Below, one piece after another: positions 1-64,000 of a stretch of DNA of 64,000 nt (positions are counted from its first letter, which is position 1; each line of letters starts with the position of its first letter). Under the pieces are notes generated by a model, which saw only the letters and a program-made list of their open reading frames with translations, was not told the DNA's origin and searched no databases. The stretch lies in the IMG/VR virus record IMGVR_UViG_3300033571_009591, positions 1 through 64,000 of that record. The stretch is one strand, 5' to 3'. This DNA is from a virus. The position numbers were made by a program, and so were the translations under genes.

Positions 1-1610
1 ACCTCTGCGAGACGTGCAACCTCTGCCAATCTTGCTACTTCTGCAAGTCGTGCTACCTCAGCAGTTGCGGCTGCAATTCTTGCCTCTTCTTGCTGGGCTG
101 CTAACAACGCTGCTGCTTCTGCTTGAAGTCTTGCTACTTCTGCAAGTCTCGCAATCTCCGCTAATCTCGCGACTTCTGCTAACCTAGCTACTTCAGCCAA
201 TCTTGCCGCTTCTGCAATCTCTGCAGCTATTCTTGCTGCTTCAGCGGTTGCTGCTGCTTGCGCTGCTGCTGCTTGTGCTGCAAGTACTGCCGCTTCCGCG
301 GATGTTAAGGTTGAGTAATTAGTAACAAGATTTTTTTGAGGAGCTGTTAAAATTTCATATGCAGCTCTAGCCTGTGCCCAACTTGAATTAGTGATTAGAA
401 GTTTTACCGAATCTGCTGCGGTTTGATCTGCAAGTGCCTGTGCAGCCGCTGCCTGCGCAGCGATAAGAGCTACCGCCTCTGCTTCAAGACGTGCAACCTC
501 TGCTAATCTTGCAACTTCCGCTAGTCTTGCTATCTCCGCTAACCGTGCGGCTTCCGCGGCGATTGCTGCTAACCTTGCGTTCTCTGCATCAATGGCTGCC
601 TGAGCTGCTGCTTGCTCTGCAGCAAGTTCTTCAGCAGTCTTTCCTACCTTAATTGTCACCGCGTTGGAGACAGAAGAGTAAAGAGCTAGCGTGTCATTGT
701 CAGATCTAACTGTGAATGTCCAGACGGTGCCGCTTGGCTTTAGTGAATTAAACAAAGAATGATCTAACGTAATGGTAGTGTTCAACGAGTTAGGACCGCC
801 AACGTTTCCTGTAGCAACTCCCCAACCGCCGCAGCCTTGACAGGTAAAACCAATTGCGTAACGCTCTGGTTGTCTATTTCCATCTGTAGGAGCGTTCCAC
901 GTAAGAACAACCGAAGATGCGCCATCAACTACTGTTAGATTGGTAGGAGCGCCAACGGACAAGACTTCAGGAGGTGGAGGAGTTACGTACGTAAAGGCAG
1001 ACGATGGGATAACTTGCATTGAACCAGACTTATCCCAGAAAAGTTGAACCCAGGCTCCGCCACCATTTTCATAGTACATAAGCTCGATGGACTTAGAAAC
1101 TCCTGCGGTAAAAGGTATAGGCGCACTTGTAGTTCCTCCGCCGCCTTTATCTCGCCAGTCATTTGTTATTAAGACGCCGTCAAGGTAAAGTCTAGTTCCA
1201 TCATCTGCAGATGCTAGAAAAGATATGTCCTGGGTGGTATCACTGGTGATCCATCCGGTGTAGCGAACTATCACGTCCTCGGTGTTAGATGTTCCACCTA
1301 CACCACCGCTACCCCACTGGAAATCAATGTTAGATACGTTAGTTGTAAGTATAGGAGAAGCTCCCTGTGGAATGTAAGGAGCGTTATTCTGGCCTAGAAC
1401 GTTATAAACCTCGGAGGTTAGTCCTGAAGGGTTTGCCTGAGCAGAAGGTATAGCAAAAAGAAGTGGCCCGACAATAAACCCTATAACTAAAAATAACGCA
1501 GATAAAGCCCTCAATAATTTTAATTTACTTGATGTTGTATGTTCTACAACTTTTTTGGTAGGAGTTTTTACTTTGACTGTTTTCTTTTGTAAACGCGCAC
1601 CAAAAAGCAC
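1..1610 (-). CDS. Partial exported/virion protein: signal-like hydrophobic N-terminus, PA14 domain, Fn3-like domain, Ala-rich coiled-coil heptad repeats (EVARLAE/EIARLAE); runs off the window edge
   Basis: Not in the ORF track (no stop inside the window). Manual translation from GTG at 1610 (GGGAG RBS) gives LLRALSALFLVIGFIVGPLLFAIPSAQA, PA14-like motifs NIDFQWGSGG / SADDGTRLYLDG / YYENGGGA, then repeats to position 1. Confidence 0.75.
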   Translation of the reverse strand, partial: MLFGARLQKKTVKVKTPTKKVVEHTTSSKLKLLRALSALFLVIGFIVGPLLFAIPSAQANPSGLTSEVYNVLGQNNAPYIPQGASPILTTNVSNIDFQWGSGGVGGTSNTEDVIVRYTGWITSDTTQDISFLASADDGTRLYLDGVLITNDWRDKGGGGTTSAPIPFTAGVSKSIELMYYENGGGAWVQLFWDKSGSMQVIPSSAFTYVTPPPPEVLSVGAPTNLTVVDGASSVVLTWNAPTDGNRQPERYAIGFTCQGCGGWGVATGNVGGPNSLNTTITLDHSLFNSLKPSGTVWTFTVRSDNDTLALYSSVSNAVTIKVGKTAEELAAEQAAAQAAIDAENARLAAIAAEAARLAEIARLAEVARLAEVARLEAEAVALIAAQAAAAQALADQTAADSVKLLITNSSWAQARAAYEILTAPQKNLVTNYSTLTSAEAAVLAAQAAAAQAAATAEAARIAAEIAEAARLAEVARLAEVARLAEIARLAEVARLQAEAAALLAAQQEEARIAAATAEVARLAEVARLAEVARLAE

Positions 1611-1690
1611 TTCGAGATACTCCCACCATAGGTAATCTCATATGAACGCAGTGTTCATACTTCCACTGCTTATTTTACATTAAATAACTA

Positions 1691-2359
1691 TTATTCTTTA
1701 GTTTTATTGCGTAGATACGCATGACGAACAGTAGACGCGTACCACTTCTCTCCGCCTAATGCAGTAGGAATTTCATCTCTGTTAAGCCCATCAGCAATGA
1801 CTTTATATGATAAATCAATGCTTCTTTCTTTTTCAATTCTTTCTATAACTGATTCAGAAATTAGTGGAAGTGGGCCTAAATCAACACCCCAAACCTTTCC
1901 ACTATTGCGTCTATCTTGGTGTACATCCTTCTGTCGAAGGGAAATCATCCCTCGTTCCATCTCTGCCATAGCAGACATAATGGTTACAACAAAACGTCCT
2001 TGATATGTCGCGGTATCTAAACCTAAATCTAGTAACGCTAGACGCCATTCGTGCTTGTGTGAACGGTCAACAATACTGAGGAAGTCACGAGTAGAACGAG
2101 CAAGACGGTCAAGACGAGTAACAAACAACGCCTCTGCTCTACCAGCATCTAAATCATCTAAAGCCTTCTTCAGCACTGGACGACCAGTAATGTTCTTTCC
2201 AGACTTTCCTTCTTCACGGAGCATTACTACTTCATAGCCCTGAGACTCTGCTGCGTAGCGAAGTTGCTTCTCTTGCCCGTCAAGGCTTACGCCATCCTCT
2301 ACCTGCATCTGAGTAGAGACGCGGGCATAGCAGTAAGCAATTTTGCTACTCTCTGTCAT
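1691..2359 (-). CDS. Serine recombinase (resolvase family) with C-terminal recombinase/HTH segment
   Basis: YARVST catalytic Ser motif, VTRLDRLARS, MAEMER, C-terminal IADGLN...GGEKW. Confidence 0.9.
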   Translation of the reverse strand: MTESSKIAYCYARVSTQMQVEDGVSLDGQEKQLRYAAESQGYEVVMLREEGKSGKNITGRPVLKKALDDLDAGRAEALFVTRLDRLARSTRDFLSIVDRSHKHEWRLALLDLGLDTATYQGRFVVTIMSAMAEMERGMISLRQKDVHQDRRNSGKVWGVDLGPLPLISESVIERIEKERSIDLSYKVIADGLNRDEIPTALGGEKWYASTVRHAYLRNKTKE

Positions 2360-2549
2360 TGTTATGGTTTCCTAAATTAGCCTTGTGAATAAGAGTGTTA
2401 ACGCAAGACAAGACAAGTGGGTCATATCTATTGCCACAATCTCCGCACTCCCAAATCATCTCCTCGACTGCAGAACTAAAACCATTTTTAAAGCCATTGT
2501 CATACCCCTCGGAGTGAACTTCAAGAAGCTTTTCTTTCATCTTTCCCAT
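2346..2549 (-). CDS. Hypothetical protein (CxxC)
   Basis: ORF overlapping the recombinase start. Confidence 0.55.
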   Translation of the reverse strand: MGKMKEKLLEVHSEGYDNGFKNGFSSAVEEMIWECGDCGNRYDPLVLSCVNTLIHKANLGNHNNDRE

Positions 2550-2577
2550 TAGGGTGAGACCCCTCCCGTATTCAAAG

Positions 2578-2832
2578 TTACTCTTCTTCTTTAACTACCT
2601 TGAAGTTCTTTGCCTTAGCAAAGCGTCCCATGGCGTCCTGATAGGTATCTGCAAGAACATCTGTACTAGACTTTTTCTTCTTGCCAATAAACAAAGCAGG
2701 GACAGACTTAAGGACTGCAATTGATAGTGCAACTCCAAAAGATGCAATCAGTAATACAAGTAGCCAGCCAATAGAGAACATACCTAACTTAAAGGCAATC
2801 TCGAACGGTTGTGTCCAGTTATCTATATTCAT
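2578..2832 (-). CDS. Small membrane protein
   Basis: One TM segment; GAAGGAAG RBS. Confidence 0.6.
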   Translation of the reverse strand: MNIDNWTQPFEIAFKLGMFSIGWLLVLLIASFGVALSIAVLKSVPALFIGKKKKSSTDVLADTYQDAMGRFAKAKNFKVVKEEE

Positions 2833-2979
2833 TACTTCCTTCTTTCGTTGTTTGTGCGTAAATACGTCGTTATTAGCTGCATATATCTTATCAGACGTAG
2901 TAAGTTAAGTCTAAGTATGTACGTATAAGGTACGACTAATCGTCACTTTTATAAGCGTCACATTGGACGGTTTTACTTA

Positions 2980-3141
2980 TTATTCGCAATCGCAGGGTTC
3001 GGTGTAATCAAATGTACAGAAGTAGCAACCCATGAATTCGCTGTGCGCTTTACAATAGTAGCGGAATTGTTGTTCGTCGCAGCAAATATGAATCTCATCT
3101 ACGATGTTGTAATACTTCGTTTCATCAATCTTCTTACTCAC
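2980..3141 (-). CDS. Small Cys-rich protein (53 aa)
   Basis: Manual translation MSKKIDETKYYNIVDEIHICCDEQQFRYYCKAHSEFMGCYFCTFDYTEPCDCE; AAGGAG RBS. Confidence 0.55.
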   Translation of the reverse strand: MSKKIDETKYYNIVDEIHICCDEQQFRYYCKAHSEFMGCYFCTFDYTEPCDCE

Positions 3142-3268
3142 TCTTGTGCTCCTTCATATGTCTTGTGTATGTCATATAGGCAAAGGCTGAGCGGACTTCA
3201 ATCTCTGCATTGCAGGTAGGGCAAACTACAACCCTGTTTTTGGCTTTTGTCTCTTTGTTAGTTGTCAT
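3134..3268 (-). CDS. Small C2H2-like zinc-finger protein (44 aa)
   Basis: Manual translation ...CPTC...RHMKEH; overlaps the next start. Confidence 0.5.
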   Translation of the reverse strand: MTTNKETKAKNRVVVCPTCNAEIEVRSAFAYMTYTRHMKEHKSE

Positions 3269-3284
3269 GGCTTCAGCCTAGTGG

Positions 3285-3391
3285 CTATATAATAGAAAGT
3301 CAAATCCTCTGCGCTCTCGTTCCGTTATAAGCCGAATCGGAGCAGAGAGGGGTTTAGGGGTGGGGAAGGTTGGGTTGAGAGGTTTGGGGGG
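3285..3391. repeat. Copy 1 of a duplicated intergenic element followed by a G-run tract
   Basis: CTATATAATAGAAA...CTCTGCGCTCTCGTTCC also occurs at 5464-5502. Confidence 0.75.
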
Positions 3392-3503
3392 TTTTACAGG
3401 TCGTCATAACATATCCCACAGACCCATCGAGAACCAATCTCTATTGCTTCTGACTCTGGAGTTGACTCTCTACATAGTGAGCATTTAATTGTAATTTCTT
3501 TTG

Positions 3504-4694
3504 TCACTTTAGTTCCTTATCTTTTTGAGCAAATTCAATTCTTGCTTTAGCAATTGAGAGGTACTCCTCTGTCAAATCAATTCCAACAAAATTAAACCCT
3601 TCATACATACAAGCTTTTCCAGTCGAGCCAGAACCTAGAAAAGGGTCAAGAACAGTCCCGTTTGGGGGAGTGACAAGTCTGACTAAGTACTGCATTAACG
3701 CGGTGGGCTTAACCGTTGGGTGGTAATTTAGTTTTTCGTTGTTAGTGCGATTACGTGGGTTGTCACCGCCGACTCCGCCATCTTTGCGTCCATCATGATC
3801 ACGTTTTGTCTCAAACCCATCAAGACCTTCGTTGCGATCACGTTTATTTGCCTTTGCGCAATAAAAAAATCTTGCTGGCTCACCTAATAAATCAGTGACT
3901 TCTTCACTACCATCATGAATAAAGTTTGCTGGCCATCGGCCACTAGCAGCTTCCCACCCACCTGAGCCATCGCCACCAGATACTGTTTCTTGTGTTCCAA
4001 ATGTTGCTGTTCTACTTCCTGCGCTAGGTTCATCGCCTTCAGCAATATCTATTCGACTAGCGTCAATGTTTACGCCACCAACACCGTGAAGCAACACATT
4101 ACTAGCAACAGTTCCAATAAAAGGTTTACGCGCTAACACAATAGGTTCATGAGCGGGTTTAAGTGCAGTACCCCAGCCTTCCCATTGTTTTGCTTGATTA
4201 GTAGAAGGTGAGAACTCTTTGCGGTCATACACTCTAGTTTCACCGAGTATGCCATTGTTCTTACCTGTTAGTTGATAACTTTCGCCGTCTCCATCTTGTT
4301 CGGTCTTTCTTAAAGCCATAGGATTTGATTTTCCATTTAGCAGATGTGACTCCACTGCTTTACTTACGCTCATAGATTTTGGAAACCCTGAGCCGTATAC
4401 CCACATAATCTGGTCACGAATTTGAAATCCTGCATCTTCAATAGCAACTGCCATTCGATGATAAGTTCGAGAACCAGAAAACGCCAGCAAATGTCCTCCT
4501 GGTTTGAGTACGCGTAACGCCTCAGTCCACATTTCAATTGAGTAAGCAATACCTGTTGAGTCCCAAGACTTACCCATAAAACCTAATTCATATGGTGGGT
4601 CAGTAACAATTGAGTCTACTGAGTTATCTGGCATAGACTTCATTACTTCGTAGCAATCTCCATGATGAAGAGTAAATTGATTTATATTGCTCAT
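3504..4694 (-). CDS. N6-adenine/N4-cytosine DNA methyltransferase (beta class)
   Basis: N-terminal DPPY, C-terminal HPTVKP and LDPFLGSGST. Confidence 0.92.
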   Translation of the reverse strand: MSNINQFTLHHGDCYEVMKSMPDNSVDSIVTDPPYELGFMGKSWDSTGIAYSIEMWTEALRVLKPGGHLLAFSGSRTYHRMAVAIEDAGFQIRDQIMWVYGSGFPKSMSVSKAVESHLLNGKSNPMALRKTEQDGDGESYQLTGKNNGILGETRVYDRKEFSPSTNQAKQWEGWGTALKPAHEPIVLARKPFIGTVASNVLLHGVGGVNIDASRIDIAEGDEPSAGSRTATFGTQETVSGGDGSGGWEAASGRWPANFIHDGSEEVTDLLGEPARFFYCAKANKRDRNEGLDGFETKRDHDGRKDGGVGGDNPRNRTNNEKLNYHPTVKPTALMQYLVRLVTPPNGTVLDPFLGSGSTGKACMYEGFNFVGIDLTEEYLSIAKARIEFAQKDKELK

Positions 4695-4825
4695 TAATAT
4701 CCTTTTTCAATAAGTAGATACCAGCATAAAAAACTAATGTTAAGAGCCTTGTCGTTTGGATAGAACTCTATACCTATTCCCCAAGCATCGCCTTTGGCTA
4801 ATGTAATTGTGGCTTTCATATAATT

Positions 4826-5260
4826 TTACTCTTGTGACTCCCACTTTTTTAAAATCCAACTGGAACTGTTCTTCTTATCTTCTCCGCCAACGCCAAACTG
4901 GAAAGAAAGACGCGGGTCTTGAATATCCATCTCGGGGATATTTTCAGAGGTACGATCACCACCGTTGGCAAAAACAATCTCTGCATCAGGAAAGAGTTCT
5001 AGAGTTGTTCGTATAAGGTTTTTTGCAGAGCCGTCATCATCATTAAACTCTGCAATATGGTCAACGGAGCGACACTCGGACAGAATTGCCATCCGCTCTT
5101 CAAAGGGTAGAAACGCTTTACCTTTCTTACGGACAAGCCATGCATCAGAGTTAATACCAACTACAAGTTCATCACCTATAGCACGGGCTGCACGAAGGTA
5201 TTCAATGTGTCCTGAGTGAAGTGGATCAAATCCACCGCTAATAACAATTATCTTTTTCAT
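4826..5260 (-). CDS. Cytidylyltransferase-like nucleotidyltransferase (RfaE-II/TagD family)
   Basis: SGGFDPLHSGH (HxGH), FANGGDR, NSSS. Confidence 0.9.
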   Translation of the reverse strand: MKKIIVISGGFDPLHSGHIEYLRAARAIGDELVVGINSDAWLVRKKGKAFLPFEERMAILSECRSVDHIAEFNDDDGSAKNLIRTTLELFPDAEIVFANGGDRTSENIPEMDIQDPRLSFQFGVGGEDKKNSSSWILKKWESQE

Positions 5261-5463
5261 TTGCATACCTGACAGTAGAAGGGAGTTCGAAGGTTATCTT
5301 CGTGAGTAATAATATCTTGTGAGCATCTTGAGCATCTGGCTTCTGTTAAATCATGCTTTTTTAAATTATCAATCTCCACATTAAGAGATCGTGTGTAATA
5401 AACCTTAGTGGCATACCACGTCAATAAAATTGCAAATAATGTAATCATTGCAACACTATACAT
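5257..5463 (-). CDS. Membrane-anchored zinc-ribbon protein
   Basis: N-terminal TM segment, CSRC...CQVC. Confidence 0.6.
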   Translation of the reverse strand: MYSVAMITLFAILLTWYATKVYYTRSLNVEIDNLKKHDLTEARCSRCSQDIITHEDNLRTPFYCQVCK

Positions 5464-5563
5464 CTATATAATAGAAAATACAATACTCTGCGCTCTCGTT
5501 CCTTTATTAGAGGAGGAAGCGGAAGGGTTTAGGGGGTTAGGGGGTTAGGGGGTTAGGGGGGAG
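5464..5563. repeat. Copy 2 of the duplicated element plus (GGGGGTTA)n tandem tract
   Basis: Direct sequence match to 3285-3323; gggtttagggggttagggggttagggggttagggggg. Confidence 0.75.
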
Positions 5564-5791
5564 TTTGTTTGGGTAGTTCTCTGCATCGTCTGCGAGCAGT
5601 TCGTCAAAGATGGTCGCTGGGAAGGAGTGGCCAATCTTGAGATGTGCCCTGAGGTGGTCAATCATTTCTTGTGTGGACTCTGCAAGGTAGTAAGGCTCTA
5701 GATCATCGCAGAAATAACACTGAGAGCAGATAACACCTTTAGTTGTGGCGTAGACATAAACATCATCTGTAAACATTCTGGAGTAACTCAT
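5537..5791 (-). CDS. Hypothetical protein
   Basis: ORF with TAGAGT -10 element 6 nt before ATG (leaderless). Confidence 0.6.
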   Translation of the reverse strand: MSYSRMFTDDVYVYATTKGVICSQCYFCDDLEPYYLAESTQEMIDHLRAHLKIGHSFPATIFDELLADDAENYPNKLPPNPLTP

Positions 5792-5820
5792 ATCCCTACT
5801 CTATACCTTATTATTATCAA

Positions 5821-6132
5821 ATGGATGACTTTGAGGAGTATGTCGAGTTCGAGGATGAGGACTCTTTTGTTGACTATCTTATTGAAATTGGTATTCTTGA
5901 AGAAGAGGGCTTCGATGCAGATGGCGAAGTTACTTATGTGTACAACTTTGAAAAGATGAAAGACCTAATGCCAGATTTGTATAACGAAATTATGGATGGT
6001 CTTAACGAAAATCTAATGGTTCTGTTTGAACATGAGCTTATTAAAGTTGAATATGATGAAGAACTTCGTGCACATATTTCACCAACAGATCAAGGTATGG
6101 AATATTTTAAATCTAAATATGGAGAAGAGTAA
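5821..6132 (+). CDS. Acidic hypothetical protein
   Basis: ORF with TATTAT 6 nt before ATG. Confidence 0.65.
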   Translation: MDDFEEYVEFEDEDSFVDYLIEIGILEEEGFDADGEVTYVYNFEKMKDLMPDLYNEIMDGLNENLMVLFEHELIKVEYDEELRAHISPTDQGMEYFKSKYGEE

Positions 6133-6135
6133 TTC

Positions 6136-6227
6136 GGATATACGTAGGATAGGTTTCTTCCCACCTAACCGTTAGTTAGGCTCCCTGCTCGTCCAATCAT
6201 GGGCTCTATTGCACCCCACGTATATCC
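6136..6227 (-). ncRNA. Candidate structured RNA
   Basis: 13-bp closing stem GGATATACGTGGG/CCTACGTATATCC (G-U on the minus strand) with internal CCTAAC/GTTAGG hairpin; intergenic. Confidence 0.4.
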
Positions 6228-6322
6228 TTGCCCATTGTTATAGGTATCTAACGCCCTCTTACTTTATACAGAGAGGTACGAGGCTCATCGCTTCCCCTAT
6301 CGGAAAGAGCAGAGTAACAGAG

Positions 6323-6973
6323 TTATTTTACAATGACAATTGATAGTTTGGTTTTTTTACACTTTAAAGTAACATCTTTAAGAACCTTAAGTTCTTTGTC
6401 GTCAACTGTGAGTGACCAACGAACCTTTACCTGAACCCATTGACGTACATAGTCACAATGGTAAGCAGCATTTGTTGGCAACCACTCCGCTGGGTCTTGA
6501 TCAGACTTAGAGCGATTTGAACCAGCACTCACTGCGATAAGAGAAATTGCATCTCCCATATCGTTTGCGTAAACTTCACGCTTTGCTGCGTCCCATTTGC
6601 TTGCGCCTGAGTCCCAAGCCTCTGCAAGAGGAACAAAGTGATCAACATCTAAAGCAGAGAAGTTTGTAATTGTTGTGTTGTCATACGGGCTGTACCACTT
6701 GCCTGTGTCTTTAACAATCTTGCAACCAGCATCTACCTTTGGCTTTACTAGCGCCTCAGCAAGGATTACATCATTACGAGTATTACAACCATTCTTATCT
6801 AGGTCAGACCAATGCCTAAACTGTGAGCGTGCGTAACCTTCACGAACATCTGGAGCAACTTTAAGAACTTTAATTGCTGCGTCAACGGATGCAAAAGTTT
6901 TTGGCTTTTCAGCCGCATTTATTGGAGTAATTGTTAGACCAGTAATTACCAAAGCCATAAGTAGTTTTTTCAT
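6323..6973 (-). CDS. Secreted HNH nuclease (DUF1524/GmrSD-C-like)
   Basis: Signal peptide; CNTRNDVI, DVDHFVPLAEAWDSGA, SNRSKSDQDPAEWLP. Confidence 0.88.
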   Translation of the reverse strand: MKKLLMALVITGLTITPINAAEKPKTFASVDAAIKVLKVAPDVREGYARSQFRHWSDLDKNGCNTRNDVILAEALVKPKVDAGCKIVKDTGKWYSPYDNTTITNFSALDVDHFVPLAEAWDSGASKWDAAKREVYANDMGDAISLIAVSAGSNRSKSDQDPAEWLPTNAAYHCDYVRQWVQVKVRWSLTVDDKELKVLKDVTLKCKKTKLSIVIVK

Positions 6974-7133
6974 TCTTCTTCAACCTCTTCGTCAAGTTTT
7001 TGTAGCATCTCTTGAAGTTCTAATTTTGCTAGGCTCTCTAAATTTTGTTGAGCCTGTCTAAGTACATTGATATCTAGTCTCTCCCTTTTCACTTTATTAG
7101 TTTACAGGAGATAAGTTTTAATGATTTTAAAGA

Positions 7134-7472
7134 CTACCTACCGTAATCATCTTCAATACGAACAATGTCATCTTCGCCAAAATAGATGCCAAGTTGAACC
7201 TCAATAAAGACAAGGTCGTCTTCACCTATGTTATGAATTCTATGCGGGATGCCCTGCTCAATAATGTAAGCCCCTCCACCAACACAGGTGGTTTCTGCGC
7301 CATCAATCGTGACAGTCCCAGTCCCAGATACAACTACCCAATACTCGCTGCGCTTTTCATGCGTTTGATAAGAAAGTCTCTTGCCAGGATTAACTGTGAT
7401 GGTTTTTACTTTATGGTTAGGTGCGTCAAGAAGAACGGTGTAACTACCCCAAGGTCTAATGTCAGTGCTCAT
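7134..7472 (-). CDS. Mannose-6-phosphate isomerase type II cupin domain protein
   Basis: RPWGSY, RLSYQTHEKRSEYW, EDDIVRIEDDYGR. Confidence 0.9.
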   Translation of the reverse strand: MSTDIRPWGSYTVLLDAPNHKVKTITVNPGKRLSYQTHEKRSEYWVVVSGTGTVTIDGAETTCVGGGAYIIEQGIPHRIHNIGEDDLVFIEVQLGIYFGEDDIVRIEDDYGR

Positions 7473-7535
7473 ACCTTAATTAAAGCAGAAAGCCAGCCCT
7501 GTGAATACAGAACTGGCTCTCTTTTTACTGACTAA

Positions 7536-8126
7536 TTATGACTTCAGTACGTATCGATTCTTCTCGAGGATAGGTCTGTAACAACTGCTATTCGAGTTAT
7601 GAGTAGTTAAATACCCATAGCGAGCCATACGAAACCTAAGTGAGCCATGTGTAACACCTAGGCGTTTTGCTAGTCGATATAGACTTACTCCTTCAACCTT
7701 ATACACATGATGAAGAAGAGCGGTGTATTCCTCTGCTTCTTGTCGATATCTTGGAGAATGTGAACGCACTTGCTGAGCAAGTGGTTGTAACTCTAGAAGC
7801 CGTGCAAGGGTTTCTTCAGACGGCTCTACATAGACCTTAGGCTTTTTAACTGCCTTAAGTGGTGGAGTCGGGGTTGGGAACGAGAGACTTCCTGCAAGAG
7901 CGCCTAAAGTGTCTGAGCCAACATATGAGCCTTCTACAATCTGTCGAACCCGCTCGCGAGTCATCCCACCTGCTGCGTCAGCAATTGACTGTAAGCTCCA
8001 ATGATTATCTCGCAGCATGCGAATATAAGCATTGCGCTGTAGCGTATCTGTTCCAATTTTAGCAAAAGCCTCCAAGACATCCTGTGGGAGTTGGTGGTTT
8101 ACTTTTACATATTCTGATGTTGTCAT
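7536..8126 (-). CDS. Double helix-turn-helix DNA-binding protein (paralog 1)
   Basis: WSLQSIADAAGGMTRERVRQI and VSLYRLAKRLGVT; RBS GAAAGGA before ATG 8126; similar to 46457-47080. Confidence 0.8.
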   Translation of the reverse strand: MTTSEYVKVNHQLPQDVLEAFAKIGTDTLQRNAYIRMLRDNHWSLQSIADAAGGMTRERVRQIVEGSYVGSDTLGALAGSLSFPTPTPPLKAVKKPKVYVEPSEETLARLLELQPLAQQVRSHSPRYRQEAEEYTALLHHVYKVEGVSLYRLAKRLGVTHGSLRFRMARYGYLTTHNSNSSCYRPILEKNRYVLKS

Positions 8127-8352
8127 CAGTGTCCTTTCGTAATGTGATGTTGTCATGTCTTAAGAGTAGCGATGCTTTACAAACAATGCAAACTAAGATA
8201 CCTTCCTGACTATTTGGTTATTGTTTAGTAACATGTATATAGTCAACTACTACTGGTATTGTTTATATATGAGTAAAGCTGCTCTACGCATACTAATTCG
8301 TGCAGTAATTATTTATATATTCTTATGGCTATTAGGAAGACTTGGGTGAGGT

Positions 8353-8565
8353 ATGTGGTCATGGGTGCTCGCAGTAATTGGAGTAACTGGTATATTTTTA
8401 GTTGGTCGCAAGACAATCTGGGGCTGGCTAATTCTTTGTGTCAATGAATGTTTATGGATTGCTTACGCACTTGCTACTGAACAATATGGGTTTATCTTTA
8501 TGGCAGTTGCTTATGCGCTTGTTTACATAAAGTCATTCATCCATTGGCGTAGAGATGGCGCTTAA
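8353..8565 (+). CDS. Small membrane protein, PnuC/NMN-transporter-like half
   Basis: Three TM segments, GRKTIWGW. Confidence 0.55.
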   Translation: MWSWVLAVIGVTGIFLVGRKTIWGWLILCVNECLWIAYALATEQYGFIFMAVAYALVYIKSFIHWRRDGA

Positions 8566-9196
8566 AGACGACTACATAATAAAGCCAATAACTTATCAAG
8601 AGGCAATGGCTATTGTTGTAGAACGTCACTACTTACACCGTAAGTGCCCTGTGAGCAGCGCATTCGGTTTGGTAGAGCGTTTAAGCGGTGAAATTGTTGG
8701 AGTTGTAACTTATGGAGTTAGCCCATCATCAACCTTGCTAAAAGGAATCTGTGGGCCAGAAGAATCAAAAAATGTCTATGAGTTAAATAGACTCTGGGTT
8801 GATGACCGTGTTCCTAAGAATGGTGAGAGTTATTTAGTTGCAAATACTATAAAACTTCTTGATAGAGAAATTATTGTTTCATTCGCAGACTCTTCGCAAA
8901 AGCATGTGGGGATTATTTATCAGGCTGCTAACTTTTTATATACGGGGCTATCAGCAAAGTTCAAAGACCCTAAGGTAGTTGGAAAAGAAAACATGCATCA
9001 CGCTACCTACGCTAACGGACTAACTAACGCGCAAGTTATTGAAAAGTTTGGGGCAGAGAACGTAACTTTTGTAGAACGTCCTCGTAAGCATCGTTATATT
9101 TACTTTAACTGCAGTAAGACAAGAAAAAAGCAACTACTTACAAAACTTAGATATAAATCTATTCCGTACCCAAAGCAGGACGCTTCGGTTCTGTAA
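8555..9196 (+). CDS. Mom-like GNAT-fold DNA modification protein
   Basis: HYLHR, ELNRLW, VSFADSSQKHVGIIYQAANFLYTG, KHRYIY as in Mu Mom-family proteins. Confidence 0.75.
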   Translation: MALKDDYIIKPITYQEAMAIVVERHYLHRKCPVSSAFGLVERLSGEIVGVVTYGVSPSSTLLKGICGPEESKNVYELNRLWVDDRVPKNGESYLVANTIKLLDREIIVSFADSSQKHVGIIYQAANFLYTGLSAKFKDPKVVGKENMHHATYANGLTNAQVIEKFGAENVTFVERPRKHRYIYFNCSKTRKKQLLTKLRYKSIPYPKQDASVL

Positions 9197-9383
9197 GAAC
9201 ATCAGACTCATCATAGATATCAATAGCAACATTTATTAGAGCTTCTTCATTTTTAGAGAAGTGATGACGACAGAAGAATAACTCTCCTGTTTCTAACTTG
9301 ACCTCGTAGTAAGCCTGAGCGTTACAGACATCGCAACGGTCATTGGCAGTGAGAGTTCTTTCTACTGAATCAGTCATTACCAT
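9159..9383 (-). CDS. Actinobacterial zinc-binding small protein
   Basis: LTANDRCDVCNAQAY...LFFCRHH. Confidence 0.7.
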   Translation of the reverse strand: MVMTDSVERTLTANDRCDVCNAQAYYEVKLETGELFFCRHHFSKNEEALINVAIDIYDESDVLTEPKRPALGTE

Positions 9384-9606
9384 CAGCGTCTCCTAAGTGT
9401 GAGTAGAGTTCTTTGCAGGCTGGACAGAGTGGGAACTTCTCTGGGTCACGGGATGGAATCCACACTTTGCCACACAACGCAACTGTAGGAGTTCCCTCAA
9501 CCATCGACCTTACTGCCTCGGATTTTTCAACATAGTGAGCGAAGCGGTCATGATCACCGCTGTCAATTTCAAGGTGTGTGTCAGTGTCTAAAACTACTTC
9601 GCTCAT
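9370..9606 (-). CDS. DUF3039 family protein
   Basis: GDHDRFAHYV...ALCGKVWIPSRDP...CPACKE. Confidence 0.88.
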   Translation of the reverse strand: MSEVVLDTDTHLEIDSGDHDRFAHYVEKSEAVRSMVEGTPTVALCGKVWIPSRDPEKFPLCPACKELYSHLGDADGND

Positions 9607-9615
9607 AACCTAATT

Positions 9616-10587
9616 CTAATACTCGATTGGTATCAGTGATTTGATAACTGTTGACCTAGGAATCGATGCAATGTGAGATGAGATGTCTTTTTTCCCCCAA
9701 GAGATTAAAAAGCTATCTTTATGCTCTACAAGACCAGCAGCAAACTCCACACCGCTATGAAAGAAGTTAAAACCTTTAGATATAGCAATAATTTTTCCAT
9801 GGTTGTCATACTGAACAAAGTAGTGTACATATCTTCTTATATAAGAATTAACTGTTCCAAAAGTCTGAGGTACCCAGACTGCTTCTGCTTTTCCAAACAT
9901 TCTATGAACAATACCTAAATATGTGCCATCGTATAGTTTTACAAGATTGCTATTGCCTCTAAGAGCAGAGATATTTTCATTGTCCGTCATGTAAGTAGTT
10001 AAAACATTATTTTTTATAGTTGCATTTGGTCCGTAGATAAAATCAAAATTAGGATTAGTTTCATAAGGCACTGCCCAGTTTTTTTCTGGACGCTTAGGGT
10101 CTATGCCTGCGTATTTAACAAAGTCAACGGCTTTCATCTTTTTTGTATCTAATCGACAAGTAGCCATTCGAGCAACAGGTGTGTGACCCTTCTCCATGGT
10201 TACACAAGTAAAGTGCCATGAACCGTCACGCCAAAATAGTTTAGGGTCTTCAAGACCTCTTTCAATATCTACACCTAAACCAGATACATCTACTTGTTTA
10301 AGTTCTTTTATGTTGAACTCTTTATCAAGTTCAGCAAACCAAATGTTTGCGCGAATAGTTCCATTAGTTGTTACTCGATACTCTCCAGTAGGCATAATTA
10401 CATAATTACTAGAACGGATCATTACAGCATATTTGCCTTTAGAAGACACACCTATGGAAGGATTTGTGGCAGACCAAAGTTGGTCATCTGGATTAACTAA
10501 TCTACGAATCTGATGAGTCTTTCCACCAAGTTCGGTAATGAGAGGAACATCTATCTCTCTTGGTTGATAGTCGTATTTTTTAGACAT
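9616..10587 (-). CDS. GH130/GH43-like beta-propeller glycosidase-fold protein
   Basis: NPSI, GLEDPKLF, EKNWAV, VEFAAGL. Confidence 0.7.
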   Translation of the reverse strand: MSKKYDYQPREIDVPLITELGGKTHQIRRLVNPDDQLWSATNPSIGVSSKGKYAVMIRSSNYVIMPTGEYRVTTNGTIRANIWFAELDKEFNIKELKQVDVSGLGVDIERGLEDPKLFWRDGSWHFTCVTMEKGHTPVARMATCRLDTKKMKAVDFVKYAGIDPKRPEKNWAVPYETNPNFDFIYGPNATIKNNVLTTYMTDNENISALRGNSNLVKLYDGTYLGIVHRMFGKAEAVWVPQTFGTVNSYIRRYVHYFVQYDNHGKIIAISKGFNFFHSGVEFAAGLVEHKDSFLISWGKKDISSHIASIPRSTVIKSLIPIEY

Positions 10588-11368
10588 AAATTTCCTTAGG
10601 GTATCTATCTACTATTGGTCCTTCTTTTTTAGCAATAGTAAAAATATTGTCTCCAACATTTTTAATGTTAAATCCTGCACTGTTAAGTCTTTCTACTACT
10701 GCGGGAACGGGGTCTTCAAAAGTATCTTCTGTCCAAATTGTTCCATTAAACCCTGCTGACTTAAGAACTCGAGAAAGAGTATGAATGCTGTACTCATAGT
10801 TGTGACGGTGATAGTCGCCATTTTTGTTGTACTGCATGTAGAAGTAGGGCTCTATCCCATTAACCATTTTTGTAATGCTATGAGTACTTACAGCGTTGGG
10901 GGTAGAGAGGATGAGGACTCCTCCAGGTTTTAGAACACGGTTAATCTCTGAGAGCATGAACATAGGGTCAATTTCCATGTGCTCGATGACTTCACTACAA
11001 ACAACATAATCAAAACTCTCGTCATCAGCTGGAAGTGGAGTCTTCTCTAAGTCAACGGAGTAGCAAGGGAACTTCTGTGTGTGAAGTCCTAAAGTTATCT
11101 CTAGTTCGCTTATCTCTGGGTTAGTTAGATTAAAATCAGTAACGGTTACTTTAATGTTGGGGGCAAGGACTGTTAGGCACATTGGGAGAAAATTGCTGGT
11201 CCCAATTTCAAGAAGACTTCCGTATGGCGATTGATCAAGGATAAGTTGGATAGTCCTTGCAAACCTACGCTTGTGATTGACACTGTGATAGTGATCATTC
11301 TTATCTATATACAACTCCATACAATCTTGAATGTGAGTTGGAACGCCTTTGTATGTGTCTTTGAACAT
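10580..11368 (-). CDS. Class I SAM-dependent methyltransferase
   Basis: LLEIGTS, FDYVVCSEVIEH, RVLKPGGVLILSTPN. Confidence 0.88.
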   Translation of the reverse strand: MFKDTYKGVPTHIQDCMELYIDKNDHYHSVNHKRRFARTIQLILDQSPYGSLLEIGTSNFLPMCLTVLAPNIKVTVTDFNLTNPEISELEITLGLHTQKFPCYSVDLEKTPLPADDESFDYVVCSEVIEHMEIDPMFMLSEINRVLKPGGVLILSTPNAVSTHSITKMVNGIEPYFYMQYNKNGDYHRHNYEYSIHTLSRVLKSAGFNGTIWTEDTFEDPVPAVVERLNSAGFNIKNVGDNIFTIAKKEGPIVDRYPKEIYV

Positions 11369-11411
11369 TACTACAGTATAGGGGGAGTTAAGTATAAATT
11401 GCTTTTAGACG

Positions 11412-11484
11412 CACCCCCGACTGGGATCGAACCAGTGACGCTAGGCTTAGAAGTCCTACGCTCTATCCACTGAGCTACGAAGGT
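11412..11484 (-). tRNA. tRNA-Arg (anticodon UCU), CCA not encoded
   Basis: ACCTTCG-TAGCTCAGTGGATAGAGC-G-TAGGA-CTTCTAA-GCCTA-GCGTC-ACTGG-TTCGATC-CCAGT-CGGGGGT-G. Confidence 0.9.
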
Positions 11485-11774
11485 TTGTTATCTGTAAATC
11501 TTTTATAAGTTCTTATTCTATGACAATTTGCGCAAACAATTTCGCACTTGGCTATTTCTTTTTTAATCGCTTCCCATGAAAAACCATCATGAACCATCCT
11601 TGACACATTGTACTTTTTTTCTTTAATGTGGTCAAAATCTAAAACAATATGATTATTTGTTCCGCAATCTACACACCCATTTAGTTCTTTAATTGCTTTT
11701 ATGCGATTCTTAATTTCTTTTCTAGTCAGCCCTACTTCTTTTTTTACAGGAGTTGGGCGCCTCATGCAAAGCAT
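11475..11774 (-). CDS. HNH endonuclease (start uncertain)
   Basis: CVDCG...LDFDH...CANCHRIRT. Confidence 0.8.
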   Translation of the reverse strand: MLCMRRPTPVKKEVGLTRKEIKNRIKAIKELNGCVDCGTNNHIVLDFDHIKEKKYNVSRMVHDGFSWEAIKKEIAKCEIVCANCHRIRTYKRFTDNKPS

Positions 11775-11845
11775 CCAGGCACGATGGCCACGGTCAATAA
11801 AGATAGGTAACTAATCCATCCTAAGGAAGGCTTCGCATGAGGCAC
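11757..11845 (-). ncRNA. Candidate small structured RNA
   Basis: 16-bp closing stem GTGCCTCATGCGAAGC/GCTTTGCATGAGGCGC with G-U pairs on the minus strand; TAGAAT -10 at 11856-11851. Confidence 0.5.
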
Positions 11846-11867
11846 ACCTAATTCTACTGTATAAATT

Positions 11868-11945
11868 TGGTGAGCAGTTTGGACCATGCTCAGGGTTTTG
11901 AACTACGCCGCACGTGTAGAGTTTTAGCTCTTTGACGTATCTCAA
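11868..11945 (-). ncRNA. Candidate small RNA ending in an H-type pseudoknot and ACCA
   Basis: ACCCTGAGCATGGTCCAAACTGCTCACCA; TAGAAT -10 at 11956-11951. Confidence 0.4.
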
Positions 11946-11953
11946 ATCTAATT

Positions 11954-12133
11954 CTATCCTCCAGTTTTATAAAAACCTTTACCTTTAAAAACAACTGGGG
12001 CAGCGTCAAAAACTCTTTTTAACTCTGAAGCGCAGGATTTAATTTCACATTCGAAAATTGTTTGTTCTTCAGTCATAAGTCTTACTTGAATATTTGGGTG
12101 CCCATTGGTGCAGATATATTCGTAAGTTGCCAT
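11954..12133 (-). CDS. FmdB-family zinc-ribbon regulator
   Basis: MATYEYIC...C..C...VVFKGKGFYKTG. Confidence 0.85.
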   Translation of the reverse strand: MATYEYICTNGHPNIQVRLMTEEQTIFECEIKSCASELKRVFDAAPVVFKGKGFYKTGG

Positions 12134-12220
12134 TACTTCTTTCCATACCTCATATGAACATACATAACAATCATTCCTGAAACAAAAAACCATAAAGGTA
12201 AAAAGAGGTTGTCCATAAAA

Positions 12221-12541
12221 CTATCCTAACACTTCCTCTAACTCTACAAGGAGCGCGGGTTTAGGTTTTGCGCCAGTAATTCTTTTAACTTCTTTACCTT
12301 TAACAAAAATAATCGTTGTAGGAATGGAACGGATGCCAAACTCTGCTACAAGACTTGTATTATTGTCAGCATTGACTTTTACAATTTTTAGTGAAGTATT
12401 TAACTCTTCAGAAAGTTCTTCGAGAATCGGGGCAATCATTCTGCAGGGTCCACACCACTCAGCCCAAAAATCAACTAGAACAGGAATGTCAGATAGAAGA
12501 ACATCTTCTGCAAAATTTTTTGCGCTACTTTCTAAAATCAT
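12221..12541 (-). CDS. trxA: Thioredoxin
   Basis: VDFWAEWCGPC, IRSIPT. Confidence 0.95.
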   Translation of the reverse strand: MILESSAKNFAEDVLLSDIPVLVDFWAEWCGPCRMIAPILEELSEELNTSLKIVKVNADNNTSLVAEFGIRSIPTTIIFVKGKEVKRITGAKPKPALLVELEEVLG

Positions 12542-12855
12542 TTATCTTCTTCTTCCTTCGCTGTTCCTGCTGCAGATGTTCCATTAAGCATGAAGCCTGA
12601 AATTACACCTACAAGAAATGAAATTGTTGTTGAAAGCAGACCAAAAAACGCCTTATCGTTTTCAGACTGAACTTCACCGAGTGGTTGAGTAACAAAAGTT
12701 ACAGCGTAGATAATTGCCATTGTTGCGCCAAATACGGTCATAGCAAGCATAAGACCTACATAAAAGCGAAGACGAGCGTTTAGTTCGTCTGTAGTAAATC
12801 GTGCTCGTCTATTTATTTGTAGACGGGGCATTTTCATACTCTGCTTCTTCATCAT
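12538..12855 (-). CDS. Two-TM membrane protein
   Basis: Two hydrophobic helices. Confidence 0.7.
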   Translation of the reverse strand: MMKKQSMKMPRLQINRRARFTTDELNARLRFYVGLMLAMTVFGATMAIIYAVTFVTQPLGEVQSENDKAFFGLLSTTISFLVGVISGFMLNGTSAAGTAKEEEDK

Positions 12856-13045
12856 AAAGTGGTGTTCCTCTCATCACATCTTTAGTGCAAATACCAAAAG
12901 CTTCACAGTTTGGAGGTTGGCAATCTGGGCTTTCCCAATTTGCTGGGTCTTGACATGGGTAACGATAGACCTCTTTAAAGTCATACTTGCCACATCCTGT
13001 AAGCATGAGGGAGCACAAAACGATGATAAATACTTTTTTGAACAT
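12809..13045 (-). CDS. Small Cys-rich lipoprotein
   Basis: Lipobox LMLTGC; YRYPCQDPANW. Confidence 0.7.
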   Translation of the reverse strand: MFKKVFIIVLCSLMLTGCGKYDFKEVYRYPCQDPANWESPDCQPPNCEAFGICTKDVMRGTPLYDEEAEYENAPSTNK

Positions 13046-13117
13046 AGACGTCCTTCCACACACTATTTTAGAGTATGGAGGGGGGTATGAGATTTAAGCG
13101 TGTTTTACTTCTAGTTA

Positions 13118-13420
13118 TTAAATTCTTACTACGCTATAGGCAATGCCTAAACTGTTTGCAAGTTCTGCTCTATTTTCTTCAGTCATACCGCCCCAGACTC
13201 CGTAAATCTCTGGAACATTAAGAGCATGGTCTAAGCATTGCTTTTTTACAGGACAAGTATTGCAGATAGCAATTGCTTTCTTTTCTCTATTCTTCTTGCT
13301 AGCACCTCGTTGACCTGGGTCGAGGAAGAAACTTTCTGGGTCTGCCCCGTTACATGCTCCTTCGAACTGCCAAGACCATTGATCTGCTATAGGTTTTAAA
13401 GCGGTACTTACTGTTGTCAC
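13118..13420 (-). CDS. whiB: WhiB-family Fe-S transcription factor
   Basis: Four conserved Cys (GAC...ICNTCPVKKQC) and GVWGG turn. Confidence 0.95.
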   Translation of the reverse strand: MTTVSTALKPIADQWSWQFEGACNGADPESFFLDPGQRGASKKNREKKAIAICNTCPVKKQCLDHALNVPEIYGVWGGMTEENRAELANSLGIAYSVVRI

Positions 13421-13461
13421 TGTGTCCTCTCCTAAGGGTTACTGGTTATTAATAATTTACT

Positions 13462-13908
13462 TTAATCTATAGAACAAGTACATGTGGCGCAGTGATTTCT
13501 ATCCCAAGCACGTTGAGTATTTTTTGAATGACTGACTGGCTCTAAATGTTCTGGATTTACACATAACTTAACGCTACAGAGATGGTCTATAACTAGTCCT
13601 TTAGTTATCTCCCCCTTTATCAAGGTATAGATAACTCTATGTGCAACCGTTGCTTTTCCTTCCCATCTAATGCTTCCATAACCGCTTTTATGAACGGACC
13701 CTGACCAAATCCAACAACCTTTTTCGTCAACTGTGTAACGAGTAAGAGGGTCCATAGGAATAGGTCCAGGGGGCCTACCGTTAGTTAGGCAGTCCCTGCA
13801 CTTAGACCTACGACCATCTTTCTTTACACGACTATCAGAATAGAATTGCTCTAAAGGTTTGTCTTCTTTGCAAGCCCTACATAGACGAGTTGTTGTTTTA
13901 GTTTTCAT
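13462..13908 (-). CDS. HNH homing endonuclease
   Basis: CWIW, AHRVIY, IDHLCSVKLCVNPEHL; TATAAT 6 nt before ATG 13908. Confidence 0.88.
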   Translation of the reverse strand: MKTKTTTRLCRACKEDKPLEQFYSDSRVKKDGRRSKCRDCLTNGRPPGPIPMDPLTRYTVDEKGCWIWSGSVHKSGYGSIRWEGKATVAHRVIYTLIKGEITKGLVIDHLCSVKLCVNPEHLEPVSHSKNTQRAWDRNHCATCTCSID

Positions 13909-13937
13909 AAAACAATTATATCGCATTTATTAGTAGT

Positions 13938-15989
13938 TTACTTGTCCTTAAGGTTCTCTGCGATAGACTTTACTTCACATGCGTCCGTAACGCAATAGCT
14001 TTCACCAATTGCATCAGAAGCCAAACCTGCATAGACACCAGAGAAGTCAATCGGGAACAACTTCATTACTCCCTCTTGCTCATACTCTTCTTCAGTAATC
14101 TGCGTGTAAGGCATTTGAGGATATGTAAAGTTTCCTGAAGGTAGGAATGAAACTGTCTTCAACTGTCCGTCATACATATGTAGAACGGTTCCTACATGCT
14201 CGCCTTCTTTCTCGGGGTCAAATGAAACTGTTACTGATACAGAGTTGTCTGACCAATAACGCTGAGCCATCGCAGCAAGTGACATCTTTTCAAAAATAGT
14301 GACATCTTTTTCTGCTCGCTCTGAGTCAGATTTGATTGGGAAGAAAACAACAGAAGTTGTTTCAGGAGATTCAGAAGCTGGTTCAACTCTGTAGTTAGCC
14401 AATTTAAATAATGGAAGCATAGGATCGTTATTTCCAAAACGAATTGCTCGATTGAAATACTTTCCGCCTGGAGTCCAATGAACTCCTGGAGATTCACCTG
14501 CAAGAATTGAAACGGTTCCTGATGGCTTAACGGTTGTAGTTTTAATTGATTCGCGAATACCAAGCCACTCTGAGTAAATGGTGTCGTACTTCTTAATTAC
14601 TGCGTAACCTTCATCCATCCAAACCTTAAGTGTTGGAATACCATTGATATCTGCAAAGTTAGCAACACCTGACATTGAAGTTCCGATGCGTCGGTTACGC
14701 TGCATAATTGCGTTTGTCTCTTCCCAGTGGGTTGGAAGAAGTGTGACAGTCTTTGCGTAGAGATAAGCAAACTTAAGAGTGCGCTTGTAATCATCTAATG
14801 ATTCGTGACGGTTGAGATAAGTTTCAACAAGCGTACACATTTCGTAAGACTCTAGTGACTGCTCAGCGCAAGGGTTATAACCTGCGATGCGCCAATCTTT
14901 ATTATTGATTGGATCTGCAAGTCTTCCGTATTGACGAGAAGTATCCATCCAGATAACTCCTGGCTCACCATTGCGAACAATGCCATCAATAATTCCATCA
15001 AAGTTAGTACCAACAGATACTGCTACAGAGTTATTAGACATCCATGCCCATCCTGGATTCTCTGCATCATATGAATTGCGCTCTGGGAAACGTTCTGCGT
15101 TCTTTAAGTTTAGAAACTCATCATCATTAATATCACCAATAAGAATTTCTGCGCTTCGACGAACATTGCCTGAAACAACGCAACGGCCAATAAGGTTTCC
15201 AATATCTGCAATATCTGTGCGAGTTAGCTTCTGCCCTGCGCGACCTGTAAACATCTTACGAATAACTTCGTGAAGAGTTACAAGTGGGTCTGGACCAGAT
15301 GCTGTTCCGCCAAATGTCGCGATGGGCTCTCCGTATGGACGAATATCTGTGTAATCAAATGTTAAAGACTTTTGTCCTTCTTTAAGAAAAGAGTTAATAA
15401 GTGCAACTGTTGCTTCTTGCCATCCTTCACGAGTATCAGGAATTAAATAAAACTCTTCACCTTGTGGTTCATAAATTGTAAAATCTTTATCTGCGCCAAC
15501 TTGGTCAAAGCCAACACCAACACCAAGCATTGATGCTTCCATAAGAAATGCGAATGGCTTTCCTGGATTGTTTTTAGTCATCTCTGAAGTAGAAACAAAT
15601 GCGCAGTTCTGTAAAGCAGCAGAATTCTTTTGAACATTAACAATCTCTGTACCCATAACCCAGAGTCCGCGTCCTGGCGGTGTCCACTTCAATTGAAAGA
15701 GACGGTCAAAGAATTCTTTTGCAGATGCTTGAGCCTTAACATCAGACCAAGGAAGACGCTGACTTTTTGCGTACTCTTTCTGAAGTGAGTATGTGCCATT
15801 GGTTACGCGCTCGCAAACCTCTGCCCATGTCTCTTTAGTTCCGTCTGGCTTCTTGCGTGAGTATGTGCGAAGGAATGTAATTTCGCCAACAGAGTTACCT
15901 GCTGCATCACGATAACCAAATGGTGCTTTTTTATTTCTGTAACCTTCTACAAAATCTTCGGTCAACTTAAATGAAAAATGGACGGTCAC
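13938..15989 (-). CDS. nrdJ: Class II (B12-dependent) ribonucleoside-triphosphate reductase
   Basis: PPGRGLW, LQNCAF, GNVRRSAEI, NPCAEQ, TTVKPSGT, C-terminal YCVTDAC. Confidence 0.95.
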   Translation of the reverse strand: MTVHFSFKLTEDFVEGYRNKKAPFGYRDAAGNSVGEITFLRTYSRKKPDGTKETWAEVCERVTNGTYSLQKEYAKSQRLPWSDVKAQASAKEFFDRLFQLKWTPPGRGLWVMGTEIVNVQKNSAALQNCAFVSTSEMTKNNPGKPFAFLMEASMLGVGVGFDQVGADKDFTIYEPQGEEFYLIPDTREGWQEATVALINSFLKEGQKSLTFDYTDIRPYGEPIATFGGTASGPDPLVTLHEVIRKMFTGRAGQKLTRTDIADIGNLIGRCVVSGNVRRSAEILIGDINDDEFLNLKNAERFPERNSYDAENPGWAWMSNNSVAVSVGTNFDGIIDGIVRNGEPGVIWMDTSRQYGRLADPINNKDWRIAGYNPCAEQSLESYEMCTLVETYLNRHESLDDYKRTLKFAYLYAKTVTLLPTHWEETNAIMQRNRRIGTSMSGVANFADINGIPTLKVWMDEGYAVIKKYDTIYSEWLGIRESIKTTTVKPSGTVSILAGESPGVHWTPGGKYFNRAIRFGNNDPMLPLFKLANYRVEPASESPETTSVVFFPIKSDSERAEKDVTIFEKMSLAAMAQRYWSDNSVSVTVSFDPEKEGEHVGTVLHMYDGQLKTVSFLPSGNFTYPQMPYTQITEEEYEQEGVMKLFPIDFSGVYAGLASDAIGESYCVTDACEVKSIAENLKDK

Positions 15990-16074
15990 AGAGTTCTCCC
16001 TCAATGCTAAAAATGATTTACGAATATTTTTTTCGTCTATGGTGTTCGACCCTAGACAGAAATTTTACTACTAT

Positions 16075-16305
16075 TTAGAACAGTGGAGGCTGAGTATCGT
16101 GGTTATTTTCATACGGGTCAAATCCTAAAACAATAGAATTTGCTAACTCTAAACCACTAACAAAATGAGTATTAACACCCCTGCTGCTTGCAGTCTCTAT
16201 GTTTTTTGTAATCAGTGTTGAAAGTTTATGTCTCATCTCATATTCAATTTCTTCTTTATGAGTTGAGAAATTGCTCCAATTTGTCATTGCATCACTCATG
16301 TTCAA
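16075..16305 (-). CDS. Hypothetical protein
   Basis: ORF within the operon. Confidence 0.6.
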   Translation of the reverse strand: MNMSDAMTNWSNFSTHKEEIEYEMRHKLSTLITKNIETASSRGVNTHFVSGLELANSIVLGFDPYENNHDTQPPLF

Positions 16306-16621
16306 CCAACTTTCTTGCTAGTTTAATTGTAAAGTCATTGTAACTCTCTACTGGTACTCCAATTGCTTTAGCAACCTCAACCTCTAGTCGAGCCCCAGAT
16401 GACTCTTCCCAACCATCTAGGGTCACGACCAAAGTTGCTTTAAGTACAGCAGTGATATCTTCACGCATATAAGTTTCTTTTAAAAGTGTTTGGTCTCCAT
16501 CAAAACACTCTGACGGATCAAAAACTTCTAAACCTTGTGTACGAAGAACATCTGCAGCTTTTCTAAAAGCAGGATAATTAAAATCAGGATAGCCAGTCAT
16601 TGGCCCTGACAAATAAATCAT
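16292..16621 (-). CDS. DUF4406 / nucleoside deoxyribosyltransferase-like protein
   Basis: IYLSGPMTG...FN.PAF, GWEESSGARLE. Confidence 0.85.
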   Translation of the reverse strand: MIYLSGPMTGYPDFNYPAFRKAADVLRTQGLEVFDPSECFDGDQTLLKETYMREDITAVLKATLVVTLDGWEESSGARLEVEVAKAIGVPVESYNDFTIKLARKLVEHE

Positions 16622-16628
16622 CTACTAA

Positions 16629-17486
16629 CTATTTAGCCTTAGTAATTGCAGCCCAAGTCTTTGGGCCAATAACTCCATCAGCAGCGCCTAGCTTTGGGTG
16701 AGCCTTCTGGAAAGCAATAACTGCTTTTAGAGTGGCATCTCCATAAACACCATCTGCTTCTAGTTTAAGAGCAGTTTGTAGTTTCTTAACATCAGCACCC
16801 TTAGAACCTTTCTTCAACGGTGTGAAAGCCTTAGGGGCTGTGGTTGTGGTAGTTGGTGCTACGGCTGTTGAAACTTTTGTAGTTGTCGTTGTTGCTGGCT
16901 TCTTAGGTGCTGCAACTTTTTTAGCAGGTGCATCAGATGAACCAACCTTTGAGAGTAGTGGAAGGTCTTCTTCTCCAACATAAACTGGGCGACCCCAGCC
17001 AACTACTGCGTTAACAAGTTTTAACTTATTGTCTTTTACATATGCGCGAGTTTTCTCTACGCACATTCCGCCATTGCGCTGGTCTCCCTTTGCAGTGCCA
17101 GATGTGTTTCCTTCAATAACTTGGATGGTTCCGTTTCCGTTGTTCTTGATACAGATACCAACATGAGAAATTCTATTGACGCCATCATCTGGGAAATCAA
17201 AATAAATCCAGTCTCCAGCAGTTGGGTCATCATTACGGGCATCTGCCCATCTTTTATTTTTTTTAAACCAATCAGATGCTGCAATTGTTGATGCAGACTT
17301 TGGATACTTCTTTGGGTCTAGACCTGCTGTAAATGCTGACCAAGAAACAAATGACTGACACCATGGGAGAAAGTTTGCACCAGTCCACTTGCCATATTTT
17401 GTTTCATTATCTTTTGGACCTTCAATGGTTCCAACTTCTGCTTTAGCAACCTCGATGATTCGGGCTACTGTTCCTTTGTCTGTCAT
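16629..17486 (-). CDS. Endolysin: CHAP amidase, Thr/Ala/Lys linker, PG-binding domain
   Basis: PWCQSFVSW, SHVGI, IEGNT; LQTALKLEADGVYG, DGVIGPKTW. Confidence 0.9.
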   Translation of the reverse strand: MTDKGTVARIIEVAKAEVGTIEGPKDNETKYGKWTGANFLPWCQSFVSWSAFTAGLDPKKYPKSASTIAASDWFKKNKRWADARNDDPTAGDWIYFDFPDDGVNRISHVGICIKNNGNGTIQVIEGNTSGTAKGDQRNGGMCVEKTRAYVKDNKLKLVNAVVGWGRPVYVGEEDLPLLSKVGSSDAPAKKVAAPKKPATTTTTKVSTAVAPTTTTTAPKAFTPLKKGSKGADVKKLQTALKLEADGVYGDATLKAVIAFQKAHPKLGAADGVIGPKTWAAITKAK

Positions 17487-17497
17487 CTTTTTCCTCT

Positions 17498-17779
17498 CTA
17501 TAGTTCAGTAATCATATTGTATGAGTTGTGGGGGATCTCTACTAATAAATCTTCGTGTTCACATGTTGGGACACATTCACTGCAACCAATTCTGGAGAAG
17601 GCTGCGTCTGGGTAGTCAAGGTTGAGGTAGAGGGCGCCTTCTAATTCTGTGGAGTCTGGGAGTTTGAGAAAGTCAACTTTTTCAAGCCAATCCCTTACAT
17701 CTCCAATAGTGATGCCTTCACCATCTGGCGCCTTACAGAAAAGAAAGATGGTGTTGATAGAGGTGATGTTAGAGGACAT
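17498..17779 (-). CDS. Hypothetical protein
   Basis: GGAGG RBS before ATG 17779. Confidence 0.55.
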   Translation of the reverse strand: MSSNITSINTIFLFCKAPDGEGITIGDVRDWLEKVDFLKLPDSTELEGALYLNLDYPDAAFSRIGCSECVPTCEHEDLLVEIPHNSYNMITEL

Positions 17780-17972
17780 CTGCTTCCTCCCCTGTTGTGA
17801 CATAGCCTGATGGAAAACTGGCTGCGTAGAACGCTAGGCAGTCTGTGGCGTGGAAGAATTTAACGGTCTTGTTCCAAGACAAGATGAGGACATTTCTGGA
17901 CTCTTCAACCCTAGCCCTAAGGTGTGTCGGACAACCCTCGTAATCGCAAGTAAGAGTTGTGTTAAATGTCAT
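17769..17972 (-). CDS. Hypothetical protein (CxxxxC)
   Basis: TATAAT 7 nt before ATG. Confidence 0.55.
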   Translation of the reverse strand: MTFNTTLTCDYEGCPTHLRARVEESRNVLILSWNKTVKFFHATDCLAFYAASFPSGYVTTGEEADVL

Positions 17973-18258
17973 GGCTGTAATTATAGGTTTAAGACGGCTA
18001 AGTTAGACGACAACACGCCGAGCGTGAGAGGGATTGGAGGAGGGGGAGGGAGATTTGTCGACAATTTTATAGGAAAAAGAGGGCTAAATGGGGTATGGAT
18101 TTACTTGAATAGTTGTGTTAAAGTAGTGTAGTGTTAGGGGCTTTTTTAGGAATCTAGTTGCTGTATACAGCATCAGTCTAGGAAGTCAAATGTAGAAGGT
18201 TACGGAGAGGTTTTGTTGATTGTTGATGGACTTTTTGGTGACCGTACAACTATTTTTG

Positions 18259-18400
18259 AATTACTTAATTACTTAATTACTTACTATTTAGTTAGACAGT
18301 TTGGATGAAATCCTATTACGCGTAAGGGAAAAATAGTGGTGAATTCAGTAATTAAGTAATAGTGATAGAATAGTGAATACTGAATAGTGATAGAGTAGTT
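18259..18400. repeat. Origin-like repeat tract at the strand switch
   Basis: (AATTACTT)x3, central palindrome TTACGCGTAA, inverted AGTAATTAAGTAA, AATAGTG x4. Confidence 0.6.
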
Positions 18401-18442
18401 CTTATAAGGATTTAAAAATAGATAGGGAAGGGTGTAAAGTTT

Positions 18443-18721
18443 ATGAATACAGAGATTGAAAGGGAAGAAGAGATGACGGATAGACCAGAGTTAGAAGTTG
18501 TTAGAGCGGAAATTTCTTTACCAGAGATTCCAAGTGACTTAGTTATTTCTTTGATTCAAGAAGCTGCAACGGCACTAATGCAACGATGGTTTCCTAATCG
18601 ACTTCCTACTGGAGAAGATTTTGAAAGATGGACAGAGATTGCTTTGGCAGATGCTAGCGCTGTGATTGCTCACTTTATGGAGAGAGGAATTATTGTAGAG
18701 GCAGAATTCCATGACCGTTGA
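18443..18721 (+). CDS. Hypothetical protein
   Basis: First ORF of a + operon. Confidence 0.6.
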   Translation: MNTEIEREEEMTDRPELEVVRAEISLPEIPSDLVISLIQEAATALMQRWFPNRLPTGEDFERWTEIALADASAVIAHFMERGIIVEAEFHDR

Positions 18722-18932
18722 GATATGGATGGTTCCTGTTATTGCGGTTTTAATTTATCTAATTGCCTTTAGTGGTTCCTTCTCTGCCTTTAGTTTCCTG
18801 AGATGGAGAGAGCGCAGATTCAAACAACGGATGTTAGAAGAGTTCATGATGACACTTCAAGACAAGATTCAGACTGAAGAAGATTTTAATTCTATTATAA
18901 ACAAGTTAAGAAAGGACTACGGAGATGAGTGA
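18711..18932 (+). CDS. Small membrane protein
   Basis: N-terminal TM segment; overlaps neighbours. Confidence 0.6.
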   Translation: MTVEIWMVPVIAVLIYLIAFSGSFSAFSFLRWRERRFKQRMLEEFMMTLQDKIQTEEDFNSIINKLRKDYGDE

Positions 18933-19401
18933 CTTCAACGAAGAGTCTATAAAGAACTTAGCCAAAACTGGAATTTCTTTAGAGGAGATTCAAAAGATTT
19001 CTGAGATTCTTAAAACTACAAGAACTAAAGATAATCGAGTTTGTGTTTGTGGCCATACCATGTCTAAACACAATCGGGCTGAGAATGGGATTATTACCTG
19101 TCGTCCTTCTGCTCTTTCCTGTAGCTGTAAGAGAATGCATCCTGTCCTAAAGTCAGACAATATCCGTCCATTTATGAGGAAGACTTCAGGACACAGAATG
19201 GAGCATGCCTTGATGTTGGGTATTGCCAAGTGTATTGAGATCGGGGCAACCTTTGAATGGTTGGAAGATCCACTATCTTGTGAGAGATGTAAGAAGGAGA
19301 CAACTGTGTTTCCAGTCTGCCTAACAAGTCAAGGTTTTAAAGCACCTGACTCAATGGGCTATGACTACTTACTATGTAATGATTGCTTTGGAGAAGTCTA
19401 A
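18925..19401 (+). CDS. Cys-rich zinc-binding protein
   Basis: CVCGH...C...CSC, CERC, CNDC. Confidence 0.7.
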   Translation: MSDFNEESIKNLAKTGISLEEIQKISEILKTTRTKDNRVCVCGHTMSKHNRAENGIITCRPSALSCSCKRMHPVLKSDNIRPFMRKTSGHRMEHALMLGIAKCIEIGATFEWLEDPLSCERCKKETTVFPVCLTSQGFKAPDSMGYDYLLCNDCFGEV

Positions 19402-19724
19402 TGAATAAAGATGTTCGCTCTATAATAGTTTCATACCTTGAAGGAATGATGATGGATGGCTCTATTAAACCCGAGGCTGTTCCACCTTTGACAAGATTCT
19501 TAGATGAAGTAACTAGCGGAATTAATGAAGAACTTATTGAAGAGTTAGTTAAAAAGATTAAAGACTGGGAAGACACAATGGGTGAAGATGACAGATCTCT
19601 CTACACCTTAGGGATTCGACAAGCTGTTGATGTTCTTCGTGGCGATTCACCTGCCCATGCTAAGGAATACAAACCTCTAGATGAAGAAGACTTCCGACCT
19701 AAAGAAGAAACAAAAGACTTCTAA
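19401..19724 (+). CDS. Hypothetical protein
   Basis: TAATG coupling with the upstream gene. Confidence 0.65.
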   Translation: MNKDVRSIIVSYLEGMMMDGSIKPEAVPPLTRFLDEVTSGINEELIEELVKKIKDWEDTMGEDDRSLYTLGIRQAVDVLRGDSPAHAKEYKPLDEEDFRPKEETKDF

Positions 19725-19958
19725 CTATCATAGTTTTATAGGATTGCAAAAGCAGTTTCATTATTACTTTTTTTAAAATTTTATTGTATCTCTGATTAGA
19801 GATTAAACCCTTATTTCACGCTGGTTTCATTGTTACAGGCCACCTTGTTGTTTATAAAAGGTGCGCGAAATTCAGACCGTATTCAAAAATTCGTCGCCAT
19901 CATATAGCTCTATATTTGGTACCAGTAGACATCCCTTCCAAGTCTACCAAGGAGACCA

Positions 19959-20246
19959 ATGAATAAAGCAATGATTGAGTCCTACCTACGAAACCTTCTA
20001 GGTCAAGTAGTTGGGTCAGCGGTTGTCGTATCGCAGGCAACGGGTGTTAGCCTCGCAGATTTCGGCCAGAGCGAATACCTTCTAGTAGCCAACGCACTCT
20101 GGGCATCTCTTGTTCCAGTAGTGATCCGCTACGCAAAGAAGTCAGACCCAGCCTTCGGCCTAGTCGCTGAGGTTGCTGTAGCACAAGTGACAAAGAAAGT
20201 CAACACGGCTACAAAGAAGCCAGCGGCAAAAAAGAAGACCAAGTAA
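19959..20246 (+). CDS. Holin-like membrane protein
   Basis: AAGGAG RBS; hydrophobic helices, DPAFG, Lys-rich tail. Confidence 0.6.
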   Translation: MNKAMIESYLRNLLGQVVGSAVVVSQATGVSLADFGQSEYLLVANALWASLVPVVIRYAKKSDPAFGLVAEVAVAQVTKKVNTATKKPAAKKKTK

Positions 20247-20340
20247 CAACAACTTTGGTAAGTCCCCGTCCCAGGTAAAACATATCCAAAATATATCTCT
20301 GGGGCGGGGCTTATCATTCGAAGGGTAGCAAAAAGTAAAA

Positions 20341-21249
20341 ATGTCTGAAACGGTTCCATACGGCGGCAAGGAAGAGGAAGACCCAAGTCTTTCCCTACCT
20401 GACATTTCCATCCCCTATGACTTGCGGCCAGACCTTTCCGACCTCGGAATGATTGAGCATGAGCGCGGCGTCTGTGAAGATACCTACGAAAACCGCGCCG
20501 CTCTCAGAAGAGCACATTTAAATTGGGACCCCGTCTATGATCAGATGGGTGCGCCAACGGGCTTGATAGTGGCACGGTCAGAAGAAGCGATGAAAGAACG
20601 GCGAGTGATGTCGTTGGCGGAAAAGCGTCCGCTTCTCCTGGACCCAACTAGCAACAACTCAGATTATTTAACGGGCCTCGACCTGATGCTTGAAGATTCA
20701 GCGGTGAAGGTAACGCCACCTTGGGTTATCGGCGCGACTAAGGCTTGGCTTGAGGAACAGCGTAACGGCGGCCCGAAGAGTCCACGGCGTGCCCCTGCTA
20801 GTCTACCACACCGTTGTCGAATTGTCAAGACGGACGGTATCCGCTGCATGCTCTGGACATCGGGACGGGTTAAAGATGACGGCTTGTGCCGCGTCCATCT
20901 ACGAACAACTAGACGGCCTGGAGCTGACATCGAGCGAGCGCGAGCGAAGCTGGTTCAGTCCGCCCCATACGCGGTTGATGTTTTGGAAGACATTATGGAG
21001 AACGGCCAGAGCGAACCCGCTCGCCTCAAAGCCGCTACAGAAATCCTTGACCGTGCTGGTGTGAGAGGCGGCGTGGAGATGGACATAGGTGTTGATGTCC
21101 AAGTTCGCTCAGCCGCTGAGATTGTCAACGAAAGATTACAACGGCTTGCCCTAGGAGCAATTCACGCAGCGGCTAGGTTGCCAGATGCCCTAGTTGTTGA
21201 TGCCGACCCTGTAATTGAAGATTCAACTACTACCGAGGAGATAGCATGA
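20341..21249 (+). CDS. Putative terminase small subunit-like protein
   Basis: Zn-knuckle RC..KTDG.RC...LCRVH and ARLKAATEILDRAG motif seen in TerS-like phage proteins. Confidence 0.5.
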   Translation: MSETVPYGGKEEEDPSLSLPDISIPYDLRPDLSDLGMIEHERGVCEDTYENRAALRRAHLNWDPVYDQMGAPTGLIVARSEEAMKERRVMSLAEKRPLLLDPTSNNSDYLTGLDLMLEDSAVKVTPPWVIGATKAWLEEQRNGGPKSPRRAPASLPHRCRIVKTDGIRCMLWTSGRVKDDGLCRVHLRTTRRPGADIERARAKLVQSAPYAVDVLEDIMENGQSEPARLKAATEILDRAGVRGGVEMDIGVDVQVRSAAEIVNERLQRLALGAIHAAARLPDALVVDADPVIEDSTTTEEIA

Positions 21250-21416
21250 CTACGGACAACAATATCCAACTAATGACAGCGGAAGTAGAAAGACTTACCA
21301 ATGCCATCAAACTAAGCAAGAACCGTGAAGAACATATACAACTGACAACGGAAGCAAATGAAGCAGCCTCAATACTGTCAGCGCTTATAGAGCACTCTCA
21401 AATTGGAAAAGAATAA
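21246..21416 (+). CDS. Small coiled-coil protein
   Basis: GAGGAG RBS, ATGA overlap; MTTDNNIQLMTAEVERL... Confidence 0.5.
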   Translation: MTTDNNIQLMTAEVERLTNAIKLSKNREEHIQLTTEANEAASILSALIEHSQIGKE

Positions 21417-22298
21417 AACAAACGCCAAATGAAAAAAGAACTAAAGGATTGTTTCTGGTGCGGCGAGACTTATGGAGCCGACACAAAGAACTGTCCCAAC
21501 TGCGCAACAAAGACGGACAGCTGAGCTAGCGGCCAGAGTTCCTGAGTTGTTTCTAGTTGAACGGGCATCACAGCTTTCTGCAGTAGATTATTGTTCATAA
21601 TGTATTACGGTTAGTACAACCTTAGAATTAACCCTATACACAACGGCCTGCCTAATGGACGCCTGATTTGCATCAACGGCCTGACGGATGTACTCTGCGA
21701 TTCTTGCTAGATGACGGTCAACATAGAGGTTTCTGGGTTAATGATTTTCCCTTGTGATCTATGAAGGACGGTCATCACGGAGTTCTAGGTCGGAACCGCC
21801 ACTTTCTCTCCTAGTCGTACCTGCCGTCATCTAGCTCCTTTTAAAATTAACGGCGTGCCCAGAGCTCAGCGGCCCGCCCACATCCAAACAACTTCTTGAA
21901 GCCGACAGCGATCCACTGGAGGTGGGACGCCAGGTATCACTTCCAAACAACTTCTTTTAAAACGGTAGCTACCGCAGCTGATTTAGCAAAAAGTAAAAAC
22001 GGCTTGCAGCTGTAAGCGGCCCGCCAGGAACCGCGAGTTGTTTGTAGTTTCATATGGCGGCCAGACAAACCTCCGCCTACACCTCCTCCACCTCCACCTG
22101 CAACAAAAAATTTAACGGCGTGCTAGACTCCGCTTTGCGACTTCAGTCGCAAAGTGAACTACAGACAACTTAACAACTTTGGATAGCGGCCTGGTAGCTG
22201 CACGGTTGCAAAAAGTAAAAGCGGCCTGGTAGAAGCGCCCGATATATAACGGTGTGTCTTCGTTGACAGTAAGCCAACGGTGCCTTAAAGTAGTGGGC

Positions 22299-22517
22299 AT
22301 GCTAGTGGAGTTGTATGTACTCAGCCGTGTAGTCAAAGCCAGGAAAGCGCGACAAGCATTAGCGGATGCTGAAGAGTACGAAGACGATGACGGATATCGC
22401 TATCCTGCCTACTTCCACTGTCGACGGTGTAAGAACCAGATGGACAAGATGCGCATCGAAGAACAACTTCAGGGATGGAAGAGGACTGGTGACGGTGGAG
22501 AAGAAATTCTCGATTGA
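22299..22517 (+). CDS. Small zinc-ribbon protein
   Basis: TTGACA...TAAAGT promoter just upstream; CRRC. Confidence 0.5.
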   Translation: MLVELYVLSRVVKARKARQALADAEEYEDDDGYRYPAYFHCRRCKNQMDKMRIEEQLQGWKRTGDGGEEILD

Positions 22518-22692
22518 TGCAAGAGGAGTCCCATCGCCGGTCTGCCCCAATTGCGGATGCATGCTCTTAAGAATTACAGTTCAGTTCGAATTAGATAATT
22601 ATGAAATTTCTGGATACCTATTAGATGACGCTGAGTGTTCGTCATGCGGATGCCTCATTACCGCCCCCACTCCCATCGACCACATTAGTTAG
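22489..22692 (+). CDS. Zinc-ribbon protein
   Basis: IDARGVPSPVCPNCG...CSSCG..ITAPTP (start approximate). Confidence 0.65.
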   Translation: MTVEKKFSIDARGVPSPVCPNCGCMLLRITVQFELDNYEISGYLLDDAECSSCGCLITAPTPIDHIS

Positions 22693-22977
22693 TTAACTTG
22701 ACAACACGTCAATGGTGTACTAGTATGTATACATACCAATAGGACTAGAAGGGGATCAGATGAATTACAAGGGAGTAGAGGTAAAGACTTTTATCTCATG
22801 CTACGAATGCCGAGAAGTTATTAGTAACTCCAAAAATGAAAAGGAAGTTACTTATCCTGACGGTTACCTTTACGCGGTTTGCGTAAAGTGCGCAGACTCT
22901 TTAAGTACACATCTGGATTTGACACTACCAAAAAAATAGTTATACTTGGAATACACACTCAAGCAAAGGGGATATAA

Positions 22978-23157
22978 ATGAATACAACTACTCAAGTAAC
23001 AGCATTACCTCAGTGCGATATCTGCACGGGACAAACTGCTAAGTACGATGCAATGACATCTAGAGGTCCATGGGCCTACATGTGTCAAGAATGTTTTGGG
23101 GACTACGGCGTGGGCCTTGGTCTTGGAAGAGGACAGGAGTTATTACTATGCAAGTAA
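22978..23157 (+). CDS. Small zinc-binding actinophage protein
   Basis: Manual translation: CDIC...YDAMTSRGPWAYMCQEC...GLGLGRGQ; promoter plus RBS. Confidence 0.7.
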   Translation: MNTTTQVTALPQCDICTGQTAKYDAMTSRGPWAYMCQECFGDYGVGLGLGRGQELLLCK

Positions 23158-23396
23158 AAGATTTGATTAACGCACTTACAGAGTACTACAAACCAACTGA
23201 TGAACTTGTAGTACTTTTCTACAGCAAAGATGAATTCGCTTTTGATGATGATGAGGAACTGGTCCTCACTGATGAAGGCTGGAACGAGATTGTAAAAGTC
23301 ATGCACGAAAAGGGTGGCTTGGATTCTCCCGACCAATACATTACAGATTACATTAGGGACTTAGCAGGCGAGCACGGCGAGGAACGGGGAGAGTAA
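23148..23396 (+). CDS. Hypothetical early protein (paralog of 32476-32706)
   Basis: MQVKDLINALTEYYKPTDELVV vs MKVRELVSQLQLNYLPDDEIIV. Confidence 0.65.
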   Translation: MQVKDLINALTEYYKPTDELVVLFYSKDEFAFDDDEELVLTDEGWNEIVKVMHEKGGLDSPDQYITDYIRDLAGEHGEERGE

Positions 23397-23602
23397 TGAA
23401 AGTTAAAATTAGTCTTGAACAGATCATAGATATAGATGATGCCATGTCTAACGATATAGGGTTTGAAATGTACGGCCCTAAAGATATGAGCACTGAAGAT
23501 AAAGTGGATTATCTAATGGCTCGCTTTGCTGAAGATATAGACACTATGGTTAAGTACGATGAAGTGTTAGGCAACATCTCTATAGAATATATAGAGGATT
23601 AA
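23396..23602 (+). CDS. Acidic hypothetical protein
   Basis: TAATG coupling. Confidence 0.6.
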   Translation: MKVKISLEQIIDIDDAMSNDIGFEMYGPKDMSTEDKVDYLMARFAEDIDTMVKYDEVLGNISIEYIED

Positions 23603-24419
23603 ATGTTGACCTGTAACTGGTGCGGTGACGAGATGAAGGCAGGCGTGTACGAGATACACAGATGCCTACAAGACGGTGAAGCCGAAACGGCTAGCGCTGA
23701 GTAAGTAAAAGATTCGTACACCAATTCCATTGTGGGTTACTGGTAGACGAAGTACGGCAAGACGGCGTGTCCATAACGGGCACGCTTTTTTGTTGCCCGA
23801 AAACTGAAGTCGCCCTATAACCTGGAACGGGCAAGCGAAGTTGTTTGTAGTTATGCAGTGATCGGATGCATTTAGCAAAAAGTAAAAAACGGCCTGGATA
23901 CCTGGATGCTGTCGAACAACGTTGAGTTGTTTGTAGTTGTGAAACGGATCTTAGCTGGACTGAACGAAACGGCAAGGTTGAGTGGCCTCGACTCAACTTG
24001 ACTGACGGCATGCCTTAGTGCTAGTATGTACCCATGAACAAGAAAGACGCACTCAACGGACTCCTTCGCATGAAGGGACGCTTTGTGCTGAACCAAAGTC
24101 CGAAGGTCTTTGCGGACAAGAGGACAAAGCGAAACCGCACGCGCTCTGACAAGAAGCGCCGTGCCCTAGATGAACAGGAATAGGAAAAAGTAAAAATGTC
24201 ACACACATACTTTGCCGTTGACGGGTCTTACGGAAACGGAGTAGACATCCTCGTTGTTGATACTTCGAGTTGGACGGAAGCGGATTGGGACGCGGTTGAT
24301 GAAGCCAGCGACTCTGAAAGAATTGAAGTTGCTCGTAACTTGACAATCAAGAAATAAAATGAGATACTTGGTTGTTGAACAGTTATTAAACAAAACTAGG
24401 GGAATAGGAAAAAGTAAAA

Positions 24420-24683
24420 ATGGAAAAATACCAAATAATCGAAGAACGCTGGAACGCTGGGTACTACGCTCAACTTGAAGGCGCAACAATCCTAAAGTTT
24501 TTAGGAACTGAACCTGAGTTTGCGAGTCGAGGATTTCCAAGATTTTCCGCAAAACTAAAAAATGGTGAAGTAGTCGAACTTGTTTTATCTCAAGATGAAG
24601 AAGGTAATGGTGGGGGATTTATGTTCGGTCTTCCTGACTACACACTTCCCGAGTTTCGTACTGACTTGACAGAATCAAAATAA
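24420..24683 (+). CDS. Hypothetical early protein
   Basis: Promoter at 24340; SQDEEGNGGGF motif. Confidence 0.7.
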   Translation: MEKYQIIEERWNAGYYAQLEGATILKFLGTEPEFASRGFPRFSAKLKNGEVVELVLSQDEEGNGGGFMFGLPDYTLPEFRTDLTESK

Positions 24684-24724
24684 AATGCGATAATTCGCTA
24701 ACAACAACAAAAGGGGGAAAACAA

Positions 24725-24913
24725 ATGGTAGTAATTGGATATAACGTTAAGTTCTTAAATTGGATGTCATTACACAACAGTTACAATTTTGTAAGTCTTG
24801 AAGTCGCAACAGAGTTCTGTAAGAAATACGAGCGATTCGGCTATACATCAGAGATCAACACAATTTGGGCGCAAGAATCTGTAAGCCCTTCAGTCGAAAT
24901 TTCGGTGGCATAA
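24725..24913 (+). CDS. Hypothetical early protein
   Basis: Promoter at 24666 plus RBS. Confidence 0.6.
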   Translation: MVVIGYNVKFLNWMSLHNSYNFVSLEVATEFCKKYERFGYTSEINTIWAQESVSPSVEISVA

Positions 24914-25167
24914 TGACTACAAAAGCAAAGTGCTTGGCATTAGCCGAACAACACGGCATTGAGATTGAAGTAAGCAAAAACTATGATTATGAGTATAGCC
25001 TCTCAGTACCGAAGGGTTATCAACTCGAGGATTTTGATGGTGCCAGAAGTGGACTTTCAATGTGCGACATACCATCAGCCAAAGAACTCTGGAAAGATAT
25101 TTACTCTGACTTAAACACAATGATTAACTATAAGCCTTGGCATAAAGTTTCACAAGGTTGGGAGTAA
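24913..25167 (+). CDS. Hypothetical protein
   Basis: TAATG coupling. Confidence 0.6.
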   Translation: MTTKAKCLALAEQHGIEIEVSKNYDYEYSLSVPKGYQLEDFDGARSGLSMCDIPSAKELWKDIYSDLNTMINYKPWHKVSQGWE

Positions 25168-25172
25168 TCATC

Positions 25173-25535
25173 ATGATTACAACAATAATCGCAGGAACTT
25201 TTCTTGGGGATTGGCAACCAGCCTCGGAAGATTGGTTTGCTAGTGCTGAACAAGGAACAGAGGACGCTAGTTGGATTGACCTAATCAACAAACTCTATGA
25301 TGCTCCACAAATAAAAAGTGGAAAAGGATTTAGAGTAAAAGTTGAACTTACTGAAAACGAGGCTGAACTTCTCAAAGGAGAGGCAAAGTATCGTATGGAG
25401 TATTGGTCTTTGATGTATCAAGATTGTAAAGCAGATATAGATAGGAACGCCCACACCTGCGCCAAAAAACTTTACCTAAGTTTAGGTGGGGTTGTTACAG
25501 AAAAAATGTCTAGACAAATGGGCATTAAAGTTTGA
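25173..25535 (+). CDS. Hypothetical protein
   Basis: GGGAG RBS. Confidence 0.6.
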   Translation: MITTIIAGTFLGDWQPASEDWFASAEQGTEDASWIDLINKLYDAPQIKSGKGFRVKVELTENEAELLKGEAKYRMEYWSLMYQDCKADIDRNAHTCAKKLYLSLGGVVTEKMSRQMGIKV

Positions 25536-25730
25536 TTTGACAGAAACAAAATAAAGTTTTATACTTGGAGCTAACAAACTAAAAAGGGGAAATAAATGAT
25601 TACAGTTACAAGCCATCAGTTAAAGATCTGTATCGAAGCCTTGAAAATGGCAGAGGCTACAGAAAAAAATGACTCGAAGTTTGGGTCAGTTCTTGACGAC
25701 CTACTACTCAAGACAGGAGAGTGATAACAA

Positions 25731-26399
25731 ATGCCAAACTGGGTTTTTAACGACCTTCACATTGAGGGAAGCAAAGAGGCTATACAAAAAGTAAAAGCGC
25801 AACTCAATGCGCCATACACTAGGAACACCACAGAGGGAGAAGAAGTTATTTACAGTAATCCTGTAATCTCTTTCTTAAACATAGTTCGACCACCCGAAGA
25901 CAAGATGGACGAATACGAAGGCGTACATGGTTACAAAGATGGCGAGAAGCAAGGGCAAGGCGAGTTCAACTGGTACAACTTTAATAATCGCGAGTGGGGA
26001 ACAAAGTGGGATGTCGCAGTTCATGATGGCGAGAAGCACTCAGACACTCAACTCAACCAAGAAGAAGAAACCAAACTTCACTACTACTTCCAAACTGCGT
26101 GGTCACCACCACTTCCAGTAATCGAAGCCCTCTCACTTCAGCACCCTGAACTAGAAATAACTTTGAGGTATGAAGAAGAGCAGGGCTGGGGTGGAGAAAT
26201 CTACTGGGATAAAACTGGCTCGACTATTGTCGAAGAGTGGGACATACCTGACTCTCACGCAGATTATGTTAAGAAAGATGATGTTGATGGCTGTGTCTGC
26301 TCTAGAGAAGAAGATACAGATGAGTGGTATGACGATTGCCCCGGCAAAAAAACTATCATTGAACTTCACGCCAAGCGTGATGTGGTTCAACTCAAATAA
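25731..26399 (+). CDS. DUF1281/YubB ferredoxin-like family protein
   Basis: MPNW.N, WYNFNNREWGTKWD, FQTAWSPP. Confidence 0.82.
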   Translation: MPNWVFNDLHIEGSKEAIQKVKAQLNAPYTRNTTEGEEVIYSNPVISFLNIVRPPEDKMDEYEGVHGYKDGEKQGQGEFNWYNFNNREWGTKWDVAVHDGEKHSDTQLNQEEETKLHYYFQTAWSPPLPVIEALSLQHPELEITLRYEEEQGWGGEIYWDKTGSTIVEEWDIPDSHADYVKKDDVDGCVCSREEDTDEWYDDCPGKKTIIELHAKRDVVQLK

Positions 26400-26488
26400 A
26401 AATCCTTAGCAAAAAGTAAAAATAAATGGATTTGACAATCCATAAAAAACCTTTATACTTGAACCAACACCTAAGAAAGGGGAAGCAA

Positions 26489-26716
26489 ATGGAAATGAAA
26501 TCAAAATCGTTTCTTGTTACTGTTTATTATCGAGGTAGTGATTTAGTCGCTGACACTAATCAAAGTGATTATGACTACGACCTCTCTACTAGCAAAGTAA
26601 TTCGTGACCACCTAGAGGAGATTAACGAGGACACTAGCATTGTTGATGTTGCCATTGACACTAACTATCCTCGTATTCTAGAAGTTATGGACAGACAGAT
26701 AAACGACCCTCTATAA
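26489..26716 (+). CDS. Hypothetical early protein
   Basis: Promoter at 26432 plus RBS. Confidence 0.6.
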   Translation: MEMKSKSFLVTVYYRGSDLVADTNQSDYDYDLSTSKVIRDHLEEINEDTSIVDVAIDTNYPRILEVMDRQINDPL

Positions 26717-26780
26717 AAGGATTTGACAATCTGTAAAAAAGTGCTAGACTCAGATCAACACCTACAGAAAGGGGAACAAA

Positions 26781-27146
26781 ATGGGAGACAGAGCAGTAGT
26801 TGGATTTAAGGCAAATGCTGAAAGTCCAGTTATTTATCTTTATTCACATTGGGCAGGTTCAGACATGGACTTCCTATTAGCACAGGCACTAGAAAAGGCA
26901 GAGCCTCGTTGGAGTGACTCAGACTATGCGACTCGTATAGTTATTTCACACTTGATTTCAGATGATTGGAAATCACTAACAGGCTGGGGTATCTCAGTAA
27001 ATACTTTCGCTTACCCTGACTATCAGACAATTAAGGTAGTCGAGTGGAGTGAGGGGATTGTTTCTGAACGCCTCACAGATAGCCCTGACACAGTAATTCA
27101 TACAGACACCTTCGCAGATTTCGTATCAGCGAAACAGAAAGTCTAA
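26781..27146 (+). CDS. Conserved phage hypothetical protein (MGDRA...YLYSHWAG)
   Basis: Promoter at 26723 plus RBS. Confidence 0.7.
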   Translation: MGDRAVVGFKANAESPVIYLYSHWAGSDMDFLLAQALEKAEPRWSDSDYATRIVISHLISDDWKSLTGWGISVNTFAYPDYQTIKVVEWSEGIVSERLTDSPDTVIHTDTFADFVSAKQKV

Positions 27147-27250
27147 GACACGCACGATTGAGTGGGCTAGATGGATTTGACACTAGCCACTCTATCGTGT
27201 TAAACTCAGCCCAGCAAGAACCCAAGACACAATGACAAGGAGAACACCCA

Positions 27251-27712
27251 ATGTTAGACAAAGAAAAGAAAGTTCAAGGCATAGCAGTTTATGCTGAGTT
27301 TCGTCGAGCAGGTCAAACAATGCAGTTAATTGTTACACCTGACGCATACACAACAGAAGGCAATTTAGTTCCAATGACTTTAATTCGCCGAATTGTTACC
27401 AAAGAAACACCTAAGAAACAATGGAAGAATTCAACTCTTCGTGGACTAGACCTTAATGAAATTATTTCAGAAAAAAGAACTGTATCTGACTCAGACAAAA
27501 ATGAGTTCACAGAGAAGCGCATGCGACATGCTATTCATTTCTTTGATCAAATTATTAGTCAAGGTTGGACTATCGAGCAGAAACCAATTCTCGTTGAGGT
27601 ATCACGCCACGACGCAGATGATTTAATTAAAGGCAAGACACCAAACAAAATAATCTATCGCGTTCACATTTCTCGTAAAGCCTTAGGCTTTCCTGAATTA
27701 GTGGCTGCGTAA
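27251..27712 (+). CDS. Hypothetical protein co-transcribed with the AAA ATPase
   Basis: Promoter at 27177, AAGGAG RBS. Confidence 0.7.
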   Translation: MLDKEKKVQGIAVYAEFRRAGQTMQLIVTPDAYTTEGNLVPMTLIRRIVTKETPKKQWKNSTLRGLDLNEIISEKRTVSDSDKNEFTEKRMRHAIHFFDQIISQGWTIEQKPILVEVSRHDADDLIKGKTPNKIIYRVHISRKALGFPELVAA

Positions 27713-27726
27713 GGGGGGATATAAAA

Positions 27727-28782
27727 ATGGAAAATCTTAAAGAGCGTTTCGACGCACTCACACCAAATCTAACACCAACACTATGGGATACCATTGTGGA
27801 TGTTGCCTCACAAGGAGTCAATGAAAACGCAGGGCTAATCCTTAATGGAAGTGTTCTTCCACAAGGTCGTTATGTTGAACGCGCACTTGGCGCAGACAGA
27901 GCCCCACGCAAATCTAAGATGGCTATGGCAGGTGGCATTGTGGAAAATCTCGAAGGCGAAGAGCAATACCTTCGACCAAATGGCACACCATACTTCTCTC
28001 GTTTATGGGGAGAGCATAGAGATGTAGAAACTTTGCGCAAAGCAAGAAGCGCAACTGCGATTTCTAATTCAACAGGTAAAGGCTCTGCTATGTATCCTTT
28101 ACTTTATGGCGCACCCGGTTGCGGAAAAACTGCCCTTATTGAAGCAGCGTATGGAACTAATGTTCGTACTTTGCTAGGTAATGGAGATGTTGAAGCAGCA
28201 GACATGATTGGTTCTTATGTTCAAACTCCAAGTGGAAACTTTGAGTGGGTAGATGGTGACCTAGTGAAGGCTGCGGAAAATGGCGAAGTTTATTTCATTG
28301 ACGAAATTGGTTTGATTGACCCTAAGGTTCTCGCACTCGTGTATGGACTTATGGATGGTCGTCGTGAATTAACTATCACTACAAATCCTGAGCGAGGAAC
28401 TATCAAGGCTCATCCTGATTTCTTCGTAGTAGCAGCGACAAATCCAAACGCACCCGGCGTTCGTTTATCTGAGGCGTTGCTATCTCGTTTCACACTTCAA
28501 GCAGAAATGACAACAGATTGGAATCTCGCTCGCAAATTAGGAGTACCAACAATTGTTGTAACTGCTGCTCAGAATCTTTATCGTAAGCAGATGAACAAGG
28601 AAGGCATTTCTTGGTCACCACAAATGCGCGAACTTCTAGCGTTTCGTGACATAGCAGAAACCTTTGGAACTGCGTTCGCACTTTCAAATCTAATCGCTGC
28701 TGCTCCACAGAACGACAGAGCAAGTGTGGCTGATGTTCTTTCCCGTGCCTTTGGGGAAGAGATGAAGCCAGCCAAAATCTAA
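27727..28782 (+). CDS. MoxR/CbbQ/CobS-like AAA+ ATPase
   Basis: Walker A GAPGCGKT, Walker B YFIDEI, VAATNP, LSEALLSRF. Confidence 0.92.
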   Translation: MENLKERFDALTPNLTPTLWDTIVDVASQGVNENAGLILNGSVLPQGRYVERALGADRAPRKSKMAMAGGIVENLEGEEQYLRPNGTPYFSRLWGEHRDVETLRKARSATAISNSTGKGSAMYPLLYGAPGCGKTALIEAAYGTNVRTLLGNGDVEAADMIGSYVQTPSGNFEWVDGDLVKAAENGEVYFIDEIGLIDPKVLALVYGLMDGRRELTITTNPERGTIKAHPDFFVVAATNPNAPGVRLSEALLSRFTLQAEMTTDWNLARKLGVPTIVVTAAQNLYRKQMNKEGISWSPQMRELLAFRDIAETFGTAFALSNLIAAAPQNDRASVADVLSRAFGEEMKPAKI

Positions 28783-28865
28783 GGACACCCCCGTCCTAGA
28801 TTGAGGTGAGGGGTCGAGGGTTGAGCGTGGTTCTTGGGTGTCCTACGCTCCCCTCGACACTTCCA

Positions 28866-28910
28866 AAATGGATTTGACAATAGAAAATTAAAATGAAATA
28901 ATTGCTTTAT
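28866..28910 (+). repeat. About 45-bp promoter module duplicated at 32932-32976
   Basis: AAATGGATTTGACAATAGAAAATTAAAATGAAATAATTGCTTTAT present at both sites. Confidence 0.85.
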
Positions 28911-28953
28911 TAGGTCGGAAGCCTAGTAACTAAAAAGAAAAGGGGTAAGAAAA

Positions 28954-30732
28954 ATGCGTCACTTAAAAACAGGTGAAACAAGAGCAGAGGCAACTCCAAC
29001 AGAGTGGCTAAGAGCAGGACGCACGATTGGCGAACTAGCCAACAAATGGTCTTTGCGTAACGACATTGTTGCGTATGTAGGGCCGGGAGCAGGTGGGCAA
29101 GCCCCTGCGTGTTTCGCTCCAACAACTGCCGAGGTTGAAGTTAATGTTGATATTGCTTTCGGATTTGGCGTAAAGCCCGAAGAGGTCGAGCGACTTAACG
29201 AACGCAAAGTTCAATACGAATTCCCAAAGGGAACTGGCGCAATTATGCACGAGGCATTTCATGCTCGCTACTCTCGCTGGTCTATGCCTGAGGCATACAA
29301 AGAATTAAAGTCTGACGAATATCAAGCACTTATCCTATTAGAGGAAAGTCGTATCGAGTTTCAGGGATTGAAGTCAATGCCTACTGCTCGTCCTTTCCTT
29401 CGCTCATGCGCTATGGAAATTGTAATTGGTGATGTTAAAGAAGATATGGAAAAACAAACTCCAACAAAATCACTAACAAATTTAATTGGTTTAGTTCACG
29501 CAAGAATTGACGCAGGTATTCTTGAAGAGCATGAAGTCGCAGTAATAATGGAATTAGTTGAAAACCAAATTCCAGCAGATGTAGTAACTCAACTACGAAC
29601 AATTGCTCTATCTGCTCAAGCGCACGAACTTCACGAAGACGCTACTGAACTTTATCCACTAGCGATTGAGTGGGCGCGTATTGTTCGTGAACTCGCTAAA
29701 GAGCGTGGAGATGAAGAAGGTAATAATCCAGTAGGCGAAGCCTTGAAGAAACTTATGAGTGATGTTCTCGACGCTATGGAAGAAGCAAGTGATGAAATCT
29801 CTGCGACTAACTTTGGCGAACTAGCAGATCAAGAACAATCTGAGGATTGGAAAGATGAAGTCAAAGGCAAAGCAGAGGACGCGAAAGAGAAAGAAGAAAA
29901 TCGCGAAATCGCAAAAGATGTATTTAGTAAATCTACTGGGGCAGGTTCAACAAAAAGCAGTAGTAGATTAGTAGATACTCGCAGCCCTAACGCAGACGAG
30001 TTAGTCGCAGCAGTAACTATTGGTCAATGGTTAGAGAAGGCAAAGTATCGCGAGCGCGACGAACACGAGGTTGCCAGTATTCTCCCACCCGGACGACTTC
30101 GCACACGAGCCATTGTTCAAAACGCAGCATTGAAATCTCGTGGAGTGAACCAGCAAGTCGAGGCGTTTCGTCGCACAGTTCGTAAGCACACAGACGACCC
30201 AACACTTCATGTCGGAGTTATGGTGGACATTTCAGGTTCAATGGGTTCAGCCATGCAACCAATGGCAACAACTGCGTGGGTTATGTCTGAGGCAGTAAAT
30301 CGTATTCAAGGTGAGTGCGCTATGGTCTATTTCGGAAATGATGTATTCCCTACTCTCAAAGCAGGGCAACGACTTAAAGAAGTTTCTATTTACTCTGCCC
30401 CTGATGGCACAGAGAAATTTGCTAAAGCGTTCTCGGCACTTGATGGCGCGTTGAACTTACTTCACGGAAATGGCGCACGATTGCTCGTCATAGTTTCAGA
30501 TGGTCAATACACTTCGGAAGAAACTCGGAAGGCTGAGGAAATTGTTGCGAAGTGTAAAGAGGCTGGCGTAGCAATTCTGTGGTTGCCATTTGATAATGGA
30601 CAGGGCGCGGATAGATTGGCTGCCAACTATGCGGAAGTAATCCGAGAGATTACAAACCCAGCACAGGCTGCCGAAACTATTGGTAGAGCAGCAGAGCGTG
30701 TCATGACAAGGATTGGGCAACGAGTGGCATAA
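28954..30732 (+). CDS. CobT-like protein: HExxH metallopeptidase-like N-domain and C-terminal VWA
   Basis: HEAFH, EESRIE, MIDAS motif VDISGSM, VSDGQ. Confidence 0.9.
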   Translation: MRHLKTGETRAEATPTEWLRAGRTIGELANKWSLRNDIVAYVGPGAGGQAPACFAPTTAEVEVNVDIAFGFGVKPEEVERLNERKVQYEFPKGTGAIMHEAFHARYSRWSMPEAYKELKSDEYQALILLEESRIEFQGLKSMPTARPFLRSCAMEIVIGDVKEDMEKQTPTKSLTNLIGLVHARIDAGILEEHEVAVIMELVENQIPADVVTQLRTIALSAQAHELHEDATELYPLAIEWARIVRELAKERGDEEGNNPVGEALKKLMSDVLDAMEEASDEISATNFGELADQEQSEDWKDEVKGKAEDAKEKEENREIAKDVFSKSTGAGSTKSSSRLVDTRSPNADELVAAVTIGQWLEKAKYRERDEHEVASILPPGRLRTRAIVQNAALKSRGVNQQVEAFRRTVRKHTDDPTLHVGVMVDISGSMGSAMQPMATTAWVMSEAVNRIQGECAMVYFGNDVFPTLKAGQRLKEVSIYSAPDGTEKFAKAFSALDGALNLLHGNGARLLVIVSDGQYTSEETRKAEEIVAKCKEAGVAILWLPFDNGQGADRLAANYAEVIREITNPAQAAETIGRAAERVMTRIGQRVA

Positions 30733-30869
30733 TTCGGTTTGGGTGGTCGGTAGATTGCTCAAAGACTTTCAGTTCGGGTGCGTCCTTCCAACGCTTTCCC
30801 ACCAGAACCGAACGGAGAGTAAAGTGGGCAGAGTCCCTTAACCCCCTTTCGGGACTCTGCTCACACTTT
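30733..30869 (+). other. 3' structured region with anti-RBS loop hairpin
   Basis: GTGGGCAGAGTCCC-TTAACCCCCTTTC-GGGACTCTGCTCAC at 30824-30864. Confidence 0.6.
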
Positions 30870-30915
30870 AACAAAAAGTAAAAACGACAAATGACGAAAT
30901 GACAAGGGGAAAGAA

Positions 30916-31347
30916 ATGACAGATGAACCGAAAGTAAAAAGGCATGTTATTGAGACAGACCTCGATAGAACAGACGCGGTGTTTTACACAGGCGAAGGTC
31001 TTATTGCCACAGTTACATACAAAGGCTTTCATGTTGATGTTTATTGTGACGGCGTAACCCACGCAGAACTTTTAGACCAGCCTAACGGCTACCCTGTTTC
31101 AAGACTATCCTCTGCCTCAGATTTTATTAGTGCGGGGCTTAGTACGGATGACGCTATTAGTTTGGCGGTAGAGCAAGAAATACTCATATTCATAAACAAC
31201 TCGTGGTTCGACTTGTATTGCGAAGGCGAACACTTAGACATTGTGTGCCACACAATAGGCGACGCCATAGACTCAGCAAAGACTTATGTCGAAGAACAGT
31301 ATTTTGATGAACAAGAGTTGATGAAAGAACTTGACACGGCTAGTTAA
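30916..31347 (+). CDS. Hypothetical protein
   Basis: AAGGGGAAA RBS. Confidence 0.7.
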   Translation: MTDEPKVKRHVIETDLDRTDAVFYTGEGLIATVTYKGFHVDVYCDGVTHAELLDQPNGYPVSRLSSASDFISAGLSTDDAISLAVEQEILIFINNSWFDLYCEGEHLDIVCHTIGDAIDSAKTYVEEQYFDEQELMKELDTAS

Positions 31348-31388
31348 TTTTGGTAAACTAACGGCAACAGAAAGAAAGGGGAAAACAA

Positions 31389-31904
31389 ATGCACACATGT
31401 CACATACTTTTAGTTGAAGCGGATAATGCCGAAGAGGCGTTGGATTATGTACGCTCTCAACTTAACGGCGAAGACCCATACCCAACTTGGTCTGATTGGC
31501 ACGAAGTTGGCGGGCGTTGGTCTGGATTATTTCAAGGCTGGGACGATACAAAAGATGTTCTTGGCTATGCGGACAACCCAACACTAGCCGAAGACATCCT
31601 AAAACAATTCTCGGACTTCAGGCTCGCGGAAATGAAGCGGTACAAAGAGCAACTGGACGAAGCGGACTTTTCACTAGACAAAGTTCTAGCCGACTACAAA
31701 ATAAACGACAACAAGGCGAACTTTGAGAACGGCATGAATTTATGGCGTATGCAAAAACTAATGCAGACACTTCAAGATGATTGGACTTCCGATAGCGGTG
31801 TGTTCGACCTTCAAGAAGGAACGGCAAGTCTTACATACTTTAAGGAACGATTGACGGCTCGCCCCGAGAAACAATTTTTAGTCCCAGTAGATTTTCACTT
31901 CTAA
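31389..31904 (+). CDS. Conserved phage hypothetical protein (WSDWHEVGGRWSG...VDFH)
   Basis: Promoter plus RBS; recurrent phage motif. Confidence 0.75.
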   Translation: MHTCHILLVEADNAEEALDYVRSQLNGEDPYPTWSDWHEVGGRWSGLFQGWDDTKDVLGYADNPTLAEDILKQFSDFRLAEMKRYKEQLDEADFSLDKVLADYKINDNKANFENGMNLWRMQKLMQTLQDDWTSDSGVFDLQEGTASLTYFKERLTARPEKQFLVPVDFHF

Positions 31905-32000
31905 GAGAAACTCGCTTTTAGCAAAAAGTAAAAACGGACAAGATTGACACGGCAAGGAAAAATTGTTATTATTGCTTAAACACAACAAAGGGGAAACCAA

Positions 32001-32309
32001 ATGGAATACAAAGAGATTACATACCGACTACGGCTTGTTCGTAAAATAAAAGGTTTCACACTACATGAAGTAGAGAAGCACTCGAACGGCGTGATAAATG
32101 CGGTTGCCTTAGGTAGTTGGGAACGAGGAGATAGAAAACCTACATTAGAACGATTGCTTGTTCTTTGTAGTGAAGTCTATAAAGTTCCGCTTTCTGCCGT
32201 TGTTAGCGGTAGTCATGACGAATTCATAAAGCAAATGCTTACTACGATTTACGCAGACCCTAAAGACCCGAACTTATTAAGTAAATACTTACCAAAGGAT
32301 AAAAAATGA
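32001..32309 (+). CDS. XRE-family HTH regulator (BldD-like)
   Basis: RLRLVRKIKGFTLHEVE...ALGSWERGDRKPT. Confidence 0.85.
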   Translation: MEYKEITYRLRLVRKIKGFTLHEVEKHSNGVINAVALGSWERGDRKPTLERLLVLCSEVYKVPLSAVVSGSHDEFIKQMLTTIYADPKDPNLLSKYLPKDKK

Positions 32310-32475
32310 AACCTTGTATCAAATGCGGTTGGCTAGTCAAAGACGACTTCGGATTATTGAAAGACGAGATGAACGGGTATGTCTGCGACTTCGCAGGAAC
32401 AACTCCGTTGCCACATCAAATAACTTTAGAAAGGAGTTTTGCTTTCGTTGTATAAGCGAATAGCAAAAAGTAAAA

Positions 32476-32706
32476 ATGAAAGTTAGAGAACTTGTAAGTC
32501 AGTTGCAATTAAATTATCTCCCTGATGATGAAATTATTGTTGCTTACTGGGATAAAGAAACGATAGAAAATTACGGCTCGCCTGAACTTTCTAAAACTCA
32601 ATGGTCATTAGTTGTTGATGATTACGAGTCTGGTGAGTGGGGTTGGCAAAGTACGGCTGCCGAGGAATTTGTCGAGATTGCGGAAAGGATTGTCGGAGAT
32701 GAGTAA
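32476..32706 (+). CDS. Hypothetical protein (paralog of 23148)
   Basis: ATG directly follows motif A. Confidence 0.65.
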   Translation: MKVRELVSQLQLNYLPDDEIIVAYWDKETIENYGSPELSKTQWSLVVDDYESGEWGWQSTAAEEFVEIAERIVGDE

Positions 32707-32863
32707 AACTTGGAAAGTTACTTTCGTATCCCACTTCGGTACTGAGGTCACCTCGGAAACTCAAAGAGGGGCGCAAGCCCTTGCCTCGGAGTGGTTGGAG
32801 AACGAGTACGGTCACGATCTTGCTCGAGCCACCGAGATTGAGGTCGAGGAAGTCGAGCAATAG
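32699..32863 (+). CDS. Small hypothetical protein
   Basis: MSKTWKVTF...; stop codon is the TAG of motif A. Confidence 0.55.
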   Translation: MSKTWKVTFVSHFGTEVTSETQRGAQALASEWLENEYGHDLARATEIEVEEVEQ

Positions 32864-33029
32864 CAAAAAGTAAAAACTAGGGGGGCAAAATTGTGTCCTC
32901 TATCACAAAAGATTTTTTTGGCGACACGCTTAAATGGATTTGACAATAGAAAATTAAAATGAAATAATTGCTTTATCAAGTCAGATACTTGATGAACGAC
33001 AAAACGACATAGTGAAGGGAATTGGGCAA

Positions 33030-33416
33030 ATGCCTAGAACCAACATAGAGCAGGAAGTAGTTGTTAAGACAACTATCGCAGTATCAACAACAACAGTTGC
33101 GCTAGACGCAACAAATGCTAGTGAGTTAATCGCTAAACTTAACTCAATGCGTGACGCTATCAAGGCGCAACAAGACGCAGAGAAGGCTATCAAGGCTGAA
33201 CTCTACGGACTTATGGGCTACACACTCGTTAATGATGAGTGGGTCGGAACTGCCGAAGTTGGCACTATCGCAGGTATTACAGTTGCGAAGGTCGCAACAG
33301 TAAATGCTACAAAGTTGAACAAAGAAAAATTGTTCGCTGAAAACCCAAACGCTGAAGCCTTGCTAAAGGCTTACACAGAGCCAGCACCCTACAAGGCTCT
33401 AAAGATAGGTAAGTAA
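33030..33416 (+). CDS. Hypothetical protein
   Basis: Promoter at 32940, RBS, downstream terminator. Confidence 0.7.
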   Translation: MPRTNIEQEVVVKTTIAVSTTTVALDATNASELIAKLNSMRDAIKAQQDAEKAIKAELYGLMGYTLVNDEWVGTAEVGTIAGITVAKVATVNATKLNKEKLFAENPNAEALLKAYTEPAPYKALKIGK

Positions 33417-33716
33417 TTCGAGAAGCCCTCGCACCGAAAGGTGCGGGGGTTTCTTTACCAAAAATTAAACCAACAACAAAAAGTAAAAAAGGGGAAAAAG
33501 AAAAAATGGAAACTGAAAAAACAGTATGGGCGTCAAGTGTTACAGAGACTATGGTCGCTGAAGCAGGGTTAAACGATAACGAGATAAGTATGCTCGTTGA
33601 GTCGCTTAATGACGCGGTTATGGAAGTCTGCCTTAATTACAACATTACTAACTAAAGGTGATTGACAAAAAAGAATTAAAGTTTTATACTTAGCACTACA
33701 CAACAAAGGGGGAAAG

Positions 33717-33932
33717 ATGAGTGAAATGTATAGATGTGTCGTGTGTGATAGCGACAAAGTAAATGAACACCCAAAGATTAAAGATAGTTTTTATGGACTC
33801 CAGTACCTATGTGATGATGATGAAAAAGGTTGCTGGGATACTTACGAGGGTTGGTATTGCGACACTTGTAAGTTGCTACACGACCACGATACCACTATGG
33901 AAAGTGATAACAGTTGCCAAGTAAAGGACTAA
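33717..33932 (+). CDS. Small Cys-rich protein
   Basis: Promoter at 33663 plus RBS. Confidence 0.6.
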   Translation: MSEMYRCVVCDSDKVNEHPKIKDSFYGLQYLCDDDEKGCWDTYEGWYCDTCKLLHDHDTTMESDNSCQVKD

Positions 33933-34007
33933 GGTACTTGACAAACAAGAATTAAAGTTTTATACTTAGCACTACCAACGCACGACTAACTAGAAAAGGG
34001 GAAATAA

Positions 34008-34490
34008 ATGACTACAACAACAATAGAAAAAGTTACAGTTAAGCAAGCAAGTCAAGCAATAAACCAACTCGCAACAAACTTTATGGAGTCAAACGAGATT
34101 GACGCGGACTTACTTTTGATTGTCACTAAGGGAATTACAACTAATACAATTGCCCACTTACGCGACTACATGCTCGGTATGCCAGCAGATTTTGGCGTAG
34201 GGTTTATGATTAATTTTGCTGAAGCGATTGAAGCACAAACACCTGCGGAGAACTCTTACGCAATTAAAACAATTCTCTCGGCTTTCTATTATGAAAACTT
34301 AGACTCTACTAAGGCTAAGGCAAAGGTTGATGAAGCACTAGCAATTAATCCTTCATACTCACTCGCTCAATTACTCTCACGAGTATTCGGTTCGGGTTGG
34401 TCTGCGGAGTCTTTCGTAAGTATGCGGAGCGAACTTCACCCTAAAGTTATTCTTTCGATTAAAGATGACGCGGAAGTAGAACTTTCATAA
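34008..34490 (+). CDS. DUF4192-like TPR-type helical protein
   Basis: LRDYMLG...ALAINPSYSLAQLL; own promoter and terminator. Confidence 0.6.
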   Translation: MTTTTIEKVTVKQASQAINQLATNFMESNEIDADLLLIVTKGITTNTIAHLRDYMLGMPADFGVGFMINFAEAIEAQTPAENSYAIKTILSAFYYENLDSTKAKAKVDEALAINPSYSLAQLLSRVFGSGWSAESFVSMRSELHPKVILSIKDDAEVELS

Positions 34491-34607
34491 GTAAGAGAAG
34501 CCCCGCAGAAATGCGGGGTTTTTCTTTTCCCCGACACGCAGGTTAGGATTTGCTATTTTGATTTTGATAGGATACAATTAAGTTATCAAAACAAGGGGGT
34601 GAAATAA

Positions 34608-34829
34608 ATGTTAAGTTTCGGAGATTATGTAAATGGTCTTAATGACAACGCATGTTGTCAATGCGGACGCAAGGTGGGTAAGAGTCCTAAGTGGGTTCAT
34701 CTATCTATCTTTGGTTCGATACTCCACCCCGCGAGTGACGCGGACGGAGGAACGCAATCACAGGGGTTTTGGCCGGTGGGGAGCGAGTGCGCCAAAGCGT
34801 TCGACCCTGCGGTGCTAGTAAAAAACTAA
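34608..34829 (+). CDS. Small zinc-binding protein
   Basis: CCQCGR...PVGSECAK. Confidence 0.65.
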   Translation: MLSFGDYVNGLNDNACCQCGRKVGKSPKWVHLSIFGSILHPASDADGGTQSQGFWPVGSECAKAFDPAVLVKN

Positions 34830-34997
34830 ATAGAAGTAAAAAGAACCCTCGCAGAAATGCGGGGGTTCTTTTTTTTAGGTTTAGCAAAAAGTAAAAATAG
34901 CACCAAGATCGCTAGTGCGGTGCTGGACTTCCAAACAACTTTCATAGTTACCAAAACCTTAGCAAAAGAAGTGTTAAGACAAAACGGACATTTTGCT

Positions 34998-35013
34998 TGT
35001 GATGTATGTCACA
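34998..35013. promoter_or_regulatory. CRP/GlxR-type box
   Basis: TGTGA-TGTATG-TCACA. Confidence 0.6.
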
Positions 35014-35099
35014 AAATATTTTTTAGATTTTTGATTGACTTTTGTCCCTCTAATTCGTCTTACATAATAGAAGGATAAAAAATAACTAAGGGGGAAAAA

Positions 35100-35312
35100 A
35101 TGTACGATTACACAGATTACTTAGAGAGTAAATACGCCATGCCAGCCGGCCCAAAGCGTATAGCCCGACCAAACCTAACTACGATTGTGAAGCCTCGCAA
35201 GGTCGCACCAGCCCGCTACTGCGAGTGCGGTCAAAAGTTATCTATTGCCAACGAAGGCGTTGCTTGCTTTATCTGTACGCGGAAAAAAGATAAAGAAAAG
35301 AGAAAGAAATAA
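35100..35312 (+). CDS. Small zinc-finger protein
   Basis: CECG...CFIC; RBS. Confidence 0.6.
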   Translation: MYDYTDYLESKYAMPAGPKRIARPNLTTIVKPRKVAPARYCECGQKLSIANEGVACFICTRKKDKEKRKK

Positions 35313-35512
35313 GTTATAGGTATTTGACTTACTTATAGAAAAATGCTACAATTACGACAACAACAACTTATAGGGGGTAAATAAATGTCAGACGCGGTTA
35401 TCAAACACTTAGGCTTATACGCCAATGGGAAAGTTGTTCCTATTTGCGGAGAGTGCGAGAAGGCACTCACACCCGAGGATCTCGGGTATGGACACGATTG
35501 TGAGGTTAAGTA

Positions 35513-35746
35513 ATGGATACGATCTCAATGAGTTATCACTTGCGGGGAAATTTCTATCCACCGCTACCACTTGATTACGCTGAACCTGCCGTTAAAGCAT
35601 GGGAGTTGTATCAAGAGGAAAACTATGATGCGGTAGTCGTACTACCTGCAAGCATAGAGCCCCACCCCGCTACTGCCGTAAAGACAGAGGCCGGCTGGGA
35701 AATAACTGCAAGCGAGTTGGTGCGGATACTTAGATTAGATCGATAA
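35513..35746 (+). CDS. Hypothetical protein
   Basis: YHLRGNFYPP; terminator follows. Confidence 0.6.
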   Translation: MDTISMSYHLRGNFYPPLPLDYAEPAVKAWELYQEENYDAVVVLPASIEPHPATAVKTEAGWEITASELVRILRLDR

Positions 35747-36002
35747 GTTAAACTAAAAGAGCCCCGTCAGAAATGGCGGGGTTTCTTATTTCCCCCTACA
35801 AACAACTTTTTGATCCGTACTATCTACTAATGCAATTTTTACTTTTTGCTAATGCAGGTTTTTTTTTGCAGCTGACCAGTTCCCGACTTACAAACAACTT
35901 TCTGACCTACGCTTTTTTATTTGGGCGACACGCTGATTTAGATTTGACAATCTGTAAAAAACCTTTATACTTAGACTTACAACCAAACAAAGGGGGAACA
36001 AA

Positions 36003-36242
36003 ATGAAAAAGTTTATCTTGGTAAAGAAGTCTGACGGAGAACGCGGACAAAATGGCAAGAAGAAGATTTACGAAATTGTTCAAGAAGGAACTCGCGTTGT
36101 GATGATGTGGGGTAAGGCAGAAGAACTTAAGAAGCAAGAAAATGTCAAGACCTTCCAAACAGAACAACAGGCTTACTGGTTCGCACTTGATAAGCAATGG
36201 GAGAAGCAGAACAAGGGTTACGAGTTAGTAGCCTCTCTCTAA
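36003..36242 (+). CDS. WGR-domain protein
   Basis: KKIYEI...MMWGK...KTF...EKQNKGY. Confidence 0.75.
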   Translation: MKKFILVKKSDGERGQNGKKKIYEIVQEGTRVVMMWGKAEELKKQENVKTFQTEQQAYWFALDKQWEKQNKGYELVASL

Positions 36243-36338
36243 GATGTGGGGAAGCCCCACCGAAAGGTGGGGTTATCCAACACTTGACTTTACTTAGGTA
36301 AAGTGCTAAACTTACGACAACAAAAGAAAAGGGAAAAA

Positions 36339-36653
36339 ATGAAAAACTTAGAACTGGTCAGAGAAAGAGTAAGCGAGGCTAAGGCTATCGCTTGGGATAC
36401 CTGCCACAAGATTTATGTCCTTATGGATGATGAGCAGGTAGAACTAATGCGCAAGTATCAGTATGACGACCTTATTACAAAAGAAAAAATGACAACTGAT
36501 GAAATGGTAGACACCTTAGAAGATTGGTTCGGGGCGTCTTGCAGTCTTAGATTTATTGAAGCAGTAAGCACTAATCACGAAAACCCGAACGCGGGTTTTG
36601 AGTCGCTCATTGGTCAAGGTGAAGATGAGGATTATTATGACGACGAAAACTAA
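36339..36653 (+). CDS. Conserved actinophage hypothetical protein
   Basis: IAWDTCHKIYVLMD...SCSLRFI. Confidence 0.7.
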   Translation: MKNLELVRERVSEAKAIAWDTCHKIYVLMDDEQVELMRKYQYDDLITKEKMTTDEMVDTLEDWFGASCSLRFIEAVSTNHENPNAGFESLIGQGEDEDYYDDEN

Positions 36654-37029
36654 AAAACCACCACGCTATCTCTATCACGCAACTGCGGTTTGTAACCAAG
36701 AGGGCATTGAGAAAGAAGGACTTCGTGCTGGTTTCGGAGAAGTCTATGCGAGCGAGAGCGAAGATGATTGTCTAGCCTTTATGGGATTTCGGTTAATGTC
36801 ACACTTTCACTTTAGTAAAAAAGGTGAAGAGCCTGTGTTTGTAGAACACGACAGATTACTTGTTTATGAGATTGACACAAAGGTTACTGGGAAAAGTAAA
36901 TGGGAAGTTGGAACAGACCACAACCCTGAGTTTTTTGGTAACGCAACTTCATGGGTTCACTTTGGTTCGATAGAACGAGGAGCGATTGTTCGCTGCATTG
37001 AGTTCGCTCCACAGGTTAGCAAAAAGTAA
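36637..37029 (+). CDS. ADP-ribosyltransferase-fold (Tpt1/KptA-like) protein
   Basis: YLYHAT...IEKEGL...VYAS strand pattern. Confidence 0.6.
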   Translation: MTTKTKKPPRYLYHATAVCNQEGIEKEGLRAGFGEVYASESEDDCLAFMGFRLMSHFHFSKKGEEPVFVEHDRLLVYEIDTKVTGKSKWEVGTDHNPEFFGNATSWVHFGSIERGAIVRCIEFAPQVSKK

Positions 37030-37107
37030 AAACTGCGGTGATGCGGGTGCTTGACAAAAAACAACTCGCATGAGATACTTACACTACAAAGAAAGGGGGT
37101 CGCTCAA

Positions 37108-37365
37108 ATGAGTGACAAAGAAACAATAGCAATAGAGATAGATGTTGAAGAAGGTGCTTTCCTTAACATGGGGTTAGCACTATTACTAGAGATGTTAGGT
37201 AACGACATTGAAAATTGGGAGAACAAGAAAGAGTCCTCTATGGACAAATTGTTCTTCCTCATGGATACAAAGGTAGGAGTCGCAAGCCTATGGCGCAAGA
37301 TTCTTATCACAATGGGAGCAAGCCCTGAAGACATTGCTGAACACTTAGAGAGTGCGGGTGAGTGA
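37108..37365 (+). CDS. Hypothetical protein
   Basis: Promoter at 37051 plus RBS. Confidence 0.6.
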   Translation: MSDKETIAIEIDVEEGAFLNMGLALLLEMLGNDIENWENKKESSMDKLFFLMDTKVGVASLWRKILITMGASPEDIAEHLESAGE

Positions 37366-37366
37366 T

Positions 37367-37591
37367 ATGGCTGAGCACCATTACATAATTAAGTTTGATG
37401 ATGTTACTAAGGTATGGTCACATGACACAGATTCCGAAGAAGTGCGGTTTGTTGATGGCACTATCTATGATGAAGCAGAGCAAGCGTGGTTCGTACCATA
37501 CCAAGGTGATGGACAATTCTACCGAAACGCTGATGAGATTGACGAGCGACTATCAACAGTTATAGACCTACTAGAAGGGTTGAAAAAATAA
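37367..37591 (+). CDS. Hypothetical protein
   Basis: Operonic ORF. Confidence 0.6.
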   Translation: MAEHHYIIKFDDVTKVWSHDTDSEEVRFVDGTIYDEAEQAWFVPYQGDGQFYRNADEIDERLSTVIDLLEGLKK

Positions 37592-37821
37592 TGGACGAGA
37601 TTCTTTTAAGTCGAACAGTTATGTTCGTAGGTGACTACTTTACTTTGATGACGACAGTTGTCCTTGACGAGAAGTTGCGGAACGACGATGAAGGTGACAA
37701 CGATTTCGCAGTTAGAGTTGCCTCAGTTTTTATGAATGAATACTACGGATTTGATGTAGAGGCAGTATCTAATAACATTGGAGTTGTTGATGATGATGGA
37801 GAGGTAGTTGAAGATGAGTAA
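37591..37821 (+). CDS. Hypothetical protein
   Basis: TAATG coupling. Confidence 0.6.
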   Translation: MDEILLSRTVMFVGDYFTLMTTVVLDEKLRNDDEGDNDFAVRVASVFMNEYYGFDVEAVSNNIGVVDDDGEVVEDE

Positions 37822-38164
37822 TCTCACACTTGACATGCTTTCTAATTTAGTTGATGACATTACAAATGGAAGTTTAGATGGTCAGTTGGATTCGATTAGT
37901 AAAGCAGTAGAGCAGAGAAAGAAAGACATTCGTAGTGGAACGACCATTGACGATTTTAGAGTTGGAGATGTTGTGACCATTAACGAGCGTTGCGGAACTA
38001 AGTACCTTATTGGAGAACGAGGCACAGTTGTCGGGATTCGTAGGACTAAGATAACAATTCAGTTTGAGAACCCGAAGGGTAGGTTCGTGCGGAAGAACGC
38101 AGATGGAACTACCTATTCTTCAGATGTTGTAGTGCCAGTAGAAATTGTTGATAGAAAAAAGTAA
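37814..38164 (+). CDS. SH3/KOW-like domain protein
   Basis: FRVGDVVTI...GERGTVVGI. Confidence 0.6.
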   Translation: MSNLTLDMLSNLVDDITNGSLDGQLDSISKAVEQRKKDIRSGTTIDDFRVGDVVTINERCGTKYLIGERGTVVGIRRTKITIQFENPKGRFVRKNADGTTYSSDVVVPVEIVDRKK

Positions 38165-38418
38165 AAGAGAAGGAAATGCGGTAAAGTATTATCACCTCGG
38201 CAAATAGGCAACCCCTTCGCCTCCGCCGAGATGAGAGTGGGCTCACCCTTCCACTCCGCCAACTTCTCTCTTTAACCCCTTTTAGATGAGAAGTTGGTGT
38301 AGTAGGGTGCTTGACTTTCTATAAGAAGTTTGATAAAATACAAACAAGCCTCGCATGAAAATGCGGGGCTTTGTTTTTTCCCTAATCACTAGTATGAAAT
38401 GACGATACGATTTTATAC

Positions 38419-38664
38419 ATGAAGATTGTTGATAAGGATTACCACCCAAATGGCTCAGCCAATCCTTTTGTTGTTGCTATCGTAGATAGTCCTGAAGAAG
38501 GGGACACGAAACTAGTAATAATGTTTGAGGATTATGATTATGTTGCGGTATTATCACTTGACTATCTTGTTCGTGATGAAGACATCTCTGTAAAATTCAA
38601 TGGACATCACGGGGACAAGTACGAAAAACTTCGTAACGATCTCTGGGATGACTTTGCTGGATAG
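38419..38664 (+). CDS. Hypothetical protein
   Basis: DYHPNG...PFVVAIV; stop codon lies in motif A. Confidence 0.65.
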   Translation: MKIVDKDYHPNGSANPFVVAIVDSPEEGDTKLVIMFEDYDYVAVLSLDYLVRDEDISVKFNGHHGDKYEKLRNDLWDDFAG

Positions 38665-38694
38665 CAAAAAGTAAAAACTAAGGGTGGGGGTGAA

Positions 38695-39264
38695 ATGACA
38701 ACTGTTGCAGCGGTGCAGGGTGAAGGCTGGGTTGTTGTTGGTTACGACTCTAGAGTCACGGAAAACCAAGAGAAGATATTTACTTTGGCTAAAGACAATG
38801 GCAAAGTAGTTAAGAATGGAAATTACTTACTAGGCGCGGCCGGCGACATGAGAGCCATCAACTTACTCAGTTATGTCTTTAAGCCACCTGTTATTAATCC
38901 AACAACTTATGGCGTCAGGTTGGATAAGTTTATGACTGCAGTTTTTATTCCTGAACTCAAGAAATGTTTTGAGGAAGCCTCATACTCCAAAGATGGGGAG
39001 ATGGAGTCCCAAGTGATGGTTGTGGTCAATGGGACTATTTACGAGATAGGAAATGACTTTTCGTGGGCACATGATGAGTCAGGTATCTACTCAATAGGTT
39101 CGGGTGGCGACTACGCCATCAGCGCGTTGCTTGCCACATTCGAAACACGCAAGAGAACTATTGGAACTGCGAAGGCACTTGTGCGTCAAGCAATAACTAT
39201 TGCCTCGAAGTTAGACCCAAACACTGCACCGCCCATCTACATACAAGTACAGCACTTCGGTTAA
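38695..39264 (+). CDS. Proteasome beta/HslV-like Ntn protease
   Basis: N-terminal MTT nucleophile, GYDSRVT, K at conserved position, YSIGSGGDYA. Confidence 0.85.
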   Translation: MTTVAAVQGEGWVVVGYDSRVTENQEKIFTLAKDNGKVVKNGNYLLGAAGDMRAINLLSYVFKPPVINPTTYGVRLDKFMTAVFIPELKKCFEEASYSKDGEMESQVMVVVNGTIYEIGNDFSWAHDESGIYSIGSGGDYAISALLATFETRKRTIGTAKALVRQAITIASKLDPNTAPPIYIQVQHFG

Positions 39265-39384
39265 ATTTTTACTTTTTGCTGTTTAGCTCTGCAGCCGGCG
39301 TTCACTGGAAGCCAACTACAAACAACTTCGTGATGTCTGCTACAAGGACTTGACATGTCACCTTCGTTAATATATACTTATGCT

Positions 39385-39472
39385 ATTCAGTAAGGGGGAA
39401 GTCGCTGGTCACCTGAACGACCTGAAACCTAGGGGGTCGGAAACAATACGACTCCCTTACTGAATCTTTTTT
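39385..39472 (+). ncRNA. Stand-alone promoter-driven small RNA candidate
   Basis: TTGACA-17-TATACT (39350-39378), stem ATTCAGTAAGGG/CCCTTACTGAAT, T-run, no ORF. Confidence 0.55.
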
Positions 39473-39539
39473 GACATTACGAAATTGATGTACTAGAGTA
39501 ACTAACACAAGGACACAAAGACAAAGGGAGAAAAGATAT

Positions 39540-40424
39540 ATGAAAAGACTAATACTAATAGTCGCACTTGTAGCGTCATCGCTAACACCTGCGCATGCTC
39601 AACCAACTCAAACTATTGCGGTGATTGACTCAGGAGTCAATACTGCGTTATTTAATAATATTGTTACAGAGGTATGTATTCTTGAATACTCCAACTGCGC
39701 TAATGGAAAGCCTTTCATGGAAGGTAAGGGTGCGGCTCATACAGGAGTGACAACTAATGCTGCGCTTAATCATGCGACTGGAATGATATCTATTATCAAC
39801 AAAGTGAACCCTTCAGTAAATATTATTCCAATTCGTATTATTGGAATTACTGATAAAGGTAACCCATTTATTTACTCAAACAATGCGGTGAAGTTAGCAC
39901 TCGACTGGGTTGTTGCTAACCACGCTAAATACAATATTACTGCGGTATCCGTATCGCAGGGTAAAGTTTTTGCTGGATGTAGAGTCCCTGATGGAACTGC
40001 CAATGCGGTAGCAACACTAAAGGCTAACAATGTTGCCGTAATTGGTGCGACAGGTAATGCTAGTAATCGAAAAGAGATGGACTCGATTGCCTGCCTACCT
40101 GATGTAATCTCGGTAGGGGCAACAGACAACCCTGATAAGGGAACTAGCGGAATTGCTTACGACCCTAAGGCAAAGCCATATATTGCTCGATACAGTAATG
40201 GTAATGCTCAGACAAGTTTTTACTTGAACGCTAGATGGTATGTACTTCAGAGTAATGGAACTCAGAAGTTTACAGTCGGAACTTCCAACTCAACTGCCTC
40301 ACTCGCTGGACTATGGACGCTGAATAGGAAGTCAAGCGTTGCGGAAACGCAAGCAACTCTCAACTCTTTAGCAACAACTGCGAGTAACGAGTGGCTAACA
40401 GGAAAGTATCTTCAGATTCCATAA
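39540..40424 (+). CDS. Secreted subtilisin-like (S8) serine protease
   Basis: Signal peptide; AVIDSG (Asp), NHATGM (His), VGTSNS (Ser). Confidence 0.85.
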   Translation: MKRLILIVALVASSLTPAHAQPTQTIAVIDSGVNTALFNNIVTEVCILEYSNCANGKPFMEGKGAAHTGVTTNAALNHATGMISIINKVNPSVNIIPIRIIGITDKGNPFIYSNNAVKLALDWVVANHAKYNITAVSVSQGKVFAGCRVPDGTANAVATLKANNVAVIGATGNASNRKEMDSIACLPDVISVGATDNPDKGTSGIAYDPKAKPYIARYSNGNAQTSFYLNARWYVLQSNGTQKFTVGTSNSTASLAGLWTLNRKSSVAETQATLNSLATTASNEWLTGKYLQIP

Positions 40425-40735
40425 CCTAACCCCTTAGGAAAAAGTAAAAATAGATGCCCCCTCCCCCGAGGGGGTTTTCTATTGTTGCGGTGCTTGACTT
40501 TCTACAAAAAAGTGCTAAACTTAGATCAACAAAACGAAAGGGGAAAGTAAATGGAACTAGAAGTAGAATTGGCTCAATGTACGCGGTGTGAGGATGAAGT
40601 TGATGCGAGCACACTAATGGCTTATGGCGATTGGGAATTGTGTGAGATATGCCAGGACGACATTTAATATCAAGTATTGACTTTCTAAAAAATTATTTTT
40701 ATACTTACGCTACTTAATAAGAAAAGGGGAACACA

Positions 40736-41200
40736 ATGAAAGATACACACGAGATTGTAAAGTGTAAGAATTGCTTAAAAGATACCGAATACTCTTCATA
40801 TGAAGTCTACGAAGCAATATGCTTAAAGTGCCAGAAGCAAGTGGTGGTATTAGAAAGCGATTGCGTGTGCGCAGATGAAGATGGTCCAGACTATGGTGAG
40901 TGCTTCGGTTGCTATGATGATGCTAAAGATAATCTTAAGTATCTAATCAACGCTTGGGTAGATGCTCAAGGTAAAGAATTTTCTGAAGTCCGTATAGATG
41001 GAACGGGAATGGGATGGCAACGCCAGAGTGGTTATGCCCATACGGACATAGATGATATTGCTCATGCCCTCGCACTTCGCGGTGACTTCCGTATTATCTT
41101 TACTTTAGAAAATGGCGAACTAACTGCGACTCGATCATCTCATGATGAACCTACGGGAGCGCACTTCACCTTCACGCCAAGCGACACGCCAAGCGAGTAA
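40736..41200 (+). CDS. Hypothetical Cys-rich protein
   Basis: Promoter plus RBS; GMGWQ...SHDEPTG. Confidence 0.7.
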   Translation: MKDTHEIVKCKNCLKDTEYSSYEVYEAICLKCQKQVVVLESDCVCADEDGPDYGECFGCYDDAKDNLKYLINAWVDAQGKEFSEVRIDGTGMGWQRQSGYAHTDIDDIAHALALRGDFRIIFTLENGELTATRSSHDEPTGAHFTFTPSDTPSE

Positions 41201-41555
41201 GGTTGCGTATATTGATTGACTATGTTATGCTTACTCCATAACAATAACGAAGGGGGAATAAAATGATCTGCTCAAGTTGCTCGATAAGAGGTATCCGTGT
41301 TTGCTACCATATCGCGGTAAGTAAAGATGAACTTTACACGGAATATCTCGAAGATTAAATAGTAATTAAAAGCCCCCACCAAGTGTGGGGGTTTTTCTTT
41401 GCCGCGATGCATTTAGCAAAAAGTAAAAATTCAACAGCTGCGGTTGTCAGCTGCGCAACTGCAAACAACTTCGCCACTTCCGCTTACTACCTACTAATAC
41501 TTGACTTTCTATAAAAAAGTAGTAGACTTAGGTTAACAAAACGAAAGGGGAAAAA

Positions 41556-41981
41556 ATGTTAATTTCACCAAAGCAACTCGCGTTCGCGGGACGCCTTGCC
41601 AACGAACGCGGAGTCGCGCTCGCTACTGATTTTTCTACTTGGTCAATGAACCAAGCAAGCGAGGAAATTGCTCGCCTACTCGCAATGCCAAAGGTTGGCG
41701 TACGCGTACTTCCTGAAGGTATCTACTTCAAGGATGGGATTGTCTACAAGGTTCAAGTGTCTGGTGCTGGACGCTCATACGCAAAGGTCTTGCGTGAAAA
41801 GGGTGGGTTCGAGTACGACAATACTGCCATCAAGAATCTTTCCATCGAGGATAAGATTACGATTGAGCAGGCTAAGGCATATGGCGTTCAGTATGGCGTC
41901 TGCGTTGTCTGCGGAGCGTTGCTTACGGACGCAAAGAGTGTGGCAGCAGGGATTGGGCCGGTGTGCGGTAAGCGCATCTAA
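41556..41981 (+). CDS. DUF6011-domain protein
   Basis: CVVCGALLTDAKSVAAGIGPVC. Confidence 0.8.
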   Translation: MLISPKQLAFAGRLANERGVALATDFSTWSMNQASEEIARLLAMPKVGVRVLPEGIYFKDGIVYKVQVSGAGRSYAKVLREKGGFEYDNTAIKNLSIEDKITIEQAKAYGVQYGVCVVCGALLTDAKSVAAGIGPVCGKRI

Positions 41982-42426
41982 GTATTAAAAGTTAAGCCCC
42001 TCGCATACGCGGGGGGTTTTTCTTTGCTCACTACAAACAACTTCGTTCAGATCTAGCTGCGTGCGGTATGTTTTTACTTTTTGCTAAATATCTCTGCATT
42101 TTTGAGATGCGTCTGAGAGAACTACAAACAACTTCATTACAATAAACGGTAGTACCTCTCGTCCAAAATGCGGTTTGCTTACTAAAATAGTAAGTAGAAC
42201 CTAGAGAAAGGGAGAGAGATGAGCAGAGATAAGAGCGAGGTAGAGTGCGCTGGGTGTAGTCAGGTAATGCTGAGTCAGAAAAAGACTATTGACACTTCGT
42301 GGCATTATGACAAGAGGACAGGCGACCTATGGCACTTGGAGTGCTGGGAAGCCTTCAGGGCTTGGTTTGACTTTCCTGACCTTTAATGATAGACTCGCGC
42401 TAACTAAATAGAAAGGGGGGTTAGTC

Positions 42427-42939
42427 ATGGAAAACCTAGACAACCTCGCAGTAATAGATGAGAGCGTGGAAGCACCGCGCTACGAGATTGAGTATCCACA
42501 AGAGTTGTGGTCTGAAGTCTTAGAAGGATTGTGGATTGGTGGAACAGATGACAATGACATCTACGACCAATTAGAGAAGCCAATGATTAGGCGAGAGCAT
42601 TTCGATACGGTCTTTACGGCGTATGCGTGGGCTAATCCTGTGGATTGGTTTGTCAAAGAAATTCGTTATGGTTTTTGGGATAGCCATGTTCAAGGTGAAG
42701 CAGGGTTTAATCCTGCGGAGTTAGATGACATAGCCTCAATGGCGTATGCGGATTGGAAAAAGGGTAAGAAGGTTTTATTCCGTTGCCAAGCAGGGCTTAA
42801 TCGTTCGAGCCTATGTGCCGCTTTGGTGTTAATGAAAGACGGCTATACGGCAGATGACGCTATCGCCCTTATTCGTGAGAAGCGAAGTAAGTACGCACTA
42901 TTTAATAAGACTTTCGTAGATTACCTGAGAAGCCTGTAA
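42427..42939 (+). CDS. Dual-specificity protein phosphatase
   Basis: CX5R motif RCQAGLNRS; LWIGG; AIALIREKR. Confidence 0.88.
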   Translation: MENLDNLAVIDESVEAPRYEIEYPQELWSEVLEGLWIGGTDDNDIYDQLEKPMIRREHFDTVFTAYAWANPVDWFVKEIRYGFWDSHVQGEAGFNPAELDDIASMAYADWKKGKKVLFRCQAGLNRSSLCAALVLMKDGYTADDAIALIREKRSKYALFNKTFVDYLRSL

Positions 42940-43036
42940 GCGACACGCCGAAGGTCAGGAAGGTTTGACTTATGTCAGGAAGGTCTGTATTATTAAGGTA
43001 TTAACAAAAGTTGTTAATAAGAAAAGGGGTAGAAAA

Positions 43037-43192
43037 ATGAAAACAGAAGCGAAGTTCATCAGACGCCGTATCGCAGTTGCCGTTATATTTTTCGCTATGT
43101 TCGGTTGGGCGTTAGACGCTACAACACCTGAAATGTGTAAAGTACCTGTGGAGCAGATGAACCAATACTGTATAGATTTAATCTACCCATAA
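43037..43192 (+). CDS. Small membrane protein
   Basis: FIRRR followed by TM segment; promoter plus RBS. Confidence 0.55.
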   Translation: MKTEAKFIRRRIAVAVIFFAMFGWALDATTPEMCKVPVEQMNQYCIDLIYP

Positions 43193-43348
43193 TCGAAAGG
43201 GGAATAAAAATGAAATGTTTAACTTGCGGAACTACTGAAGGCATAGTGTATTCAGGCGTAGATGCTTTCTGCCTCGGAGTAGAAACAGAAAAGATTTGCT
43301 ACTCGTGCGCTAATGCGGTTGCCTCACAAAAGAGGTTGGAGTCAGCCA

Positions 43349-43582
43349 ATGAAGGTAACTAAAAAAGGAAAGGCTTTCCTCAAAGAGAGAGAAAGAACTA
43401 GCCCACTTCGTGCGGAGTTTTTACTTAAGTTTGCCTTCATGAGTGACGAACAGTTTTGGAAGTGGTCTGAACTAAAGACAACTGCCGAAGCAAGAGCGTT
43501 TATGGAAGCAATACCAATGCCTCCAATGAGGACAAACAAAATGTTTATCGAACTAGAAAAACAGGAAGGTAGCAAAAAGTAA
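43349..43582 (+). CDS. Hypothetical protein
   Basis: GGAG RBS; stop codon lies in motif A. Confidence 0.55.
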   Translation: MKVTKKGKAFLKERERTSPLRAEFLLKFAFMSDEQFWKWSELKTTAEARAFMEAIPMPPMRTNKMFIELEKQEGSKK

Positions 43583-43733
43583 AAATGACACTAGACACGG
43601 GAACTTTAGTCGCAATAATGATCGCACTTGCAGGCTCATGTACGGTGATGATTATTTCTATTCGCAGAATTGGCGATCTAGAAAGACAGAACAGATTTCT
43701 ACGCAACCAACTAAAAACGAAAGCAGGTAAGTA

Positions 43734-43922
43734 ATGGATGACACAACTCAGGTAGTACTACCCGACAACTGCGGGTTTTCATGTCAGTTCGAGTGGATTG
43801 AGGTTTCCTCAAACTTCTTTAATGTTTCTGTCTATACGCCTGCGCTTATCGCTGGCTTGGCTGGGTATTTGATTTACCGAGTTATTAAGAAGAGCAAGAA
43901 GAGTCCATTTGAGAAAAAGTAA
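43734..43922 (+). CDS. Small membrane protein
   Basis: C-terminal TM segment. Confidence 0.55.
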   Translation: MDDTTQVVLPDNCGFSCQFEWIEVSSNFFNVSVYTPALIAGLAGYLIYRVIKKSKKSPFEKK

Positions 43923-44103
43923 AAACATAGAGGCAGACGCTTCTAAACTCTATGACTCAGGATTGTCCATAGACAATGTTGCTTTGGAGTTAGATGTTTG
44001 CTACCGAACAGCAAGAAGGGCTATTAAGAACGCTGGCGTCACACTTCGTGACCCCTCTGCCCGCCTGAAAGGGCGTACAAGCCCTAAGAGAAAGAAGGGT
44101 TAA
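43909..44103 (+). CDS. Small HTH protein
   Basis: LYDSGLSIDNVALELDVCYRTARRAIKNAGVTLR. Confidence 0.75.
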   Translation: MRKSKNIEADASKLYDSGLSIDNVALELDVCYRTARRAIKNAGVTLRDPSARLKGRTSPKRKKG

Positions 44104-44399
44104 ATGAACAACCTTAGTATAGTTTGGACAGCCGTGGTAGCCGTTGTAGCAGGTCTAGCGTCAATTCTAGCCTCTATCGCTGGTAACGACTCGTTGTCTA
44201 TAAGTTTCGGTCTGTGTGCGGTTGCTTCGTCAATGCTCGCAAGCCGAGAACGCTAAGCCGTTCCTTAGCACCGAAAGACTCACTAACAACCTTCCCCGTT
44301 GGTGAGTCTTTCTTTTGGTGTGTCACTTGCTTTAATTTTTTAATACTGTTAGTATTTGCCTTATCAGGGGAACAGCCCCTAAATATCGAAAGGTAAAAA

Positions 44400-44609
44400 A
44401 TGACCACTTACAAGCGCGTTGCGATTACAGAAAATGCTAAAGGTTTCTCATTTGACCTAGTTACAGAAAACTGGTTACGCCCAAATTCATATTCAAAAAA
44501 TGCTCAAACAATGCTTACACTTGACCAAATTAAGTCAGTCATTACTTACTACTGTAACTACAGAAATGTGGAAGTCATCAATGGCATTATGTATCTTGGA
44601 AAGGTGTAA
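44400..44609 (+). CDS. Hypothetical protein
   Basis: GAAAGG RBS. Confidence 0.55.
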   Translation: MTTYKRVAITENAKGFSFDLVTENWLRPNSYSKNAQTMLTLDQIKSVITYYCNYRNVEVINGIMYLGKV

Positions 44610-44909
44610 AAATGACAAAAGGTACAAATCCGACAAAAGTTCAAATCATTTACATAAATTGCTGGAAGTGCGGGATTTCAATGTCCTTGCCTGAAAAAGA
44701 TTACTATCACGGCGCAAGTTGCGGGAAGTGCTGACAAAAAGGCTACTTTCCTGACCTCTCTGTGCTAAAGTATTACCTATGAATGACGAAAGACGACTTG
44801 AAAGGTAAGTAATACCTCCTCCCCAATGAGGGTGGCTGAGTTGGCTAGTACAGCAACCAACTGCGGTTAGTTGAACGCAGAGTCCATGTCCCCAAACAAA
44901 GGAATACCA

Positions 44910-45506
44910 ATGAATACAGTTCCTAATAAAACTGTCGAACAAATAATCAGCGTAGCCATTGCGGTTGTGTTGGTTTCTTGTTTCTCGAGTTATGTTCAAA
45001 CTTCGAGCGCAGATGTAGTAACAAATAAAGTAACGAAGGCTCAACTGGCTGAAGAGATTGCTGTACATGAACAAAAGATTAAAGAACTTCAACTCAAGAG
45101 GTTTGCAGAACAACGAACACCATTTACAGATGAAGAACTAGCCCAGATGCTTTACGCAGTTGGCTTCGAGGGCAAGGCTCTCCGAGTTGCTTGGGCAGTT
45201 GTAAAGAAAGAGTCCAACGGACGACCACTAGCCTTTAATGGCAACACCCGTACTGGCGATAGTTCATACGGTATCTTCCAAATCAACATGATTGGTGGAT
45301 TAGGCGTAGACCGCCGAGAAAAGTATGACTTAAAAACAAATAGAGAATTATTCGACCCTGTTGTTAATGCTGAGATTGCGCTTCACATGACGAACGAAGG
45401 TGAGAACTGGAGTTCTTGGAAAGTTGGAAGCGGGTATAATGGTAGAGATCAAGCCCGTTTCTTAGACTGGTACAAGAAATTTCCAGAAGGAGTAAACCTC
45501 TCATGA
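44910..45506 (+). CDS. Membrane-anchored lytic transglycosylase (SLT/lysozyme-like)
   Basis: AVVKKESNG, SYGIFQIN, LFDPVVNA, WSSW. Confidence 0.88.
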   Translation: MNTVPNKTVEQIISVAIAVVLVSCFSSYVQTSSADVVTNKVTKAQLAEEIAVHEQKIKELQLKRFAEQRTPFTDEELAQMLYAVGFEGKALRVAWAVVKKESNGRPLAFNGNTRTGDSSYGIFQINMIGGLGVDRREKYDLKTNRELFDPVVNAEIALHMTNEGENWSSWKVGSGYNGRDQARFLDWYKKFPEGVNLS

Positions 45507-46009
45507 CTGAAGAAGTAAACCCAATTCAAGGTCAAGTAGTTCCGACACCCGCCGAGTGGGTTGCTGAGCCACGCCATGAAGAACCTGTGGTTCCCGTTGA
45601 GGAACCTAAGGTTGAAGAAGTAGTTGTTGTTGTTGAACCAACACCAGAAGTTGTTGTTGAACCAACGCCGCCAGCTGCCAAAGAGCCAGTAGCAAAAAGT
45701 AAAAATGAAGAGCCTGTTGCAGCGGCAGCTCCAGCTCATGGCTTAGATGAAAAAGTTGTTCATACATCAGCCTTGGTTTTCAAGTCTAATTCTCACAATT
45801 CTGTATCAGTTGGTTTGGTACAAGAACGCTTAGTTGAGATGGGATTTGTCGATGCCAGTTCAGACAAGTACGGATGGCTATGCGAAGGAACAATGAAAGC
45901 CCTCGCTGAGTTTGCTAACATAAGTGTGGAAGAAGTTAATCTCAAGGACGCTTCAGTCATTGAAGCGTTGTTTGCGGGTACACAAGTTAAGGTCATTGAC
46001 TGTAAGTAA
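45503..46009 (+). CDS. Pro/Glu/Val-rich protein with C-terminal PG-binding-like domain
   Basis: SVGLVQERLVEMGF...DKYGWLCEGTMKAL. Confidence 0.6.
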   Translation: MTEEVNPIQGQVVPTPAEWVAEPRHEEPVVPVEEPKVEEVVVVVEPTPEVVVEPTPPAAKEPVAKSKNEEPVAAAAPAHGLDEKVVHTSALVFKSNSHNSVSVGLVQERLVEMGFVDASSDKYGWLCEGTMKALAEFANISVEEVNLKDASVIEALFAGTQVKVIDCK

Positions 46010-46107
46010 TTCATAATCAGCGTCCAGTCCCTCGTCTAAAATTGAGGGGCTGGGCGCTTTTTACTTTTTGCTAAGCGCTTTCGTGTGGAACATGGAAGGA
46101 CGACACA

Positions 46108-46398
46108 ATGGCAAAGAAAACAATAACGGAAGATGAGCGTGAGAATGCTTTCCTAGAGAAGGCAAAGATGCTTATTGGTCGTGTAGTCGCGGTGTTCGCT
46201 GCGTCTGGATTGTCTGTAGTTGGTGCGGGTTCTCTCTTTGGTATCGAAGTGTGGAAGTCTATTGCGCTCGCTGGAGGTTTGGGTGTCGCTACTGTTGTAG
46301 AGGCTTTGTCCCGCGCCTATCTAGCGGACGGGAAACTTACTACCTCCGAGATTAACGATGCGTTTCGCTTAGTTGATAAGAAGAAGGCTGACGACTAA
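46108..46398 (+). CDS. Holin-like membrane protein
   Basis: Two TM segments, DGKLTTSEINDAF. Confidence 0.6.
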   Translation: MAKKTITEDERENAFLEKAKMLIGRVVAVFAASGLSVVGAGSLFGIEVWKSIALAGGLGVATVVEALSRAYLADGKLTTSEINDAFRLVDKKKADD

Positions 46399-46456
46399 TA
46401 CGGATTGTCAAAAAAGAAACCCCCTAGTTTTCACTAGGGGGTTTTCTTTAATTAGT

Positions 46457-47080
46457 TTAGGAAGTTGCCCTGCGGTTAGAGGCTTTGATTTGCGTATAGA
46501 CACTAGAGCCACCATTTGAAGTCTTATACCCATACCGAACAAGTCTGAAGACAAGTCCCGAAGTGGTAACTCCAAGTAACTTACCGAGTCTGTACATAGA
46601 AACCCCATGTACTGTGTGCGCTTCGTTGAGCAAGTAGGAATACTCTTCGGCTTCAGCGCGGTAGCGCGGTGAGTTTGAGCGAACCTTCTCTGCTATTGGC
46701 TTGAGTTCTTTGAGCCTTGCTAGTAGTTCAGCGGGAGGCAAGGCATGAATAGTCAATGAAGACTTAGGCTCATGCTTTGGAACCTCTGGAATTACTAGAG
46801 TTGGAGGTACAGGCTCTGCGGTGTGCTTGCCTATAATAATTCTTACCATCTCATTTGATAGCCCTGCCGATTTAGCAATGCTGACATGTGTCCACCCTGC
46901 GTGTACTAGCGCAATGATGTAATCATTTCGCAAGTTTTTTAAGTTGCTTTTAGCCAATGCGGTGAAGTTGTTTGTAACCTCTTCAGGTAGTTGAACATTA
47001 GCAACCTTGTTCATGCCTGCGCGTTTGTAGTAGTTTTTACTTTTTGCTAACTGTGTTTCTTCGATTGTCGTTGTTGTCAT
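46457..47080 (-). CDS. Double HTH DNA-binding protein (paralog 2)
   Basis: VRSNSPRYRAEAEEY...GVSMYRLGKLLGVT...RYGY, nearly matching paralog 1. Confidence 0.82.
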   Translation of the reverse strand: MTTTTIEETQLAKSKNYYKRAGMNKVANVQLPEEVTNNFTALAKSNLKNLRNDYIIALVHAGWTHVSIAKSAGLSNEMVRIIIGKHTAEPVPPTLVIPEVPKHEPKSSLTIHALPPAELLARLKELKPIAEKVRSNSPRYRAEAEEYSYLLNEAHTVHGVSMYRLGKLLGVTTSGLVFRLVRYGYKTSNGGSSVYTQIKASNRRATS

Positions 47081-47101
47081 TTGTTATCTGTCCTTTGTCT
47101 T

Positions 47102-47434
47102 TTATAGTCCGAATAGTTTTCGTAGTTTGTTTGCGGTGGCTTCGTCAAGTCCAAGGGTTGAACCTTCTTCATCTACTCCACCCGTGAAGATTACATTTCC
47201 TTTAATTGAGTCTGTCTTTCCGAAAAACTCTTCCCATAAGTCTGTTGCTAGTGAGTTGAATGGTAAGCCGATTAGTTTGCCTTCTTCGTTACACCACATG
47301 GTAAGCGTTGGGTTTAGGTCTACGGCTTCTATCCATCCACCTACTGCTTCTTGAAGTTGCTTTAGTTGTGAACCCTGCTCTGCTAGGTCTACCTCCACCG
47401 CGACTCCATCTGTATTTAACTTAATTGCTAACAT
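47102..47434 (-). CDS. DUF3846 family protein
   Basis: LQEAVGGWIEAV...CNEEGKL.GLP.N. Confidence 0.85.
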   Translation of the reverse strand: MLAIKLNTDGVAVEVDLAEQGSQLKQLQEAVGGWIEAVDLNPTLTMWCNEEGKLIGLPFNSLATDLWEEFFGKTDSIKGNVIFTGGVDEEGSTLGLDEATANKLRKLFGL

Positions 47435-47550
47435 TTGTCTGCCCCTCTTTCTTTGTTGTTATGCCGTAAGTTTAGTACTAGTGTTTTCATTTGTCAAACT
47501 ATCTTACATAAGAAAACCCCCGCATTTCTGCGGGGGCTTGTCTGTGAGTT

Positions 47551-47718
47551 TTAGTTAGTTGCCCAGAAGTCTTCTACTGCGAAGTTCTCGACCTTACTCA
47601 CCTTGCGGTTTCGCTTGTTCATCTTGCGGTCTTGCTTGATTGTGTCAATTACGAAAGGTGAAGCGATTAGTAGGACACCTGTGAAGTAAGCGATAAATAC
47701 TGCTGTATCTGATGACAT
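47551..47718 (-). CDS. Small membrane protein
   Basis: Minus-strand promoter at 47790, AGGGG RBS. Confidence 0.55.
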   Translation of the reverse strand: MSSDTAVFIAYFTGVLLIASPFVIDTIKQDRKMNKRNRKVSKVENFAVEDFWATN

Positions 47719-47810
47719 TTTATTTCCCCTGTTCTGTAAGCACCCCTTGTGCTTATGAGATAAGTTTATCAAACTGTAGGCTAGTGTCAAGTATTATCAA
47801 GCGTTTTCTT

Positions 47811-47826
47811 TGTGATGTCTGTCACA
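47811..47826. promoter_or_regulatory. CRP/GlxR-type box
   Basis: TGTGA-TGTCTG-TCACA upstream of the minus-strand promoter. Confidence 0.6.
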
Positions 47827-47849
47827 CAGATTGCTAGGCGATTACTAGA

Positions 47850-48245
47850 TATCTGACCAATCACGACCAGTTACGACCAGTCATCTAGTAGAAGTTGTCT
47901 GTAGTTCATAGACCTACTACCTATCAGCCAAGACCTATGTTACTCATTAGTAACCTACTCACTAGTAACTTACTCATCTTTTAGGTTAGTTCTTATATTA
48001 GTTTTTAGGTTACTCCCCAGTAACTTACTTATTTTTTATGTCACTATTTAATAACTTGCCCCCTACTAAATTACCCACTAATAAATTATCTATTAGTAGT
48101 CATTTACTTGCCTACCCCCACCCACCAGTAGGCTACTCACTAGTAGATATTATTTCTCATAAGTTACTAATGAGTATTTTTTATATATTTTTTAAAATTC
48201 AATTTTTATCTTTTTTAGAAAAATTTAAAGTATTTAAATCTTAGT
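47850..48245. repeat. Non-coding tract with clustered TACT-N4-AGTA palindromes and an AT-rich segment
   Basis: GTTACTCATTAGTAAC, CTACTCACTAGTAAC, GTTACTCCCCAGTAAC, CTACTCACTAGTAG, GTTACTAATGAGTA; GACCA x3. Confidence 0.7.
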
Positions 48246-48441
48246 TGGCTATCGAAAAGGTAGAAGTCAGCAAAAAGTAAAATCTCCGGAAACGATTAAG
48301 AAACGCTCTAAAACTATGCAAAGCCGTCTCGCAGGCCAAAAGCAAAAAACGGTACTGTTCATATGTTTTAACGCTTCGTCCAATGCTTCCGCTGCTTCAA
48401 TATCCACTGTACGCCTTTGAAAAAGACTGTACGATAAGCCA

Positions 48442-48942
48442 GTGAAACATAGCCAGAAATTGCCAGACGACGAAGTTCGTTTTATTTCTGCCATGCCTCC
48501 AGAACTTATTCCAGGACGCCTCCGCGCCCTCTGGGAAGCAGGCTGGTCTCTGGGAGTTATTGCTAAATCCCTCAAACCTGTCCGCCCAAAGTCCACAGTT
48601 CATTTCTGGGTTAAAAACGCCGCTAATCAGGAGCAAACACGAACAATTCCCTCTCCTCCAGCTAAATCTTTAACTTCTTCCGCTCCGCTTGCCTCTTCTC
48701 CTCGTATGCGTAGCATCTCTCCAGAGGTTCCTCTTGATATGGTCGCTCATATTGGCCAGTTGGCAGAGTTGTCGAAACGTTACAGGTCTAAAACTCCTTC
48801 CTCTAGTCCCCTAGCGCAGGCAAATAGAGAACTTACAGAGATTGCCCTAGACCTTTATCACCGAGGAGTCCCCGCAGCCTCTATTGCTCAGGCCGCAGGA
48901 GTTACTTATCGTGCTATGGCAAGGAGGATTGCTAATGGCTAA
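48442..48942 (+). CDS. Double HTH DNA-binding protein (distant paralog 3)
   Basis: LWEAGWSLGVIAKS...P-rich linker...RYR...GVPAASIAQAAGVTYRAM. Confidence 0.72.
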   Translation: MKHSQKLPDDEVRFISAMPPELIPGRLRALWEAGWSLGVIAKSLKPVRPKSTVHFWVKNAANQEQTRTIPSPPAKSLTSSAPLASSPRMRSISPEVPLDMVAHIGQLAELSKRYRSKTPSSSPLAQANRELTEIALDLYHRGVPAASIAQAAGVTYRAMARRIANG

Positions 48943-49261
48943 GTCCGCGAGCAGTGAAGACCTTGTTGTAGCAGTCTGGGCTAATCCAAAGAAGCAAAAG
49001 GGACGCCCTAACGCCCGCACCCTTGAGACTCTTATCTCTGAGTCATCAATTCATCCTATTGCGATGTCTTTAGCCTCTTTGAAAGCAATTCAATCTTGGA
49101 AAAGCTGTCCAGTAGCAACAACTTCTATAGAAATAGACTTTTTGTTGACTCCAGAGATATCTAATAGAGAAAATCCTATTCTCATTCCGATATCTTTAGC
49201 CAAATCCTATCTGGGTTGGCAAGAATTCTATGTTTCACCGATACATGCGGAGAATAAGTGA
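48935..49261 (+). CDS. Hypothetical protein
   Basis: AGGAGG RBS; overlaps neighbours. Confidence 0.6.
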   Translation: MAKSASSEDLVVAVWANPKKQKGRPNARTLETLISESSIHPIAMSLASLKAIQSWKSCPVATTSIEIDFLLTPEISNRENPILIPISLAKSYLGWQEFYVSPIHAENK

Positions 49262-49620
49262 GAATCAGAGCAGATGTTTTTCCAGCAGTGCTCACGATTG
49301 CTGACTCAGGCTCTCTAGAGGATATAAATGAACTACTTCCACGAGGTGGTGCGCCTAAGGGGGCTAGAAAGTTAGACAGATGTAGGATTATTGCTACCGA
49401 GGAAAAAATTATGGTTGTTGTTGACGACCCTTCTGGCCCAAAACTTATCTTTAGTGAAAATATAACCTTCTACTCTAAGGAAGAGAAGGTTCATAGGGTG
49501 ATTACCGAGTCTGGAAAGATGATTGCTTTCCGAAAAGACGAAAATTGCGGATGTGGCTCACGCCTACGCAGTTGGAGCCTATATGGAAGCATTTTAATGT
49601 CACAAACGGACGGAGAATGA
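49258..49620 (+). CDS. Hypothetical protein (CGCGSRLRSW)
   Basis: GTGA overlap. Confidence 0.65.
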   Translation: MRIRADVFPAVLTIADSGSLEDINELLPRGGAPKGARKLDRCRIIATEEKIMVVVDDPSGPKLIFSENITFYSKEEKVHRVITESGKMIAFRKDENCGCGSRLRSWSLYGSILMSQTDGE

Positions 49621-49907
49621 TGACAACGCTAGAGTTTTTAATTATGGGATTGGCTACATACAGAATCACTAGGCTAATTATTCGTGATGAATTACTAGCA
49701 AGACCTCGTAATTTCTTCTGGAAGAAGTTCCCTCCAGAGAAGTCTTTACTAGGGTATCTTCTGACTTGCCCTTGGTGTATAAGCATTTGGGTCGCATCAA
49801 TTCTTCAGATATCTAGTATCATTAATCCAGAAGCCACGTATGTAGTCGAGATAATTTTTGCTCTATCTGCAATCGCTGGCCTGTTAACTGCACATGAAGA
49901 GCGGTAG
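49617..49907 (+). CDS. DUF1360 family membrane protein
   Basis: LATYRITRLI.RD...LLTCPWCISIW. Confidence 0.8.
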   Translation: MMTTLEFLIMGLATYRITRLIIRDELLARPRNFFWKKFPPEKSLLGYLLTCPWCISIWVASILQISSIINPEATYVVEIIFALSAIAGLLTAHEER

Positions 49908-49945
49908 CCCCTCATGTTCCGTAACAACGACGAGGAGTTAGATCA

Positions 49946-51709
49946 GTGAGCGTATTTAAGCGCAGCGAACCAAACAATGACTCTACCCCCGTCTCCGTGC
50001 CAAAAAAGAAATCTGCTCCTAAGAAAAAAAATCAGTCGAAGCAGACAACTCGTTCTCGCACACAATCTAGAATTCCTCAGGCTGCTCCGATAATTAGTGG
50101 AGCCGCATCTGTATTTTTATCTCAGTCAAATCAAGCTCAAGCAGTTCCATATAACCAACCTCGCTCTCTTACAGCAGCGGCGGTACAGGTAAAATTAAAT
50201 GACAAAGGTGAATCAGAGCAATTTAGAAATCGCCGCTCTGCTGCTTCAAGCGCGTGGCAAGCAGAAGCATGGGAATACTACGACGCAATTGGTGAAATCA
50301 AGTACGCATTCAATCTTGTTGCATCAGTTGTATCACGAATCAGAATTTTTCCAGCAGTAATTGATGATCCTTCTCAGGCTCCAACATCAGTACGTTCTTC
50401 AACAACTTTAGATAAACAACTATCTGCTGCAGCAGAGCGAGCACTTGCTCGTCTTGATTCTGCATACGGTGGACAAGCTGGACTCCTCCGAGATGCTGCA
50501 CTCAACCTCTCAGTGGCTGGCGAATGTTATCTAGTGCAGATGCCAGAGCGTAAGGGCTCAGGTATTCCAGAGTCTTGGGATATTCGTTCTGTAGATGAAG
50601 TAGTTATAGATGCTCGTGGCGGATACAACGTAGTAAGTCGCCGTGAGCAGACAACTGGTGGCGGAAATACAGGACCAGCAACTCATTTAGGTAACAGCGC
50701 ATTTGTTGGTCGCATCTGGCGCTCACATCCACGCTTTTCTGATGAATCAGATTCTTCAATACGCGGTCTTTTAGACCTTTGCGCAGAGCTACTTCTTCTT
50801 AACAGAACATTCCGTGCGACTGCTCGCTCTCGCTTAAATGCTGGCGCACTTTATCTTCCAGATGGTTTATCAGTTGCTGCACAAGGCGACCCAGATTATC
50901 CGTATGAAGATGGAGATGGTCAAACAGATCCTGGTTTCACAGCAGAAGAAGCAGAAGATGAGTTTGAAGATCAACTCATTGATGCGATGACAACTCCGAT
51001 TCGTGATGAAGAGTCTGCATCCGCTGTTGTTCCACTTATTATTCGCGGACCTGCTGAACTTGGCGACAAGATTAAGCAGTTTAAGTTCGAACGTTCATTT
51101 GACCCAGCACTTGCACAACGCGCAGACCGTGTTCTAGAACGCATCCTTCAGGGACTAGATGTTCCTAAGGATGTTGTTACAGGTCTTGCTAACGTTAAGT
51201 ATTCAAACGCTTTACAGATTGACGAAGGACTTTACAAAGCGCACATTGAGCCTTTGATGCTTCTTATTGTTGATGCTCTAACAATTGTTTACTTGCGTCC
51301 ATACTTAATTGCTCAAGGCTATTCACCTGCAGATGTTGACCGCATTGTTGTTTGGTATGACCCATCAGCAGTTGCTACTCGCAATGACCGCGCAACTGAT
51401 GCTGATGCTGGCTTTGATCGTGGCGCCGTTTCATACGAGACATGGCGTCGCGCTCATGGTTTCTCAAACGCAGATGCTCCTACATCAAACGAAATCGCAA
51501 TTCGTATGTTGTTCGAGAAGGGTGCAATCACCCCAGAACTTACAGAATCAATGCTTGCAACTGTTGCCCCAGAGATGATGGAAGCAGTTCGCAATGCTCA
51601 GCAAGCAGCATCTGTTGCTCCGCTTCCACCAGGGCTTGAAGATATTCTCAAGGGAGCTACAGCAACCCCTGAGGCACCAGCAGAGCCTGCTCCAGGAACA
51701 GAGCAATAA
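49946..51709 (+). CDS. Portal protein
   Basis: WQAEAWEYYDAIGEIKY, RIWRSHPR, SAVVPL, GLDVPKDVVTG; position at the start of the head module. Confidence 0.82.
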   Translation: MSVFKRSEPNNDSTPVSVPKKKSAPKKKNQSKQTTRSRTQSRIPQAAPIISGAASVFLSQSNQAQAVPYNQPRSLTAAAVQVKLNDKGESEQFRNRRSAASSAWQAEAWEYYDAIGEIKYAFNLVASVVSRIRIFPAVIDDPSQAPTSVRSSTTLDKQLSAAAERALARLDSAYGGQAGLLRDAALNLSVAGECYLVQMPERKGSGIPESWDIRSVDEVVIDARGGYNVVSRREQTTGGGNTGPATHLGNSAFVGRIWRSHPRFSDESDSSIRGLLDLCAELLLLNRTFRATARSRLNAGALYLPDGLSVAAQGDPDYPYEDGDGQTDPGFTAEEAEDEFEDQLIDAMTTPIRDEESASAVVPLIIRGPAELGDKIKQFKFERSFDPALAQRADRVLERILQGLDVPKDVVTGLANVKYSNALQIDEGLYKAHIEPLMLLIVDALTIVYLRPYLIAQGYSPADVDRIVVWYDPSAVATRNDRATDADAGFDRGAVSYETWRRAHGFSNADAPTSNEIAIRMLFEKGAITPELTESMLATVAPEMMEAVRNAQQAASVAPLPPGLEDILKGATATPEAPAEPAPGTEQ

Positions 51710-53229
51710 TGGCTGATATTAACGGCTGCCCTCCTGCTACACAGGACATTGCAATTAATCTTACTAACCGTAAGAAGGCAATTGATACTGCGATGTATGG
51801 CCCGCTTAATCCTGCGGAACCAAACGAAGAATATTGGAATGCACTTGGTCAAGAATGGAATGTAGATGCAGAAACTGCAAAGAAACAACGTTGCGGTAAT
51901 TGCGCTGTCTTTATTCAGACTCCAGAGATGCTTTCTTGTATTGAAAAAGGTTTAACAGATAACACAGACGAGTTTGATTCAATTAACGAGGCTGGCGAAC
52001 TCGGCTACTGCGAAATCTTTGATTTTAAATGCGCATCAGCACGCACCTGCCGCGCCTGGGTTGCTGGTGGCCCAGTAACTGCAGCAGCGATAGACCTTAT
52101 TAGTGATGTAGAACCAATGACAGCAGCGCAAGGTCCCTGCTGGGATGGATACAAGCAAGTAGGTATGAAGAAAGGCAAAGACGGAAAGATGGTTCCTAAC
52201 TGTGTACCTGTTGATGCTTCAGATTCTACAGAGTTTGCAAGTAAAGATAGAACTATTGCCCAAACTCCTGCTCCTAAAAAAGATAAAATAAAAGGCTCTA
52301 GCAAAAATAAAAAAGGTTCAGCATCTGGAACTAGAAAAGTTGTATTTAGTAAGGCAACAGAGAATACACTTTCTGCCAAAGTCAAAGAGCACAATGAAAA
52401 AGCACCAGCAGGTAGAAAAGCCTCTTTAGGAATGCTTAAGGCTGTATATCGCCGTGGCGCAGGAGCATTTTCTACATCTCACCGTCCTGGTATGAACCGC
52501 AATCAGTGGGCTATGGGTCGTGTTAACGCTTTCCTTAAACTTCTTAAATCAGGTAAGCCAACAAACTCTGCCTACACAACAGATAATGATTTACTACCAG
52601 CTAAACACCCTCGTTCAACAAAAAGAGATAACTCAATCACCGCCTCTGCTGGTTTAGTTCCAGAAGAGTCAGACCTAGCTAATGCTCTCGTCGAAATCGC
52701 CGAGAAGTATGGAAAGTTTAATGAAGATGCCACAGGAATTTGGGCAGGATATGTCTCAGCCGAAGAGAATAAGTACAAGGGAATCGGAGTCAAGTGCTCT
52801 TCTTGCGTTTTATACATGGGCAATGGCTCGTGCAGAATCATCGAACAAGAAGTCGAAGACGAAGGTAAATGTCGTTTTGCGGTTATTCCAGATGGGGTCG
52901 TTGATGTCGGAGTTCTCGAAGGCGAAAAACTTGGAAACGAAAATCGACTAAGAGAAGAAACTCTGCAGGAGTATCGTTTTGAACAAGAATTATCTGTCTC
53001 TCTAGGCAGTAGAGAAGATTACGATTCTCCAGAAGATGCCATACTTGCTATGGCAGAGTTTTCTGGAGCAGGGTATGAAGCAGAAGATGCAATTAGAGCG
53101 TCTTGGCTTCGTGCAGTTCGTGCGGGTGGAGACCCGTTTAGAAGAGCATCTCTATTAGCATTACATGGAGAACTCAGTCTTGACTCAGATTTACTACCAA
53201 GTTCAGAAGAAGAAGAGGATGACAACTAA
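51709..53229 (+). CDS. Modular minor head protein
   Basis: CPPATQD...RCGNC module, PCWDGYKQVGMK...VPNCVP module, VYRRGAGAF...QWAMGRVNAF module, Cys-rich module. Confidence 0.7.
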   Translation: MADINGCPPATQDIAINLTNRKKAIDTAMYGPLNPAEPNEEYWNALGQEWNVDAETAKKQRCGNCAVFIQTPEMLSCIEKGLTDNTDEFDSINEAGELGYCEIFDFKCASARTCRAWVAGGPVTAAAIDLISDVEPMTAAQGPCWDGYKQVGMKKGKDGKMVPNCVPVDASDSTEFASKDRTIAQTPAPKKDKIKGSSKNKKGSASGTRKVVFSKATENTLSAKVKEHNEKAPAGRKASLGMLKAVYRRGAGAFSTSHRPGMNRNQWAMGRVNAFLKLLKSGKPTNSAYTTDNDLLPAKHPRSTKRDNSITASAGLVPEESDLANALVEIAEKYGKFNEDATGIWAGYVSAEENKYKGIGVKCSSCVLYMGNGSCRIIEQEVEDEGKCRFAVIPDGVVDVGVLEGEKLGNENRLREETLQEYRFEQELSVSLGSREDYDSPEDAILAMAEFSGAGYEAEDAIRASWLRAVRAGGDPFRRASLLALHGELSLDSDLLPSSEEEEDDN

Positions 53230-56200
53230 TGAGCCGTATTCGCCGCTTAAGCCAAGTAATTTCTGAAGAGGGTCGCCGTGCATTGGCATCTCAGCAGGCA
53301 TCACGTATTCGCGACACCGCTTTTGGAATTGTCGACGAAGCAAACTTAAACGCATCTACGAGTCGTAAGATTACAAAGAAGGCTGCCTTCACAGTTGTAC
53401 TTCGCTCATTACAATCAACACGCAATCTTCCATTCTCACTTCGCGAGCACATGGCTATTAAAGAGCTTTCTCAATACATCACTCTTGCTCAAAGCGATAA
53501 ATCTAACTCTCTTACTCTTTCTAACACAGACCTTCTACCAGTTTCACACCCACGTTCTACCCGCAACCACGCAATGACTGCTTCTGCTCTTCTGGAAGCT
53601 CGCGCACGCTGGGTTGCAGATGACCCTCGCATTGTTGATGGGTACGCAAAAACAATTATTGCTTCTGCTCTTACATCTAAATATGCATCTGTAGAACATG
53701 TCTACTACAACTCTATTCTTTCTAGCCTTCCTCAGGGCGTAGTTCCTGCAGAGGTTATTGTTGCTGCTAGTAATCCATTCTCAGGTGGAAACTCAAGTGC
53801 GGAGCGCTCACTTCGTGCTCGTTTACAGCGTCGTGACCGCTACGGTAGATTCGCATTTATGGGCGGCGGACTCAGCGCTCTCGTTCGTAGAAGCAATGGC
53901 AGAGTTTATAACCTTGTAGGTCGCCCAATCATTGATGGACCTAACGGCGATGACATTCAGATGGAACTTCCTGATGGAAGAATTGTAAACATTCCCGCAT
54001 CAAAGGGTATGTTTATTAAGGCTGTTATTAATCCTACTCCAGATGGATACAGTAAAGACACTGCAAAGACAGCAACAACGGGAAACATCATTAATGAAGA
54101 AGATTTGGTTTTTGTAGACGCACCTAAGGGATGGAGCAAGACTGGCACCAATACTTGGAGTGCTGAAGATGGTTGGAGCATTGAAAAAGGCAGAGATAAA
54201 AATGGCTTCTTCCAATATGAGATTAAAGATCCTGCTGGAAAAACAGTAGGGACTAGTAGCGGAGATTGGGAAGATGCTTTAGACAGTATTGCAGAAAAGA
54301 AAGAAGGAAAGAAAGCTGTCCTTCCTTCAGATAACATAAACAACATTGTTCCAAAAAAGGCTCCTGTAGAAATTGGTGGTAACGGAGAAGGACCTAAGCC
54401 TCCAAAACCTTTCGAGTTTAAATACCCTGAAGGCGCAGTTAAAATTAAAATTGATGAGTCATACGAGCCTGAAGGTCGTAATGAGGAAGAAAGCCCAGAT
54501 TTTACAGATGACCCTGTAGAACTCGGTCAGAAGTTTGACCCTAGAGATTTAATTCAAGCTTTAGAGCAAGGTGTTATTCCTCAAAATAAGGGAGAGAACG
54601 CTATTGGTTATGGTGTTCTTCGCTTTAACGGTGGAGATGAGTACGTCCCTGTACAAGCAATTTATAACGCACTTGATGAAGCAGGAGAAGATGCTCCTTT
54701 AGAACTCGCACGTATTTATGATAAAGGTTTAGGAAACAACAGTAACGAAAACGCTCTTAAGGATAACCGTAAAGGCATCGCACGACTTGATCAATCAAAG
54801 CCAGATGTTGCAGAGTCATTTGAGCGCACTGTTTCTATGAATCCAGATGAGGTTCCAGCAACTAAAACACCAAAGTTTAGTGAAGCAGAGATGAATGAAT
54901 CTTCACTTCCTCCAGTTCTTGAGGGTCTATCAGAGGCGGAGATGAGGCAGTTCATGGAAACAGGAGACCACACTCCTTATCTTCCAGAAAATGAATCAAT
55001 TGATATGCCAGAGGGCTATAACAGTCTTGACCCTTCACCTTTTTCTTCTTGGCGTGAAGTAACTGCTGATACACCAGATGCAGTTCTTCCAGAAGGTTTT
55101 AGCGATAACCCAGTATTTCTTGCTCAGTCAATTGACAGGCAGAGTCTAGAAACAGAGCTTCGTCGTTCTATTGAACCAGACTCTGCAACACCAGGATATG
55201 CAAACATTTCACTTCAAGATGAAGATGGCGAAGAGTTTGTTGCTAACGTTCCAGGAGAAGCAGTGCGTGATGCGCTTCAACTTCAGGGCGTAGATACAAA
55301 TGAACTTATCAAAAGCATTGCTGATGAAGGTTTTGCTGGTCAGGAAGATCAGATAATCATGGACCCACCAAAAGATGGTGGTCAAGATATTAAAGATGTA
55401 GATAAAGCATTAGATTTCTTAGATAAGCACATGGATGATATGGGCACTACTGAAGATGCCGCGATGGGCATCTCTCAAGCGCAGGAGCACCTTAAGGAAG
55501 CAAAGAAGGACCTTGAAAATGGAGATATAAAGTCTGCTATTTCATCTCTTGAAGATGCGTTTAACTTAATGGATGGCCTAGAAAGACCAAGCGAAGGCAT
55601 CTTCCCTAACGGTGAGAACTCCGCTGAAGCTGTAGACGTTGTAAATAAACTAATTACTCGCCTACAAGAAGCAGATACTTCTAAAACATCAGGAGAGAAG
55701 TCAGTTGTAGAGAAGAAGCCAATGAATGCTTACGAGCGTTTGATGGCAGAAAATAAGGCAGCAGAGGACGCTGTTAAAGAGCGTAAAGCAAAACTTGATA
55801 AAGATGCTCAAGACCGAGTTGATGATATGGGACGACCTATCCCTGAAGGCTGGGGATTTACAACAAAGAACAAGCCTAACTTCGGTCAACTAGATAGACC
55901 AGATAACTATTTCAATGTCTATGGAAATAACAATTTTGAAGCATCAGTAGATTCTGAAGGAAAGATTCTTGTTAAGGACCGTAACGGTCTTGTCCCAGAT
56001 AAGTCTTACGATAACTGGGAAGACCTACAAGCAGACCTAGCAAACCAGAAGGCAGAATACTCTTCTGCTGCTCGTGCGCGTGTAGCAGAGATTGCAAAAG
56101 GATATGGATATTCCGATGAGCAGATTGCTTCATTTGATTCAATGTCCCAGCAAGAACTTGCTGACTTCTTTGCTAACCCAGACAATCACACACCTGCCTA

Positions 56201-59200
56201 CGCTGACGCACTTGTTGATTGGGTTAACTCATTTGCAGTGGATTTACCTAACCCTCAGCAAAAAGCACGTTGGGCTCAGATGGCAAAAGATGAAAAGATT
56301 CTTGCCCAGGCAGGAGATGCTCCTTCTAAGAGCGTAGAAGACCTTTTGATTGAAAAGCCTGCATTAGATAAACTTGTTTCAGAGATTAATAAGAAGGATG
56401 GATACGAGGCTAACGGTCTTAACTTCCGAATTAATACAGGAGCATTTGGTGTTAAAGATGACAACATTGAAGTAACTCCAATTAATTGGGAGCCAGGAGA
56501 CCCTATCGTTGCTCGTATTGATATGGATGGTGAAATCGATTGGGAGAATGACGCTCAATTCGATAAGTATGCCAACGATATGAATGAAGCACTAAATGGT
56601 TTAAATACACCTGAAGAAATTAATGACGAGGCTTTATTAGATCGTCGTCTAGCTGGAGAGTCACTTGATGTAGTTGCCGAAGACTTAGGGATCTCTCGTG
56701 AAGAAGTTCGCCGCCGCGAGATGAATGCACTGCGTAAGCGTAGAGAAGCAAATCCAGAAGCACCTCTTGCACCTACAGGTTTAGATAAGCCTGAAAATAA
56801 AGAAGCAATTGCCGCATTTAATAGACAATATGTAAAAGAGTTGCTAGATCAAGAAGAAGCACGAGCAGACGAGCTACAAGCAGAAGGCGATGGCATGCCT
56901 CGCGGTGATGCGCAAGGAATTGCTGAAGCAGAGATGAAGATTATGTATGGCAAGACTGCTGGTGAAGCTCTTGATGAACTTCCTCGCGAGGAGGCATTGA
57001 GAGTTCTTAGAGAAAGACAACACGAGTTTGATAAAGATGTAGTACCAGATATTTCTGAACCACCTACACAATCAAATGTTGTTCTTGCTGTTGATGTAAA
57101 TAGTCCTAATCTTCAAGAAGAAATTCAATCTGCAATTGACAAGGGTCAAAAAATTGCCTTTTCCTATAATGGAAAAGAAAGAGTTGTTCTTCCAAAGGGA
57201 ATTTGGACTAACCCGAAGAACGGAAACGTCAACCTTCGTGCTATAGAAGATGGAACTGATGGAGGACTAAAAGTCTTTACGTTGAACAAGATGGAGATGG
57301 CCGCTCCGCCTCCTCCTCGTAATACAACTAAGCCTAAAGAACTTAGTGAAGGCGATAAGGCTGTTATCAAGAACAACGCTTTTGTAGAAGAAAATGCTGG
57401 CTCACTGCAACCTATAGCAGCAGAAGATGTTCAAGTTGGTGACTTCATTTGGAACGCATTCCATGGTCGCTATGAAGAGGTTCTCTCCAATAAGTACGCA
57501 GGAGTTATGAACCGTATGGAGATGGAAGTCTTTAACGTTAAAAATGGACAAAGAGAAATCCGTTATTTTGAAATGGATTCTCCACTTCGCAATGTTCGTC
57601 GTCCTGGTGTTGAAGATCAAGCAGAACCAATTCCATCTGCAAAAGCAGCACCTCGCGGAGGAAAGCGCAATGTAATTAAGCGTAAAGCACCTTCCGAGCG
57701 AGTTGTCGCTAAAGAAGGACGTCAAATGGGCGGAAACTTTGAAAAAGAAGGTTTCTATAGAGACATGAACGGTGTAGCACTTGTTCCTGGTGATGTAGTT
57801 ATACATAGAGACCCTTCCCCTGGTAAAGGCGGTAAGTGGAAGCGTGGAGTTGTAAAACTTCGTATTGGTGCACAGGTTGAAGAAGGTAAGAAAGCTGGAG
57901 CAGTCGGCCGTAAAGGTATTGCCTATCTTGATTACTTAATTGTTCAATGGGAAGGCGAAGATGTTGAAGCAGCGCTTAACCAAGGTGGTCGTCAAGTAAA
58001 GGCTAAGAACCTTGTTAAGTTTGACGGAAGTGTTGACGGAATGGTTATGCCAGAGTTCCGTGGAGGAAATGTAAAACCTAATACTCCAGCAAATCCTGCT
58101 GCCCCTGCTAAGCCAAATGTTCGTCCTGGAGTACCAGAAAAGATTTACAATAATAAGTTCCAAGATAAAAACGGTGGAAACTTTGAAATTAATCTTATTA
58201 AAATAGATGACGTATATGAAGGCGCTCTTATTGATAGAAACGTAGCAGAAGATCCTCAGGACGCTAGAGTTCAGATTGTTGTCAGAGATAAAGATAAAAA
58301 AGTTGCAATGAATGCGTTAGCAGATGCTCGTGACATCATTAAGGATGCTGCCAACGGCCAAGAAGCTTTGCCAGATATTCCTAATCTTGATGGAGAATTT
58401 CTTGGAGATGAAAATTTAAAACCTACTCAAGCTTTAGAACAAGGAAGACTTCTAGACACTCCTGAGGGTAGACCTGCCGCACCTGCTGGTCCAGGTATGC
58501 CTAAGCCTGTTTATAAGGCAGAGGTCGAAGATGAAAAAGGTAACAACTTTAAAATTAGTGTAATAAAAATTGATGACATGTATGAGGCTGCAGTATTTAA
58601 TGAAAGTGGCGACCTTAATGCAGTTATTGCTAAAAATACTTCACTTGCTGAAGTACAAGGAGTAGTTGGGCGTTTTATTGGTGATGTCGCTGAGTCTAAT
58701 GATGGAGACAAAGTTATCCGTCTTTATGGAAATATCCCAGAGCCTGTTGAACTTGTATTAGATAAAGACAATATTACAAACGAAAACTTAAATGCAGCGC
58801 TAAAAGACGTACAGGCGCGTCTATCAGAGGGTCCTAATGACTGGAGGATTAGAGAAGCACAAAGGGCTGTAGAAAAGCTCATCAAAGATTTAGATAATGG
58901 CATAGACCCTATGTCGTTAAGCATAACGCGCCTTGGTCAAATCTTTACTGGATTGGGAGCCTCTTCAAATGCTTCTTATATTGAACTTGCCAAAAAACTA
59001 AAACCTATATTCCAAGTAATTATAAAAAAACAGAGAGAAAAACAGGTTCCAAATAGAAAAGCAAATCTTAATAAACCTGACCCTGTAGCTTTGGCTAACG
59101 AACGTGTACTAGCGGGAGAAAATATTGTAGATGCTCCAAATGTAAAAGATATTTTTACAAAAGATGATGTCTTTGCTGCTAATCCATTTCTTGAACCTTT

Positions 59201-60308
59201 CAAGGAAGAGTTACAAGGCTTCTTTGCTCCCGCGCAAGGACAACCTCTTGCTAAACTCAGCGCCCCTGCGCGTCAAGCGTTAAATCAATATCTTTCTGGT
59301 TCTATTCGTGATGTTAAAGTGCTTAAAGGATCAACTCCCGAGCAAACAGACAGCAACATTAGAGAAGTAGCAGACTTTATTCTTGCTTTAAGAAAAGAAG
59401 AGCTTGCCTATTCTCCAAATAGAGACAATATTGATGTTGCACAGGCGTTAAAAGGTATGGACCCTGAGAAAATTTTTAAATATGGAAACGAAGAGGCAAC
59501 TCAGGAATTTGTTCCACTAATTATTGACGGTGTTGATACTGGTTTTCTTATGAAACTTAATGAAAGAGGTGTTAATGCAGGAAATGGTAATAACTTCTGG
59601 CTTATTGACACTAATTCAGGTCAAAAGTTAATCATTAAAAGAGAAACTATTAAAGGTAGATCAGATGCAGAAGTATGGTCAGCAAAACTACTTAATGCTT
59701 TAGGTGTCAGAGGCGTCTCCCACGTTGAACGTCATCCTAAAGATAAAGATATTCTTTTTGTAGCTTTTGCTGGAGATAATTTAGATTTAAAAACAACTCC
59801 AAACGTATATGATGTAGTTAGAAATGACCTTAATTTGTATGCTGAAAAAACAGCAGCAAGAGCAAAAGTTGCGGATCTCATTGGAATGATGATTTTTGAT
59901 GGTGTTGCTTCTAATACTGACCGTCACGAAGAGAACTTCCTTGCAGCAGAGACTCCTAGAAACGGTGTTGCTGGAAATGGACATGAAGATTTACAACTTC
60001 TTCCAATTGACCACGGTTATGCGCATCGTTTGTCTCGTCGTAGAGGTGCTATATATGACCCAGAAACATTACTTCGGACAAATGGATATGCTACATCTCG
60101 TTTAATCTATCAAGAACTTGTCAAATCGATTGGTGGAAGAGCTACACACCATCTTGTAGACTTAACTGTACAGCAAGCAATACAAGAACTTAAGAGAGAT
60201 AATGGTGGAATAGATTCCACTGTATTAAAAGAAGTAATAGCTCAGCTAGAAGTTTTAAGAGGAATAACCCCTGAGAAGTGGGCTAAATTTATGAAAGCGA
60301 GGGAGTAA
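53229..60308 (+). CDS. Giant (2359 aa) virion-associated multidomain protein with HTH, WYL-like and C-terminal HipA/PI3-4K-like kinase domains
   Basis: QRRDRYGRF; GESLDVVAEDLGISREEVRR; IQSAIDKGQKIAFSYNGKERVVLP; IIK...AEVWSAKL, FDGVASNTDRHEENFL, LPIDHGYA. Confidence 0.8.
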   Translation: MSRIRRLSQVISEEGRRALASQQASRIRDTAFGIVDEANLNASTSRKITKKAAFTVVLRSLQSTRNLPFSLREHMAIKELSQYITLAQSDKSNSLTLSNTDLLPVSHPRSTRNHAMTASALLEARARWVADDPRIVDGYAKTIIASALTSKYASVEHVYYNSILSSLPQGVVPAEVIVAASNPFSGGNSSAERSLRARLQRRDRYGRFAFMGGGLSALVRRSNGRVYNLVGRPIIDGPNGDDIQMELPDGRIVNIPASKGMFIKAVINPTPDGYSKDTAKTATTGNIINEEDLVFVDAPKGWSKTGTNTWSAEDGWSIEKGRDKNGFFQYEIKDPAGKTVGTSSGDWEDALDSIAEKKEGKKAVLPSDNINNIVPKKAPVEIGGNGEGPKPPKPFEFKYPEGAVKIKIDESYEPEGRNEEESPDFTDDPVELGQKFDPRDLIQALEQGVIPQNKGENAIGYGVLRFNGGDEYVPVQAIYNALDEAGEDAPLELARIYDKGLGNNSNENALKDNRKGIARLDQSKPDVAESFERTVSMNPDEVPATKTPKFSEAEMNESSLPPVLEGLSEAEMRQFMETGDHTPYLPENESIDMPEGYNSLDPSPFSSWREVTADTPDAVLPEGFSDNPVFLAQSIDRQSLETELRRSIEPDSATPGYANISLQDEDGEEFVANVPGEAVRDALQLQGVDTNELIKSIADEGFAGQEDQIIMDPPKDGGQDIKDVDKALDFLDKHMDDMGTTEDAAMGISQAQEHLKEAKKDLENGDIKSAISSLEDAFNLMDGLERPSEGIFPNGENSAEAVDVVNKLITRLQEADTSKTSGEKSVVEKKPMNAYERLMAENKAAEDAVKERKAKLDKDAQDRVDDMGRPIPEGWGFTTKNKPNFGQLDRPDNYFNVYGNNNFEASVDSEGKILVKDRNGLVPDKSYDNWEDLQADLANQKAEYSSAARARVAEIAKGYGYSDEQIASFDSMSQQELADFFANPDNHTPAYADALVDWVNSFAVDLPNPQQKARWAQMAKDEKILAQAGDAPSKSVEDLLIEKPALDKLVSEINKKDGYEANGLNFRINTGAFGVKDDNIEVTPINWEPGDPIVARIDMDGEIDWENDAQFDKYANDMNEALNGLNTPEEINDEALLDRRLAGESLDVVAEDLGISREEVRRREMNALRKRREANPEAPLAPTGLDKPENKEAIAAFNRQYVKELLDQEEARADELQAEGDGMPRGDAQGIAEAEMKIMYGKTAGEALDELPREEALRVLRERQHEFDKDVVPDISEPPTQSNVVLAVDVNSPNLQEEIQSAIDKGQKIAFSYNGKERVVLPKGIWTNPKNGNVNLRAIEDGTDGGLKVFTLNKMEMAAPPPPRNTTKPKELSEGDKAVIKNNAFVEENAGSLQPIAAEDVQVGDFIWNAFHGRYEEVLSNKYAGVMNRMEMEVFNVKNGQREIRYFEMDSPLRNVRRPGVEDQAEPIPSAKAAPRGGKRNVIKRKAPSERVVAKEGRQMGGNFEKEGFYRDMNGVALVPGDVVIHRDPSPGKGGKWKRGVVKLRIGAQVEEGKKAGAVGRKGIAYLDYLIVQWEGEDVEAALNQGGRQVKAKNLVKFDGSVDGMVMPEFRGGNVKPNTPANPAAPAKPNVRPGVPEKIYNNKFQDKNGGNFEINLIKIDDVYEGALIDRNVAEDPQDARVQIVVRDKDKKVAMNALADARDIIKDAANGQEALPDIPNLDGEFLGDENLKPTQALEQGRLLDTPEGRPAAPAGPGMPKPVYKAEVEDEKGNNFKISVIKIDDMYEAAVFNESGDLNAVIAKNTSLAEVQGVVGRFIGDVAESNDGDKVIRLYGNIPEPVELVLDKDNITNENLNAALKDVQARLSEGPNDWRIREAQRAVEKLIKDLDNGIDPMSLSITRLGQIFTGLGASSNASYIELAKKLKPIFQVIIKKQREKQVPNRKANLNKPDPVALANERVLAGENIVDAPNVKDIFTKDDVFAANPFLEPFKEELQGFFAPAQGQPLAKLSAPARQALNQYLSGSIRDVKVLKGSTPEQTDSNIREVADFILALRKEELAYSPNRDNIDVAQALKGMDPEKIFKYGNEEATQEFVPLIIDGVDTGFLMKLNERGVNAGNGNNFWLIDTNSGQKLIIKRETIKGRSDAEVWSAKLLNALGVRGVSHVERHPKDKDILFVAFAGDNLDLKTTPNVYDVVRNDLNLYAEKTAARAKVADLIGMMIFDGVASNTDRHEENFLAAETPRNGVAGNGHEDLQLLPIDHGYAHRLSRRRGAIYDPETLLRTNGYATSRLIYQELVKSIGGRATHHLVDLTVQQAIQELKRDNGGIDSTVLKEVIAQLEVLRGITPEKWAKFMKARE

Positions 60309-60309
60309 A

Positions 60310-60738
60310 ATGAAAGTTTCAATATATAGAGTGTATCCAGTCAGGTTTGATAACGACCCAGTTAACCCTGAAGAACATTTATTTTCAGTGATTGCTACCG
60401 AATCTAGTGCAGCATACGCAGTTCCCCCTGAAAATGATCTAAATCAAGAACGTATTGAAATGATTATTCAGATGTTTAAAGATAGTGATATAAATATACC
60501 TACTACCCCCGAAGGCTGGGTAAATTTAGCATTAGATAATATGAACTATGTTACCGCTATCTCGGTTGATGCTTCCAAATATGAAAATATTAAAGATGCT
60601 ATTTTTGATGAAAGTAACGCTGCAGAAGTAGCTGCGAATATAAGAAAAGAGCAACATAAACTAAATAAAGAAGCAATGGACTCTCTAGGTATCTCATCAC
60701 TAGGTAGTCTAATGGATGATATAGAGGAAGGTATATAA
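60310..60738 (+). CDS. Acidic hypothetical protein (candidate kinase partner)
   Basis: Starts just after the giant gene's stop. Confidence 0.65.
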   Translation: MKVSIYRVYPVRFDNDPVNPEEHLFSVIATESSAAYAVPPENDLNQERIEMIIQMFKDSDINIPTTPEGWVNLALDNMNYVTAISVDASKYENIKDAIFDESNAAEVAANIRKEQHKLNKEAMDSLGISSLGSLMDDIEEGI

Positions 60739-60739
60739 C

Positions 60740-61039
60740 ATGGCCTTTACACCAGATAAACCAGAAGATCCTAAGGATTTAGTCTGTCATTACGATAGCG
60801 ATATCGACCAAGCGGCTATCCTTACTTACGAGTCAGATGATGGCTTCTTCTATCGTGATAACTTTGAGTGGAAAGAAATTACTCCAGAAGACGACTGGGA
60901 GTTGGATTTTGATGGTTTAATTAGAGTATATATCGACCCCGCCTTTATTGCCGTCTATGACGAAGCCGAAAAGCAAGACTTGGCTATTCCGATTGATGAA
61001 GTAATGAAGTACGAGTCAGTTGGTCCAGAGACGGAGTAA
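60740..61039 (+). CDS. Acidic hypothetical protein
   Basis: GAGG RBS. Confidence 0.65.
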   Translation: MAFTPDKPEDPKDLVCHYDSDIDQAAILTYESDDGFFYRDNFEWKEITPEDDWELDFDGLIRVYIDPAFIAVYDEAEKQDLAIPIDEVMKYESVGPETE

Positions 61040-61041
61040 AA

Positions 61042-64000
61042 GTGCTATTTATTGGTCGTAGTGGCGATGAGATCCTATTTTCCGCAGGGGAATTAGCAGT
61101 AGTTGTCGACGAGAAAAGAAAATTAGTTTCTTCCGTAGGTAGTTCAGAGGTTCTAGTTGCCTCTTTTACTCCCTTTGGCGACCAAACAGCACCAGACTCT
61201 GTACCCTTTGAGTTAGCAGTAGCTGCTACAACAGACTTAGATGTCAAGGTTTTTTCAAATAATGACCGTCTTTATACAATCCCAAAAGCAGTTCAGGCAG
61301 AAGCAAAGCGTGCTTTAGAGTGGCGCAAAAAAGAAAAACGTGGCGGAACACCTGTTGGTTTAAACACTGCTCGTACTCTTGCTAAAGGTGGACAAATTGG
61401 AATCCGCAAGGTTCGCCACATTGCTAAGTACTTTCCACGCCATCAGGTAGATAAAAAAGGTAAGGGCTACGAGCCTGGAGAATCTAACTACCCATCAAAT
61501 GGTCGTATCGCTTGGGCACTATGGGGTGGAGATGCTGCAGAGCGTTGGGCATCAGCAATTGTTGACCGTGAAAATAAAAAGGCTCAGTCAAACTCAATTA
61601 CTGCCTCCTACAACCACATTATGGGCGGCTACGAGAGCCCAGGTCGAATTGAGTTCGATGCGTTTATAGAGTCAGAAACACTTCCTATAGAGAGTGCTCC
61701 TCAGTTTTATATCCGAATCCGTTTGGACTCTGGAAAAGTTGACCGTATCTATAAAGTAATTCCAGATGGTGCTTGTTTTGTTTGGGATGACGGTATGTGG
61801 GAAGATTTAGGAAATGTAAATCACGATTTTGAAACATACGATCGTTCATTAGATGACCCGTATGACAGAACTGTAAAGATGCATGTACCTGTAGATGTTC
61901 AAACATCGATCATTCTTTGCGGAATGTTTGACTCTAACCCATTTGAACCAGTATCAATCTCTCAACTAGCCCCTGAAGAGGCTCAACTCTTTGTTGACCA
62001 AGTCAGCGGTGTTGACTGGGGTCTTATTGATGCAGTCTTGTTTGATAATACTGACAACTATGTAAGTTTTGAAGATTACTCAGGCAGTTCAATCACCGCA
62101 GCCGCTCCTGAAAAGGGAGACTCTGTAACTTTAAAGTCTACTATTACAGACCAAGATGGAAACTACACACCAGAAGAGCGCTCATCTAAGGCTCGGGGTC
62201 AGGTTCGTAATAAGAATGGCGAGTTTGCTAAATCTGGTGGCCGTGTAGTTATTGGTGGAAATGCTAAATACTCAGGAACAGTTGAATCTGCAAACTCAGA
62301 TACACAAACATTAAAAATTAAACTTGATAACGGAACATTTGTAGATGTTCCAGGAAACACAACAGAACCTGCAGATACTTTTAAACCTATGCCTCAAGTT
62401 CAATCAGCATCTTCTACCAAACAACTTACCCGTAATATTTTAGGACAACCTCGCACACCTATTGATAGCCCTGTTGCAAACATGCCTAATAAGCTCCCGC
62501 AACTAAGAAGCAATCAAGTAAGTACAATTCTTGCTGACTTCTCTCCTTGGGCTACTGATGCTAGAACAGCTAAATTATCTACTGGTATTGGCTCTAAGGG
62601 CGCTAATGAAGACGCCGAGGTTGCTCGGATAGTAGCGAATAGTAAGGCACCTAATGCTTACAATGACCCATCACTCCGTGCGTTTTTAGAAAAGAGTACA
62701 AAAGCACCAAATGGAGAAACAATTTATCCAAATTCTATTTGGTATCGCCCAGACATATTTGGAGTTAAGCCAGGGGATGTAGATAAGTACAAGGCAACTA
62801 GAGACTTAACCCCATCTCCAGGAAAAAATCCTGCAAATTGGCTACAACAAAAACCTAAAGGATTCACATCTGCAGCAGAGTCAGCTTCACAGACTAAAGA
62901 ACTTACTCCAGATACTTCAGATGTTCCACCAATTTATATGGCCATCGTTTCTCCTGATGATCCTCAGGCAGTTATGGATTTAGTTTCTTTAATACCTGTA
63001 TCAACAACTTCTACTAAACCTATGACATTTATTCGTAAGCCTGGCAAGTGGGAAAAAAACGAACAAGTTCTTAATGACCTAAATAGTCCTACACCCCCAC
63101 CAGTTGTTGTATTAGATGATGAAACACTAGCGACTGTTCTAGAGCAGGTTGATTCAATAGAACCAATGACATCTTCTGGATACGATGAATCAGATATGAA
63201 GATTGTTGCTGTAATGATTGCGGCAGGCGGGGCTGACAGAAATAAAGGAAACGCTGAGGAGTTACGTCAGTATTGGCTAACTGGTAAAGGCGCGGCAAAG
63301 ATTCGTTGGGGAACTGGTGGAGATTGGACACGATGCGTTCGTCAGCTCTCCAAATATATGGGCCCTCGAGCAAAAGGCTATTGCGCACTTCGTCACAAGG
63401 AAGCGACTGGTCTTTGGACTGGCGATAGCAAACACAGACAACTTTTTGGGAAGAAAGGCAGAGCTAAAAACACATTTAGCAGCGACTTCATTGTCTCTTC
63501 AGAAGCAGTAATTGCTTCAGCAACTATTAGAGCAAGAGCAGAAGATGCTCGAATAAGAGTATTCGGTGAACAACCTATCTCAGAAAATAAGGGCGCAAGT
63601 TTCTTTATCCCTCTGGTAATTCCAGAAGGAATTGAGTCAGGAGATGGTCGCAAGTTTGATGCTGGCGCAATTACTATTCGCGACCTTCCTCTCCCATTTC
63701 TATGGCAAATCAAGACTGGTGAAGGCCATTCAGGATCAGTTGTAGTTGGAACAATTACAAAGATGGAAAGAGTCGAAAACGGTATTGGAAATGCTTATGG
63801 GCATTTTGATACTGGAGAGTATGGAAAAGAAGCGGAAAGATTGGTTCGTGGAGGCTTCATTCGTGGAGTGTCTGCTGACCTAGATATGTTCGAAGCAAAA
63901 GAACATGAGAATGCTGCTAAAGATGATGCTGACGGCAAAGTTGGAGCAGGTAAAATGAAGATAACAAAGGCAAGAGTTATGGCTGTAACCCTTGTACCAA
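61042..64000 (+). CDS. Partial large modular head protein containing the capsid maturation protease
   Basis: Not in the ORF track (no stop). Frame from GTG 61042 reads IAWALWGGD, QVRNKNGEF, KIRWGTGGDWTRC, then IPEGIESGDGR...LPLPFLWQ...GHSGSVVVG...GFIRGVSADLD. Confidence 0.82.
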   Translation, partial: MLFIGRSGDEILFSAGELAVVVDEKRKLVSSVGSSEVLVASFTPFGDQTAPDSVPFELAVAATTDLDVKVFSNNDRLYTIPKAVQAEAKRALEWRKKEKRGGTPVGLNTARTLAKGGQIGIRKVRHIAKYFPRHQVDKKGKGYEPGESNYPSNGRIAWALWGGDAAERWASAIVDRENKKAQSNSITASYNHIMGGYESPGRIEFDAFIESETLPIESAPQFYIRIRLDSGKVDRIYKVIPDGACFVWDDGMWEDLGNVNHDFETYDRSLDDPYDRTVKMHVPVDVQTSIILCGMFDSNPFEPVSISQLAPEEAQLFVDQVSGVDWGLIDAVLFDNTDNYVSFEDYSGSSITAAAPEKGDSVTLKSTITDQDGNYTPEERSSKARGQVRNKNGEFAKSGGRVVIGGNAKYSGTVESANSDTQTLKIKLDNGTFVDVPGNTTEPADTFKPMPQVQSASSTKQLTRNILGQPRTPIDSPVANMPNKLPQLRSNQVSTILADFSPWATDARTAKLSTGIGSKGANEDAEVARIVANSKAPNAYNDPSLRAFLEKSTKAPNGETIYPNSIWYRPDIFGVKPGDVDKYKATRDLTPSPGKNPANWLQQKPKGFTSAAESASQTKELTPDTSDVPPIYMAIVSPDDPQAVMDLVSLIPVSTTSTKPMTFIRKPGKWEKNEQVLNDLNSPTPPPVVVLDDETLATVLEQVDSIEPMTSSGYDESDMKIVAVMIAAGGADRNKGNAEELRQYWLTGKGAAKIRWGTGGDWTRCVRQLSKYMGPRAKGYCALRHKEATGLWTGDSKHRQLFGKKGRAKNTFSSDFIVSSEAVIASATIRARAEDARIRVFGEQPISENKGASFFIPLVIPEGIESGDGRKFDAGAITIRDLPLPFLWQIKTGEGHSGSVVVGTITKMERVENGIGNAYGHFDTGEYGKEAERLVRGGFIRGVSADLDMFEAKEHENAAKDDADGKVGAGKMKITKARVMAVTLVP

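Follow-up and report, generated by a model that had tools for sequence, protein, structure and literature searches.

Cluster A mycobacteriophages carry more than 20 asymmetric 13-mers, located in promoters and short intergenic spaces and oriented with transcription, and, as described in PMC9283540, a monomer that carries two DNA-binding domains reads these sites. The SAS elements of Cluster K phages, as described in PMC3203893, contain a Shine–Dalgarno core and lie 3–7 bp before nearly every associated start, and the ESAS elements are pairs of 17-bp inverted repeats immediately upstream of SAS. In T4-type PeSL cassettes, as outlined in PMC2839356 and PMC4122927, each small early gene has a conserved early promoter to itself and, in many cases, a terminator, and relatives vary by whole cassettes.

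We analysed a window of 64,000 nucleotides from the viral record IMGVR_UViG_3300033571_009591, which represents an uncultured freshwater phage family whose 26–29 kb early-gene block holds about 26 copies of one motif, A, and about 15 of another, B. Like the operator/stoperator network of Cluster A (L5 gp71, TipsytheTRex repressor), this actinobacteriophage system comprises more than 20 asymmetric sites of 13–16 bp that occupy short intergenic spaces, overlap stop and start codons and are oriented with transcription; the Cluster A reader has a pair of DNA-binding domains, and the phage studied here encodes tandem-HTH proteins. It differs from that network, as described, in that the sequence of A is unrelated, the sites occupy one 28-kb block rather than spreading genome-wide, no A lies over a promoter hexamer and B joins A at roughly three in ten sites, at a fixed distance. 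With SAS/ESAS as set out in PMC3203893 it shares a two-motif design in an actinobacteriophage, restriction to the non-structural half, a single orientation, possible inclusion of the upstream gene's stop codon and, there, conservation across subclusters. However, A lacks a Shine–Dalgarno core, only 24 of 165 copies directly adjoin a start codon, and B is a single word of 11–15 bp located about 36–52 bp from A on either side, unlike the ESAS described. The cassettes resemble those of PeSL in having their own early promoter and often a terminator and in varying as whole units among relatives, but A and B are extra elements over the cassette array, and it is TTGACA-17-TATACT promoters that fill the role described for PeSL (12 of 31 breakpoints).

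We tentatively favour a reading in which A and B are docking sites of a putative phage DNA-binding regulator of the early cassettes. A would be an asymmetric site for a sequence-specific, phage-encoded DNA-binding protein, B would be a site for a second domain of that reader or for a partner protein, and together they would regulate about 30 small early-gene cassettes transcribed by host RNA polymerase from sigma-70-type promoters, most likely by shut-off or insulation. We infer protein readout of A and B, the identity of the reader and a repressive effect; silencing of the early region by a protein system, proposed in an earlier sequence-only reading of this DNA, is the best-fitting interpretation at that inferred level.

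Two motifs confined to an early-gene island

Motif A is the 16-base word TAGCAAAAAGTAAAAA. Allowing up to two mismatches, the window contains 27 matches against 0.21 expected, a number reached by none of 100 shuffles, and 26 of them fall inside 20326–48283, 21 on the plus strand and 5 on the minus strand; the sole match outside, at 52299, has two mismatches and lies within an ORF. With at most one mismatch, all 22 matches in the 84,215-bp whole contig fall at 20326–47049. Motif B, the weaker of the two, gives 9 matches as a 16-mer (0.09 expected, up to two mismatches) and 20 as its 11-base core ACAAACAACTT (2.94 expected, up to one mismatch), with 15 cores in 21884–47902 and 5 outside the island, about the chance level. 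Both motifs occur far above chance, are confined to the island and oriented, and are distinct from the early promoters. A further copy of A, with three mismatches, lies at 43910. The sequence-only reading had counted about 28 copies of A and had correctly seen their prevailing orientation with transcription (16 of 17 solitary sites point with their genes). Its count of about 16 for B was overstated for the 16-mer, and the confinement that it described is replicated in relatives.

Conservation in related phages, which that reading had named as a test, was found: oriented, island-confined arrays of A and B recur in at least 24 related viral contigs with proteins 40–80% identical, and the 11-base core of A is invariant across these diverged contigs. 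Across 239 sites, drawn from this contig and from 10 others related to it (65–75% identical in DNA and 40–80% in protein), information is confined to positions 1–16 of A, with 1.6–2.0 bits per position in the core AAAAAGTAAAA and at most 0.16 bits in the flanks. All 26 exact A cores of G011 (124.9 kb) lie within 6245–31803, 23 of 25 in G012 (122.9 kb, CheckV 92%) within 69651–98689, and all 14 sites with up to one mismatch in G010 (101.6 kb) within 1225–18006. Related lineages have different arrays, three of which each carry one single-base variant common to all copies, GTATTCATTTTTT in L189 (14 copies), GTATTTATTTTTT in L203 (15 copies) and GTATTCGTTTTTT in L173 (11 copies), a uniformity within genomes that is expected with a co-evolving phage-encoded reader. 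A and B are thus genuine motifs on which selection acts.

The island has its own early promoters

About 32 sigma-70-type promoters (TTGAC[AT]-16..18-TAnAcT, consensus TTGACA-17-TATACT), missed by the earlier reading, lie on the plus strand at 22263–42993, interleaved with A and B, each about 20–35 nt upstream of a AAAGGGGAA ribosome site and ATG. Such a promoter follows within 200 nt at 44 of 167 A sites, at scattered distances, and no −35 or −10 partner accompanies A at any fixed distance. Because these promoters are separate, have their own ribosome sites and keep no fixed spacing to A, their sequences mark them as the real early promoters and argue that A is not one. Being self-contained, with no partner hexamer, A looks more like an operator than a sigma-type promoter, and the island's own promoters make a regulatory rather than a basic-promoter role of A likely. 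Against the regulator reading, A nowhere reaches into the −35 or −10 hexamer of an early promoter (the nearest gaps are 6–9 nt), so the classical operator at a promoter is missing. Exact copies at 26407–26422 and 31919–31934 (here and below, A is on the plus strand unless marked) lie 9 nt upstream of the −35 hexamers of promoters 26432 and 31944 (XRE gene), respectively, and a TAGG variant at 40435–40450 stands directly before a hairpin (40456–40475) and promoter 40494.

The island is made up of cassettes, some of which have been gained or lost between close relatives. One 225-bp indel relative to G004 begins exactly behind an exact B core (42124–42134, plus strand), and the A at 24406 has an alignment break 11 nt away. 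These features would suit A and B as mainly recombination linkers or other DNA transaction sites (strand-specific nicks, packaging, entry) rather than transcription regulators, and some phages do carry strand-specific nick motifs, but we consider such a role most improbable. Among 31 alignment ends against G004 and G001, 12 lie within 25 nt of a sigma-70-type promoter, one at B and one near A, so shuffling joins cassettes at the promoters and not at A or B. A reader is required to keep a 16-base word exact, whereas homology-driven exchange requires none, and signals for nicking, packaging or entry would be expected neither to steer clear of coding sequence nor to sit at stop and start codons. 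Nothing was found in support of the role in DNA entry or packaging that the sequence-only reading had offered as an alternative.

Motif A at gene junctions

A sites lie mostly at gene junctions, usually oriented with transcription: 30 of 162 are deep in an open frame, against 1,214 of 3,300 random positions, so the earlier picture of a motif woven into genes in any frame was overstated. The individual stop and start codons on which it was based are nevertheless present. At 47 of 165 sites the TAG or TAA of A closes an open frame of at least 45 codons. Exact copies at 32861–32876 (promoter 32940 downstream) and 38662–38677 supply the TAG of ORFs 32612–32863 and 38419–38664; exact copies at 37017–37032 (18 nt upstream of promoter 37051) and 43570–43585, a two-mismatch copy at 38152–38167 and a degenerate three-mismatch copy at 43910–43925 supply the TAA of ORFs 36598–37029, 43313–43582, 37808–38164 and 43734–43922, the last copy also overlapping the start of the HTH ORF 43909–44103. 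The position of the A at 38662 is conserved in G007 and G008, and 18 nt beyond it lie the ribosome site and ATG (38695) of an HslV-like gene.

At 24 of 165 sites the last A of the motif begins an ORF. An exact copy at 20326–20341 ends on the A of the ATG of a 302-aa ORF (20341–21249), a TAGG variant at 24405–24420, downstream of promoter 24340, follows the ribosome site AGGGGAA and leads into the ATG of ORF 24420–24683, and an exact copy at 32461–32476 forms an entire junction, its TAG ending the upstream frame and ORF 32476–32706 opening with its ATG. Two short ORFs start in the same way, one of 53 codons at the TAGG variant 24181–24196, whose TAG ends the upstream frame, and one of 49 codons at 43585. 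As had been claimed, the exact A at 45690–45705 is inside a reading frame (ORF 45503–46009), where it falls in a low-complexity linker; at the homologous position G003 has a full B-A-B module. The exact A at 47034–47049 (minus strand) points with the leftward tandem-HTH gene 46457–47080, at or in its 5′ end, and lies inside the frame, as also claimed, in the longest version of this ORF only; a shorter version is possible, and an in-frame ATG 20 nt downstream would place the motif upstream of the gene. An exact reversed copy at 46058–46073 (minus strand) reads on the plus strand as the T-tract of terminator 46019–46058.

The next ORF start after A falls at position 16 at 26 of 215 sites and otherwise mostly 15–26 nt on, with a ribosome site in between. 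Sites with the ATG at position 16 have a ribosome-site-like GGG/AGGA run that immediately precedes or overlaps positions 1–4, and at 24 of 165 sites the core falls exactly between this run and the ATG, with the spacing stretched to about 12–16 nt against the usual 6 or so, an obvious place for translational control. Together with the solitary sites, 16 of 17 of which lie on the sense strand in transcribed junctions, this would fit A as an A-rich linear mRNA signal, either the target of a translational repressor like T4 RegA or an endoribonuclease cut site at which cistrons are separated or inactivated. We judge this improbable, as 141 of 165 sites do not adjoin a start codon and no structure accompanies A (folding energies beside it equal controls, with 15% versus 13% at or below −8 kcal/mol). 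An invariant 11-base core without structure is unusual for RNA–protein recognition. An RNA signal would also leave unexplained the B-A-B sites past terminators, which occur in either orientation and at a fixed distance to a second DNA motif.

B-A-B modules in non-coding gaps

B occurs within 90 nt of 48 of 165 A sites. Measured from A position 1, the distance is 33–49 nt when B lies upstream and 38–55 nt when it lies downstream; B can have either orientation, and the spacers are not conserved. An exact A at 21984–21999, in a 0.9-kb non-coding stretch, lies between B cores at 21943–21953 (plus strand, 41 nt upstream) and 22035–22045 (minus), with a one-mismatch core at 21884–21894 (plus); an exact A at 23873–23888, past a hairpin (23764–23786) and upstream of promoter 23998, lies between an exact core at 23838–23848 and a core at 23924–23934 (both minus). 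A two-mismatch A at 22206–22221 has B 45 nt upstream (22161–22171, plus) and promoter 22263 downstream, and an exact A at 34882–34897, 8 nt past a strong terminator (34838–34873), has B 49 nt downstream (34931–34941, plus). Around the exact A at 41414–41429 the order is terminator (41373–41391), A, B (41461–41471, plus), promoter 41501.

Reversed copies (minus strand) are found in the same settings. One exact copy, at 35836–35851 between terminator 35759–35784 and promoter 35944, is flanked by exact cores at 35798–35808 and 35890–35900 (both plus); another, at 42071–42086 past terminator 41994–42019, is flanked by an exact core at 42033–42043 (plus) and the core at 42124–42134; and a one-mismatch copy at 39266–39281, just past the stop at 39264 and upstream of promoter 39350, adjoins an exact core at 39318–39328 (plus). 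The two remaining island cores, both on the minus strand, are an exact one at 46965–46975, 74 nt downstream of the A at 47034 and within the tandem-HTH gene, and a one-mismatch one at 47892–47902, which has no A nearby and lies at the edge of an AT-rich repeat array.

Three A sites in the window point against their flanking genes, all in modules with B, and this orientation-free use beside the oriented use of solitary sites indicates recognition as DNA. Under the regulator reading, a solitary A at a junction, oriented with transcription, would act as a polar roadblock, like the stoperators of Cluster A mycobacteriophages. B, about 4–5 helical turns away, would form with A a B-A-B nucleoprotein module of about 100 bp; such modules would occupy the untranscribed gap from terminator to next promoter, where the orientation of A would be free.

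Contexts that would suit a promoter

At three places, 20326, 30869–30884 (one mismatch, 32 nt before the ATG at 30916) and 33474–33489 (two mismatches, before the ATG at 33491), the order is hairpin, A, ribosome site and ATG with no sigma-70-type promoter between, and in a related strain 33453–33704 is replaced by 37 nt, so that an A motif immediately precedes the ribosome site of gene 33717. A promoter would suit these contexts better. Dispersed oriented motifs of at least 16 bases upstream of genes are most often promoters, as in T7-like, T4 and SPO1 programmes. A could accordingly be a second-class (middle) promoter at which host RNA polymerase, redirected by a highly diverged phage factor, starts at or just after the 16-bp block, which implies tandem promoters, sigma-70 type plus A type, at many early genes. 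In keeping with this, ORFs start at position 16 or mostly 15–26 nt on with a ribosome site, and a two-mismatch, A-like site at 48268–48283, the left edge of the promoter-less, rightward packaging and structural block, is conserved in G003, G005, G007 and G009. An acidic small protein (36339–36653) also matches Phage_RpbA, weakly (E 0.0036; the score of 17.8 bits is below the cut-off of 25).

We nonetheless regard a middle promoter as unlikely. With the ATG at position 16, the core falls between ribosome site and ATG, so a transcript start there would be pointless for those genes, and 3 of 26 A sites point against their genes. The leftward block at 1–17.8 kb and the region at 49–84 kb lack both A and sigma-70-type promoters, so A is not a general non-early promoter. 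Only 26 of 379 A sites have a strict terminator in the preceding 80 nt, and most of these 26 lead to B and more non-coding DNA, not to a gene. No phage sigma region 2 was recognisable in five genomes (the control matched 10 of 14 known genomes), no polymerase-like protein was present among the 10 scanned of 33 ORFs of at least 250 aa in G012 (92% complete), and no homolog of 36339–36653 among the 120 matches listed had a Pfam domain.

Candidate reader proteins

For the regulator, basic HTH proteins encoded beside A sites, at 46457–47080 (minus strand), 48442–48942 and 43909–44103, could be readers. The tandem-HTH family of 46457–47080 is also present in 56 of 80 viral loci without A, and in two A-less loci (L154, L155) the homologs are 50% identical, about as similar as in some A-bearing loci. 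The XRE protein at 32001, one of the candidates named in the sequence-only reading, has no homolog in nine of nine relatives compared and therefore cannot be a shared reader. A tyrosine integrase was not found in four of four genomes, so a lysogeny repressor is not implied.

Plasmid RK2 coordinates many promoters through dispersed operators of two kinds, often paired (KorA/KorB), and the C1 repressor of phage P1 is a monomer that reads dispersed asymmetric 17-bp operators. The island resembles both in having one or two kinds of dispersed site, but it shows no sequence relation to them and lacks ParB-type N-terminal domains and ParA; the only sign of a plasmid prophage state is a conserved small serine recombinase. 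The best structural match of the N-terminal domain of 46457–47080 is the KorB DNA-binding domain (Z 6.4, r.m.s.d. 2.1, 54 residues), followed by ParB (Z 6.2) and the repressor of Cluster A2 (7tz1; Z 4.4, 45 residues), all of them weak and generic matches.

Motif A is an invariant word confined to the early-gene island

Motif A, a 16-base word with an 11-base core, is present in 27 copies in the window at up to two mismatches (0.21 expected), and 26 of these (21 on the plus strand, 5 on the minus strand) lie within 20326-48283, confirming the claim of the sequence-only reading that a real motif is restricted to this early-gene island. Over the whole contig, all 22 copies with at most one mismatch fall inside 20326-47049. 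Its partner word, motif B, was found in the island as claimed but is weaker than had been noted: the 16-mer has nine copies at up to two mismatches, and the 11-base core has 20 at up to one mismatch (2.94 expected), with 15 in the island and 5 outside, about chance level.

The exact A 16-mer was found in at least 113 stretches of IMG/VR, mostly as a lone copy, and among the matches listed 10 contigs carry two or more. Each of these 10 holds 7-16 copies at up to one mismatch, clustered and mainly on one strand, and A is thus conserved in related phages. Two related contigs, G001 and G004, are close relatives with DNA 87-94% identical; the DNA of the other A-bearing contigs can be aligned only in patches at 65-75%, and their proteins are 40-80% identical. 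Identical spacing of the A copies suggests that contigs G006 and G010 are probably one phage. A logo built from 239 sites, with G006 counted in as a duplicate, contains 1.6-2.0 bits at each of positions 5-15, 0.3-0.9 bits at positions 1-4 and 16, and at most 0.16 bits in the flanks. Because the information is limited to the word itself, A is under strong selection as a word and has no fixed-distance partner.

Confinement to an island recurred in near-complete relatives, with all 26 exact cores of G011 (124.9 kb, 86% complete) within 6245-31803 and 23 of the 25 exact cores of G012 (122.9 kb, 92%) within 69651-98689. Each of the 12 stretches examined in related contigs has B along with A. No repeat array was found in 41.5 kb around the portal gene of Microbacterium phage Pumpernickel, a cultured relative.

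Motif A marks gene junctions and is sometimes paired with motif B

The overlaps of A with stop and start codons that had been listed by eye were correct. Two copies had also been placed within reading frames; that at 45690 is truly inside its ORF, but the copy at 47034 falls in its ORF only if the longest version is taken. Across 165 sites (G006 excluded, the close relatives G001 and G004 included), the motif's own TAG or TAA ends an open frame of at least 45 codons at 47 sites, its last A is the A of an ATG opening at least 40 codons at 24, and at 12 sites the motif both ends the upstream frame and begins the ATG. Copies deep in an open frame were half as frequent as random positions (30/162 versus 1214/3300), and only 26 of 379 sites have a strict terminator in the 80 nt upstream of A.

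At sites of the ATG class, a ribosome-site-like run (GGG, AGGA or GAGG) lies just upstream of A or over its positions 1-4, so that the invariant core fills the gap between ribosome site and ATG. The sharp ATG peak at position 16 would then mark the closest spacing at which the ribosome site can still be used. This placement of the core argues against leaderless mRNAs starting at position 16, a candidate that the runs just upstream of the motif have weakened.

B lies within 90 nt of A at 48 of the 165 sites, either 33-49 nt upstream or 38-55 nt downstream of A position 1, which amounts to about 36-52 bp centre to centre, with 40-42 bp commonest. It occurs in either orientation, and the A-B spacers are unconserved even in orthologous modules. 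In the window, B is near nine A sites and near none of the other 17, and 16 of these 17 lone copies point with their genes. Overall, 22 of 26 A sites follow the orientation of the flanking genes, the exceptions being three module sites and 46058. The sites directed against their flanking genes (35836, 39266 and 42071) are all in B-A-B modules, in which A is flanked by B, or in A-B modules, each of which follows a gene end or a terminator and precedes the next promoter. A signal acting at the RNA level would account for the sense orientation and the ATG class, but it leaves both the B geometry and the orientation-free modules unexplained, and we consider it quite improbable.

We also rejected the possibility that A forms the U-tract of terminators for antisense transcripts, as no hairpin enrichment was seen beside A. 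Of the 36-nt windows beside A, 15% reached -8 kcal/mol or lower, compared with 13% of 1650 controls (Mann-Whitney p 0.64 and 0.29), and a stable hairpin lies directly beside A at single sites only (46058, 40435, 41414 and 34882).

The island has its own promoter array

About 32 near-consensus sigma-70-type promoters (TTGAC[AT]-16..18-TAnAcT) form an array that had been missed in the sequence-only reading; they lie in 22263-42993 on the plus strand and at 47469-47497 and 47763-47790 on the minus strand. Some 20-35 nt after each promoter comes a AAAGGGGAA ribosome site and then an ATG. A consensus scan of 20-40 kb gave 52 promoter-like sites compared with 30.9 expected, and 11 of them, all on the plus strand, match 11 of 12 consensus positions; with a stricter pattern, 30 of the 35 plus-strand matches on the contig are in 22263-42993. 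The promoters fall into sub-families with longer shared stretches (for example, GGATTTGACAAT...). The ordinary cassette order is promoter, ribosome site, gene and often a terminator.

In the equivalent block of the metagenome-assembled phage DSL-LC01 (L122, OQ999401.1, 28486-70045), about 23 co-oriented extended -10 promoter words (TTCTAAAGATGTTATAAT...) are each followed by a conserved ribosome-site leader (AACGACGAAAGGACAA) and then an ATG, and A has no match at up to two mismatches in the 129 kb of this phage. Neither promoters nor repeats are discussed in the available text of the DSL-LC01 paper, which does not contain the word 'promoter' (PMC10611076). The promoter array of the island, together with a DSL-LC01 block that lacks A, indicates that A and B are an extra layer over an ordinary cassette array. 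Judged by these sequences, A is not an early promoter.

A might still be a promoter of a second class, as suggested by the order hairpin, A, ribosome site, ATG without a sigma-70 promoter at 20326, 30869 and 33474, and by a related strain in which A immediately precedes the ribosome site of gene 33717. We regard this as unlikely, though with some real chance, given the ribosome-site arrangement in the ATG class, the reversed A sites and the other promoter-less blocks, which also lack A. In addition, a recognisable Sigma70_r2 was present in none of five genomes (control positive in 10 of 14), and none of 10 ORFs scanned, of the 33 of at least 250 aa in the 92% complete contig G012, resembled a DNA or RNA polymerase. 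A PF00940 search for a T7-like RNA polymerase gave no match but is uninformative, its control likewise matching no genome; a DxDGD-type motif was not found in the large ORFs of the contig.

A role for A as an activator or UP-like site at a fixed promoter distance was rejected because the distances scatter. At 44 of 167 sites (11 sequences) a promoter lies within 200 nt downstream, at spacings of 7, 9, 18, 21, 39-47 and 60-65 nt and beyond.

One island gene, 36339-36653(+), encodes a very acidic protein of 104 aa with at least 696 close environmental homologs (67-95% identical among the 120 listed). It has no PHROG match, and none of the 120 listed homologs has a Pfam domain; its match to Phage_RpbA, the RNA-polymerase-binding protein of T4, has an E value of 0.0036 and is below Pfam's cut-off. 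The protein is thus a weak lead to a putative RpbA-like RNA-polymerase binder.

Cassette breakpoints coincide with promoters

When the contig was aligned with G004 and G001, 12 of 31 alignment ends were within 25 nt of a sigma-70 promoter, compared with 1 of 31 for A and 1 of 31 for B. This distribution makes it highly improbable that A and B are recombination linkers. In PeSL cassettes, as described in the available parts of the source papers, the repeat is an early promoter plus stem-loop and breakpoints map to it (PMC2839356, PMC4122927); here, that role falls to the TTGACA-17-TATACT promoters and not to A or B.

Several cassette-sized differences separate the window from close relatives. 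A stretch of 225 bp (42136-42360) that is missing in G004 begins right after a B copy (42124-42134) and ends 6 nt before the promoter at 42367, and 252 bp (33453-33704) are swapped for 37 nt holding an A motif in the strain of run X20. A further difference spans 35378-35507. Across 30000-49999, Logan contigs of the probable source run end at repeated promoters or terminators (32947-32961, 35764-35793, 38318, 41135-41164 and 47560-47589), and short-sided joints in them connect different A copies (31937 to 41406). These breaks and joints are assembly-graph effects of repeats, not biology.

Motifs A and B resemble an operator/stoperator network

A self-contained, asymmetric and invariant 16-bp word, with B at helical-turn distances and with both oriented and orientation-free uses, points to recognition as double-stranded DNA. 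On sequence grounds, A and B are best explained as being read in that form by one or more sequence-specific proteins.

Some phages control whole gene blocks through one protein that acts on dispersed, oriented motif arrays. To our knowledge, such arrays have been worked out in only a few cases, among them the Cluster A stoperators. In the available text on these, more than 20 asymmetric 13-mers follow the direction of transcription, occur both within promoters and in short stretches between genes, and are read by a monomer with two DNA-binding domains; reversing a site abolishes repression (PMC9283540). A is likewise asymmetric (16 bp compared with about 13 bp), has a similar copy number (26 in the island at up to two mismatches, compared with more than 20), follows transcription at 22 of 26 sites and lies at junctions. 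By analogy, its junction syntax is that of Cluster A stoperators, and the predicted function would be an orientation-dependent block of elongation. Unlike stoperators, however, A stays clear of the -35 and -10 hexamers of all the roughly 32 promoters (the nearest gaps are 6-9 nt), and, whereas Cluster A sites are genome-wide, A at up to one mismatch is limited to 20326-47049 of 84,215 bp, with the same confinement in relatives.

The closest two-motif precedent, the SAS/ESAS of Cluster K, has been without a known function since 2011. In the available text on it, SAS includes the Shine-Dalgarno core and precedes almost every associated start by 3-7 bp (PMC3203893). Like SAS, A is limited to the non-structural part of the genome and to one orientation. 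In contrast to SAS, A abuts an ATG at only 24 of 165 sites, and its core AAAAAGTAAAA has no GGAGG-like run, the ribosome-site-like runs lying upstream of it or after it. B also differs from ESAS, which are paired 17-bp inverted repeats directly upstream of SAS, in being a single word on either side of A and in either orientation. In the T4 MotA-box middle promoter, an activator box is followed 11-13 bp downstream by a sigma-70 -10 element, whereas the sequence downstream of A holds no information (at most 0.13 bits at positions 17-66).

We therefore file A and B, by analogy, as a pair that would work like an operator/stoperator network and not as a member of the Cluster A or Cluster K family, given the lack of promoter-hexamer overlap, the island confinement and a repressor homology that was not found.

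Candidate readers and re-coded lineages

Host take-over proteins are often acidic, and most of the conserved small island proteins are very acidic (pI 4.1-4.6). Basic exceptions are the products of 43909-44103 (a 64-aa HTH protein), 46457-47080(-) and 48442-48942, and that of 19959-20246 is likewise basic. The 46457-47080 and 48442-48942 products are weak paralogs (24% identical over 135 residues, E 0.003). An AlphaFold model of the former, based on a 55-sequence alignment (mean pLDDT 86), has two four-helix HTH domains and a proline-rich linker. Foldseek of this tandem-HTH model against the PDB gave nothing at E <= 0.001, with sigma-A chains the best matches (E 0.06-0.2), and phmmer against PDB sequences gave nothing. 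VIA-align returned generic matches only, namely the KorB DNA-binding domain (Z 6.4), ParB (Z 6.2) and Spo0J (Z 6.0), and for this one modelled candidate the Cluster A2 repressor (7tz1_A) scored Z 4.4 with an rmsd of 1.9 over 45 residues.

Among the 55 members of the tandem-HTH family, 31 match HTH_3 and 28 match Sigma70_r4. Retrieval via this protein yielded 80 viral loci, 24 with A arrays and 56 without A, so the family is wider than motif A. The A-bearing loci are those with homologs at least 48% identical, the loci L154 and L155 excepted.

Three of the viral loci carry re-coded two-block arrays, at 118-8159 of L189, 359-6731 of L203 and 65-7363 of L173, of the form GTATT[C/T][A/G]TTTTTT, about 15 nt, then ACACGGC, at a fixed distance upstream of every cassette promoter and with the T-rich strand as the coding strand. 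The word is GTATTCATTTTTT in L189 (14 copies in fixed geometry, each followed by about 15 nt, ACACGGC and the promoter), GTATTTATTTTTT in L203 (15 copies) and GTATTCGTTTTTT in L173 (11 copies). In each genome a single-base variant of the element is fixed in all 11-15 copies, as a co-evolving phage-encoded reader would produce. Other A-less lineages have extended -10 words, and L196 and L178 also count among the re-coded lineages.

A possible early shut-off code

These observations could be combined in one mechanism. A and B would be the two words of an operator grammar, and a single phage protein of the 46457-47080 family, with two HTH domains and a long flexible linker, would read both. Within operons, a lone A would be a polar roadblock, and B-A-B modules could anchor loops or insulators upstream of promoters. 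Together the words would shut off about 30 early cassettes transcribed by the host polymerase at once, in a large phage without a polymerase of its own, and sister lineages would have re-coded both words along with the protein, as in the L189, L203 and L173 arrays. As a whole we regard this reading as a long shot; if true, freshwater actinophages would have an early shut-off code that is general and able to evolve.

As a kind of feature, operator arrays that are dispersed and oriented within the early region of a phage are already known. What is new is that two words are paired at helical-turn spacing, that they are cleanly separate from a promoter array that can be recognised as such, and that sister lineages carry re-coded forms. 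The literature searched, supplements to which may hold annotations, does not contain the exact 15-mer of A, and nothing relevant was found in it on freshwater actinophage motifs. Promoters, ribosome sites and terminators can all be recognised here, so that A and B are conspicuous as a regulatory layer of their own. Neither word has changed across deep divergence, and re-coded versions occur in sister lineages; this clean natural data set should make the reader findable by co-variation, and since the early promoters are of consensus sigma-70 type, it could be tested by EMSA or DAP-seq and in reporter assays. The system also has a bearing on the timing of host take-over by abundant lake actinophages.

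Source contig and lifestyle

The window is the first 64 kb of a linear IMG/VR contig of 84,215 bp, 58% complete by CheckV, with its genes in three blocks. A leftward block (1-17.8 kb) encodes a small serine recombinase, DNA methylases, a class II ribonucleotide reductase and a CHAP lysin. About 70 small rightward genes (20-48 kb) follow, including those for an AAA_5 ATPase, a VWA/CoxE protein, an HslV-like protein and an SLT lysozyme, and a rightward structural block then starts with portal gene 49946 and a 2359-aa protein. The closest named relative is the Actinomycetia phage DSL-LC01 (portal 73.9% identical over 88%), followed by Microbacterium, Arthrobacter and Gordonia phages; an Actinomycetia host is predicted for DSL-LC01 in the available text of its description (PMC10611076). 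In G012, the large leftmost ORFs encode collagen-repeat fibre proteins.

A lake-water run contains a relative at about 90% identity, and contigs of the one run labelled metatranscriptomic look like DNA of a relative at about 90% identity and reveal neither starts nor ends of transcripts. None of 50,697 phage records matched 24 kb of the island by megablast, PHROGs matched among 20 island proteins only the portal, a phosphatase and families of unknown function, and the sole match from Rfam (gathering thresholds) and ARAGORN was a tRNA-Arg at 11411-11484. The pattern A-N(20-45)-B had 10 lone matches in unrelated MAGs and zero arrays among 185,579 species genomes, and thus gave no prophage copy and no host clue. 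A tyrosine integrase was found in none of four genomes (control positive in 14 of 14), and four of four keep a small serine recombinase (about 225 aa; 1691-2359(-) in the window). The putative regulator may be a repressor of the lysogeny type or, in a lytic phage, a temporal shut-off factor.

Other elements in the island

A segment of about 85 nt that follows the promoter at 39350 (39379-39470(+)) is 84-90% identical in relatives, compared with about 69% for the flanking genes. It folds as a long hairpin whose 5' arm has a ribosome-site-like AAGGGGGAA run paired to CUCCCUUA, with compensatory changes in 4 of 24 predicted pairs (six sequences). It has no Rfam match at gathering thresholds and is probably a small structured RNA.

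The stretches 21430-22360 and 23690-24030 are non-coding and GC-richer, with several B and A copies, and may be an origin or regulatory hub. AACGGC, which resembles the ACACGGC element of the L189 lineage, is clustered here on one strand, with 12 of the 25 plus-strand copies of the contig in 20-24 kb. Between divergent tandem-HTH genes, an AT-rich non-coding array at 47830-48260 holds at least four direct copies and one inverted copy of a 17-bp word (TACTCAYTAGTAACYTA) and is a candidate for an origin, a pac site or a region of divergent control heading the structural block.
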